64,000 nt of DNA from Podarcis filfolensis (lineage: Eukaryota), in NCBI GenBank assembly GCA_964270895.1, contig OZ185436.1; one strand, written 5' to 3'. How positions within the stretch are numbered: position 1 is the first letter of the stretch; each line of letters begins with the position of its first letter. Under the pieces are notes generated by a model. It saw only the letters and a program-made list of their open reading frames with translations, did no database searches and was not told where the DNA came from. Below, piece after piece: positions 1 through 64,000 of this stretch. Position numbers and translations under genes: made by a program.

Positions 1-643
1 ACTGGCATCTATCCATTGTTACTAATTCAGGCTGCATACAATGTCCAATTTTTGAAAAAGGCCCTTTTTCCACTCTGGGCACTGCCAGACACCCTGTTTA
101 TTGAGCATTCATCCTGATATGATTGATGAGCAATTAGACAATGTCAGCAGTTTAATGAGCATTTGCTCAGATTTGTTTGTGGAGAGGCTAGATGTGACAT
201 CAAAGCAAGTGTTTTCTCACACGTTCCACGGCATTTTGCCCTCAATTTCCTTCTTGCACAACAAACCTGCAATAGGGAAAGATAATACTTTTTCGGAAGA
301 CCTGCAAATCAACTTTAATTGCACATCCTGAATTTACTAGTATGTGAATCCCTCCTGAAAAGAGCTTCGGCACAGAAGCACCTTATGTCTTGTTTATTTC
401 TTTTGTGAGGTCAGAAATGGAATACACTTTTGCACCACTAGGGGTCTCCTGCAGCACTCTTGGAGTAGCCTCCAGCAGACACTGGTGGACCACAACTCCC
501 AGCATACCCTACTGCAGGACTTACTGCCCAACTGGATGAGAAGTGTAGTCCAGCCAGAGACTATGGACTCTTAACTCACACAGAAGTAAACAGCAACTGC
601 AAGTGATAGACTACACATAGTGCAGGGAAATCCCAGCAGCGCA

Positions 644-986
644 GGTAAAGGTAAAAGTACCCCTGATCGTTAGGTCCAGTTGTGGACGACTGGGTTGTGG
701 TGCTCATCTCACTATATAGGCCAAGGGAGCCAGTGTTTGTCCACAGACAGCTTCCGGGTAATGTGGTCAGCATGACTAAGCCACTTCTGGCGAACCATAG
801 CAACGCACGTAAACGCCATTTACCTTCCTGCTGGAGCGGTACCTATTTATCTGCTTGCACTTTGATGTGCTTTCGAACTGCTAGGTTGGCAAGAGCAGGG
901 ACCGAACAACGGGAGCTCATCCTGTCGCAGGGATTCAAACCGCGGACCTCAAGCCCTAGGCTCTGTGGTTTAACCCACAGTGCCAC
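644..986 (-). mobile_element. Sauria SINE copy (partly deleted)
   Basis: Reverse complement matches the plus-strand copy at 29301-29645 (head CACTGTGGGTTAAACCACAGAGCCTAGGGCTTG, TGCCAACCTAGCAGTTCGAAAGCAC core, TTTACCTTTAC tail); family name from recall. Confidence 0.85.
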
Positions 987-1530
987 TAGTACTAAAGCCA
1001 ATGGGGTTTACTCCCAGGAAAGTATCATAGGATTACAACTTCAAAGCACCAAGTGTTTCATAGAATACCAGATTTATACAACGATTATGTGCAATATAAT
1101 CAATAATGCTAAAGAACAGCTTATGGGTGTGCATCTGCTGGACAGGAAAACACCGTGTTGATCATCCATCAATCACTTGTCAGTAAGAAAAAACCAGCAG
1201 AGTTTTGGTATTTTTTTTAGGTTTCTAGGATTGCAAAGGAAGAAGAGTTTGGATTTGATATCCCGCTTTATCACTACCCAAAGGAGTCTCAAAGCGGCTA
1301 ACATTCTCCTTTCCCTTCCTCCCCCACAACAAACACTCTGTGAGGTGAGTGGATTGCAAAGGAATAGGAGACAGAACTTTAGGCCCATTCCGATTGCACA
1401 TTCATATTGTACAAATACCTATTTTCCTTATATCTAGGAAATGCAAGAAAATAAATACCGAGGTATTGCACCATTTTTTACCTAGACGTAGGTAGGATAA
1501 ACATACTCTAATCTGCTCCCTAAATCGCGG

Positions 1531-1677
1531 CAGTGGCGTAGCGTGGGTTGTCAGCACCCGGGGCAAGGCAAGTAATTTGTGCCCCCTAACACGTGGATTT
1601 GCACCCCCTAACCCTAACCCCCAGATGTTGCGCCCGGTGCGGCCGGCCCCCCCTGCACCCCCCACGCTACGCCACTG
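1531..1677. mobile_element. hAT-superfamily MITE, 147 bp
   Basis: Perfect 17-bp TIRs CAGTGGCGTAGCGTGGG / CCCACGCTACGCCACTG; perfect 8-bp TSD AATCGCGG at 1523-1530 and 1678-1685. Confidence 0.92.
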
Positions 1678-1719
1678 AATCGCGGAGCAGGTGCCTAGTT
1701 CAAGCTCCTGCATGCCATG

Positions 1720-1963
1720 CAGGGGTCTGCGAACTTTTTTAGCAGGGGGCCGGAGCACTGTCCCTCAGACCTTGTGGGGGGCTGGAGTATATTTGGGGGG
1801 GTGAACGAATTCCTATGCCCCACAAATAATCCAGAGATGCATTTTAAATAAAATGACACATTCTACTCATGTAAAAACACGCAGATTCCCGGACCGTCCG
1901 CAGGCCGGATTGAGAAGGCGATTAGGCCGATCCGGCCCCCAGGCCTTAGGTTGCCTACCCCTG
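1720..1963. mobile_element. hAT-like non-autonomous DNA transposon
   Basis: Imperfect TIRs CAGGGGTCTGCGAAC ... GTTGCCTACCCCTG; no matching TSD found. Confidence 0.65.
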
Positions 1964-1979
1964 CTAGAGCAACAACACT

Positions 1980-2228
1980 CATCCTGTCGGAGAGAGATGC
2001 AGAGGAAGAACCATCGGCGGGCTCGGAATTTATCTCACTCGCGCCTCCTCCAGGCTGTCACTTCTCGGCCAATCAGGGTCCAGGAGTTCCAGGCCTCCAG
2101 TTTTCATTAGTCGAAGGCCGCGTGAAGGAGCCGAGCGGCGTCCTCCAATAGGGTTGCGGGGCTGCGTCGCGCGCGAGCCGAGGAGCGAGGCTTGGCTTTG
2201 GTTGGTCGGCGCTTGCGTCTGCGGGAAG
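1980..2228 (+). promoter_or_regulatory. CDC23 CpG-island promoter and 5' UTR
   Basis: CpG-rich; CCAAT at 2069-2073 and 2145-2149; GAAGATGGCGGC (TISU/YY1 consensus) at 2225-2236 over the start codon. Confidence 0.75.
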
Positions 2229-5200
2229 ATGGCGGCGACTACCACGGCGCCAGCGGTTGTGGCCGGGTCCACCAGTGCGGATTTCTCCGACCTGCGCGGG
2301 ATCAAGAAGCAGCTGCTGGACGTGGCGGAGCGGAGCCGGGAGCGCGGCCTGCAACACAGCGGGAAGTGGTGAGGAGAAAGGGCTGCGCGTGCTCTCTATT
2401 GAGTCGCGGGAGGGCTGCGTGCAGGGTCTCCAGCAGAACGGGGGCTCCGCAGGCTGCAAGGGGCGCTCTGGGGCGACGGGATGCTGTCGCCGTAGGGAAG
2501 GGCGAGGAATAAAAGACCTCGGCAGCGAGCGCGCCCCTTGCTAACTCTTTAGCATAGCCAGGTGTCATCCGGCTACTGCACAGCTAAATTGTAATAGGGG
2601 GCTGGCTAGCTATTTTTGGGGAACGCCGTTCTGCTGTTACTAAGGTTGCTTAAGTATTATGGCTTATGATGGGTCTGTGCATAATGTGCGCATTGAAGTG
2701 CCAGCTATACATATCGGGTTGCAGGCCGCCTGCCATGTGAGGATGTATGGGCCGTGCCGGATTTACATATAGGCTAAACAAGCTATAGCTTAGGGCCCCA
2801 CTCGCTTGAGGGCCCCCCAAAAATTTAAATTAAAAAACACCTGGCTGTACATTTCCAAAATACAAGCTAAAAAACAAATAAAATAAAACCTACATGCAGC
2901 ACCAGTGTTTTGTGTTGTGTATGGACCTGTTAGATCCATAAATTACCATATAGCATATATTCAACACAAAAAAAGCAACAGTTTGTTGTTGACAAAGGAC
3001 AGCTGGACATATAAAGGGCCCCATTACCTTCAGTAGCTTAGGTCCTCATCAAACCTAAATCCAGCCCTGTGTATGGGATGTCTGTGCATGCTATTGTGCA
3101 TGTTGGGGAACCTTAGTCCTGGGGGCCAAATGCAGCTCATCAAGCTGCTGTGTCCTGCTCTTGAAACTGCCTGCTGGCTATGGCTCTTCCCCAGGCTACA
3201 CACTACCATGGCTCTCCTTTATGTCCTCCAGGGTTTTTGCCTGGATGCAGTGAGCCTGGAAACATAGGAGGCTGCCTGTTGGAGGTGAGAGTCACATCAG
3301 TTGTGCCTCCCACTCTTTGCCTCGACACGCACACCCCAGCATCATGCTGCCCCTGGAAAGTTGCGTATGAGGGGAAATGGCCCTTGTTCAGAAAAAGGTT
3401 CTCTTCCCCTGTTGTATGTAATGAGCACAGTGGTACCTCTGGTTACATACTTAATTCGTTCCGGAGGTCCGTTCTTAACCTGAAACTGTTCTTAACCTGA
3501 GGTACCACTTTAGCTAATGGGGCCTCGCGCTGATGGCGCGCAATTTCTGTTCTCATCCTGTTCTTAACCCGAGGTATTACTTCCGGGTTAGCAGAGTCTG
3601 TAACCTGAAGTGTTTGTAACCCGAAGCATTTGTAACCCGAGGTACCACTGTATTGTGAGCCAGACTGGCAGAAAGTGGTGTTTTTTAAGCTGCAGTGGGC
3701 TTTCTTGTTGTAGGGCCTCAGAGCTGGCTTTTGCCCTGGACCCTCTGCCCTTTAATGAGCTGCCTCCTGCACCTGAACTCACAGAGGTACGTACGGGAGG
3801 AGGGCTCATTTTTGCAACACATAAAACAGATGAGGCTGCTCTGATGTAGTATCCTAGAAAATCATAACTTTAAAAAGTTGTGGCAATTGAAAACAGTAAT
3901 GCTAGAAAAAAGACAAGCAGGCTCCATTTGCAAGTCAGTTTGCATGTCTAATCCACTTGAATGCTTTACTTGTTTAAGGAAGGGATGAGAGAGGTGCGCA
4001 TTTATTTAATGCTCAGTTCTTTGTAGCTGAGTTGGAGGGAAGGGTTCTGGCTGCAATCCAAAGATTAGAGGACCCTTGGTTCCCAATATTTCTTCTAGCA
4101 GTGCTAGGGTCACTTGCCAGGCAAACAATTTTTAATGCAACCAGTTTGCTTTCTTAGGATCCCTTCTTTTTAGCTTGTGTGGGCTTAATCCCTCTCACTT
4201 TGCTCTCTTGTCACCAAAGCTTAAAATATCATAAAATTAAACTGATTTTCTATTATTCTCAGAGAAGCTCAAATTGTATTAAAGAATAGGAATTTGGTCA
4301 GCCAGACATTATTTGAGAACTGTTGTTTTCAACCCTGTATTTTGTCTTTCAGTGGAAACCAAAAGCAAGAAAAGCATTTGCTTTTGTTACTTGACAGACG
4401 AAGGTGTCTAAGGAATTCATTACATTGGAATTTAACTTTTTATTTTTTTGTCCTTAGGAGGATGCTCGTGACTTGGATGCTTACACCCTTGCTAAATCTT
4501 ACTTTGATCTGAAAGAGTATGACAGGGCTGCTTACTTCCTCCGGGGCTGCAAGAGCCAGAAGGCCTATTTTCTATATATGTACTCCAGATACCTGGTGAG
4601 TTAATAAGATAAATCAGTTCCCGTTCCTTGATTTTCTCCCTCTCTTCATAAAGATTATGTGATATATCTAGAAAGTGAAGTTTTATTCTTTTTGCTTCTA
4701 GTAGCTGGACCCATGTCCAGTGAACATCTCATGATAGACAATTGCTGGTTCTTAAAATTCTTTTAAAAATTTGTTTGTTTGCAGTCAGGTGAAAAAAAGA
4801 AGGATGATGAAACAGTGGATAGTCTGGGTAAGAAACCAACACACAACTTTCTCCAGTTTGACTTTTGACGCTTGATTTACAATTTCCAAGACTACAGCTT
4901 ATTTTTTCTTCAACTATTGATTGATTTTTTTAAAAAGAAAATGCAAAACATCAGCAAATTGTTTAACTGTTAAATTAACTTCCCTTTCCCCATCATACAT
5001 TGTTCTGTATTTGAGCTAGTTTAGCATCTGTCTAAAGCAGTAGTCCTCAAAACGTTTTGCAATAGTACCACCCTTTGCTTTAAACAAAACTTTGGCAGAA
5101 TCTTTGCAGTACAATATTTAAAAATAGTTTTATAAACACATACTGCTAATGGTACCAAATAAGAGATTACTCTGTTTACAGGTCCGTTGGAAAAGGGACA

Positions 5201-8200
5201 GGTGAAGAATGAAGTTCTAAGAGAGCTACGGGTAGAGCTTAGCAAGAAACGCAAAGCCAGAGAACTGGATGGATTTGGCCTTTATCTGTAAGCACTGAAG
5301 TGATGCACTAATGACATATTGTAGGGAATAGCCATATGTTTACATCCAGGTATGATGAAGTTGGGATTGTGAAATGAATAGAGATTCTTGTATGTTTGTG
5401 TGCATGCAATTCGCCACACAAAATGTCAGGCTAGGGCACGAGGATGGCATAGGCTCTTGCCCTAGTAGTGTTTCTCTTACTCTTTCTCTGTATCCCCCTA
5501 GGTATGGAGTTGTGTTGCGAAAGCTGGACCTGGTGAAAGAGGCCATTGATGTGTTTGTTGAAGCTACCCATGTTTTGCCATTGCACTGGGGGGCCTGGCT
5601 GGAGCTTTGTAACTTGATCACAGACAAAGAAATGGTAATTTGTGGGATTCTCAGGTGCAGGTGTGTGATGATTGCTGCCCTGGATTTCTTTGGGAGGAAA
5701 GGCAGGATATAAATTCAGATCTGGCCACTATTTTCTGGTACAATTTGATCCATGAACTATCATGAGGTCGATACTGTGTTTGGTGGTTTTTCTGATTTGG
5801 AATACTTGAATTTGCCAGCAAACCTTAAGTAATTCAGTAGCAGTTGGAGGTGTTAGCATTCTTTCCATTCTAACCTTTCCTGCAGTTCTTGGGGGCTGCT
5901 GTAGACTGCTTCTCTAAATGTGTCCCTCTTTGTGGTTGTTGCCAGCTGAAGTTCCTGTCCTTGCCAGATACCTGGATAAAGGAGTTCTTCCTGGCACACA
6001 TCTACACAGAGCTGCAGCTGATAGATGAGGCCTTACAGAAGTACCAGAGTCTTATTGATGCAGGATTTTCAAAGAGCACCTACATTATCTCTCAGATTGC
6101 AGTGGCCTATCACAATATCAGAGGTCAGTGAATCCTTCCAGATTTGGGCCTTCTGGTGTTTTGTTTCCTGCTTTGTTTCCTCAGTGCCTGCCTTTCTCTT
6201 TCCTCAGATATTGATAAAGCTTTGTCCATCTTCAATGAACTAAGAAAACAAGACCCTTACAGGATAGAAAATATGGACACCTTCTCTAATCTGCTCTATG
6301 TCAGGGTGAGTACTTTTTTTCTCAATCTGAAATACATTATAGGTTGAGTAGTAGGTGGTGTGGGCAGGATGGAGTTGTTTAGCAGGCTTCCCAAAGCCAT
6401 GTTACTGAAAGGGAGAGTGGGAGGGAGCAGAGAGCTTGGCACAGTAGGAGGAGCATTGGATTGGCTGAGCTGCTCTGTCTGTATTGTGCTGAGTTCCCTG
6501 CTGCCTGACGTCTTGGTAACTGGCAGCAATGCGTTGCACTGGGGAGCCAGGTAGGCAGTCACTTCCTGTACTGCCATGCTGGCCGTTGCTGCATATGACC
6601 CTACCTCAACCTTAAATTGCTCGCAATCCTTCAGTTTGTGTAGAGAACTTTTCTGTCTATATCCCTTAAACTTACTCATGTTTTCTTAGCGGTAAACCCC
6701 AGTAGGGAAATTTGGTCTGTAAGGAAATAACAGCATTGTACTATCAAGTGAGAGAATATAACGGCAAACAGAATCAGGAAACATTTGCTACAGGGAGATG
6801 TTCCAGTTGTCTTGAACTGGTTTGTGAAGTTATTCTGGATATTGTATGAAATTGCCATCCCTGTTGCTGATGACTTCCGGACATCCCGAGATTTGTTGTT
6901 CTTGTTGGACTCTCCTAGTTCAGACAACCTAGTGACTGATTTTGTGGCTTGAAATGCAGTTACTTCTTTTTTTCATGCAGTGGTGTTACAAGAGTGTGTT
7001 TCCATCCCTGCAGTTCCACCCCCCCCCCACTGGCTCCTATCCTTAAGCTTACCACTTTCCTTTATCCCACTAGAGTATGAAGCCTGAACTGAGCTATTTG
7101 GCCCACAACCTATGTGAGATTGACAAGTACCGTGTTGAGACCTGCTGTGTGATTGGTGAGAGACCTTGCTTGCTTGAAGAGGGATGGGAGGAAGCTGCAG
7201 GACATGATCCTCTTTCACATGAAAGAGTGTTAGCAGAGTTGTTGTTTCCCAGTCCCTGGCTGCTCTCTGCTCACTTTTCATTGTGCTTTTGCCATAGGGA
7301 ACTACTATAGTTTGCGCTCACAGCATGAAAAAGCAGCTCTCTACTTCCAGAGAGCGTTGAAGCTGAATCCTCGATACCTTGGAGCATGGACCCTCATGGG
7401 ACACGAATATATGGAAATGAAAAACACATCAGCAGCTATTCAGGCATATAGGTGCGTGTGCAGATGCCTTCCAAAAACGAAGGCTTACTAGGGTGGGTTT
7501 AAACAATATCTTTTTCTATTGTTGTTACTCTCCCAATTGATTCTGCTTGTGCCTTTCTTTTTTAACAAATGCAGACTGTTATGATCTTATCTCCATTTGT
7601 GCCGTATACCTGTATACTCTTTCAAAGAATTCCTGTGGCTTTCTCTCTTCTAGACATGCCATAGAAGTGAATAAAAGAGACTACAGAGCATGGTACGGAT
7701 TGGGGCAAACATATGAGATCCTCAAGATGCCCTTTTACTGTCTCTATTACTATCGGCGGGCCCATCAGCTCAGGTAAAACTGCCCAGTATAGATACTGTC
7801 CTTGTGTCTAACTCTTTTTAGTAGCTGCCATTATCAGTGTACAGAGTCAGCTTGCTGTAAATGAAACAGGGATGCACATTGCCATGGCTGCCCTGCAGAT
7901 TACAAAATCTAATGTTTCAGTGCAGATTGACCAGAGGCAGGGGATCTTACATGTCATTTAAAAGATAATCTGATCTTTACTTTTGCAAAAAAATAATGAG
8001 AATTTGGCACTTAATATAGCTCCCCGTATCTCTCCATTGCTCCCAGACTCTTCCTACTCTACAGTTAAAGGAAGGGTGCATGGGACAATCCAAATTTTAA
8101 AACTCAATTTTGAAATCATAAGTCCCAACAGCTGGGTTTTAAGTGTTTGATTTTAGTCTCTTCTTTTGGGACGCTGACAAAAAAAAGACTGTTGTGCTAC

Positions 8201-11200
8201 TAGATTTAAAAGTGAGGGTTAGTGCTCATTGGGTTTTAGGTAGCTTTAGAAGTCTGAGCTTGTTCGGTCTTTTTGTGAGCCAGCTGATTTCATGTTTTTC
8301 ACAGGCCCAATGATTCCCGTATGCTGGTAGCTCTTGGAGAATGTTACGAGAAATTGAATCAGCTGGTGGAAGCCAAAAAGGTAGGGCGGGACATGGATTT
8401 GCATTTGAGCAGCAGCAGTGGGGATTATCCTGAACCAGATAAAGGAAATGCTAGTGTATTTCTGCTGTGCTGTTTTGTCATAACAATTGAATTGCCTCTG
8501 TCCATTCATTGCCTCTTGAGAATGTACTGGTGAATGTAGGTTATGTAGCTGGAACATAGGTACTGGGGGAAAGTGCTAAAAACTGAGCAGTTTCCAGAAC
8601 TGAGCTTTTATTCTGTTTGAACTTTTCTTCCATGTAATAATAGCAATCAGATCTTCAGATGGCTTTGTTTCTTCATCCTCTGTTCGAAAAAAAGAGGGAA
8701 ATATTGTCCAAAACTTGGAGCTAGGTTTATTGGAGTTATCACTCCTATAATCTTGTATTATGTTACTTCTGATATGCTTCATACTATTCACTCATCTCTG
8801 CTAGGCAGGATAGTAGGCAATATCACCTTTTCCCCTGACTCTGGACTAGACACTTTTGCATTTGTTGTTCTTTTCTTGACAGTGTTATTGGAGAGCCTAT
8901 GCTGTTGGAGATGTGGAAAAAATGGCACTGGTGAAACTAGCAAAGTAAGTAGTAGTTTTATATTGCTTTTCTTGGATAGATTGGCAAAACCTCCTTATCT
9001 GACCACTGCCTTTTGGACTGAAATCTTAGTCTGCAGACTTTATGATGTGGATGTTTCCTGTCTTTCTGCATAGCTCTTAGTCCTTGTGATCCCAGGAAAT
9101 TATTTAGAGGAAGTACTCCAGATTATCTTTGACCTTTATGGCAGCAATATTCTGGATAACTACTAGTGGTTTTTCCATAGTTCTTGGTATCGGCATGTGC
9201 TCTTGGTGCGTCACACAGTGTGCATTCATACAGGTACTGGCAATAATTAAATGGCTACGCATAAACAAAGTATAAAAAGTATTTTATTATGTATATCAAG
9301 ATAAATATAAAACTAAAATTGCTACAGTATGGAAATGGGATGTTTGTCTATCTTGATGAAAATGACCCCTGGGAAATACCTGTGAGTGACAGGCGCAGAG
9401 ATTAAGACATTGCCTAATGTCTTTCCCCCCTATAAATGCAGCTCACATTTGATAGGCTACCTAGGCTTACTCCAAAGCATGTCATTTGTTATTAGGATAA
9501 TCTCATCAACTACATACTGAATTCTTATAGTGGACAAGAGGTAGCTTCTTCTCTTATAGTGGTGGTCTTATCCTGTAAGCAAGAACACACTTTCGCCTTT
9601 TTTTCTTCGTTCCCAGGCTTCATGAACAGTTGAATGAATCGGAGCAAGCTGCTCAGTGCTATATCAAATACATACAAGATATCTATTCTTGTGGGGTGAG
9701 TCAGTTCCAAATGATTTTGGGAATGAAAGAGTGAAGGATATACAGAGTGGATAAAAACAGGTGTTTGTTGTTGTTTTTGTAAAAAAGAAAAACGTATTTA
9801 AATTGTATTTTTTAAATAAAAAGTTGTAAATACTCAGTTTCTCTCAGGTTAATACTAAATCTTGATAAACAAATTTACCCTGAACCAAACAATAAATACC
9901 TTTGTTCTATTCTAGGAGATAGTGGAGCACCTGGAAGTAAGCACTGCCTTCCGCTACCTGGCTCAATATTATTTCAAATGTAAACTCTGGGATGAAGCCT
10001 CAGCCTGTGCCCAGAAATGCTGTGCATTCAATGACGTGAGTAGCCAACACATCATCTGTGGACTTCTTCACTGGGTCCCATGCCTGCTTCTACCCACAGT
10101 GCCACCATTGAGACCACTCTTGGGTATGGCTATAATGGTTTGAGGCCACACATGTGTTAAGTCATACTTACACAGGATTTTGAAAGAACCTAAAAGAGAC
10201 ACTGAAAGCCCAACTCTTTTCTAGAACAACAATCTAAATCCTTCAGGATTGTCAGAGAGCTCACCCATCTACCTCTAATAATAGAACCAATCAATAATAC
10301 ACCAGATCATGACAAGAACTTTGTGAAAAGCAAGTAAGGAAATCTGCTAAAAAGTTTTTATTCCTTGTGGAAATGGAGGTTGACTTAGGTAGCTAGTTTT
10401 TGCTTGGTAAGAAAAGTGTTGCTAGTTACATGGATAAAACATGAAAATGTGCAGATATGTGCTTGCAGGCTACCCAAAAACCTCTTAGTGGGCTTTATAT
10501 GGCCTGCAGGTTAGCTTGTCCTTGAAATAGATAAAGAGAAAGCATGAACAGGAAATAAAGTATTTAGAATCCTGTTGATGAGTTGGTTTGGCATGGGGAA
10601 TCCTTTTGGCACAGCAGGCCAGATGTTCCCCACCCCGTTGGGCCAACTTTGACAGGTGGGTGGCATTGTGATATCAGATGATCGACAGGTAGGTTGCCTT
10701 GCCTCACCTGTCAAAGTTTCATTGTTCAGCACTTCCCAAATGCTTGACAGCCAGCTTTCTTAAAGGGAAACTTGGTTGTGCAGCTGACAAAGCCATGCCT
10801 CTACGTTCTCCACACCTGATGTCACATAGGACACTGGGTATGGGACAGGTGGGCATGGTTTAGAGAAAACAGTTTTGCAGACTAAATTTGGCACATGGGC
10901 CAGAGGTTCCCCACCCCAGAGTTGGTGAATAGTTTGCTGGAGTAGCCACTTCAGGGAGAAATATATCATGGGATTTGCAGTATCTAAAGGCTTGCTAGAT
11001 CTGACATTGAACCACAAGTTTGATTGCAATTCAGAATGGCTGATCTTTGCACAGGAACACCCATGTGCCCCCTTTCTAGTTATTGCACTGTGCTTGCTCT
11101 TTGCTCATGCAACTTCATTTCTCTTCCAGACAAGAGAAGAAGGGAAGGCCCTCTTGCGGCAAATCTTACAGTTACGAAATCAAGGGGAGACCTCGTCCAC

Positions 11201-11300
11201 AGAGATTGCCACACCTTTCTTGCTTCCGTCTTCACTATCTGCCAATAACACTCCAACACGCCGTGTGTCACCCCTGAACTTGTCCAATATTACACCTTAA
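2229..11300 (+). CDS. CDC23: Cell division cycle 23 / APC8, TPR subunit of the APC/C; 16 coding exons, 590 aa
   Basis: Exons 2229-2368, 3714-3786, 4458-4595, 4785-4827, 5182-5287, 5502-5634, 5946-6123, 6208-6305, 7074-7155, 7298-7451, 7654-7773, 8305-8380, 8883-8944, 9617-9695, 9916-10035, 11130-11300; all GT-AG, sum 1773 nt in frame. Recognised peptides [69 protein letters not shown]-terminal [18 protein letters not shown]. Confidence 0.98.
2752..3069. mobile_element. hAT-superfamily MITE in CDC23 intron 1
   Basis: Imperfect TIRs CCGTGCCGGATTTA / TAAATCCAGCCCTG; perfect 8-bp TSD TGTATGGG at 2744-2751 and 3070-3077. Confidence 0.85.
3428..3650. mobile_element. Tc1/mariner (Tigger-like) MITE
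   Basis: TIRs CAGTGGTACCTC / GAGGTACCACTG, TA on the right flank; same family as 16058, 27252, 56071. Confidence 0.88.
10588..10918. mobile_element. Older hAT MITE in CDC23 intron 15
   Basis: Ends TTGGCATGGGGAATCC / GGTTCCCCACCCCA; 8-bp TSD GAGTTGGT at 10580-10587 and 10919-10926; internal 14-bp inverted repeat AACTTTGACAGGTG. Confidence 0.7.
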
Positions 11301-13490
11301 AGTGTGCCTGCCTCTCTGGGCTGATGTGAACTGCAAATGTAATCCAGCTGGAGCCTGGGTTTTTCCTTCTAATACTGCCTCTCTAAGGAGAGTTCTGTAT
11401 CCAGTGATGCCTTCCTAGAAGGGCTGATAACTCATTGTTGAAGATAGTTACATTGCGGGCATTAAAGGCTGGTGGCACCATATTTCACAGTGAGTGACTG
11501 AATCCATTCTACTCCTCTTATGCCTCTCCTTTCTAGCATGACATCTTGGTTTAAGAAGGGATTCCAAGGTCACTTTCCTCCACTGGCATCAATTGGAGTT
11601 GCTTCTTCCTGTCATGTTCATGGCATTCCTTCGTAATGTCTTGCTGGCTACCAGTATGTCATCTTTTGGAGGAGAAATGATGCTGCCTTGCTCTTATTTC
11701 ATGATGGAAAGAATGTCCTTGCAGCAGTTGGTCCCTTGTCCTTTTGGTCTTAGTTACTTTTCAAGCAAAATTGCTGTGTTAGATTAGCTAGCTGGTAAAA
11801 GGAGCAAGTGGAGAGAGCAAAAGGACTGCCGTTTGTCTAGCACAAATGTAGAGACATGGGTGAAAAATGTAGTAATTCATATCCCGTCATTTCCCTTACC
11901 AATGCAGCAGCCGATGCTGTTGTGTAGCCTGGTAACAATGAAGTGGTGGGACTTCTATGTGTTCATTAAGACAAGAGTGCAATGTTGACATAGTTTTTCC
12001 ATATATACAGGCTCTAGAAATATCCACCACTATTTGAGTGGCAAAACCCATCCACAATTTTTTGTTGCCCAGGAACACAACTGTTCAGTAGAAAAAAACC
12101 TATTGCTTAGTTCTTTGAACTAAGGGGTGTTGTAAACTAGTATTCTAGCAGGGATGCAGTTTTGTTGAATATGATCCTATGATATAAAATAATGGTTGTG
12201 ATCTATCCTCAATGTGAATTAGCAGAAAAAACTAAGTGGTAAAGAATAACAATGGTATGATTTTCTTCAGCTGACATGAGAATTCAGGCATACAAAGTTG
12301 ACTTGTCTACAGTTGAGCAGGTAATGGTATCAAGCAAGCTTGAATTCTGCTTCCACTATTAAATTGTTTTTACTACACATTCTTGTCATTTATGTTAGTA
12401 AAACACAGAACTTTGACCTCTGTTGTACAGCACAGATGTTGGGGCTAGAGCACTCACATTTTGTTAATTTTTATCTTATCTGGAGATCCTTGCAGGCAGG
12501 GGTTCATACAGAGCCCTCATTTTATCATCACAAGTGGTGGTGGTGGTGGGTAGACTACTAGAGACTGATTCATGGTCAGTGAGCTACAAACTTGGGCCCA
12601 GATCTGTTCCGTCAAATTCAAACATTCAGAGCCACCCCTACCATTGGGCAGTGTCACAGCTGATTTTAGGTGCTGTGAAAGGACTGTAAATAATACATTT
12701 ATTTTTAATGTATTTTTACTCCCGGGGAAAAGCAGTTGTGGGATTTTCTGTCTTGTGTGCCAAATTACCTTGGCCTTAGGCAGCAAAATGTCTTGGTTCA
12801 GCTCTGCCAGCACTGTACTAACTTAGCTTACCGGTATACCCTAGATAGCCTTGCTTAGCACTGAAAACCAATGATAATGGAGGCTAACATTTTTCACGTT
12901 AATGCAGTTATTAATCCACTGCATCCCAATCTGCACCATACTTGCAATATATGCAAAACAAAACCCAGACACCATGTAAATAAGGATTCTGCCTATTTAG
13001 GGTATTATAGGTTGTCAAAATTGTATAGAGGTTTGGTGTAAATCATATATAATTTTAATTATTGACCCTCCAGAACCACACCTGCTGTGCCACTGCCTAA
13101 CAGTTAAGTCTTTAGGGTAATTTCCTGGCGAGTGGCTTTTTGAAAATGTAGTATACATTGCCTGTTCCATTAAAATCTTTGCATTTTGAATACTTTCTGT
13201 ATTAGGGATCATGTGCAAATTAACCATTGAAGTCTCATGCCTGGGCTACCAGAGGGACACAAAAACCAGCCTCGTGCATAGCTGTCAACGTTTCCCTTTT
13301 TTTAAGGGAAATTCCCTTATTCCGAATAGGATTCCTTGCAAGAAAAGGGAAAAGTTGACAGCTATGTCCTCGTGGTTGTGGAGCCTAGTCCACCAGACAA
13401 ATAGAAGAAACTTAAAAACAAATGCCAGAAAGGTTTCGCATATTAGAGCTTGTTCACATAAACATGAGGTTTTAGAAGACACAAGGTACA

Positions 13491-13496
13491 TTTATT
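13491..13496 (-). terminator. Probable KIF20A polyadenylation signal AATAAA
   Basis: First minus-strand AATAAA after the KIF20A stop (13755), followed by GU/U-rich sequence on the minus strand. Confidence 0.7.
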
Positions 13497-13513
13497 ATAC
13501 AATTAACATAGAT

Positions 13514-13519
13514 AATAAA
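13514..13519 (+). terminator. Candidate distal CDC23 polyadenylation signal AATAAA
   Basis: First canonical plus-strand AATAAA after the CDC23 stop; ATTAAA variants occur earlier at 11461, 12358, 13169. Confidence 0.45.
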
Positions 13520-13754
13520 CATTTCACATGCATAACATAAGCTATTGGAGGTGATAAACATAAGGAATATGAATCCAGGTTCCATATACACTGGAGTAGC
13601 AGCTGGCCTGAAACGGAGGGCATGCATAGTAAGTAACCATCTTTGGGAAGCCAAAGATTTAGTTAGCTCAGGCCTCAACACATTAACGTGAAGGAAAACA
13701 TTAAAGTTATCAACCGGTTGCTTGTGCCCAGGTACACTACAACCCCCCCAAAAG

Positions 13755-16700
13755 TCAGTGTTTTTTGCCAGAGGCCATGGATTTAAATGTTGGAGAGCCA
13801 CGGGCACGTAGGATACTACTATAGGGGGTCTCTATTGCTACAGCAGGCATGGCTGTAGTGCAAGTCAGGAAATTGTGCAAGAAAGGCTTCTTGAAGGGAG
13901 GTTGACTTCTGGGCTGCACATTTTCATTGTTGGCACAAAACCGTTTTTTGCTGCAAGAGGTCGGTGCTGCTTGGAGCTTCTGCACAGTGTGAAATTGCTC
14001 TGCAATACAGGCTGCTTTCTTCCGCAAATCCATCTTCACCAGCATCATGTTGTTCTGCAGCTCAGCCAAAGTCTGGTCCTGGAAAAGCCAGTGGAGTAAT
14101 TCAGTTTTATGAAGATGGAGCCGCCCCTCTTGCCAGACAGGTGCCAATCATTTCAGCCAATTACCCTGAATGTGAAGACTTCTGAAAATGCTTATGGACT
14201 CAGAAACATTACAGAGATGAAGATGACAGGTGCCTGGACCTTAACAAAGGGCCCTCTGGGACTGCTTCAACCCAGCCACCAAATCTTGTGGACTGATCTA
14301 TGACAACTGAGGGAGGAGTTGATTCTATGGTCACTACTGTTATGTGGTTGTGAGCACAAACAAACTACTCCAGAAAATGGTTTAATGTTTTTTAAAAACT
14401 GGCACAATGCTTTTATATGGGATTTCCCCCACCTCTCCCCAGCCAGTGGCATCTGTCTCCATGGACCAAAACATAAATATCAGATCTGGCACTTTCAAGC
14501 ACAATCTTGGTACAAATAAATAATAGTAGGAACAACAACAACATATTTAATTTATACAGCACACTCCATCTGAAGATCTCAGAGCAGTTTACAAGATAAA
14601 AATGGATCAAGGCACAGAACCTTAAGGACACTAAGGATTTATCTATCTATTTCATAGGTTTTCCACCATCAAATCAAAGGTCACCTTGGATATACGTGTG
14701 TGTGTTGTGCTGCTGGGTCTGAAATTTTTATGGTTCAGTCTATAGACACCAATGTAAACTGACTAAAATGGACAAAACTAAATCTTGTGTAGCAGAGCAT
14801 GCATGCCCCCTGTAAGCTGCTGAAATTTGGGAGACTCCTTCACCTACCTGCTTCGCCAGGATGTTGTCACACTTAGAGAGAGCTTCACGGAGTTTCCCGG
14901 CTCCTGTGCTGTGGCAACATGCTCTTTCGGCTGACTGGAGGGACTCCCCAAGTTTCTGCAGTTCAGATCTCAGCATCCTTACATTCTGAGAGAGGGAAGG
15001 ACAGTTAAGCACAAGGTAGCATCCAGCCCCTTAAGGAAGACTGGACTACATACAGTGGCAAGTTAGGGTTGGGGAGAACAAGAAGTTATGCACCCATTGG
15101 CAGCAGATGAAGGTTTCAGAGACAGTGCCATTCAAGCCAGGGTAAAGGAAGGAGGTTGGCAGATGCCAGGAAAGGAAGGTCTGGCAGTTACCTTTTGGCC
15201 TTCTTCCAGCTTCCGGTCCACATTTGTCGTAATGGGCTTTGAGGAAAGTGGCGGCTCCAGCATCTTCTGGTGTTTACGCAACTCTAAGGACAAACCACAG
15301 ATCATTGCAATTTAGCCCAACCGTTAAAATTATTTTTGCCAGTCCTCAATACAAGAGCTGAATTCTTAAATGTGCAATGCTGAACATACTCCCCAAGAAC
15401 TGCCAGGCTACCCAGGCCTTTTCCCACACTCTTCAGTTTAAGGAGTTATGTTTCAAGGCAGATTTGAACCCCGACAATGCTATTTTTAGAGAAGTTGTGC
15501 ATTGCTTTAATCCCCTTCCTTCTGCTACAGAGCCATGTCCTATAGCAATAATGCATTTTGGAAGTCTGGCCAGGTCAGAGGAGAGCAAAATAGTTTACCC
15601 TACAATGGGAAACGGTGAAGATTTAGAAAATACACTGCCAGACTAGAGACACTAAACACAAACATAGGAATGAGCTATATTTTCCAGGTTCTTCTCTGCA
15701 TCACAGTCTATTGTGATCAGATAATCCCAGCTTCGATTTTATTATGTCTCTAGCCCTCATGCTTGTGGGGGGCGGGGAGCATTTGAAGGCTGACAACTGG
15801 GTGGGATCCTAATAGTCAAGGGGACTTTATCCCCCTTCTTTGGCTTTCACCACCTATTTCAGGGCTACGAACTCAAGTATTTCAATTGTCTTGTAAAGAA
15901 ACATGCTCAAAGAAATTTATAATTTGATCAAAGTGCATAATTTTGGTAGAGCATTTAAAATATTAAGCAAAAATGGCCTTAAATCAATTTTTTGGATTCT
16001 CCCCCCCCCTCTAATTTTGACCTCTGTCAGGTGGGAACCTGCCGTATTTAAAAAGTACAGTGGTACCTCTGGTTACGTACTTAATTCGTTCCGGAGGTCC
16101 GTTCTTAACCTGAAACTGTTATTAACCTGAAGCACCACTTTAGTTAATGGGGCCTCCTGCTGCTGCCGCACCGCTGGAGCACGATTTATGTTCTCATCCT
16201 GAAGCAAATTTCTTAACCCGAGGTACTATTTCTGGGTTAGCGGATCTGTAACCTGAAGCGTATGTAACCCAAGGTACCACTATATTTAATATTAAGTCTC
16301 CATTCCTTGTACTTCTTGCAACATGCAACCGTTTTTCAGAGATAAAGATGGGGAATGCATGCAAAGCTTTTCGTGTTCCCTCCCAGGTACCTCCACTTTA
16401 AAAGTCATATATCGGTGGATGGGAAAGACAAAACTGGTCCCATGGCCTGACCTGTTATAATACAGCTTCTTAAAAGGAGACCTGCTCTCAAGGAGGAGCA
16501 GGGGTCCCACACTAATAATAGTCAGGCAGATATCCTAGGTGTGCTTTAACATTTCATGGCAGCTCACTGAGAAGCCAAGGTTCCCAAACGCTAGGTCAGC
16601 TTTCAGTTCACTAGACTGATGCTGCGCAGTCTGATCTCTTGACAACCACCTGCTTGGAGCCCATGCGACTACAAGGGGGAGAAGGCCTCACCTTCTGCAG

Positions 16701-19700
16701 TTCTTTGCAGCTCTGCTTGACACTGCTCTAACTTGGCTTTTGCCTGCAGCAATTCCTGATTCTGGGCAGGCGTTGCTGCTGCCAGTCGTTTGGATTTGCG
16801 AGGAGTCTGCTCCGGATCTGCCTCCTTTCTCTCTTGGAGCTGCTGTTGCCGTTTTGCTTCTTGCAAGGCATCCTGCAGCTCTTTTATCTTTTCATCCTGA
16901 CTCTGAGGGAGACAAACAAGACAAATTACAGGAAGGGCTCTGTTTGGGAAGGTGCAGCCTGCCAACTTGAGATGAGAATGAGCAGCAGCAGCAGAAGATA
17001 AGCTGATCAAACTTCCCCAGAATCTCCTGTAGTAGGAATGGGGAACCGGCAACTACTCTCTGGTTGTTACTGGACCACAGCTTCCATCACTCCTGGAGAA
17101 CTGGAGCCCAACAACATCTGGAAGGGCCATAGGTTACCATCCCTGTCCTGCAGGGTTGTGAGATTCTCATTTGGGCAGACTCTCATGCACCCAGAAATCC
17201 ATGGCAGAGCCAAAAGTTTCAGTGCCAAGTGTGCAAAGGATTCCACAAATGCGCCTGCATACAGAACCTATCAAATCACATTTGTAGTTCACTCCTCCAA
17301 GGGTTTTAGGTGGCAACACACACAAACCTCTTGCATATTTATTTATAAGCCTTCAGTAGGCTGTTTGGGAGATAGCATCTTCGCAGATCAGATCTGTTCC
17401 ACGTACATATGGAAAGCATTTTTCCCCAGCATTCTCCGGTTATATGAAAATGTTCCTGAACTGTGCACAGGTCACTCCTGCTTGCCCAGAGACAGAGACA
17501 TGGTTTCTGACCATGGAACCCTCAGACACCCTCATTGAGCCCCCCAAACACCCTTTGCTCTTCCTGAATTGCTTCAATTGTCTTTTTAAAGGGCTTTTTT
17601 GTGGGGGTTGCCTTATTTTGGGGTGTATGGCATGCTTTTGCCTGTCTTCGTTTTGGGGAGCATGGTGTAGGTGTTTTGGGGGTTCTGAGAACTGGCAAGT
17701 GTTTTTTCTTTCTTTATGTAAAATGGCTTTTGATTATTGCCCATGACAGTTTCTGAGATTTCCAAATGTGCCCCTGGTTCCAAAAACGTTGGGGTGTCCC
17801 TGGCATAAGCTTTCATGGACTTAGAGCGCACATTTGATGACACGTATGCTGTTATAAATTTGTTAAATCTTTTAAAAGATATCATGAGCCCCTGCAGTTT
17901 TGCGGATGCCAATAAAACTGGGTGCCTTGCTTCAAGTCAGTGCTAAGGTTTGGAACTGCAATGTCCTACCCTCGGGAAACCCTCCAGCACCTCCTTCCCA
18001 CAGCTCTTTCACCCCACGCACCTCAATCTTCTCCTGATAGTAGTCTGTAAGTGACTCCTTCAGACTGTTCAGTTTCTCCTCATAAACGTCCTCCAGCATC
18101 TCCTTTTGGATGTCCACATGCTCACTGCAGAGAGGAAGGTGAAAGTGGGTGGGCAGGGAAAGAGTCATATCAAGAACAGACAAGATGTGGGGTGGACTGC
18201 CAAGGCCCAATCCTGGAGAGGAGGAGACGTGCCTCCACAGCCCTCTGCCACCAACAGTACCTGGTCCACTGTTCCTTCTTCTGTAGGAGATCCATCATCT
18301 CATTGCAGATCTCATCGCGGAGACGCATTTCCAGCTGAAACTTCTCCTGCCGCTCTTTCAGCAGAAGGTCTCGCACAGCTTCAACCACACGCAACAGGTC
18401 CTGAAGGAAGAGAGGAAAGGAACGTGACAACTAGGGTGGATTTACACACAGGAATAAAACGCTGTAAGTCATAAATTCAATCATTCAACAAAATTTTTAA
18501 AAACCCTGTATGTAAAATCCCATAGAAAAGTTTTGTGCTCTCCAGCGCCATCTGGTGTTGCATGTTTATAACGCATTTAAAATGCAGGTTGTTAACTAAT
18601 GTAGCTGAGTCCCAGGTTTTCCAGAACAGTCAAGATGAGGAATTGCCCCAGAGATCCAAGCATTACCACAGCTACTCAATTTTTAATGGGCAAGTAAGAA
18701 TCCAAAGGAGGTTTTGGGGCCTAGCGGTAACTGGCTATCATTGCATCAGACAGCTTTCCATTTTTTCCTGCGTGAGGGCACAGAATTTTTGAACCTCAGT
18801 TGACACTTCATGGTCTATTCTTGGCTGGGTCCATAAGAGGTTTTCTGACTGCTCCAGTCTACCAAAGGACCCTGCCAATGGGAGACTTTCTCAGTGAGTG
18901 ACAGACAAACGAGCACTTGCCTCTTTGTCATATGTGGTCACATCCATTTCATCCTCGCTCTCTTCGTCCGATTCAGCTTCTTGATACAGGACTTCTGCAG
19001 GGATCTTCTTCCCCCGGAGGCTGTGCTCCTTGATGAGAGACTGAATCGACAGGAGCTTTGTAGGAGCTTGTAGGATCTGGAAGGTATACAAAGTGTTGCT
19101 GTTGGCATATTCCAAAGAGCAATGGGCACATCCCAGCCAGGCAAAAGCACCTGAGGATAGCACAGGGGTGTGTGGCCTAGGGAGAATCCCAGGGCCAAGG
19201 CAGAGGCCTGCATCTGGCCCTCGCTTTCCCACCCATGTGCTACAGCCTTATGTGTAACCTAGCCAGTTTAACACATTGTCGGAAATTCTCCTGCCCCAGT
19301 TGATATCCATGCCTGGAGGTTAATAAGCCACATCTAGCCCTCCCTAGAAGTACAATCAGCTATCTGTCCTTCCTCATACTATGGAAAGTCTGTTTCTTCC
19401 CTGGCAAGGATTGAGATATACCATATTCCCTAATCTTGCCCGTTTCTCCGCTCTCTTGCAGCCAACCAGCTGTGCTAAATAGCACACCAGCATCCAAGGG
19501 TCCTTCAGAGAGGGAATTGCAGGTGCTGCTGAACTTAGCCAAAGGTTGCCAAGGTAAGGTGTGGAGAAGATACTGGAGAAGAGAGGCTGGGGTCTGGGGG
19601 CTTATTAGTTTGTTTCCATTCTTGTTTTTATTATGCATTTTGCATTTTTATGTCGTGGACTGCCTTGAGATCTACAGGCAAAGTGCAGTAAACAAATGCA

Positions 19701-22700
19701 ATAAATACAAATAAATAGGTACGTTTCTGAGCACAATTCAAAGTATTGGTGTTGACCTTTAAACCCTAAACTGCCTCGACTCAGTATACCTGAAGGAGCA
19801 TCTCCACCCCCATTGTTCAGCTCATACACCAAGGTCTAGCACTGAGGGCCTTCTGGCGGTTCCCTCCCAGCGAGAAGTGAGGTTACAGGGAACCAGGCAG
19901 AGGGCCTTCTCGGTAGTGGTGCCTGCCCTGTGGAACGCCCTCCCTTCAGATGTCAAGGAAATAAACAATTATCTGACTTTTAGAAGAAATCTGAAGGCAG
20001 CCCTGTTTAGGGTAGTTTTTAATGTTTGATGTTTTATCGTGTTTTTAATATTCTGTTGGGAGTTGGGGAAACCCAGCCAGATGGGTGGGGTATAAATAAT
20101 AAATTAATAATAAATTATTATTATTATCATAATTATAGGAAAGAAAATGGGGAAACACGTAAGAGGTGTAGGAGAGAGAGTACAAGTGTAACAAGCACAC
20201 TTTGGGGTACACCGGGGGGAGGGGAAGGGAGAAGAGAGAGAGAGGAGGGATTAGCAGTGAAACTTCAAAGGCCAGCCAACATTTATGGAACCTTGCAGGC
20301 ACCTAGTTTCACCTTCAACAACTTTGTGTCTCACCTGACTAGCAATAGCTGAAAACTTAGCCACGTGAAGAGTCTCATAGTACGATGAAGCACATGGGTT
20401 GATATTAACAATCATACAGGACTGCCCACGTCCTGTGAAGAAGCCTTGAAACACACGGGTGAGCTTGCTGTCCCGGAAGGGAACCACACTCTGCTTCAGC
20501 CTGTTAAGGATACAGGAAGAGGATTTAAGCCCCAGAAATGGAGCAGAAAAGCAGCAACCATAGCCGGCACCTCACCTGCCGGGAATCAAATTCGACAAAC
20601 CCTACACACAACCAGCAACATCTCAAGTTGGAGAGGACATGCTACAGGAAGCGCTCCTTGCTGGGTTCAAGTCAGAGCTATGAGGAGCTGTCAGACTGAG
20701 AGCTAGGAAGAGCTTTACCTGGTCTGCTGGTTCTGGCGCAGCAAAGTGAGGCAACGCCCCAACGTGTGCAGGGAGGTGTTGATGTTATTTGCCTCTTTCA
20801 GGCGGTCCCCGACTCTCTGTTCTTTGCAGCGCTCTGAGCCGGCCAGGTCACAGAGGGACATCCTGGGGAGGAGGGAGGGTGGTGTCAGTATCAGGATACA
20901 GGAAGTCTAATCCTACCAGACCCAAGTGTTGCATTCTTCAGGTTAGAAATCCTGCACACCAGACATGTCAACCACTGCCAAATACACCAACTAAAACCTG
21001 TTAATTCAGCGCTATGGAAGATTTAGGTTGCTCTGCTTCAGGTAAGCAAAACGGGGGACTAATTACAGATTTTCATTCCAGGTCTGGCACATTGCAGGGA
21101 TACCGGAAAAGCCCCTGAAAGCTTTACACTGACACATACAGTGGGCGTCTGTCTGAGAAGTACCCATTGTGACTAGGGAGGGGGGGGGACACTCTCCCAC
21201 ACACCCCATTTGCCCTTCTGAACTCCCCTACCCTTAAATGAGATTGCCCTTCAGCCAACTGACAGGGAAACTCATAATTCTGCCCTTCACTGCATGCAAA
21301 AACTTTGACTTACTCGCTGATCTTTGGCTCCATCCCACTGCTGCTTTCCTGGAGGTGCAGAATGCGAATGGAGAAAATGCTGTGACTGCAAAGAGCAAAA
21401 GAGTAATGAAAACCAGTAGCTTGGGCTCAGATTGTCACCCCCATTCCCTATCTCATAGACACCCACTTGCCCTCCTGCCACCATGCGCTTTGTTTTCTTG
21501 TGCGAAAGACATGTTTTGCCAATCCTGAGACATGCACTTTCACCCCACCCCTCCGCTAATAAATAAAATTATGGTGCTGTTACAGACCTGCGGCTAGAAT
21601 GCTGGTTCATGTGGGTGCTGGCAACGCTCTGATTTCTCCTGCCCAGTTTCAGCAGTTTCCAGGCCTCAGCAGCATCTTGAACATTGATCCAGTTCAGATC
21701 TGGGAACAGGAATATGTGGCTTCAGGCTTCACATCTCTACGAGGGATCACCCTCAGCAAGCAGACAAGACCCTATTCCGTTACACAGCCCATGTTACCAA
21801 TGCTGCCACCCACAGACTGCCAGTGGATCAAGCTATGGGAAAACCGCTGGCTGGGTAAGCTGGCCAGTCTCTACCTTTGACGTAGGGGTTGCCGGTCTGA
21901 TCTTCGCACAGCCGCAAGCTGGGCCTCTTGCAGTTTGGGCCAAGTGTGGTCGTCTCCAGCAAGTCATAAATCTGTTCATTGTAGATCTCAAAGAAGGAGA
22001 CCCAGATGGAAAACTGCACATCGTCTTGTGCCAGCACTGAGACATTATCTGGGTCAGCCCAGCGAGGCCCTGTCTCTGTCAATGAAAGCCAAACGTGTAT
22101 ATTGCCAGTGATTGCCACAGCTGAAATTCATCCAAAAGACACAATGTCCCTTCCCAATGCCCTCGCCTGGCTCCCCATTAACTTTATAACTCCCCCCCCC
22201 CTTTTAACACACAGCAGTTGCCCTGTTAAAGAAGGCCATAGGCATCTCCCTTTGCAAAATTTCTCACATGCCTCTGAATCTGCCTTGATTTTAAGTCTCC
22301 TATAAGTCCCTTCATTGCTAGCCCACTCACTCTTCTGGAGGCCTTTGCATGCCCTCACTGGTGTGAAATTCAGAGAGTGATAAAATACAAATCTACTGAA
22401 TGGTAAATAAGATTTTAGCAACAGTCCAGCTTTCTGCTTTATAGTTAGTGACAGAAGACTGGCTTTGGCCATCAAGCAATGGCCAAGCCAAAAGCGATTT
22501 GAGGGAGTATTTTACAAGCCCCTCCAGAGGAAGCCCAAAGACCCTCTCCTGTAAAGCCCATCAATGAGTCCCCATAAACCACCTCAACATTGTTATAAAA
22601 TTGATATATGGATGCTATCACTAGATATCCCCCCCTTGCTCTCTTGTGGGTTGGGTGGCCCTATCTATTTTGAGATTCCACACCTCTTGAGGTACTTCTC

Positions 22701-24794
22701 AGCTTTGATCGTGACAATTAGAAAACCACCTGTCCCCAAACAGGTGGCTCAGGGCAGTAGGTACCTTCTAGCTGGCTGGTGCTTGTCAGGTTGGCAGACT
22801 GGCAGCTGTAAGAGAGGCCACCTAAGCCACTGTCAATGCTTCCGCTTGTGCCTGCTTGCAGCTGGGATGCTGTGCTGTGACTTCTATTCAGAGAAGTATA
22901 CAGCTCCTCCTGTAATTCCAAAGGAAGGAAGGAAGACCACTGAGTTGCTGATCAGGGCATTTTTCTCCTTATAACAAGAGACTCGACGAACGGGAGGGAC
23001 ACTCACCTCCTTCATCTTGCCGCAAAGCAGGGCCTGCTTTTTCATTTCCTCCTGTCGAACCTGCTTGCTGTCCAGCCAGGTCACCTCACTCGAGAGGAAG
23101 GGCTTCAGATCCATGGCCCGGTACAACCGCGTCCCAATACTATTGAAAATGATGGCCAGGGAGCGAGGCAGGATCCCCGCATCAGCACCACTACCTGCAA
23201 GTCAAAGAAGAAGTGAGCAGACACTGAGACAAGTGTCCCCCGCCACTAGGCAGAGGTGCTTGCCTGAACCAGCACAGACTGAGTGCTTCTTACCCTGGAT
23301 GGTGTAAGTCTTCCCTGAATTAGTGACGCCATAGGTATAAACCAGCCAGTTCTGCCCATGGAGCACACCCTTCACCACATCCTTCATCGTTGCATCAAAG
23401 AAAGCCGCCTGGCCCACCTCTGGACCAAAGATCTGCAACCCCAAATGTTACAGGTTAGTTCCTTTAGAGAGCAGAGAAAGGGAACCTGGGGCCTTCCAGA
23501 CATTGTTGAACTACAACTTCCATTAACCTTGACCATTGGCAGTGCTGGCTAGGGCTGATGGGAGTTGCTGATATGAGGCAGGCCATACATTCCCCCTCAG
23601 GGGGTTAGAGTTAGGCAGTAAAACAAAGAGGGGAAGGGTTTCCCCTGCTTCTCCACTTTTTCCTTAGTGGAGCCCTGCAAAATCCTTAAAAAAAAAAACT
23701 GGTGTCCATGTTGAATCCTACATAAACCCAAGATCCAAGTATGTACCTGAGTGAAGGTGAATTTGTGCACCGCCTGACCAAGCCCCCGTTCAATGTTTCT
23801 CATGGTGAAGGAATCCTTTGGTGCTTTGAGAAGAAGGGTCTCGGAATCGTCAATACAGGCGCAGCCCTAGAGAGGACAGTTAACATTCTGCGTTCAACAT
23901 TATTTGCCACAGCAGGAGCACCCCCGGATACTAGTTTAAACATTTGTGGCTTCCCCCAAAGAATTATGGGAGCTGTGTTGTTGTTTTTTTAAAAGGTGCT
24001 GAGAGTCGTTAAGAGCCCCTATTCCCTTCACAGAGCTACAGTTACCAGAATGGCTTAACAATCAATCCTTCTTTATAAGGAACTCGGGCAATTGTAGCTT
24101 GATGAGGAGGATAGGCTGGGGCCAGGGTGCTCTTCCCCTTGCCAGAGAGGGAAAGGGGGCAACCTCCTGGTGTGATTATACCTCTGGATAAGGGCAGAGA
24201 CCAGTGTCTATCCGCTCCCAGGAGATTGGCAAAAGCACCCCCCCACCTTAGATGCTGGCCCATGCATTGCCTATAAACTCACTTTATCTTCCTGTTTCTC
24301 CATCTCGGCTAGTGTCAGGGGTCGCACTCTTGCATATACCTTCACTTTTCCATTGTCATCAGAAGCGGCCTGTGGAGAAGTCACATGTGACTTTTAGGTT
24401 CATACTTAGGAGAGTTAGGCAATACTAGCCCATTCGTTTTGTTGTTTTTTTAATTGTTTTGAAACCAGACCAGAGGTAGCCAATCAGATGCTTTTCAGAC
24501 GCTGTTGGTCTACAGCTCCATCTTTCCCAACCATGGGTCCTGCTGGACAGGGCTGATGGGCAGCTGCAGTCCAACCATATTAAAGAGCGTCACATTGGCT
24601 ACCCCCGAGGGAGCACAAACAAGGGTTTTAGTTCTTCACCTCACTGCTCTTACCTGCTCACTGCTTGAAGAGATGGCAGAGAACTCCGCCAAGAGGTCTC
24701 GGCACAAGCCAGCCCCACATTCTGCCACAGTGGACTCCAGCACAGGAGAAGTGACAGCTTCTTCATCAGATAACAGCCCTACTGGGGAGGCCAT
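13755..24794 (-). CDS. KIF20A: Kinesin-6 family motor KIF20A (MKLP2); 18 coding exons, 892 aa
   Basis: Exons 24654-24794, 24283-24369, 23747-23866, 23294-23432, 23007-23194, 22765-22909, 21875-22075, 21588-21699, 21314-21385, 20719-20862, 20335-20500, 18921-19076 (GC donor), 18261-18400, 18022-18124, 16692-16902, 15192-15283, 14848-14985, 13755-14078; sum 2679 nt in frame. P-loop GVTNSGKT, switch I SSRSHS, switch II DLAGSE, PFRDSKLT, coiled coil, tail DQTLAELQNNMMLVKMDLRKKAACIAEQ. Confidence 0.97.
16058..16282. mobile_element. Tc1/mariner (Tigger-like) MITE in a KIF20A intron
   Basis: TA-CAGTGGTACCTC ... AAGGTACCACTA-TA; internal sequence close to 3428-3650. Confidence 0.88.
19736..20136 (+). 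mobile_element. L2-clade LINE 3' fragment with (ATT)n tail
   Basis: ORF2 C-terminal remnant (FKVLVLTFK-like) plus 3' UTR shared with 57631 and 62318; ends TAAATAATAAA(TTA)n. Confidence 0.85.
23479..23572. mobile_element. Degenerate palindromic hAT-type MITE (ACTACAACTYCC / GGGAGTTG family); related fragments near 490-580, 37610-37680, 51360-51490, 59790-59900
   Basis: Internal inverted motif AACTACAACTTCC ... GATGGGAGTTG and GGGAACCT TIR-like end recurring in the window. Confidence 0.55.
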
Positions 24795-24980
24795 AGCGGC
24801 TACACACTGATGCTGCAAGAGAAGCCCATCATAGGATGAGGAATAGAAAAAGAAGCGCAAGTTCCACTGCCAGACTTTGCCACTGGTTTCCAGGTTCCTT
24901 GCCACTTCTAAATAAATTATAACAACACTTCCTATAACTGCAAAATGTGTGATGCCTATGATAAGGATATAATCTTGGGG

Positions 24981-25651
24981 TACAATACTGAAATCGTTTC
25001 CCAGCTTCGCTAGGGCCTAGCCCTGCGGGTTCTGAATCGGTCAGGTTCAAGCAAGCAACCACAGCCGGGCAAATCGAAGCAAAACAGTGGCTAGAAGCCT
25101 TGATCGCTTTATTGTTGCAGCAAGGTTTTAATTCCCAAACTAAAACAAGGAAGAAGAAGCCCAGAACAAAGGGCACATGGCTTCTTAAGAATTCCCAAAA
25201 TTTCCCATAATACATTTCACAAAGCAGCATCAAAACATAGGTATGTCCCAGACAGAAACCTGAGATCCAGACATGCCCCTGTCAACCATGCATGGTTCGA
25301 GTACCCACTACACACAATGAGAGTATTTACATATCCCCTTGTTAGGAAAACATCCCTCTGCACCTTTATTTGTTCTTCCTGGGTCTCATTTCCCTCTGAT
25401 AACACCTAATCTGGCCCCTTTGTCAGGGCTGTTAACTGTGTGATGATACATGATGATACATCTTGAAAATTATGGAGTCCCTGTTCTATTCATGCCATGA
25501 GTCAGGTCCCTTCCCCTCCATCCTTGGAACACAATTTTATTACCTTTTGGAACTGAATAAAACCATCTACTTGACTATTTTTGGTGAATTTCTATGTTTC
25601 AGAAAATGGGGTTTCCTTGCCTTATTGTGGCGCTGGGAGCCCAGTATAACA
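24981..25651 (-). mobile_element. Possible solo-LTR remnant in KIF20A intron 1
   Basis: Minus strand begins TGTTATACTG, has AATAAA at 25113-25108 and CpG-containing U5-like sequence; far end and TSD not resolved. Confidence 0.35.
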
Positions 25652-26472
25652 GAGCAAAGTGTATAGAAGCCAGTGGTAGTGTGTGCCCATCTGGGCCCAG
25701 TATTGCCTGTTCTACCTGCTGAGAGCAGCTCTCGAGGTTTCAGAGAGCATCTTTCCCAGTCTGCGCACTACCTGAGGATGTCAGGGACTGAACCTGGGAC
25801 GTTCTGTATTCAACACACGTGGTCTCTTCCAACCAAGGGGACTGCCCTTAAGTACACTCCCAACCACATATCCTCAGAAATAAATCCACTGGGGCTTAGT
25901 TCCAAGGAAGTGGGGTTAGCGAAAACACTATCATGTGGGCACTTTGTTTCGTTATGGAAGTGCTAGCAAGTGCATTGTTTGGTTCAGACAGGATTGTAGC
26001 AGCAACGAATGTGACCTTCGTGCAAGCGTAGCTTCTTTAACCAGCTTCTGCAAAGGGTTGTTTAAAAAGAACATGCCACTCTACCTAATCTGCCTTTGGG
26101 ATCCACCTCTTCCTTTCCCTATGAGAGCAACTTAATTCAGGGAGAATTCAGGAGACCCGCCTCAAGCCTAGCGTCTGGAACGTATCTTCCAGGTCCCATA
26201 AGAGGAATTGAAATAAGGTGGGTAAATAAATGCCTAGAATTACGAATACGACTGGCAACCTAGTGAAAGGGGGAGGTTTTCACGAGTACCCAAAATGAGA
26301 CATGCTCAGCGCTCACATTAGGAGGGGCAGCGGGAGACTTAAATCACCCGCCGTGGCCGTTGCAGAAGTAAAGGCGCAGCTCACGCCCGAGCCTCGTTCT
26401 CCCCGACACCAGTAGCAAGGATTGAGTCCAAAGCAATTCTCCCCCGACTGCCGCGTTTCTCCCCCCTCTCAC

Positions 26473-26670
26473 CAGGCTTTCCCCCACTCCGTGCTCTCCT
26501 CTGCCCGGCCCGCCAAGCTTTGTCCGCTCGATCGCCGGTGTCCGTACGAGCCACAATGGAGCCCTCGAAATCCTCTTCTGCTTCTCCTGCTCTTTCAAAC
26601 CGCGCGGTCGGCCCGCTCAGCCAATCAGGACGCGCAAAACTCCGCGGCTAATCACCTACCCGGGGCGGGG
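26473..26670 (-). promoter_or_regulatory. KIF20A promoter and non-coding exon 1 with CHR and CCAAT elements
   Basis: CpG island; minus-strand CCGCGCGG-TTTGAAA (CHR at 26593-26599); CCAAT at 26621-26625; GC box GGGGCGGGGC near 26661; candidate donors after 26473 (CTG|GTGAGA), 26385, 26348; no ATG in exon 1. Confidence 0.75.
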
Positions 26671-27251
26671 CCAGCGCCGAGCTGAACGCGAGGCTGTTTC
26701 TCATCCTGGCTCTTGTCGCATGTAGTTCAGCTTCAGTCTGAGAGGAGTGGAAGGAGGAACGAGCAGAGTTTTCTCTGGTCTGGTTCTTCTCCCTCTATTA
26801 AAACCCTTCTGGGCCACAAGATATGCCCCCTGCCACCATTCCAGTGCCAATTTTTGCCCCCACCCACCTCCAAATATCTCACAAAAAGTGTGGGGGGGGG
26901 GCTACCTTTGGCTGCAACCCCCTTACAACACAAACTCCAAGGAAAAGGAGAGGATTACTTCACAGCCAATCACAGTGGAAGGTGAGGGACCCTTCAGACA
27001 TCGGGAATTGCTCAGGCGAACTATATGAAACCTGCACCCCTGACTTCCCTCCAGTCACATTTTGATTCCTAATTCAGCTTCCAAAATACTGTTGCTTTTT
27101 TTTTTTTTTTTAAAGGAAGCTCAGAATCTCGGGCGCACTGCGGGCATGGGCCCTGATGCAATTGCTCCAACTGCAACATAGATAGTTTTGCCCAGATCCC
27201 TTACACCAGGAATGGGGAACATTTTTTAGTAAAAAACAACAACCCACATTA

Positions 27252-27487
27252 CAGTGGTACCTCGGGTTACATACGCTTCAGGTTACATACGCTTCAGGTT
27301 ACAGACTCTGCTAACCCAGAAATATTACCTCGGGTTAAGAACTTTGCTTCAGGATGAGAACAGAAATCATGCTCCAGCGGCGCGGCAGGAGGCCCCATTA
27401 GCTAAAGTGGTGCTTCAGGTTAAGAACAGTTTCAGGTTAAGAACAGACCTCCAGAACGAATTAAGTACTTAACCCGAGGTACCACTG
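27252..27487. mobile_element. Tc1/mariner (Tigger-like) MITE upstream of KIF20A
   Basis: Perfect TIRs CAGTGGTACCTCGGGTTA / TAACCCGAGGTACCACTG with TA on both flanks; opposite orientation to 3428. Confidence 0.9.
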
Positions 27488-28558
27488 TATATCAAGGGAA
27501 AACTTCCAGAAGCCATTTGCAAGTGGTGGATGGGGCTAGAGATGACAGTGGGTGGGCAAAAGGTGCTACTCTTACCTTTATATGATAGGCGGCATTCCAG
27601 CCACACAAAAGACAGACATTTCTACACTCATATGATGCCATCCTGGCAAGCTAGCTTAAGGACATACAAAAGCACTTGGGGAGGGATGGAGAAGTGTGGA
27701 TTAGGAGGGGATGTGGCATCTGAAGGATCCTTAGGGCCACAGAGAAGCTTGGAGGGCCACATTTGGCCCTGGGTCTGAGGTTCCCACCCCTGCCATACAT
27801 GGATTTTATCTGGTAGCAGCCCACCAGGTGCTGGGGCTCTGCAAAATAGTATATGCACCAAGCATTGCACACCCCACCTGCTGCTAGGGATGTTTCCTCT
27901 TAACCACATTTACCGTCAGTCACACACACACACAGTTTCTCCCCAGCCCAACTTTAGCTTCTGCTGCATTATGCTCAAACTCTGTGGGACAGAGAAGAGG
28001 CAGAGTCTAACAGTTTCCTGGTACTTTGCAAAGCCGCTGTCATTATATCTGGACTTGTCATAAAGGTGATCCTGTTTTTACAGGTATAATTGAAGCGAAG
28101 CGTGCTGTGGTATTTGTTTTCCCCTTTGCTTTCCTCGTGGTCATTATCTACTCCTCTCCTTTTATATCAGGCATTCACAAATAATTTATCATTATTGGTG
28201 GAGAACTCCCAATATCCTTTATGCCCTTCCCAAATTAGGCCAAGCCTAGTGATAACTACTTGGTAACTGGTAAAGGTGAGTACAATGGATGCAACTTCAG
28301 AGAGTAGTGTTCTGTTAGGGAGGCATGAACAGAATGAATTTGTGCCAGTGTTGAAACCAACAAAGCTACCTTGCTTGGGTACTAACAGTGGCATCATGTA
28401 GGGTTTTGGGGGTTTTTTGCCTCCAAAATAATGTTTGAAGATAACTGCATGCTCTTTCAGTTTTAGAATTTTCTAACAAGGAAGCCAACACAGATTTTTA
28501 AAAAATCTTTCGGAATCTAGAACAGAACTGTTCTGGAACGGTAATACACAACATAACA

Positions 28559-28564
28559 TTTATT
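28559..28564 (-). terminator. Candidate poly(A) signal for the BRD8 long (bromodomain-2) transcript
   Basis: Minus-strand AATAAA about 1.3 kb after the stop at 29840. Confidence 0.4.
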
Positions 28565-29086
28565 TTCTGGAAATGTACGTTCTACAGCCCCTTGTTGGTG
28601 CCTGCTACCAAAAACGGGGCTTAGCTTTGGGGGACAACAAGTCTTGCCTGTGCTATGGCTTGTAGGTTCTTTAACTTTCTTCTTCATCCATTAAACTTCA
28701 ACTGAGACTCCTGGGTGAGGACAAGACAGCACTGTTCCAGGAATAAATAACAGGAAAAAACATGGTATCTGTAGTCTAAAAACTGACTTTTCTAATACAT
28801 ATAAACCTGTTATGACTAATACTTTGGGACATATAATAGATAACAAAAGCTCTAAGGGAAGTGGAGGGGCATCAGACTGCTGAACTGTGGTTATCTCAAC
28901 AACTTTTCCGTAGAGCCAGACTGAAGGTAGCACGGTTGAAATCCAGCTTCTCGTCCCTGGACTAGCCTGATTCTTCTGGCTCCTCAACATCTATAAATTG
29001 AAAGAAAGACAGTAAATCTCTCAGTTCCCTAAGGATTTATCATGTTCCAGAATAGCCTGTATCTATGCCTACATAAACCTCATTAC

Positions 29087-29249
29087 GAAGGGCCACAGAA
29101 AGTACCAGGTTCAATCCCTGGCATTTCCAGGCAGGGCTGGGAGAGACCCCTGTCTAACATCTTGGAGGGCCACTGTCCATCACCATAGACAATGCTAAGC
29201 TAGACAGACCAATGGTCTGACTTGATATAAGGCAGTTTCCTATGTTCCT
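29087..29249 (+). mobile_element. tRNA-derived SINE, degenerate
   Basis: B-box-like GGTTCAATCCC and shared tail AGACAATGCTAAGCTAG...AAGGCAGYTTCCTATGTTCCT as in 31965 and 35944. Confidence 0.7.
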
Positions 29250-29300
29250 GCTTAGGGAGCCAAGTGAATTTTTAATCATCTATATGCCTTGCATATAGAA

Positions 29301-29645
29301 GGGACGCGGGTGGCGCTGTGGGTTAAAACACAGAGCCTAGGACTTGCCGATCAGAAGGTCGGCGGTTCGAATCCCTGTGACAGGGTGAGCTCCCATTGCT
29401 CAGTCCCAACTTCTGCCAACCTAGCAGTTCGAAAGCACATCAAAAGTGCCAGTAGATAAATAGGTACCATTCCAGTGGGAAGGTAAATGGCGTTTCCATG
29501 TGCTGCTCTGGTTTGCCAGAAGCAGCTTAGTCATGCTGGCCACATGCTGTATGCTGGCTCCCTTGGCCAATAAAACGAGATGAGCGCCGCAACCCCAGAG
29601 TCGGTCACGACTGGAACTAATGGTCAGGGGTCTCCTTTACCTTTA
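29301..29645 (+). mobile_element. Sauria SINE, near full length
   Basis: GGGACGCGGGTGGCGCTGTGGGTTAA head, GGTTCGAATCCC B box, TTTACCTTTA tail. Confidence 0.9.
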
Positions 29646-29839
29646 AATTCTACTCATTATTGTGAAATCTAAGGAAGAGGCTTTCACCTTGAGATGAATA
29701 GCACTCATGTTTGGGAGACACAAGCAGAGATGCCATACATCCTGTGAATGGTTGGGTTTCCACTCATTTGTTCCCTACAGGTATGGGAACATGGCAAAGG
29801 GGAGGCTGATGTGGTTGCTCCCCTTTGAATACAATCCTC

Positions 29840-32800
29840 TCACCTTCTCACAAAGCCCTGCATTTCTTCTGAGCACAGGAGTGCCTCGCCCAGCATCTGA
29901 AGCTGCTCCAGAACTTCTCGTTGCATCTCCAGAGCAATGCGATGTATATGGTGGTTGGAGTTATTGTACATGATGGCATTCTGGAACATCAGCATGAGAT
30001 CCCGCTGGAACTGCACCATATTCTGAATGCGGCCCTTGGAGAGGCTCCTCTTTATGGAGGAAAGATCGGCTGGCCTTCAGAAAGGAGGGAGAAGTAAGTT
30101 GCAATTGTCTGTCACCCTAGCCAAGTTGTTAAGAAAAAATTACATTGTCTCTCGGAGAAGGATTTGGGTGGTTATAGATTGGAAACTGGCAGAATTTTAA
30201 CTTGGTAGCCTAGATAGCTCTCAAAGGAAATATCCAATCCTTAGAGTAAGAATTTCTGTTCCTCCATCAGTGGATGGTGGCAGTTACTGGCTTGTGTTGT
30301 ACAGTGGATTTAATCTTCAAACATACTTTTCTTTGGTTGAAATCAGCCCCTTCGCTCAATTTGGATCAGGTCTATGATGATTCTGGGGGTGGGTTTAACC
30401 CTTCACATACCCATACTGCTTCTTAATACATAAATCACACACTAAAGCTGATATTATCTACAGAGTGGGTAGATAGGAAGATGGGTACAATACAGGCGAC
30501 TGTCTTTTCTCATCTAAATAATAGCCTCTGGGGGAGTGATTCATGTTAAGGGAATCTACCCCAGTACTAAAGTCCCAATCCCAATCCCATCCTCTACCTC
30601 ACTGCTTTTCAATCAATAATAATTATTGGGTGGGTAAGGGGAGGGAATGGGAGACTGACTCATGAACCTCATCAATCCCACCATTGCATCCAGGCAGGCT
30701 TCTCCTGATCCAGATGTTATGGAGAAATAGAGCTGAGTGTCATAAGTATACTGATGGCATCTGGCTCCAAAATGCCTAATGACTGCTTCCCAACAGCTTC
30801 ATATAGGTATTCAATGGCATAGGGGATAAAATAGTGCCTGGCAGCATCCCATAATTTAACCACCAAAGGGGCCAAAAAGTACTCTCTCAATGTAGGTAGG
30901 ACTGGAACCCCCCGTTTCTCATTCCATGGAGCCAGTCCAAGAGGCTATATGCACAATGGTATCAAACGCAGCTGAGAGGCAGAAAAGCAGGAACAAAGCT
31001 GCATTACCCTTGCCCTGCTCACTGTAAAGGTGGCCAAGGATGACTCGGTCCCATAGCCAAGCCTGAATCCAGATTGGAATGGGTTTAAATGCTCTGTGTC
31101 GTCCAAGAATGCTTGCAGCTGCCCTGCCACTACTCTCTCCACCACCAAGAAATTGGTAGCTGCAACTGGATGGTAGTTATTCCAGTCTGAAGGGCCCAGG
31201 GCTTCTTCAAGAGTGTTCACACCACCATGTCTTTCAAGGCAGCTGGAACCACCCCATCACACAATAAAATGTTCTCCATGCCTTGGACCCAAGGAATCAA
31301 ACCCCCTCTGGTAGATTTAAGAAGCTAGGAGGGACAGGGGTGAAGAGGGCATGTGGGCAGACGTATTGCCACCAGCATCTTATCCATATCAACTTGACTG
31401 CATAAGCTGAAACTGATCCCGTAACATTATCATAGACTCTGGCATTGAACAATTCGGCTGGAACTGCAACCATGGCAGTTGTTGTGACTTGTAGCCACTC
31501 CACAGCCTTATTCTCTGTACCAGCTCTCCCTCCACTTTCTCAGCTGACCTTTTCACCACATCTTTGTAACCAGGAGCCTGCTTCTCGGAAACGGGCTTCA
31601 GAAAGGGGCCGCTGTATCTAAGGGGGAGACAGAGATGAAGAGAGCTAAATAGGCTTCCCCATGTGCATTACACGACCCCTTGACTCACCACCGGACTTCA
31701 TGCCACACCCTTTTCTGTATCTCAGAATGACTGGTGGGGATGACAGTGATTGGCAGATGGAAGTCAATCAGCTAAGAAATCACAATATAATAAATAGAAA
31801 GGAAGGGTGAAATGCTCAGGGTAGAACCATGCACAGGTTTGTGCTTTACAGGGGGCAGCTCTGAATGCTGTGTATGCATAATGTCGGACCAAGAGAATCA
31901 GGCCAGGATGGGCTGAGAAAAAGGGACACATTCAGCCGTTGTTCCATCTTCCAATTCTAATTACGGGGAAGGGCTGTAGCTCAATGGAAGAACATCTGCT
32001 TTGGCTGCAAATGATTGCAGTTCAGTCTCCAGACAAGACTGAAAATGTCCCTAGTCTGAAACCTGGAGGATAGCTGCCAGTCAGAGTAGACAATGCTAAG
32101 CTAGAGGGACAAATGGTCTGATTTGGTATAAGGTGGCTTCCTACATTCCTAACCCTAATACATATAGGACACTCCATTTCCTCCGGGCTTCGGTCTTGGG
32201 ATCCCAGTGTCTTCCCCCATATTTTCACCAGTTCTCTCTGAGCTTGATCCACAACATTCTTCTGTTCGAGCTTTGACTCCCTCAGTATCCAACCCTGGTC
32301 TTTCCATGCAGGCTTTAAAGTCTTAGGTTTACTCTCACTGTATCAGTACTAAATTTTGGCACATTTCCTCTATTTATATATTTCCTCCTAAATTTCAATC
32401 CACCCACCCCTCACCTTACACACATGGTTCACCCTCTTAATAACCACCAGATACGGGCAGTCGCTCCTGTTTACCCAAATACACCTTAATAAATTTGATG
32501 CTGCTTGCCCAAAAAAACCCCAGGGTGATAATCTCAGGAGTGTATTGGATTTTAGGATCATGAAGCAAGTCTGATACGATTTCTGCTATTTAAAAAAAAT
32601 TAGCAGATGCAGTAAATGCAATAAGCAAGGTGCCTAGGTTACTGAATGTATAGATGCAACGCTACACCACTCCAAGAAATGAAGCAATTTGAAAGAGGAA
32701 AACTGCAGTGTCAGGAAGTGGGACAGCAGGAGATTTCAGTCTAGACCAGACTGTGCAAAAGGTTGCATCTCTTAAATTGGGGGGAGGAGAGGACCCTCAC

Positions 32801-35800
32801 AGGAAGTGGCATGCAGACACAGACAAATCGCAAGATGCTGTGTGACCTGCACTAGCTCTTGAATGGTTAGTATGAAGCAGCCATGAAGATGTGCTACTGT
32901 GGATGCAGCCTTTGTCCTCTTCGCCTCCATAAACCTTAATAACACACCTGTGGCCAGCCACCATCTTCCAGATGGACAACAAAGTTTTTTTGAAAAGCAA
33001 ATGCTGCTGGAGAGGGTCATCTTGGCTCAGCCGCATCCTATACAGATAAGAAACAGAACAGATTTATTCCCATCAGGAAAAAGAAATTGGTGGGATGAAA
33101 TGTGTTATTGGACCGGTGATGCAACTAAGGTTTGTTAGCCCCCGATGGAAAAAGAAATTTGTAAAACTTACCAATGAAAGTTAGTAAATGAAGGGGTTAA
33201 GGAACACAGAACTGTAAATTTCTAGAGAAGGCACAGCTAAGATACACCCCCTCACCTTCAAGGAGGAGGGAAGTATTGTTTGTTCCCTGCTCCTCTCTCC
33301 CTCTTCTTTTTGAACCATGCAACTGACCAGACACATGAGGCTGGCGCTCCCTGTCCAAACTCCATGCTTGAAGGTACCCTTTTTGTATGTTGTACTCTAT
33401 AGGTTTTTACCTGTGTTGTTTTTGCTGTAGCATTGATAGATGCGTGAGTGTGACCTTTACTTAAAATAAGTAAAGGTTTGTGCTCTATTAACTCTGAGAG
33501 TGGTAGAGACAGGGGAACACAATTAGTACCCAGTGCTTAATACTGAGACATTTAAAGGTCTAACATCCTATATTTGCCACGCTTTGCAAACACTGCATAT
33601 ATTTTAGTTTTAAACTCTGCTGAGGGCCCTTTTGACTACAGAGTGAGTCAGCCCCATGTTTTTTTAATTCAGGCAGTCAGCCGTTTTTTGTTTACTTTTG
33701 TAGTTTCCCCCACACATGGAATATCTGGATTAACTAGTATTCCCCAGTTATTTCCTAACAAAGAGTTCCCCGCGCCTCTTCTAGAGGGAGCTTTAGGCTG
33801 CAACCCTATATATAAGCTTAGCTGGGAGCCAGGCCCACATAACTCAGTGGGGTTTACTTCTGAGTAGACCTGTGCAGGATTGCATGGAGAGATGACTGGC
33901 TACACTTAAAGTACTAAGCCTGAAGAGTAGGCATGATGCCATTTCTGAGCTTTGTGCCACCATTACTCACAAAGGCAAAGAAGCTGTACTTGTGGTAGGA
34001 GAGCTCATCAAGGGTGTTCCATAGGGACTGGAGTCATCGTTGCTGTAACTCAGGTGGAAGTCACAATCTTTCCAGTCTTCAGCACGTTCTGCAGCCACTT
34101 CCTGGTGAACACAAAATAGGCATGAGCTGAATTGGCAAAGTAACAAATGGAATATCAAACTCAGGGCCAGATGCCCATGATGGAAGATACAAGGATTCTA
34201 ACTGGCTGGATCCATCTTTTCTCCACCCCACCTGAAAACGCAGCTAAGCCCTCCCAAGCAACTTGTTCTCACTTTTCCCCTTCCCACCAACAATCATGGC
34301 TAGCTCACAGATTTCATCTTTCCCTTGGTGCTTATCAACTTTCACTTCACTATGCTGCTCCTTTCCAGAGAATATGACCTCTATCCCAAAATGGAGAGAT
34401 GAGGCACAGAGACAGAGACCTAGTCCTAAAACTCGACTTGTGAGAGTTTCACCACTTACCTCCACGTTTTGTGGCACCCCATCCTTCAGCGTTCTCCAAC
34501 TGAAGGAAGTATCATTTGTAAGCTCTAATGAGTAGTCATCTTCATCTGTTTCTCCTGCACTTTCCACAAGGCTATGCAGCATCTTCTTTTCCAAATCCCC
34601 ATCAGGATTGTCATCTTGAATCTGAGAGTCTCCTGACTCCTCACACAGATCCTGTTGCTCTTCCATTCCTTCTGCTTCCCAGTTAATAACTGGGAGCCCT
34701 TCTGAGACCTGAAATGCCAACTTTCCCCTTCCCTGGGAAGTAGCTCTCTTTTTCAGAACCTGAAGCTGACTTCCTTTAGCCACTTCCTCCTCTTGGTGGG
34801 TCACAGATCCCTTTATGTCTCCTTCATGATCCAGCAATCCCCTTCCAGGCAGCTCCCCAGCACTGCAAAGTGCCTGTGGACCCTGGGCCAGGTATGTGCT
34901 GCCAATGCAAAGGGGCTCCATCAAATGTGTTACCTGGAAGAGAGGGTGACAGGCTAAACAGCTTAAGACCATTACAGAATTAGTGACATTACAGAACTAT
35001 ATGCAGATCTGTCCATTCAACACATCTTTTGTCCTAACGGGCATAGGATAGAGACGCAGCCAAAACACAGAATAACACTCCATGGGCATGTGAATAGAAG
35101 TGCATCTGGGCAAAGACACCCTTCCACTTTTGAATTAGAGGGCAGGCACCAACCCTTGTCAACACATTTATCCTGAACCTCTATCTCCAGGTACCTTTAC
35201 CCAACTGCATACAGAAATGGCCAGTCTGCCACGTGGACTGGGAACACTATTTTTTCAGCCAATTGACAAGGTCACCCACCACCACCTCCGCCTTTTCCTC
35301 AACTGCACCCACCAGCAGCCATACCTCTGACAGGAACCTCAAGATAGCATCCTGCTTGTACCTCCCAGCCTCTTCTTGGTCCCCTCTGCTGGCACCTTCC
35401 CATGCCAGAGGACCACTCGTTCCCAGCTGACTCTCCTCCTCTTGGCTGCTGCTCTCCTCGACCTCCTCCTCAGCAGTTTCTTCCCCCTTTCTCCAGCAGC
35501 CTAGTTCCAGGTCAAGATCTGAGCTGGAGCCTGGGGAGCCCTGGGGAGACTGGCAGCTGCTGCTCTTCTCAGACTCCGTGAAGAATTCTTCTTTGGACTC
35601 CAGCCAGGTCCACACGTGACCCATCTACAAGAGGTACACGAGATGGGAAGAGGGTTTGTCACTCGCTCACATGCTAGCTTCAGATCTGATCAGGTGTTCA
35701 AGCAGGTAGTAAAGGAGCCAAGTTCAAACCCTGACATATACAATCTATTGTGGTAATGCTCTCAGCTGTGACTTGAAAGAGAACTTTTACCAAAAATTAT

Positions 35801-38800
35801 CCCTAGCTTCTAATTGTCTATGTGGCACTGCACATCTGCCAAGTCCCACAGCAATCCAAATGGTAAGCCAGGAGTGGGTTGCTGAAGCCTTGGGTTATAT
35901 CACCATATTTGCTAGCAGTGGGGATTGGGAACAGGGCAACCCAGATGTGGCTCAATGGCAGAGCACCTGCTTTGCCTGCAGAAGGGACCAGGATCAAACC
36001 CTGCTATCTCCAAGTACGGGTAGGAATGTCCTTTGCCTGAAACCCTTAAGAGCCACTGCCAATCAACGCAGACTGTACTGATCTAGGTGGGCGAATTGTC
36101 TAGAATGGTACAAGGCAGCTTCCAATGTTCCTGCATAATAGGTAAAGGAGGAGAGGTGGATTTCTCTCAATGCAAGGCGAATAGAAAAGGCAGATCCTTT
36201 CTAAGAATTATAATCCATTGATAGCACAATTTTGCAAAAGAGTTGGAAGCCACTGCCTTATTACAACCCAGTGTGTCTAGAAGTCAAGATCTCAAAATTT
36301 TATCTAGGTTTAAAGGAGGAGATAAAGATGCTGTATGAGAATGCAGGTGAAAGTCATGGAAGCCTTCTGTTAACACCACCCTGGGGGAATTGTATTGCTT
36401 ATGCTGGGATCACTTAACTAGTTATTATACAGTTATTCTTTTGATTATCCCTGAAATATTCTTCAGGGTGGAGAAAATCAAGAAGTCGTTTTTGCTTACA
36501 AAACCCGAGGGTGTCTTAAAACATTGTGACGGTTTCTTTTTTTACTCCCATTGGTGACAATATAAATTTTAGTAGACATGTTTTGAAGCAACACATTGAA
36601 GCGTTTGCTGAGATATCATGGTTGAAAGAAGTGGTAGTGAAGCTGAGGTTGAGGAGCCCTGGGTGGGTCCCCAGGGCTCTATCCAACTCTCAGGACTCTC
36701 CCTCAGCCACTTCCCCTCCTCAGCCCACATCCCTCATGGGTTTTCTGTTCCTACTCAGGCACTGCTGTTTCCATCTGCCCCACCCAGCCTTTCCCAGACT
36801 GTGACTTTGAGAACAGCAGCAGCTAGGAAGAGATGATTTCAGGGTGGGTGGGTGTGGGTGTGGTTTTATAATTTGTGTGTGTGTTTCAATTTGATCCTTT
36901 TACATGGTTTTGTATGTTTTATGGTTTTCATGCATTGCAATTTGCTGTTATTTTTACTGATTATAGATTGGTAAATTCTTTATTGTGGTATGTGTGAACT
37001 GTTTAATTATTTGCCGTTGTTTAATTTTACTGTGTATTATTAGATCCTGATGGATTGTTGATTGTGGCTTTGTTTGATATAAGTTGTCTATTTTAAAGTT
37101 GTGATTTTTTATATTGGATCAGATTGTTATTATTAACGTTTATTATGTGTTGGAAGCCGCCCAGACTGTCGTAATATAAATAAAATATTATAATATTATT
37201 TTCCTGTGCCCTTTTGCTGGGTTAAAATGTGTCTTGCTTGCTTGTATGGAGGACAGGTGTACTGTAGGTGTATAGAAACATCCACACAGTTGTAATGTAG
37301 CCTACTGTACAAAGGTGAAAAATCACATCCATTTCTCTGAGCACGCTTGTCTCTGGCTGCAGCCAACAATGACATGTCGCTCCCAGAAGGTATGAACCAC
37401 AATGAAGGCCTCTGCACACCAGCTGGCTGCCCCTGTAAGACCTAAACAATCATAGTTTCAAGTCTTTGGCGTCTCCAGTTTGAAAAGTGGGCAAGGGAGA
37501 AAGAGTACTTAAGTAGCAGGGCTGGGAAGGGAAACCTATCCATGATATTGGATCAGGCATGGAGATCCTGTTGTTAGACTCCAACTTCTATCAAGTGCAG
37601 TCAGTATGACTAATAATCAGAGCTGACAGGAGTTGAAGTTCAACATCATCTGGAAAGCCACAGGCTCCCCATCCCTGACTTGCAGAGTCACTACCAATGA
37701 GCATAGCTGTGCACAGCACATTTAATGAGGGTGTGTTTGCAGGGTTTTTGCTTCCCCCCCTCAGGATAAATATTTATTGAATACATAATCATAAAGGACA
37801 TTGTTTGATAAATAAACTGAAGAAACTAAAATGTAACTTTTTTATTAACAAAAAATACCTAAGTTTTGCTGCCGTGATAATGAAATGTCATGACCTTTAA
37901 ACAGATGAGTTAAACCAAATTGACCAAAACAGATTATAGTTTCATCATCTTCCTGTCCTAGGAAGGTGGCAAGTGGTGCCTGGAGGGAGACAGAGCCATG
38001 AAAACAGACACAGGCAAAAGAAAAAGGCTGCAGCTTCTGCCTGCATCTGTAAGCAATGGTGGGATACTTAGCTCCAGCAGCAACAGTAAGGAAGGAGGAA
38101 ACTGCAGGTCCTTTCTAGGCTTTTTATTCTGTCTCTCTGTCTGCTTCCCTCCTCCCTACTTCTGCCTTAGTCTCTCCCCCCATAGCCGCTTCCCTGTGGG
38201 TTGTGTCACCTGAGGCAGCCAGGCTGCTGCTCCGTGCTCTCTCCTCCTTGCTATGACCTCATGTTTTGAAACATTACGGTGTGTCTGGGCACACATAGCA
38301 CACCTCTGCCAATGAAGAGACAGTAATGGACTACCACATGCCAGCAGAGGGCCATGGCCAACATTGATGTGACTATCTGGCACCCAGAGACAGGTAGAAA
38401 CTCATCTATCACAGAACTGGGTTTGATAGACTAGCTCGAACGCCTCCAGAAAGGAAAATCCAATTGTTTCCTTTTGCTCTTCAGCAATTGATCTCTGAAG
38501 AGCAGAGGCAACTATTTTTTCAGCACATGGGCTGGGAGGAGAGACTTCTTTTTATGATGGGGAGGAAGATGGGAGCTAGCAGACCTGTTTGAAAGTGCTT
38601 GGCAGGTCTGATCTAGCTGATGGATTTGTCATTCTGGACTGTGTAGTCAAAACATTGATTCACAGTATGTGTAGGTCTTTACAAACAAGTTTTTCTTAGA
38701 GAGGGTGGTAATGTAAATAAATCAATGCAGCCAGCACACCTTGCTCTACAGGATTCTCTACTACAGTTTATTATACACATTTACACTCCACAAATACAAA

Positions 38801-41800
38801 AAAATCTGTACACTTCACATTACAGTACGTACTAGCCACCAGTTGCTAGCTAATATGAGGACACTAATAGGACCCCAATACTGCTGCCCTACAACAGGCA
38901 GTGGGGCTGCTCTCTTGTTTCTGGGATTACCCTGGTTACACATTCCAGGATGATAGATATTCTTTATTACTGACAGGTCAGCCCTTCCCTGTCCATAGCC
39001 ATTTCATCCTCAGGATCAGGAAGGTTCTCATTTTGCTTCCTGGGTCCAGACACCAAAGACTGGGCTGTTTCTTATCTTCAGCATCATTTCTTCATCTTCA
39101 TATCTGCTTCAATGGCACAACGCCGCCCTCTGGTTCCCCCATCCTAATCAAAATGCAGAGAGAAGGGAAGGCACTGTTATTAGCAAGACTGTGTCAAAAG
39201 GAAAGACTGCTGGCTGCCATCTGTGTTGCCAGGAAAGACTGACTGCACAGACAGGCAGTACCACTTGCCTTCCTAAAACACAGAGGACTACTTTATGAAA
39301 CCAGCTACAGAGTTTGCATGTGAACTCAAAAGGGGAAAGGGGGAAATGGACTTTTGGCATTGGCATATGTGATGATGTGTTTGCCCCATGTGAAAAGTTC
39401 CAAGTCATTTCTTTCAGTGGGCAGAAAGGATGCTGACTAACATACCTGATCAACTGCTGCTCTTTACAGAAGTTCTCTTCCAGGTGGGTGACCCTGCCAC
39501 TATCTCCCTAGCATGTCCTCACAGCGGCTCTCTGTGAATGTACGGAAGCTAGAGAGATCACTTCCATCTGCTGCCCACTCCATCTGGCTGCCTTTCCTCA
39601 TGCTTCTCTGTCTTTAATAAATAGGCATTAGAAAACAATCCCTACCCGCATTCCCTTGGGTGGAGGATGAACCTGCCAAAACGCATCTTTGGGCAGAACA
39701 GCAGCTTTCTTACTATAGGACCATGGCTGCATCCATGGAAACAACACACTGTATTTTAGTCTTCTTGCAACGTACACTGTCTAGAACTATCCCATAGTTT
39801 GGAGGAGGCTTCAACACAAACTGTTGCAAGAAGTATGTATGAAACAGCAGCTCATATGTAACTAGATTTCTCTTTACAGCCGGGGAAGCTGTTATTGAGA
39901 CAACCCTTCCTGGGGATCTTTTCCTCTGCAATTCTCAGAATAATTTCACAATTTTATTGTTGTGTTACGTCTTACAGAAAGCTGCTCTGAGAGTCCTGTG
40001 AGCTACGAAGGCAGGAACCAAGCTTTAGATGTGAATAATTAAATCCAACATAGGGATGCAGGGAAAACAAGGGAAGAGCCGCAAGCCAAGGATATTACTC
40101 TGCAATGTGGACTTTAGTGCGTAACTTTACCCTCTAAGCAAGTGTTGCCTTTTTAAATGTAGAGTCTTGTGATCTACCCAAAGCCAGAATGGAAGGAGAC
40201 AGACTGAAGAAATGAAAGGAAGTGAGCAGCCTGCAGCCAGAAATAACAAAAAGTCCCCCACTTTCCCCCAGACATCCAATCACAAAACAATACACTGAAG
40301 CAAAAGGGGGTAGAGATATTTCTTATGTTTCAGCAACCCAGACATGACCATAGTCTGATTGTAATTTTAGAAAGCCCCTCATCATGCAGACAATGTCCCC
40401 ATATTGTTATTGTGCTGCTGAAAGCGTAATCATTAAGTACTTACAAAGAGAGAAAGGAGGAAGGCAGGGGAGCCCATGGGGACACTGTCCTGTTAAAAGA
40501 CAAACAGAAGTAGCAAATGAATTTGATGGAAATATACACATCCACGCACAGGAAGACAAGACAACACAAGGTGGTAGTCTAAACCACTGTTTTCCAAACT
40601 ACGGTCTGGGACCCACCAGAGGGCCTTGGGCCACTTTCCAGCATCCTCAGTGCCACAGCCTCCCCTGTGCTTCCTCACTTGCCTCCCTGCCTCCTAACTG
40701 GACTATAGCCTTTTGGCTGGACCAAAGACAGCACCAGCAAATTCTAATCAGAACGCAGGAAAGTTCAGGTGGGGAGGAGGTAAAGAAGGTCTCCCTCCTC
40801 TCAGGGAAAAGGGACAGAAGAGGTGTTGAAGAAAGTTAGAAAGTAAGATAAAATATTAATATTTGTTGTTGTTATTATTATTATTGATACTAATAAGAAA
40901 ATAAACAAACTGGGAACAAAAAAGAAGAGTCTAAGAAAGGAAAGCTATTATAGGAAAAAGTGAATGTAAAAGGACCAGAGAAGAGGAATGAAACAGGCAG
41001 TTTGAGTTGGTTGGTTGGTTGGTTGGTTGGTTGGTTGGTGGGGAAATAAGTACAAGTTGAGTGTGAAAGGAGAATAAGCAGAGATGGGTAATACTGCTTT
41101 AAAATGCAGGTGCAGGTGGAAAGGGAAAAATATAAAAGAAAAAGACTTCTCCACTTAGAATATCTGAATCAGTGAATCTGGCTTAACATGGGAAAACAGC
41201 CACAATACTTGCAGACTAATGTTTGTACTTAGCTTGAGGAAAGGTGAGCTATGGAACAAGGACAGCAATTTGCTAGCCAATTATGGCAAGCTCTTCCTCC
41301 CTCTGCCACTACCTTCTGACTGGTTCACCTCAATAACGTTCAATCATCTCAAATTGGTGCTGGGGGTAGAAAGTTTGAGAACCCCTGGTCTAAACCAAAA
41401 AAGCATGTCTCGATTGGGCTCCTGACTTCAAGTTTTGGAAAAGTGACTTCTCTGTCTCTAACCCACCACTCAGATAACAGAATAGAGCTGCTCTTCACAC
41501 ACTGAAATGCTGGTAGCAATCCTCAACTTCAAGGACAAATTAATTTTTCAGTGTACTAGATATTGAAAAATGCAGGATATGGGGGCAAGGGAGAGGGACT
41601 GCCACAGCCATCTTTGTTACTAATTAAACCGAAAGGGTAAGCCCACTTCTATTCCGAATGAGACTTCTAAATGAAGGATTCCAAAGCTTCTCTACTCCCC
41701 TCAAATGGATGCATCTATCAAATGGCTGAAACAACTTCCCCCAAACAAATCAAAGGTTCTTGTTAGCCCCCACCTTCTCTGAAGCATCTTGTTTCCGAGT

Positions 41801-44800
41801 GGAATCTCGTCCACGCAGACTTTTTGCACTGATCCCAGACTCAGACGTCTGCATGATCAACTGTGTGGCTAGAAATTGCTGCAAGAAACCACATAATAGC
41901 TATTAAGGTTCTCAACATGAATGCAAGTTTAGTGGCTTGCTACAGAAACAATGGAGGTAACTTCAGTTTACTGGTTTGTTTCTAAGCCTGCATTCCTTTT
42001 GATTGATCTTAGGAATGGTAAATCATGCAGGGATGGTCAGACATCAGGTTTAACCAGTTTCTCTCTAAGAGGATCTTAAAAGCTAATGAGACAATAAAGA
42101 TGCCGCAAGGAGCAGGCATCTTCTCTAGTGTACTTAGTGCTTCCCATACAACATCAGGATAAGAACAGTGCCCCACTGAAAACTTCCGACTGTGGCTTTA
42201 CCTGAATCTGCTCCAAGACATCTCGCTGCATTTCCACAGCCATGTGGTATACATCATGGTCAGAGCTGTTGTACATGACAGCATTTTGGAACATCAGCAT
42301 GATATCACGTTGGAACTCTGCTGTGGTCCGGATTAGCCCATTCTCAATATTCTTCTTAATGGTTGATAAATCCATTGGCCTGTCAATAAAACACCAGACA
42401 AACGTTACCAAAGAAATTAAATTTATTAATACAATCTAAAAATATATTTAAAAATAACTAAACTAGCTGTTCTCCCCGCTTCTGCCAAGAATCTGATCAT
42501 TGTACCTGATCAACTTTATTAATGCTAGATTGAAGAGACTGTCCCAGGTATATGCTGGCAGTGTCTGAAATCTGCAGGCTGACTGACGTCCAGGACAGAT
42601 CTGTGACAGATGGCAACAACACTAAGGCAAAAACTGGTGACTCACCTCTGTACAATACTGTGGTAACCTGGAGCTATATCATCGGTCACGGGCTGCAAGA
42701 AGACATTGGCATACCTGTGCAACAAAAAATGTGCAAGAGAGTGACACAGGACTAGCTACTGAAAGTTTGAGTACATACAAGGTCAGTGGAAGTAACACAA
42801 CTTCCACATGCAGAAGTACAGAACTGTTTCTCAACATGCTCTCCACTCATTTGCTCAATATGCTATAGCCAAGAGAATTCTACACCTGAAAATCCACCTT
42901 CTATGACTGGAGATGCACAAAGAGGAAACTACATACCAGTGCTATATATGCATATTTTTGTACCAGTTCCATCAAACTGGCAAAGCGTAGTTGGGACTTG
43001 AGAAATATGCACATAGAGCAGTAGCAGATATGCAGTCAGATGGATGTACTGTGAACTGCACCACACAAAGATATGACACCCACGGAAAATAGAAGATAGG
43101 CTACAGAATTCTGCTGCAGATGCCCATGTGGTAAGATCACTCAATACCTTTTCAGTTTTCTTCCATAGCCATCAGTACCTGGCATGTTTTGAGGGTTTAT
43201 GTTTCAATTTGACAGCTTAGTTTTTCAAAATTTCATGGCGTTTGCCAGGTTTTGTGCTAAAGGCTCGCATGGAAATGCTTAGAGTTGCAACATTTAATTG
43301 ATTAAAAGTTTTAAAATATATTAATCTAAGCAATTAATCAACTAAAAAGATGCCCAATTAATCAGGCAGATTTTTAAAAAATTAAGTGCAAGTACTTCTA
43401 AGGACTGCAGATGGCAAACACCCTATTAAGAAGAGGCATTCCCCTTTCTCTCACACACAAGGAAATGCCTCTTCTAGAATGAATGTTAGTACAACAGACA
43501 CATACAGCAGTCTCTCCTCTTCCTACATCGGGGGTAGGGAACTGCCAGGTCATTTCTCCCAAACCATGGCCACCCACACACCCATCAGCTGACATCACTG
43601 GTGACATCAGCTGATGAGTGGGAGGGCAGGGTCTAATCCTGCATTGGCTACGCATTCCCAGCAGGGAACTAGTCCATGCAGTCAAGGCAGCAGTTTAATC
43701 CCAAGTTACTTCAAAGACTTTAGTATAGCTCCTGCACTCCCATTTGTGGCTCCAGAGACTCAAACAGGAACGTGGGCGCTGTTTTAAGGCCTTCTGCAAG
43801 TCTATCTCCACCCTTTTTAAGTCCCCGATCTTGGAGGCTTGAATGGGAACTGCAGAGAGACTTGGAAAAGGGTTTTTGAGTCTCCTCCTGCTCCCATTTT
43901 AAGCCTCTGCAATCAGTAGCTGAAAAAGGGGGAGCACAGGGAGACTCGCAAAGCACAAGGGATTTTGACAGGTGGATGGCCCTGCCAACCTGTCAAATTT
44001 GCCCTATAAGGCAGATTCTGGTAAAAGACTTGGCCCATGGAGCCAAAAAGGTTCCCCATTCCTGTTCTACATGCTTGGACACTGGATGCAAGTTGATTTA
44101 CCTGTGATTGGCTGCTGCTCTCCAAACTAACATAATAGCCTTTTTCCAGATCTTCTGGGCCTGAATAGCCTCCTGATCCTCACTGCAAACAGAGCTGAAG
44201 AGGAAAAGGCATCTATTAGAAAAGGACACCCAAAGGCTCCTAAAGCAAAGCAAATAACCACAATCTCCAACATCCATCCCCTCCTACTTCAAATTTATCT
44301 AAGTTAACAAAAAAAGAAAAAAAGAAACGTTTGCTGGTCTCCTAAGCAAGCAAAAGTCTAACCTTGAGGCTTCTCCATACAGCCAAGAAGTTGTACAAGA
44401 AGAAGAAGAAGACTATAACATTGCATGGGTCTCAGCTAATTCACACTACATACCACTGTACAAAGGGACAAAATTAGTCTCAACTTTCAGCAGGCTAGTT
44501 GCATGTTCTGGGCTATCTAGTGAGTAGTTGTAGGTTCACCAATACTCACAACTGTGAGGAGGCGGGGCTGCTGGGAATGGAATCAGCCAAAGTGTGAGAC
44601 TGCAAAGGCGCATTATGGATACTGAAGCCATCATCACTCTCACTCACAGGGGGCTCATTGTCCATTTCAGAGAGGTATCCCTCACCCTGATCTTCCTCTT
44701 TGGGCTCTTCCAGACTGGCAGCCTCACTGGCACCATCCTCCTCATCCTCTTCACCCTTAGATACAAGATTAAGATTCCAGCAAATCAAGTAGCACAACTA

Positions 44801-47800
44801 AGGTGCAGCTGCCAATAACAGCATCTGCACCAGCTGCCAAAGAAGACAGCAGAGGAAAAGGAAAAGCTATATGAACAAACATCTGCTCCTAGCATACTAG
44901 GGAAGCATGATTAGGGAGAATGCCTTTCAGCTAACTTCCCCACACAAGTCTATCTGCTTGCTGAGATTTACAGAAGGGACCCTGTCCCACTTCCCCCACC
45001 CCAAGTCACAGGGCCTTCACAGAAGTGGCACCTCTATCAAAAGGCAGGTGTTTTTTCCTCCCTCTCCTACTTTTGAAGGATGGCAAAGCCCACTCTTCTC
45101 CATCAAGACTTTTTCAACAATTTCAGCTTCTGCTCCCTTCCCCTTGATTTCTGTAATTTTATGCCAGCATCTTAAAATCTATGGATGGTATTGTTGCCAG
45201 GTTTTGACATGCTTAAGACGAAGGATGGTACCTCATCCTATTAGCACAATGATTTCCACTTTTACAACAGGACTCTCCCTACCCCAACCTCCCCAAAGAG
45301 ACCCTGCCCACAGGCTTACAATTTAGAGGTACACAACACAAAAGGGAAACAGACTGGGTGGGAGAAAGAAAAAGCAAACTCAAGTATAAGTTCTTCATTT
45401 CAAATTCTTCCAGTGGGCAGCTGGAGTGGAAAACTTCACGAACAGGTGCCAGAATTGCTGGTCTCTCAGCTGCTCAGGTGATATGGCCCTGCACCCCTCC
45501 TCCCCCACTGTTGGATGTTAATGGCTGCTGCTAAGTGAGCTGAAGGAAGCAGCCTAGCTTCTCAGCAGAGCTGGTAGTGGCCCTGAATCCCTGCACCACT
45601 ACTTCCACCCACCCAGTGCAGCCTGCTGCCAGATATTAATTATATTGCATTTTGTTACACAATACTTTGTTCATTCTTTTGAAGGTCTTTGGCCAGAAAA
45701 AAACAGGATAGGAATAAATATTAACACACAATAGCACAGCTACAAGGGAGGCCTGGATCTCTGCCTGCAGGAAGATTAACTCAACTTTTCCTTTTCGTCT
45801 GTAATTTTTGAGAACCTGGTATACATTGGGATCACACTCTAAATTAATTCTGGCATTCTCCACCTATGGCCTCAGATGCAAACAGCTGACAACTACTTTC
45901 ATTCTGCATGTAAGTCAAGAAATCTGAGGGTAAATAAAATACCTTCAGCTGGTTCTCAAAAAGAGCTTGGGCTTCTTCCTTCATTGATTCTGGGAGGGGG
46001 GAAAAGGGGGAAAATTTTACTCCAATAATTTCAGGCAGTCAGATACCAGCCTCCCTCCCTAGCAGTGTCACAACCAGTTCCCCCTTCCCCAGCAAGCCAG
46101 TCAGGTTACCTGAAAGCTCATATTTGTGGTGAAGATCTGCTTGTGAGGAATCTTCGCTTGCACTTGGTGCATGTGGGGAGGAAGTATCATCATCAGGGGG
46201 AAGCTAGAAGGAAAAGAATGGCCTCACATGAGCAACAGGACCAGATTCCTACACAACTCAGCATTAAGTCATATTTTACACCATCAGGACTCTAAAGGCA
46301 GACAGCAATTGAACAACGAAACAGCTGCATCCACAGCAAAGCTCTGCATACCTGAGCAAGTGGCTCCCCAAGAATCTAACATATGGCCAAAACTGTGCAT
46401 ATGCTGTAGCCCCACAAGTACAAAGAAATGGAGAATGAAGTGTTCAGCTGACTGTGAATCCAGATTTCATTGATAAAGGGTGACAGCACAATGTACTTGG
46501 TGGGTAATGTCTTCCAAGTGACAGGGATAGTTGAAGAACATTCCCGAGGGACTGGGGACAGGGATTCAGTACTCACTGCCACTGCCTTCTGGCTAGCAAA
46601 ACAAGAATACCCATAATCCCTGCCCCAATTTCAGCAATTTGCATAATCTATACATGCCAGATTTTTATTTGGGGTAAATCTAAGAATGCCCAAGCACAGA
46701 TTGCACAGAGTGAATACAGTTAGTTTGTCAAGTCAGTTTGGCAAACAAACAAATTTGCTCGTTATTGTGCACTAAGCATAGGTCTGAAAAACATCTTCAA
46801 GCTAGGGGCCTCCCTCTCTCCTCCCATACCTCGTCTATCAACTGATTCCCCATTCATGTTATATCCAAGAAGCCTCTTCATTGATTTACCTCTGTCTTCA
46901 CTGTGCCATGATCCATTTCAACCTTTGATGATTCCATCTCCATTTCAGAGCACTCCAGACCAGTAACCCGTGTCTCTTCATCTTCAGGGGCTTCACTTGT
47001 TCTGGTTGCTAGTGCAGAAGCTTCCTCAGGGCTCAGATGAATCTGTCCCTGCTCAGAAGGTTCCGTCTTTATTTCTGTTCCCAGATCCCCAATGCTCATC
47101 AGATCTCTGATCCCCTTAGCCTCTGATTCCTCACAGTCTGGTCTCTCCTGCTTTACAGTCACAGCCATTGGGGGGATCTGACACTGCTTCTCGTGCTCCT
47201 GTTGGATTGGGTGCTCTCGTTGGAGTGGGTGCTCCCAGGGGTCGGTCAGCGACTGAGGATCCTCAATCTCATCGCAGAAGGCCTCTACTGCTGCTACATC
47301 CAGGACTTCAGAATGGTCGTCCACCTTTACCAACAGCGATACAAGCAACAATCAGAGGCCACGAGAACAATGGAGATGTAAAGAAAGACCTTGCACTATC
47401 CCGTATATTCAACAGGCTAGGGTGCCAAACACATGGGAAGAGTAGAGGTCTAGTTCACATGTCACATTGAAACAGTAATTTAAACAATATGAATGAGCAG
47501 CATGCTAAAATTGTGGGTGCCTCATGACTCTCCAGTTGTGCTGAGCCAGGGTATACCCTGTAGTGTCACCTGAACCCAGCATGAAGTTTATTTTAACTAT
47601 GGTTTCATGTGATATGAGAAGCATGACCAAGCCTCTAGATAATTTTACCTTGTCTTCAATGATAGCTATGATGTCCCCAACAGTCTCAAAGTCCAGTTCT
47701 TCCCCCGTGTAGGAAACTGCAATGTCCATCTTCTCAGCCAGATCTAGGTCTTCCTTCCCATCAATGCTGTGGTCTTTGGAAGCCCCTACAGCACCAGATG

Positions 47801-50800
47801 CCCCAGAGCCCAGGCAATCTTTCTTGATGGAATCAATGATCATGGAAATCTCACTGCTGTCCATTGACACTGTCACAGTGTGAGGATCAGGCACTGCCTC
47901 CATGGAAACACAGGTGTTGGGCTGACTCACTGGACAAGAGTGACAAGTCAAGTGAAAGCCTGGCAGCTGCAGCAACCAGCAGCATGGGTCAGATCAAGAA
48001 AATCAAAACACATTCTACAGTCCCCAAATAAAGGCACATGCAGGCTGATGGCCCCTATTTTCCCCACCCTCCCAAATGATGAGAGTCAGAGCAGGAGCCA
48101 TCTCTTAGCATCGGAGTCTAGCTCTATCCCTCTTGCTAACTTCACCCCAGATCATCTTTCCTTTATCAGTTCCTGCACCCTGCCTGAAATACAAGGGGGA
48201 CTCTTCTCAACAACCTCGGGCCCCTGGTACAATGAATCCCAAAATCAACCACCCGGCTACAGATTTTAGAGACGCCCACAGCCCACATCCACATAGACCT
48301 TCTACCGAACCTAAGAAGGAAAGTCTTCTGCAAAGTATGGGCGGGCATACGAGTGCAAGGACGCACCTGTCGCTACACTTTCAGGAGTTGCAGCGGGTGG
48401 CACAGCAGCTGGTGCTTGTAGCGTGGGCACCATGACTAGAGTTGCCTGAGACACGGACTCTACAGGGGGAGGCAGGAGTTTGCCTGGAGGTTCACTGGCA
48501 ACAGCAGAAAAGGAAGCAAGCGATGTGGTGAATTGCGCTGGACCAGCTTCTAAAAGGCGGGAAAGTGTAGGAGCACCTAACAAAAGTGTGAAGAAGGGGG
48601 AAAGCACATTAGCCAAGAAGCTACAGAATACTACAGAGCAAGCAATCCTTGGGCTCTCGACCAGCTCATGCCCACCAGGGTTGCACACGCCGACACAAGT
48701 CACAAAACAGACCACAGAGAGCTGTCCTAGGAGTCACTTAGCAGGGCTCAGGAGCATATACAAGCAAGGATCACTGTGTGCTTTTAAAAGAGGAAGGGCA
48801 GCATTTTATACCACTAGAAGAAATTCTAATCTGGGCAAAACAACTACGTTTTCGTACACTGAACAAATCCTAGGAGGTTTTCATAGCTTTCCCTTTATTT
48901 GCAAAACCTAAATTCAATTTTCAGTATTTAAAGGTGTGCAAAATTCACAATATTTTGGTATAGATGAAATCGGATAGGGGAAAGAAGGGAGTGAGCAAAG
49001 TTTGACTGAGCAACAATGCCCAAGGGATAGCAGGATTCTGGAGCCATGGGAGCTAGTAAAGTATAAAAGGCCTTTCATGGAAGCTCAACACAAGTCTTCT
49101 GCTGAATCCGGAGTGTTTAGCAGACTTGGAGCCCACATTTTTTTCCCTATAAGGTTTATCATTGTGAGAATTATCTTTTTTAAAAAAGGAGGACCAAGCT
49201 AGGAAGGCAATTCGGCATCAATCAAGATCTTATGTCATGTAGCAGGGCTGGAGCAGACAAAGTCTGATGCAGAACTCTGAAGCCAAGCCTGTATATGCCC
49301 AATGTTAACAGTGCTCTGGGAGTATTTGGACCAAGAGAAGGTGAATTCTGCAACCAGTATAGAATACAAAGATTTTTCTTTCCATCACTTCCCCAACACC
49401 TGCATTTCCCTCAGGAATTACACACTTTTAACACTGTTTTAAAATGGGCCAGAAAACTACTTTTTTAAAAAGCTGAGATTCTCAGGGTACTTTGTGCTGC
49501 ACTTGGAACCAATCTTTATGTTTGTATAATCCTTTTGCATCTACAAGGGGTGTATCACACTGGAGAGCTGGATCCAAAAGCTGGATCCAAAAATGGCTGA
49601 GCCTCCTTGGGTTAATTAGCTGACGTCGTAGGACATTATGTGACTGAAACTTCAAAACTTGGCTCCAACGGAAGATTCAGGAGTATATTCACACTTTTCC
49701 TCCTATTATTATTAAACTTTTCCTCCTTGAACTTTCCTGCACTTGATGCCATAAGACGTCAAAACAAGGGGGGAAATTATTATTTATTAAATCTGTATAC
49801 CACCCTATACCTGTAGATCTCAACCTAGTGGGCTAACTGCTGAGGTCTAGTGGTCCTAATTAAGTTCCCTACCTCCAGCCTACTACTAGGTGCTTAACAA
49901 TGAGGGCAGGGGGGAGTGAGGGAAGGAGGGAGGAAAGGGGGGGGCAGGGAAAAAGGACACACACCATGGCTCAGATAAAAGTCTCATGGTATCAGTTAAA
50001 TACATACAAAACAGCATAAAAAAAAATCATTCCAGTCGCACCTTAGAGACCAACTAAGTTTGTTCTTAGTATGAGCTTCGTGTACATGCACACTTCTTCA
50101 GATAACATGCACACGAAAGCTCATACCAAGAACAAACGTACCAAAAGAATGGAGGAAATGGAAAGGAACATTAAGCTAAACATGAGATTAAGGGGAAGTA
50201 AGCAAACGAAGTGATTTAAGGAGGAGAATCAAGGCAATAACATTCATAACACGAAGTAACATGATCAAACATCACACAAAGCCCCGACACATACAAGCAA
50301 AGTTTTGACTAAAGGCTTTGCCATGCAGATTACATATTTGGTCTCCAAGGTCTCAGCTTTCATAGAATATGTTCTTGATTTATTCACATTATTTGAAACA
50401 GGACCCTCACATCCCCTGCTGTTCTCAACACAAATGGCAGACCAGAAATTACACACTATAGCAGTGGATATCTTCTGAAGCCCCTTCCAACTCTAGGATA
50501 CTAATGCAGAAGAGAGAAAAACAGAACAATAGCAGAATAGGCCTACCTGAAGCAGCAGGAGATGCAGGAACAGTAGTTGAAGCTGACTGCATTTCTCCAC
50601 CGTGCAGCCCTGGAAGAACCCCTCCCACTTCCAGGAGGAGACCAGAGCTGCTTGTGTGACCAGAAACTACTGTCATGTCGCTCTCACCCACCTGCCAAAG
50701 GATATTCACATACTAAAAACCAATACACAGACTCTCCCACTGCTATCCACACACAAGGTCTTGCGTGTACTACCAATAAAACTAACTCAGGTTCTTGCAG

Positions 50801-51766
50801 CTGGCTCCGCTGAGATGCTCCAGCTGCTCCCATGTAGCATTTAAGCAAGGAGCCAGCAGCATGGATAAAGTCAATCAAGTAAATAAAGTCAATCAAGCAC
50901 AGAGGCAAGGAAAATCCAAAATAAAAAACTCCCTCATTCTCATCCAAAGAAATAACACTCTGCTTCTCATCCATGGCTAGAAATTCAGGTTAGCTCGGCT
51001 TAATTTGTTAGAAATGCCAGACAGGAAAGATCAGCTCAAAAAGGAGAAAACTGTAGAGCTTTCCTTGGAAACACAAGGCAGATTTTTTTCTAAGCCCACC
51101 TCCCCAATATAATCAATGCTAAAAACATAAAATAAAACCTTATGTATTAAAAAGTCACAGGAGAGAAGGAAAAAATAACCAAGGTGTATATGAAGCAAAC
51201 AAAGACTACATTGCATAGATGGTCACACAAATCCCAGATGACCTTACTCATATGAAGGGATCCCCATATGGCTGCAGATCCTCCCGTTCCACATAGTGTC
51301 CATTCCACCTGCCCATGCACACTCACCAATGGTGAGAGAAGACAGACTTTATGAGACAGATGGGAAAGCTGCGGCCCTCTGGAGATTATTGGACTAGAAT
51401 GCCCATCAGCCCAAACCCAATTGGCCATGTGCCTGGGGCTGATGTGGGTTGGAGTCCAACATGTGGAGGGCTACAGTTTCTTCACACACCCCTGCTCTTT
51501 GGGGATCCCGCCACATGCAGGCAGTGAACAAGCTCTAAATATATTAAGAGAGCAAAACAAAATACATTATGGCTGCCATCCCATACACACTTACCTGGGT
51601 GCATGGGATTGCAGTGCAAAACATCCAAATTATTGTGTAATTGTGTGAGGTTTCCTAAAGTTCTTGCACTAAATCATGTCTAATTTGACATTAATGTTGT
51701 AAACCATCTAAAAGTCTTTTTTGTTCTGGTAAATGATATATAATTTCTGTTAAATAAAATAAATAG

Positions 51767-51811
<45 letters not shown>

Positions 51812-54800
51812 ACACACACACACACACACACACACAGTTGTAATTTCACTGTATGCAGCTTGGTTGCCTCATTCTCCTCTTTTGTATGCTCAATGTACTT
51901 AAAATATTTTTATCCCACCTGTCCCATACTTCAAGGTGATTTACAACATATTTAGGACTAAATTATTAAACAAACCACACTAAAAATAAGTCCAGTGAGT
52001 GATCAGGAAGCAGTTAATGTTGAAGCACTGGAGGCTAACCATTGTGGTTCTGATCAAATCCCTTGGATGAGAAATCACTGGGAGCCCCGTGTTAGAACAA
52101 TATATTAAGTATAATAAATAATTTTTAAAGAAACAACCAATCACCATTAAGAACAATTAATTTTTTTAAAAAGCAATAAAAATCCCAACCAATCTGCAAC
52201 TGCGTTTCCTTAATATGGCTGTGTATGGTCTTCAACCCTGTATACTCATGAACTAAAAATTCCCAGTTCAAATGTCATCTTAGTATTATGAACTCACTTT
52301 GTAGCATTATGACAGTCACTCTCCCCCACAGCTGTAACATGCAGATAATAATACTAGCCTGCCATATAGGGTTATCATATGAATGACTAAGATGCTGCAT
52401 GCATAGTGCTTTGTGGAGCTTGGAAAATTTGCTATATAGCAGCCAAAATTAACATGTGGCATTTAAGGCCTATCTAAGCTTCCCCCTTTGAAAAATGCTT
52501 GGGCCTTTTGCCCTTTCCAGTGAAAGTCAGTCACAGAGATTCACCAGGACTATTGCATATGTAAGCAGGGAACTCCATACCAGCCTGGGGCTTGTGGGCA
52601 GGAGGCTGCCCTTCTTCAGCAGCTCTGAAAGCAGAGGAGAAGGAGGCGGAGTTGCTTTCTGTCCTAGCATCTTTTTCTGGGCTGAATCATCTGTGACTGG
52701 GGTCATGGGGGCATCCAGGGAGGTGGAGCCTATAGGGGTGTCAGGGATCCCAATGAAGGAGGCAACTGGGGTGCTGGGCAATGTCCCTGGAGTTACCTGA
52801 GAAAGAGAAAAACCACACTGTTCAATGCCACATCCTCATCATCCTGACAAGTCCCAATCACCCCTCCCACCGGGGCCAATGACCAAGCATACCCCAAGCA
52901 CCTCCTCCATCACTCTTGCTCCCCTCAGCCCTTTGTGTACCTCCACCTCTTCAGACCTACACTAGCAGTTACCACCAAAGTGCATTTCAACCTTTTGCCA
53001 CACAGCACAAAGCAGGCTTTGTTCTCTGGAAAAGGTTGCATGCAAGCTATCAACATTATAAAAGAAAAAAAGGGGGGGCAAGAAGTCTGGGAAAACTGCA
53101 GAGAGACCTATAGGGTCTCAATGGTTTCTCATTCTTGCCATATCCTTACCCCTGGACTAGCCTCTTCCAACGTGGGTTGAGATAAGTCACCGAGACTGTA
53201 GTCTGCTCCTGGCGAGGTTGAGCCTGCAGGAGAACGGACCATAATTCCTGGAGGTCTTCGTGATGTGTTCTTAACTGCCTGACGAGCTGGAAAATGCCGA
53301 AAATTCAGTCAAGAAGTTCAAAGAATCACCTTGATAAATAAGAAATCTCAGCACAAGATGAAATGATCCCCAAAACACCATCACAAACATTCTTGGTGCT
53401 AATGAATTCCTGCTGTTTCTCCCAGCATAAAGAATCAGAATACGCAACTGGTAGCAAATTCTTCCTCAGTGGCTTATTCATCACTAATCCAGGCAGCTTT
53501 CTTACTTCATCTCTTTTTCTGTTAAAAGAATCTCTCTGGAATTTTGCCTTCCCTCAGGATTCTTGCACCAAAACCTGGCATCTAAAACTGAGGACAGTCT
53601 TTTAAGAAGGGAGAGGCTTCTGAAAATCATACACTGTCTTCCACTTCACAAAGGGAAGACTGAGGAAATCAGGCTGACCCAATCCATCTACCTGTAGACT
53701 TATTTCTTCCTCTCAGCTCAGTTGCACCACTAAACATGTTCACCTCCAGGAGTTTGGTTCTATGGGATCAAAAACTGGCTTCCAACTAACCTTGATAAGC
53801 AGCATCTGTAGCCTTTCTCTTCACTTCTGCCTCCTCCTCTTCCATTCTTTTCTTCCTGAAAAAAATAACCAAGTTCAATGTTACACTAGGCTATTGGGTG
53901 CAAAACGGAGGTGCTTCCCATGGATGTGTTAGACAGATATCCACAGTCCCTAATATAATAACTGCTCACAATTAAGCCCCGAGGCAGGCTTTTCAGCCAA
54001 GACCTTAAAAATGTCAGGCCAGATATCAGGACCATTTCCCAATAATGCCCTCAAAGCTCTACTTCAAAAGCCACAAGGCCTTGCAAGCCAGGGGATGAGG
54101 GAGAGAAAGTGAGCAAATGCTACAAAGCTTGGGCAATTGCACCACATGGGGTAATGATGCCATAAAGCCAAGAAGCGTCAAGTTCAATCATTTCGTTGCA
54201 ATGCTAAGAACTAAATCTGAAGGCTCAGATATGAAGTCCCAGAAAGAAAGAAAGAAATGCTGTAGCAGGGAAATAATAAGATAACCCACACCACAATGTC
54301 ATTGCACAGTTCCTCCAGCCTATGGTCCATGTGCCCTGCCTGGATCAGTTCTGCATCCCTCTTCAGCTGCCTGTAGAGACAACACAGATAGGTTTGATCC
54401 ATGTTATCATTATTCACATGTCCTGAAGCAACCAGGGTTTTCAAGAGCTCCAGACTCCAAAAAAATCTGATAGGTACCTGTACTTTTCCTGCGTCTCCTT
54501 AATCATCTTCTTTAACTCCTCAACCCGTTCTGCTGTCAGTTTTCTCACAATTACATCTTCCACAGTTTCTACCACTTCTCCCTTCTCACCACGCTTTCTT
54601 CTACACAAAAAAGGAGAAAACAATCTAGCAACCAGTAATGGCTTTCAATCTTCCCATACACAGCACCTTTTGCTCTCACATATCCCACCTTATTCTTCCT
54701 TGTTCCAATTATCTCTTTCCCACTTTTGCTATTCTGCAACTCAGTGGAAATGCAATCTTAAAAAGATCACAACAGCCTAAGTATCGGCCAGCCACTCTGG

Positions 54801-57800
54801 AAATTTGTATGGGAAATTGCAAGAAGCCTACCTTCCCAAACATTGTACATTGTACAATTTATAGGGACTGAAACATAAATAAAAAGAAGAAATGATTCAG
54901 TCACAAGACACAATAATATATATGAAAAAGTGTTTGGCTTCTAAAGCTGAGCAACTTTTGCAGATTTAAACATCCTACTGCTCTTTCCCGGGGAATGATG
55001 TCGAACTGACCCCCAAGTAAAGCACAGGTTACAAAAATATGAGAAAGACATCTACTCCCCAAACCAGAATGCCTGAGCTAATCCAGAATCCACTGCATTT
55101 CAAACTGGCCTCATTGCTGTCATTTGATGGCAATGGGCCTGATTGCTCCAGCAGCATTCTGTCTGCCCCCCACCTGGCCAGCATGAGCTATGGGTCTGGA
55201 TGGAGCTAGATGAGATTGTGGCTGTGTCCTTCTTTCGTGTTTTGTGACTACTCAGCCAGGGTTTGGATTGTTCTGCCAGTGAATTATCTTTCTTTGTAAA
55301 CAAATCACTTAGCTTAGGGTAAAGTATGCAAGTTACTATAATTTCTGGGAGCCAGACTTAAAAAGAAAGATGGTCAGGAAGCAGCGTTTCAGGTACTTTC
55401 GTATGCTGTGTTCAAACTGTCATTCTTCTTCAGTTCTCAAATAGTCTATAACACAGTAGTTTACCATTACACAGTATCTTCCTTGCAATGTGAAGTCCTG
55501 CCCTGTCCCACCCCACTCAAAGAGATGGTTTGGCCTTTGAACTCACTTTGGGGTCTCTGTGGTCTCCAGAAGCTCAGAATATTGTGATGCACAATGCTAA
55601 AAAAAAAGATAATAAAAGTGCATACAGATTTCAGAAGATAAATCACAACAGACAGCACTAAGAATCTGAGTTGAGACAAAAACTTGGGGTAGTTTATATA
55701 ACACACATTCCACATATTAAAGCTGTTTCCAGATATGTGGGCTAGGAAATATACTTTCCTGGCAAATGATTTAAAACATGTTTTACGCATTTAACGTGCG
55801 ATAGATCCTTACAGGGAGTCCCCTGAACAGGTATTCCCCATAGGTGAAATGAAAGCCTATTATGATGTGAAATTTAAGCACCCTACCTTTTGGGAAAACC
55901 AATCAGGTGGGCGGCCTGGCTCTGCAAAGGGTTTGATGGCTCTGCTGACAGACACCCTAGAGAATAAGAAGAAAGTTTCAAGATCTTCCCTCCTTTGCTG
56001 GGCAAAATATAGTGGGGAAGGTTTGGTCACCAGTTGATTGGACTGGGGAAACTTTGACCCACAGACAATACAGTGGTACCTCAGGTTAAGTACTTAATTC
56101 ATTCTGGAGGTCTGTTCTTAACCTGAAACTGTTCTTAACCAGAAGCACCACTTTAGCTAATGGGGCCTCTCGCTGCGCCGCCGTGTTTTGAGAAACCCAT
56201 CTCCCACATCTGGATTTTGTTTAAAGAAACCCCAGCATCAAGTGGGTGGTTAGAAACAGTCAAAGGTCAAAGGCCTATAGCACGTCTTATCCCCTCCCCT
56301 TTCTCTAGGAATGTGTGTATGTGCAGTGGTATAAAGCCAAGGCTGGATTCAGCACCATTTGCACGAGTGTGAGCTTTTATCATCTTGGTGGATGTTACAT
56401 GTTGTATGGTAAAGTATAGCATGGTGAGATAGCATGGTAAAGTGCTAGTGGATCTGTCTGCAAACTTGGATCATTACTAGGTTTATCTCTAAGATCAGAG
56501 AACTGCTTTGTAGTTGATAAGTTCATGATGTAGCAGCATCTCTTAAAGTTTTTGTAAGTAGTGTGCCTATGCTTGTCTTGTGCTGTGAGACAATAAACAC
56601 ATTACACTTTGAACTGAACTGTGTGAGAAAGGAGTTTTCTTAACAGGGAACTCTAGAAAATACTGACTACTGGAAGGTAAGAAGACTTTGAAGTTCTTCT
56701 GTACGACTCTGCTGGAGCTGTGCATACTCTGCTCACTGCACTGGTCAAAGTGTGGTATAATATCAACAACATATGGTGGGCCCAATATAACAGGTTATGG
56801 GCCAACTGACTTACGAGTCTAACCACCTGTAGCCCATATTTGGAGCTAGAAAGAGTGGTTGACTTTGCTGCTGTGCAGCTAAGATACCACCACCACCCTG
56901 CCTTGTAGGTTTTGTACTTACAGTTCCATGACTGGAAGGATGATGCTAAATACACTTGCAAGAGGATAACAGAACACTGGCAAGCAGAAACATGAAATCC
57001 TCCTGAACTATTAACAGCTTGCCAGAAAACTACCCCGAGTTCAGCTCTGAGACCCTTAGAGATATTCACACGGTCCCCAAAAACAGCTTCCCCCATCTTG
57101 AACCTCTATATAAAATCACACCTTCATCCTTCTAAATCAGTTTTTCATTGGAAGCCCAAATTATCCAGTTGTCAGTATTACTATTTGGTGTTAACAATCA
57201 TCTCAACTACTACTACTACATATGAATAATGACACAGTGCAGATGTAGATACCTGCTCACTTTTCTATTAAAGCCCATTTCCTAAACCATTTCTCCCCTT
57301 TTTTCACCAGCGTATATTGTTGACTATATATTTAGAATTATATTTTGAAATTATTTGACACAAGATTATTTTAGCATAGTTGACTATGTAATATGCAGCT
57401 GGGTTATATGTCCAAGCTCATTGGCTAATGTCTAGAAAATCCCTTCTCAGTAGGACTTTGGTATGCTTCCTAGTCTTGCAATCCTACAATTCTGTTTTTA
57501 ACAATTTTTCCAACACATGCAAAGTTAGGATCACAAAGGGCATTCAATTACTTCTTGTGTTTGGAATAAGAGCCATCACAAATCAATTGAGGGTTCTTTA
57601 TGACTTATGTAATACAGTTAAACAATATACATTCAAAGTGTTGGTGTTGACCTTTAAAGCCCTAAACGGCCTTGGCCCAGTTTACCTGAAGGAGCGTCTC
57701 CACCTCCTTCTGGTGGTTCCCTCATTGCAAGAATTAAAGCTACAGGGAACCCGGCAGAGGGCCTTCTCGGTAGTGGCGCCCTCCCTGTGAAACACCCTCC

Positions 57801-58842
57801 CATCAGATGTCAAAGAGTGCTACTTGACAACTACCTGACATTCAGAAGACATCTAAAGGCAGCCCTGTTCAGGGAAGTTTTTAATGTGTGACATTTTAAT
57901 GTATTTTTAATCTTTGTTGGAAGCTGCCCAGAGTGGCTGGGGAAACCCAGCCAGAAGGGCGGGGTACAAATAATAAATTATTATTATTAAACTATGTTAC
58001 AAGGCATAGCAGGAACTGTATTTAGCAACAGTTTTTATGTAGCCAACAGTTATATCCGTTTCTTACCAGTTTTGGTCTCCACTCCGCATGACTGAAGAAG
58101 CCAAACAAAGTTTTTCCCGGATAGACCATGGCTCTGTAGGCCCAGCACTCAGCAACTTGTGCTCTGATGTGGAAAAAGATAAACATTACAGTGTTGCAAC
58201 ATGCCCACACAGTTAAAAAGAACCCTCAAACTAAAATTAAATCTATCTCAATCCATGCTGCTTTTAAAAGTTTGGTTTTCAAGCCCCTACACCCTCCATG
58301 CCCCACCACAAACAGCCACACCAAAAGTCAATTCAATGAAAAGTCTACTGGTAACAACTGAGTGGCAGAGAATATATGTTGCATGCAAAAAGTCACAGGG
58401 TCAATTTCCTGTTAACCTCAGGAAACATTCCCATCTGAAACCCTGAAGAGGTGCCTTCATTTAGTGGTAGGGAAGATTCCTTTCTGAAGCCCTGGAAAGT
58501 CACTGTCAGTCAGTATGAACAATAAATAAGCCGTTTGTCTGGCTAAGCATAAGGCCTTTTACTACCTCCTATGCCCGTTATTCCCGGGTACCTCAGCTAA
58601 GGAGAAAACTGACCTGTCATCGGAGGCCTTTTAGTCAAGCCACCTCCCAACCAACCCTTCTTAAAGTCATGTTAAAAGTTGCCTGACACCTGACACAACA
58701 AACGAAGCTTCGCTCAACCAAGCAACGGGCATCCTTCTCTAGTTTTTTTTTTATGGCGGGGCCAACCCTAGCTCCCCTCACCGCGCCACGTCCCTCCTTC
58801 CCCAAAGAAAGACCCCCACTCACTACCCGTCCCCGCCGCCAT
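29840..58842 (-). CDS. BRD8: BRD8 long isoform with two bromodomains; about 1354 aa if spliced 40445 to 35624
   Basis: Short-isoform exons through 40445-40489, then 35325-35624, 34460-34933, 33971-34101, 32948-33037, 31549-31617, 29840-30074 (1299 nt, GT-AG, in frame). MGHVWTWLES, LRFLSE|VTHLMEPLCI, LSQDDPLQQHLLFKKTLL and PFLKPVSEKQAPGYKDVVKR match the human long-isoform C-terminus; the 474-nt exon is less certain. Confidence 0.8.
30700..31220 (-). mobile_element. L2 LINE ORF2 reverse-transcriptase fragment, decayed
   Basis: Minus-strand LNPFQSGFRLGYGTESSL, SAAFDTIVH-like motif and HQYTYDTQLYFS (degenerate YADD) with frameshifts. Confidence 0.8.
31965..32150 (+). mobile_element. tRNA-derived SINE
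   Basis: A-box GGGCTGTAGCTCAATGG head; same tail as 29087 and 35944. Confidence 0.75.
35944..36132 (+). mobile_element. tRNA-derived SINE
   Basis: GTGGCTCAATGGCAGAGC A box; AAGGCAGCTTCCAATGTTCCT tail. Confidence 0.7.
37841..37846 (-). terminator. Probable poly(A) signal of the BRD8 short isoform (second AATAAA at 37773-37778)
   Basis: AATAAA about 1.24 kb after the stop at 39084 with U-rich downstream sequence on the minus strand. Confidence 0.6.
39084..58842 (-). CDS. BRD8: Bromodomain-containing protein 8 (NuA4/TIP60 subunit), short p120-type isoform; 22 exons, 941 aa
   Basis: Exons 58824-58842, 58067-58163, 55887-55956, 55547-55596, 54478-54600, 54290-54370, 53791-53855, 53150-53286, 52581-52796, 50547-50691, 48367-48576, 47649-47929, 46890-47324, 46110-46203, 45943-45989, 44550-44755, 44102-44194, 42646-42714, 42202-42379, 41774-41878, 40445-40489, 39084-39143; sum 2826 nt in frame. 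GPTEPWSIREKLCLASSVMRSGDQNW, bromodomain YANVFLQPVTDDIAPGY...PMDLSTIKKNIENG...AVMYNSSDH, end DGGTRGRRCAIEADMKMKK*. Confidence 0.96.
41007..41038. repeat. (TTGG)8 microsatellite
   Basis: Direct reading. Confidence 0.95.
43529..44064. mobile_element. Older hAT MITE in a BRD8 intron
   Basis: Ends CGGGGGTAGGGAAC / GTTCCCCATTCCTG; TSD TCCTACAT vs TTCTACAT (7 of 8); internal TTTGACAGGT inverted repeat shared with 10588-10918. Confidence 0.65.
50030..50137. mobile_element. Penelope-like element terminal-repeat remnant with inverted partial copy and degenerate hammerhead motif
   Basis: TTCCAGTCGCACCTTAGAGACCAACTAAGTTTGTTCTT...CACACTTCTTCAGATA resembles the reptile Penelope terminus (recall); inverted arms 50058-50088 and 50106-50137. 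Confidence 0.75.
51771..51836. repeat. (TG)19-TA-(CA)13 self-complementary compound microsatellite
   Basis: Direct reading. Confidence 0.95.
56071..56184. mobile_element. Truncated Tc1/mariner (Tigger-like) MITE in BRD8 intron 2
   Basis: TA-CAGTGGTACCTC left TIR and internal match to 27252-27487; right end missing. Confidence 0.8.
57631..57988 (+). mobile_element. L2-clade LINE 3' fragment
   Basis: FKVLVLTFKALNGLGPVYLKERL ORF2 end, shared 3' UTR and (TTA)n tail. Confidence 0.88.
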
Positions 58843-59093
58843 CTTCCCCAAGACGCCAACAAGCGCGATGCTTGCTGGGAAACCTGCTCCGAGGAGGAAG
58901 GAGAGGGCGGCATTTATTCCTCAAAGTCGCTTTTCTACTGGATGATGGCAGAGCTGGCCGACCAATGGGGTGACCGGAAACAAGGTCTTTCCCTCCCTTT
59001 GAGCTCTATGGTTGCCTTCCCAGAGTTCCTTGCTCTGGGAGGCTCAGGAGCGGAAGTGGCTGCACGTGGGTCCGCGTTCTTTCGGCGGCAAAG
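58843..59093. promoter_or_regulatory. BRD8/NHP2 bidirectional CpG-island promoter
   Basis: Divergent ATGs (58842 minus, 59094 plus) separated by 251 bp; CCAAT 58962-58966, ETS/GABP CGGAAGT 59051-59057, E-box CACGTG 59063-59068. Confidence 0.85.
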
Positions 59094-60756
59094 ATGGGCA
59101 AAGCCAAGCACCAGGAGTCGAGGGAAGAGCCGGAGCCCGAGGCGACCCCGGAGAAGTCGTACCACGAGCTGGTGGAGAACGTGAACGCCATCGCGCGGCC
59201 TCTGGCCTCCCGCAAGTTGACGCGCAAGTTGTACAAGTGCATCAAGAAAGGTGCGCGTGCAGGACGGGGAGGGGAGGGGAGGGGAAGGAGGGCGGTCCGG
59301 CTTTCGCGGGCGGTGGGGGCTCCGTCCAACAACCCTTGCTGGAAACTCCCGTTTGACTTGCAGCATCGAAGCAGAAGCAGATCCGGCGTGGGGTGAAAGA
59401 GGTCCAGAAATTCATCAACAAAGGCGAGAAGGGGTAAGAACTCCGCGCCGTTGCGACGCGATGTGCCTTCTTTCTCTCTCCGTGCCGCTGCCTGACGCTA
59501 GCAGTTCAGATCTTGAATTCGGAGCCAGTCTTGTTCGCTAGGCCTGGTCCCTACTCTCGCCGTGTTAGGAAATCCTCTTTCTGTCTGTCTGTCTGTCTAT
59601 CTATCTATCGGAGAGAGATATAGACACGCAGTTATGTGTTGTTTAGACACACAAAGCTTTGAATCAGTAGATGACATTTTCTGAGATGTTCCGGGTCGTA
59701 AGCTTTCAAATAATCCTCAGCTAGTTTATAATCCTGTGATTCTGTTGGTGCAAGAGACAAAGGGACTGAAGGGACTGCTTTTAGTGCAGTCATTGCCAAA
59801 CTGGTGCCTTCCAGCTATTTTGGCTACAGCTCAGGGCCCCAGCCAGCACAGCTGAAGGGCACCTTATTGGCGAAGGCTGTGCTAATACAAGGGTGGGGAA
59901 GCTTTATATTCCATCTCCTCTTAGTCACAGCTAGCATAGCTAATTTTCAGGGATTATCAGATTTGTAACATTTGAAGGCCTTCATCCTTGAAGGCATCAT
60001 CACCAGAGAAACAATCTGGTTGTGTGTGAGAATGAGTAAACCTGTATTACAATATCAAATATTTGGAAAGATTCATAATATATCTGTTTTAATATATCTG
60101 TTTTGTTGTCTTCTCTACTTGCATTGCTCTGGTCTTATTTTTGTTGCTGATGCTGCATTGTCTGTCTCTCTTAGGATCACAGTTCTTGCAGGAGACACAC
60201 TTCCTATTGATGTTTATTGCCACATTCCCATTATGTGTGAAGACAGGAGCCTTCCATATGTCTACATCCCTTCCAAAACGGTAATGTAGGGTGGGGAAGT
60301 AGAAGAAAGGGATTCTCTCTTTCTGTGGATCTAGAGTGGAAACTGTATGTAGAGTTGGAAATGACCAGGATTCTAACATCGTTTTGTTTCCATGCTACTA
60401 TTAAAATATGGCTTCCATTTCTTGTAGAATTTTTATTCTTCACCATAGACCTGCATCCTGATAAGGAACAGAAATCTTGGTTATTCTAGAAGAGCAGTTT
60501 CACGCAGCTGGCATTTATATAATTTCTCCATGTGAATTGGTACATGGTCCGTTTGCTGCTTAAAGTAAAAAAGGTAAACTTGTATGTGAATTAGGAAACT
60601 GAATGCTGCTTTCCTATTTTTTTCTTTCAGGACTTGGGAGCAGCTGCAGGTTCAAAGCGACCAACGTGTGTGATCATGATCAAGCCCCATGAGGAATATC
60701 AGGAAGCCTATGATGAGTGTATGGAAGAGGTGGAGGCTCTTCCCCTCCCTCTGTGA
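59094..60756 (+). CDS. NHP2: H/ACA snoRNP and telomerase subunit NHP2 (L7Ae family); 4 exons, 152 aa
   Basis: Exons 59094-59250, 59364-59433, 60175-60280, 60631-60756; sum 459 nt. IARPLASRKLTRKLYKCIKKA, QIRRGVKEVQKFINKGEKG, LAGDTLPIDVYCHIPIMCED, DLGAAAGSKRPTCV. Confidence 0.98.
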
Positions 60757-60996
60757 AGAACATCAGTAAGAGATGCTACTAAGACTGACAAACAGGCACT
60801 TGCCTGGGCAGTAGCTTGACCCTGATTTTAGAGGAGCCGTGCAAGGAAGAGAATACTGCAATTGGCACTGTCACCAGCCCTGTGGCTCATACCCGCTTCA
60901 AGGGCCAGATATTAAGCAACTTTTTTAGAAAGAAGTTATTGACTTGTCTTGCAGCAAGGGAAGTTTCTGAAGCTTGGGGGCGGGGGAGGCGGAGAG

Positions 60997-61011
60997 ATTA
61001 AACTCATTAAA
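60997..61011 (+). terminator. Probable NHP2 poly(A) signals (tandem ATTAAA)
   Basis: ATTAAA at 60997-61002 and 61006-61011 followed by GU-rich TGTAATGTTGTGTAGTGT. Confidence 0.65.
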
Positions 61012-61561
61012 ACACTTGTAATGTTGTGTAGTGTCTATTACAACACACTATTTACCCCTACATACCACAACTTATCCTTGACAAGGTGAAGTGTTCACCA
61101 ACTTTTACATTCTTCCACTTGAAGTAGATACATAAATGATTTTTAAATTTAATGTGTAAGTTGATCAATCCACATATGGTAGAGAAACTGCAATATCCCT
61201 GTTTTGGCAGGGCAGGTGGTGGCAGTGGGTGTTTTTTCTCCCTTCAGCAGTGTCCGTCCCATTTATTTCAGTGTGAGAGCTGGCATAGTTTGTTCCCTAG
61301 GCTGGGGCAACAGGAGAACTTTGGGGCTTGTAGGTCCACAGCTTCTCCCTTTTAAACATCCTTGGACTTTTAAAAGAAGCACCACCTGTGGAACTTTTCA
61401 GTCTCCTGAGAGGAGGATCTCAAGGTCAGCTTCTCTGCCCTTGAGAGATGCCCCCTACCTCAAAAGAAATAGCACCTCTGAGATGCCCTTCCAGGGACCA
61501 TAGAAGTGTAGCCTTAGTTAGCCTCCAGCTATTTCCCTTCTCCAGTCTTATGTAATCTAGA

Positions 61562-61760
61562 CCACTGTGGTGTGGTGTGTTGGACTAGGGCCTGGGAGTT
61601 CAGAGTTCAAATCCCCACTTGCCATTAAGTTCACTGAGTGACCTTGGACTAGTAGTCACTGCCATCAGGCTAATCTACCTCATAAGGTTGTTGTGTTTAT
61701 GGGGAGGGAAAGCCGTGTATGCCACCTCGAGCGCCTTAGAGGAAAGGTGGGATATATATT
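61562..61760 (+). mobile_element. MIR/CORE-type SINE, degenerate
   Basis: GGTTCAAATCC-like B box (GAGTTCAAATCC), GAGTGACCTTGG and CTACCTCATAAGGTTGTTG core-like motifs. Confidence 0.6.
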
Positions 61761-61762
61761 TA

Positions 61763-62248
61763 CCGTATTTTCTGCTCTATAGGACGCACTTTTTCCCCCT
61801 CCAAAAATGAAGGGGCAATATGTGTGCGTCCTATGGAGTGAGTGCAGGCTCCTTGGCTTCAGCGATAGCAACGCGAAGCCTCCAAAGCGCAGAGGAAGCA
61901 CTCCCTCTGCGCTCCGGAGGCTACGCGTTGCTTTCGCTGAAGCCTGGAGAGCAAGAGGGATAGCCGCCTGAAGCCTTTGGAGTGTAGCGGGAACTCGTGC
62001 TGTGCTCCAAAGGCTTCAGTTTCCTTTTGCTGAAGCCGAGAGAGCAAGACTCTCCTGGCTTCAGCAGAGAGGGAGAGCTGCACAGCACCCCTTCAGCCAA
62101 GCGGGAGGAGAAATGGAAGGGGCTCAGTTTCTCCTGCCGCTTTGCTGAAGGGGCGCTGAGCAGAGAGAGGGAATTTTTTTCTTGTTCTCCCCCTCTAAAA
62201 CAAGGTGCGTCCTATGGTCGGGTGCATCCTATAGAGTGAAAAATATGG
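61763..62248. mobile_element. Tc1/mariner (pogo/Tc2-like) MITE, 486 bp
   Basis: 27-bp TIRs CCGTATTTTCTGCTCTATAGGACGCAC / GTGCATCCTATAGAGTGAAAAATATGG with TA on both flanks; long internal hairpins. Confidence 0.88.
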
Positions 62249-62317
62249 TAATAAAATAAAAATAAATAATACAAGTAAACACAGAATGCATGGTGAAGGG
62301 AGATGGACAGTTCCGAT

Positions 62318-62599
62318 AAGTCCAGCGGCAAGGGCCTTCTGGTGGTTCCCTCGCTGCAAGAAGCCAAGTTACAGGGAACCAGGCAGAGGGCCTTCTCGGT
62401 AGTGGCACCCGCCCTGTGGAACGCCCACCCACCAGATATCAAAGAGAAAAACATCTACCAGACTTTTAGAAGACATCTGAAGGCAGCCCTGTTTAGGGAA
62501 GCCTTTAATGTTTGACGGACTGCTGTATTTTAATATTTTGTTGGAAGCCACCCAGAGTTAATGGGGAAACCCAGCCAGATGGGCGGGGTATAAATAATA

Positions 62600-62647
<48 letters not shown>

Positions 62648-62661
62648 TACTACTACTACTA
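62318..62661 (+). mobile_element. L2-clade LINE 3' fragment ending in (TTA)15(CTA)5
   Basis: Same family as 19736 and 57631; microsatellite at 62602-62661. Confidence 0.88.
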
Positions 62662-62800
62662 CACTTGTGTAAGAGTTTTGCTCTGCTGGGAGTCTTTAAA
62701 AGCAATATTGTCAAGAACGTGTCTACTTTAAGGAAAATGTTTCATTTTTGTTCTAAATATATCAACACCAAAAACCATACACAAGTTTGCTGAAAAGAAA

Positions 62801-62806
62801 TTTATT
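62801..62806 (-). terminator. Poly(A) signal of an unseen minus-strand gene beyond the window (possibly RMND5B)
   Basis: Minus-strand AATAAA, CA about 15 nt later, then GU-rich TTGTGTATGGTTTTTGGTGTTG; gene identity inferred only from human NHP2-RMND5B tail-to-tail synteny. Confidence 0.5.
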
Positions 62807-64000
62807 TAGCTGTATTTCCATGCCATCCATCTCTATCCTGGGTTTAACAGTTCCTGGTGCCTTGGAGGAAGAAAAACTAAGAATACATGCAGTGTGGCAT
62901 CATAAAAGTATCTTTAAACGTCTCCCTCCAGGCTAGTGCAGATCTTCACATCCACTGTTATTCCAGACTGATACTCCAAACTACTGCATTTTTTTTAACA
63001 ACAACAAAAATCTAAAGTGCAACTTGTAGGCACCAACTCCTGCGCCTACAGCTTTAAACTATTTACCCTCACCGTTCTAATAAAAATGGGCTCAGCTTTC
63101 AAAGCTAAGTTCAGACTTCAAGCAACACAGATTTAAACTCTGCCAGTTGTTTTAATATTACTTTCGGGTCTCGTTCCAAGGGAGTTCAAATCTCTAAATC
63201 AGATTCAAGATCCCTGTTAATTATCCATACCCCCATTCTCCCATATTACAGAGCATTTTTAGGACCATTGCCTAAAATAGTTCACCTAGTCAGGTTCTGA
63301 TGTGTATCTGTAACCTTAATGAGTACTTGCAAATGCTGTGAATTGTCAGCAACAGGGGAAAGGATTACTTCAAATTTCTTGAATAAAATAGACTGTATAC
63401 CTACTTTTAAAGATGTCTCAATGATAGTTACTATTCTACCAGCTTTCTCAACCTGCACAAAGTCATGGTACTTTCTCCATTTTCTACTCCTTCACAATAG
63501 ATAAAGCAGCTTAGCTAGGCTTTCTAACACTCAAAAGCAGCAAGCTGCTATCATGTTCCTGTCATAAAGTATGAATTTCTTCAATACAGTGCCATCCCAG
63601 TTTTTCACTTGTGTTATTTTCATTAGGAAACAATACACCTTATTACTTATCCCTTGTTTTTTGAAGAGCTACACTGTGTATTAGTACACCGAGGGCCCAA
63701 ACTCCACCTTTGTTGATTCAAATATTTTCACCATTGCATTTCCAACCTATTTTAAACTTTTCTTCAAAATAGCAGTAAGCCAAGTTTCCAGCATACTTCT
63801 CCCAACTTAAATTCCATCCTTCCCATTGTCAAAAGCACATATTGGGCAGTGGGAAGAGAAAGGCAGCTCTAAGACTCCCCCCCCCCAACTGATGGATTGA
63901 AACAGAAAAAAAGACCTAGATTTATCTTGAAGTGTTCTAAAAATAGCAACAGCTCTCTGTGTACTATTTGTGATACAAGCTGTATCTCAACAAGTAGAGC

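Follow-up and report, generated by a model that had tools for sequence, protein, structure and literature searches.

BRD8 is paired head-to-head with NHP2 in squamates and with KIF20A in their outgroups, probably through an in-place inversion of a single gene

Introduction

The pairing of head-to-head genes is, as a rule, very stable, so that a gene found with a different divergent partner in another lineage raises the question of which pairing is the older one, how the exchange came about and whether it changed the gene's regulation. Such a case is presented by a 64,000-nt stretch of DNA (hereafter the window; it contains no N) from the lizard Podarcis filfolensis, in which BRD8 diverges from the ribosome/telomerase gene NHP2. 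In human and mouse, the same gene is paired with the cell-division gene KIF20A (5q31.2 in human). Relative to that mammalian locus, which comprises the same two genes with the same tail-to-tail CDC23/KIF20A arrangement and a CHR-type KIF20A promoter, the lizard BRD8 is reversed, with its 3′ end rather than its start facing the KIF20A promoter.

Results

Mapping of the coding regions (Table 1) bore out the gene order that a preliminary description of the sequence had proposed, CDC23(+), KIF20A(–), BRD8(–), NHP2(+), as well as its 251-bp spacing between the BRD8 and NHP2 start codons (A of the ATGs at 58842 and 59094, respectively). As in human, CDC23 and KIF20A lie tail-to-tail. The KIF20A start codon resides in exon 2, and the motor-domain exon matches KIF20A chains among solved structures (E 5e-22). 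The Lacerta BRD8 protein aligned to the window in 22 colinear pieces of 89% mean identity, and the reading of exons 1 (coding part 58824–58842) and 2 (58066–58163) is consistent with the Lacerta N-terminus; conservation of the motif in exon 1 extends from squamates to Xenopus. Bromodomain Pfam matches fall in two exons (42157–42435 and 29843–30076), and the second bromodomain module spans 29840–35630. Because comparison with solved structures gave no BRD8 match (none at all for the N-terminal exon and only other bromodomain proteins for the bromodomain exon), the identity of BRD8 was taken from protein searches, in which a central exon retrieved proteins named BRD8. NHP2 exon 1 matches H/ACA ribonucleoprotein subunit 2 among solved structures (E 3.5e-11). 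In these reference searches, exons were queried one at a time. The best NHP2 match, a Lacerta NHP2-like protein (P0001), was a retrocopy that lacks introns and lies within a protein kinase C gene; it was dropped from the synteny comparison.

Table 1. Coordinates of genes, promoters and inversion junctions in the window
Feature	Position	Strand	Basis
CDC23 coding sequence	2229-11300	+	start and end read; TPR exon against human CDC23 chains, E 1e-30
KIF20A coding sequence	13755-24794	-	start and stop read; Kinesin Pfam matches
KIF20A first exon (5′ UTR), minimum extent	26473..26583	-	end of 2285-letter contig
KIF20A core promoter	26594..26673	-	motif scan; alligator alignment
First inversion junction interval	26675..28500	.	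bounded by promoter module and BRD8 3′ UTR blocks
Probable BRD8 3′ UTR	28549..29839	-	polyadenylation signal scan; Anolis blocks; extent inferred
BRD8 coding sequence	29840-58842	-	tblastn exon map with Lacerta BRD8; Pfam
BRD8/NHP2 bidirectional promoter, 251 bases	58843..59093	.	sequence read; motifs; squamate alignment; holds second inversion junction
NHP2 coding sequence	59094-60756	+	tblastn with Anolis, alligator and Protobothrops NHP2
NHP2 four exons	59094-59249, 59363-59434, 60176-60280, 60631-60756	+	reptile NHP2 proteins

The window's arrangement recurs in other squamates. Anolis (L004 and L010) carries RMND5B, NHP2, BRD8 and KIF20A in this order, with KIF20A on the strand of BRD8 and 9.2 kb past its 3′ end, and BRD8 and NHP2 are also head-to-head in Gekko (L005) and Vipera (L009), so that the flipped state is present in four squamate lineages. 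In all four, the two genes diverge on opposite strands, with start codons 251 (window), 208 (Anolis), 247 (Gekko) and 277 bases (Vipera) apart.

That the orientation of BRD8 in the window might merely reflect an assembly error has one point in its favor: two high-copy repeats (27250–27490 and 29300–29645) separate KIF20A from BRD8, and short-read contigs of P. filfolensis and two related species bridged neither of them. Unique pieces flanking each repeat were nevertheless present in contigs from the three species. Comparison with other assemblies speaks against misassembly as well, with the BRD8/NHP2 junction recovered from three further squamate genomes, each assembled independently, and both junctions found, in the window's order, in an independent chromosome-level Anolis assembly, which is colinear with the window over the last BRD8 exon, the 3′ UTR blocks and the promoter and ATG exon of KIF20A. 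We consider the probability of an assembly error negligible; in P. filfolensis itself, the KIF20A/BRD8 junction is given by the present assembly and its match to Anolis.

Comparison with Xenopus, alligator, pheasant, swan and human polarized the change. In alligator (L007), the start codons of KIF20A (9629, minus strand) and BRD8 (10001, plus strand) are separated by 371 bases, and the second bromodomain module of BRD8 ends at 38162, followed by the start of NHP2 at 38623. The pheasant (L011) has KIF20A (–) at 1092–9569, BRD8 (+) at 10001–32693 and NHP2 (+) at 33868, and Xenopus laevis (L008) shows the same order and strands; from the swan (L006), the tandem part of the locus was available, with the BRD8 3′ exon followed by NHP2 on the same strand. 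For human, the arrangement was taken from the published data of two papers, with strands derived from codon/coordinate pairs: the order is NME5, BRD8, KIF20A, CDC23, with BRD8 on the minus and KIF20A on the plus strand and thus divergent (PMC2642994), and NHP2 is listed together with N4BP3 and RMND5B at 5q35.3 (PMC3909616). Both human placements agree with those given in the preliminary description.

In Xenopus, alligator, pheasant, Anolis and the window, BRD8 is flanked by KIF20A and NHP2, and the strand of BRD8 alone differs. As KIF20A and BRD8 are head-to-head in Xenopus, alligator, pheasant and human, the ancestral tetrapod order is KIF20A leftward, BRD8 rightward and NHP2 rightward, and the squamate state is derived, settling the direction of change that the preliminary description had left to synteny. 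The opposite polarity, with the squamate order being ancestral and the KIF20A/BRD8 pair arising elsewhere, would require amphibians, archosaurs and mammals each to have undergone this flip on their own; we found no evidence supporting it and deem it extremely improbable. NHP2 did not come from afar: in Xenopus, alligator and birds, it directly follows BRD8. The human position of NHP2 at 5q35.3 reflects a separate break on the mammalian side. Tuatara NHP2 is represented by a UniRef entry without a contig, and the loci compared, from squamates, archosaurs, Xenopus and human, place the flip after lepidosaurs and archosaurs had split and before the squamate crown. The KIF20A and BRD8 start codons are a few hundred bases apart in the archosaurs examined. 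In Xenopus, the CHR/CCAAT module of KIF20A lies ~6 kb from the BRD8 start codon; the tight shared KIF20A/BRD8 promoter may thus be an amniote, rather than a tetrapod, feature.

Two short alignments to alligator illustrate the rearrangement. Positions 26593–26635 of the window, at the KIF20A promoter, align to alligator 9808–9850 in the same orientation (82% over 44 bases), whereas 58817–58849, at the BRD8 start, align to 10026–9994 in the opposite orientation. Sequences ~150 bases apart in alligator are hence 32 kb apart, and flipped relative to each other, in the window. Very probably, BRD8 was inverted in place on the squamate lineage, as a single-gene inversion of ~30 kb between unchanged neighbors. 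Two breaks would have freed a segment in which BRD8 was the only gene, accompanied by at least ~55 bases of DNA from upstream of it. The first would have cut the KIF20A/BRD8 promoter, separating the CHR/CCAAT/GC-box module of KIF20A from the BRD8 core promoter, and the second would have fallen in the ~460 bases that separate the 3′ end of BRD8 from NHP2, at a point between the BRD8 polyadenylation site and the CCAAT/ETS/E-box promoter of NHP2. Rejoining of the segment in reverse would have placed BRD8 back to back with NHP2, creating a new bidirectional promoter of CpG-island type, and KIF20A, still with its CHR promoter, would have come to face the 3′ end of BRD8 over an interval that repeats later filled. 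The inversion suggested in the preliminary description is thus supported, except that not one but both breakpoints fall in tiny intergenic stretches.

At the first junction, promoter DNA formerly on the KIF20A side adjoins what used to be the 3′ flank of BRD8. The core promoter of KIF20A contains a CHR (TTTGAA, minus strand, 26594–26599), one CCAAT box (26621), one GC box (26663) and, near 26649, a second, degenerate CCAAT-like site; its CpG observed/expected ratio is 0.96. The CHR lies 11 bases beyond the end, at 26583, of a transcript-type contig from a related species (2285 letters, from a sequencing run guessed to be RNA). CHR and CCAAT box are spaced by 27 bases in the window, alligator and pheasant, and by 26 in Xenopus. 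By these motifs, the promoter appears to be of the CHR/CCAAT late cell-cycle type, a putative DREAM and MMB-FOXM1 target; in mouse, a reporter assay showed the DREAM-binding site of Kif20a to be functional (PMC10581385). Within the junction interval, the depth table and repeat-to-repeat joints delineate the first of the two repeats, and over 27500–29200 the CpG ratio drops to 0.17. On the BRD8 side, the probable 3′ UTR carries minus-strand polyadenylation signals at 29271–29276 and 28559–28564, accommodates the second repeat (~29300–29645) and probably extends to where a low-depth RNA-type contig ends (28549). Two blocks, 28505–28564 and 28972–29020, are conserved in the same order just past the BRD8 stop codon in Anolis.

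The second junction lies in the BRD8/NHP2 promoter. Its BRD8 side bears the motif TTCCCAGC at 58874 (minus strand), and its NHP2 side a CCAAT box (58962), an ETS site (CGGAAG, 59051) and an E-box (CACGTG, 59063); the ETS and E-box pair directly precedes NHP2 in alligator and swan, too. With a GC content of 0.605 and a CpG ratio of 0.81 over 58700–59400, compared to 0.15–0.17 in nearby non-promoter DNA, the region has CpG-island character. As both transcription start sites should fall within the span between the start codons, they are expected to be <1 kb apart. A motif scan of 58800–59100 for the canonical CHR (TTTGAA or TTTAAA) returned no match on either strand.

Coding regions and core promoter motifs of KIF20A, BRD8 and NHP2 are intact. 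The promoters appear to have stayed with their genes, judging from the CHR/CCAAT/GC-box module beside KIF20A and the ETS and E-box pair beside NHP2; for BRD8, a TTCCC(A/G)GC motif is present ~50 bases upstream of the start codon in lizard and alligator. The breakpoints are positioned to within ~100–450 bases. A more exact placement would draw on motif-level homology across ~280 million years and is weak, and both the GC box and the CCAAT box are common motifs. The upstream regions of BRD8 are alignable between squamates and archosaurs at the level of motifs only (in an alignment from which the Anolis row was left out). Comparison of the two junction intervals for inverted repeats yielded only chance-level matches (best E 0.25–0.99), and such repeats at breakpoints are not expected to survive so long.

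The same end state could have been reached by an inverted duplication of BRD8 adjacent to itself, followed by loss of the original copy. Leaving an identical gene order, this route would be indistinguishable from an inversion after >200 million years, yet it has no specific support and takes more steps than a two-break inversion. Moreover, tblastn with 15 BRD8 proteins found a single exon set, the only second match being an internal one between the two bromodomains, and neither 26.7–29.8 kb nor 58.8–59.1 kb contained relics of BRD8 exons. We regard duplication and loss as very unlikely and favor the two-break inversion.

Did the flip alter the regulation of BRD8? The preliminary description had BRD8 moving between a CHR and an ETS/E-box promoter; this stands, and its direction is now known, from the CHR-type promoter of KIF20A to the ETS/E-box promoter of NHP2. 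In squamates as a whole, BRD8 might thereby have been rewired, losing the S/G2-M coupling that the shared KIF20A promoter would confer in mammals and gaining co-regulation with NHP2 through the ETS and E-box sites (MYC-type growth control), a suggestion we make tentatively and consider rather unlikely. The chances are about even that the flip left regulation unchanged, with BRD8 driven by its own core promoter whichever way it points and a housekeeping gene everywhere. Mammalian literature on cell-cycle regulation of BRD8 is mixed. In a genome-wide study, every head-to-head pair with a CHR near both start sites contained only one late cell-cycle gene, and in the cases examined the CHR never co-regulated the partner (PMC4176359), which speaks for an absence of effect, as do the at least ~55 bases of upstream DNA, including the conserved motif, that BRD8 carried along. 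Conversely, BRD8 is among 701 human genes co-expressed in S/G2-M (PMC6788831), and in the four squamate lineages its gap to NHP2 has stayed at 208–277 bases, whereas the other junction has grown, hinting at constraint on the new pair.

Discussion

The flip of BRD8 adds a clean case to a known but rare class of events: among mammals, displacement of a bidirectional-promoter partner affects <1% of pairs (PMC2688522). The cow CYB5R4 case arose through a 43-Mb inversion (PMC2688522) and resembles that of BRD8 in that a breakpoint located at a promoter gives rise to a new head-to-head pair. The lizard case differs in that the probable inversion comprises a single gene (~30 kb) with both breakpoints in promoter-sized gaps, that one old protein-coding pair gave way to a new one, likewise protein-coding, and that the flipped state is old and common to a whole reptile order. 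With the head-to-head CHR promoters of the genome-wide study (PMC4176359), the ancestral KIF20A/BRD8 promoter shares a CHR followed by CCAAT boxes in ~27-base steps and a CHR within ~200 bases of both genes; by the squamate flip, the CHR was naturally removed from beside one partner, BRD8.

One small inversion would thus have dissolved an old pair and created a new one, with all three promoters apparently surviving and the outcome retained in lizards and snakes. As the same three genes exist in two wirings, in animals for which good genomes are available, their comparison could indicate how much of an expression pattern is owed to a shared promoter, and bears on whether the CHR element acts in one direction only. 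Were the rewiring true, squamates would constitute a natural, ~200-million-year-old experiment on CHR bidirectionality. The flip provides a simple shared marker of squamates, possibly of all lepidosaurs, and its practical stakes are modest.

Gene content of the window

The window is free of N and carries four genes, which were identified by exon-by-exon searches, not as joined gene models.

Coding regions in the window and their supporting matches
Gene	Position	Strand	Support
CDC23, coding sequence	2229-11300	+	TPR exon matches human CDC23 chains (E 1e-30)
KIF20A, coding sequence	13755-24794	-	Kinesin Pfam hits; KIF20A chain match (E 5e-22)
BRD8, coding sequence	29840-58842	-	Two bromodomain exons
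NHP2, four exons	59094-60756	+	

A search with the central BRD8 exon returned proteins named BRD8 in public sources, and 22 pieces of the window aligned in order to Lacerta BRD8 at a mean identity of 89% (91% to Podarcis). BRD8 exon 1 consists of the ATG and 16 further coding bases followed by GTGAGT, a layout conserved from Xenopus to squamates, and the reading of exons 1 and 2 agrees with the Lacerta BRD8 N-terminus. Of the species compared, lacertids are nearest to the source lizard. The start-codon adenines of BRD8 (58842) and NHP2 (59094) have exactly 251 bases between them, confirming the 251-bp spacing of the preliminary description. The KIF20A start codon of the window lies in the second exon, ~1.8 kb from the promoter (24794-26583); in alligator and pheasant, it lies just 180-255 bases from the CHR.

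The strand of BRD8 differs between species

A comparison of gene order across four squamates, alligator, two birds and Xenopus revealed KIF20A and NHP2 to flank BRD8 in all species where these genes were visible, the sole difference being the BRD8 strand.

Gene orientation around BRD8, with NHP2 set pointing right
Species	KIF20A	BRD8	NHP2	Further features
Window	left	left	right	
Anolis carolinensis	left	left	right	RMND5B left; KIF20A coding start 9.2 kb past BRD8 3' end
Gekko japonicus		left	right	RMND5B left
Vipera latastei		left	right	RMND5B left
Alligator	left	right	right	then Fez1-domain gene, B4GALT7
Pheasant	left	right	right	
Mute swan (5-kb contig)		right (3' exon)	right	
Xenopus laevis	left	right	right	

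The human arrangement was taken from published papers, not from human sequence. At 5q31.2 the order is NME5, BRD8, KIF20A, CDC23, and in a variant table the coordinates fall from BRD8 codon 635 to codon 972 and rise from KIF20A codon 44 to codon 594, which places BRD8 on the minus strand and KIF20A on the plus strand at higher coordinates, i.e. as a divergent pair (PMC2642994). B4GALT7, N4BP3, RMND5B and NHP2 are lost together in one 5q35.3 deletion (PMC3909616). The preliminary description was correct in placing human BRD8 head-to-head with KIF20A at 5q31, and NHP2 at a distance, at 5q35 beside RMND5B. The distant position of human NHP2 is an event separate from the BRD8 inversion: the human block of NHP2, RMND5B, N4BP3 and B4GALT7 is intact, and in human it is the BRD8 3' end and NHP2 that the break has separated.

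The state in which BRD8 is head-to-head with KIF20A, with NHP2 downstream on the same strand, is complete in the amphibian outgroup and in two archosaur lines, and the divergent KIF20A/BRD8 pair is also found in human (PMC2642994). BRD8 head-to-head with NHP2 was found in four squamate lineages, the early-branching geckos among them. The simplest reading is a single inversion of BRD8 alone, which would have proceeded by two breaks and rejoining, after lepidosaurs and the archosaur line had separated but ahead of the divergence of living squamates. Standard split dates would put this inversion at roughly 280-200 million years ago.

Gene order further out varied as well. In alligator (L002:14496-17197) and pheasant (L011:36794-39298), an N4BP3-like Fez1-domain gene directly follows NHP2, with no RMND5B call after NHP2; RMND5B lies between NHP2 and N4BP3 in human and adjoins NHP2 in squamates. 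The 3' end of pheasant KIF20A adjoins a sideroflexin-family gene, not CDC23 (L011:1-9569); not every species has the tail-to-tail pairing of CDC23 and KIF20A that the window and human share.

Probable positions of the two breaks

In alligator, 371 bases separate the start codons of KIF20A and BRD8. This gap contains a CHR (TTTGAA, KIF20A strand) and two CCAAT boxes spaced in 27-28-base steps, and a GC box and a pair of TTCCCGGC motifs also precede the BRD8 ATG. Window 26593-26635 (CHR, CCAAT) matches alligator 9808-9850 on the same strand, and window 58817-58849 (BRD8 exon 1) matches alligator 10026-9994 on the opposite one. As these two stretches lie ~150 bases apart in alligator, yet 32 kb apart and flipped in the window, the first break falls within the shared KIF20A/BRD8 promoter, bearing out the earlier proposal of a breakpoint in or beside a tiny bidirectional promoter. 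Promoter motifs may narrow this break further: KIF20A keeps its module of CHR, CCAAT and GC box at unchanged spacing, and lizard and alligator alike carry a TTCCC(A/G)GC motif ~50 bases ahead of the BRD8 ATG.

For the second break, on the other side of BRD8, the alligator layout is again compact: the BRD8 stop codon, polyadenylation signal and NHP2 ATG all fall within ~460 bases. Alligator, swan and the window each have an ETS and E-box pair directly before the NHP2 ATG; Gekko retains the E-box and Anolis the ETS site, with CGCGTG replacing the E-box. The NHP2 promoter thus remained with NHP2. The break positions rest in part on such short motifs. With CpG observed/expected ratios of 0.81 and 0.96, both promoter regions are CpG islands, set in CpG-poor surroundings (0.15-0.17).

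In Xenopus laevis, the KIF20A CHR and three CCAAT boxes at 26-29-base steps (L008:3869-3956) are separated from the BRD8 start by ~6 kb and from the start codon of KIF20A by 2.9 kb; here, KIF20A and BRD8 are divergent without a tight shared promoter.

The new head-to-head gap is still short in four lineages (208-277 bases between start codons), whereas the new tail-to-head gap, between the BRD8 stop and the KIF20A promoter, has taken up repeat insertions and grown to ~3.2 kb in the window and ~3.7 kb in Anolis. Constraint on the new shared promoter but not on the other gap would give such a pattern, which is no more than suggestive.

Support for the assembled junctions

The BRD8/NHP2 junction is present in three further squamate assemblies. 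On the KIF20A side, window and Anolis share the same order of BRD8 last exon, two 3' UTR blocks, KIF20A promoter module and KIF20A ATG exon. Public-run contigs from this species (in a study other than the best-matching one) and from two related species, mapped over 25800-30300, covered 25800-27273 (one related species only) as well as 27467-29129 and 29645-30300 (all three species), and neither bridged nor contradicted the KIF20A/BRD8 junction in that interval. They break off at two repeats of very high copy number (27250-27490 and 29300-29645). A putative-RNA contig from a fourth species ends at 26583, which leaves 11 bases to the CHR and fits the expectation for KIF20A exon 1.

The two repeats are short and SINE-like, reach summed contig depths in the millions, are present both in this species and in related ones, and break short-read contigs; the first is also copied at 3427-3657, 16056-16269 and 56068-56181.

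Precedents and predicted regulation

Bidirectional pairs are stable: among mammals, <1% of them had one partner displaced, and in cow a large inversion produced one such case (PMC2688522). In a literature of incomplete coverage, we found no published description of the BRD8/NHP2 pairing or the BRD8 inversion, which we therefore regard as a new instance of a lineage-specific micro-inversion swapping bidirectional-promoter partners.

The preliminary description predicted BRD8 to be cell-cycle regulated in mammals and growth- or housekeeping-regulated in this reptile, a reasonable proposal on which the mammalian literature is mixed. For the mammalian link count the place of BRD8 among the 701 human genes of a curated S/G2-M co-expression list (PMC6788831) and the activity of the mouse Kif20a DREAM-binding site in reporter assays (PMC10581385). 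Against it counts a genome-wide CHR study, in which all head-to-head pairs with a CHR <=200 bases from both start sites contained only one late cell-cycle gene each (PMC4176359). The BRD8 promoter of the window lacks a canonical CHR.

Annotation of BRD8 and NHP2

The annotated start of Anolis BRD8 isoform X1 (1344 aa) lies at a CATG doubling as the NHP2 start codon (L004:10000-10003, L010:10001-10211) and would run the BRD8 coding sequence through the entire shared promoter. As the conserved BRD8 start lies ~210 bases further in, the gene model behind isoform X1 seems to extend too far. Annotations of alligator (394 aa, L007:33227-38162), Vipera (at least 249 aa, L009:39807-42212) and swan (177 aa, L006:191-2890) treat the part of BRD8 with the second bromodomain (window 29840-35630) as a gene of its own; the Anolis and pheasant models include it in BRD8. 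The 152-aa 'NHP2-like' protein of Lacerta agilis derives from an intronless 459-base gene within a protein kinase C gene (L001:10001-10459), probably a retrocopy, whose exon-1 region is 91% identical to NHP2 of the window.
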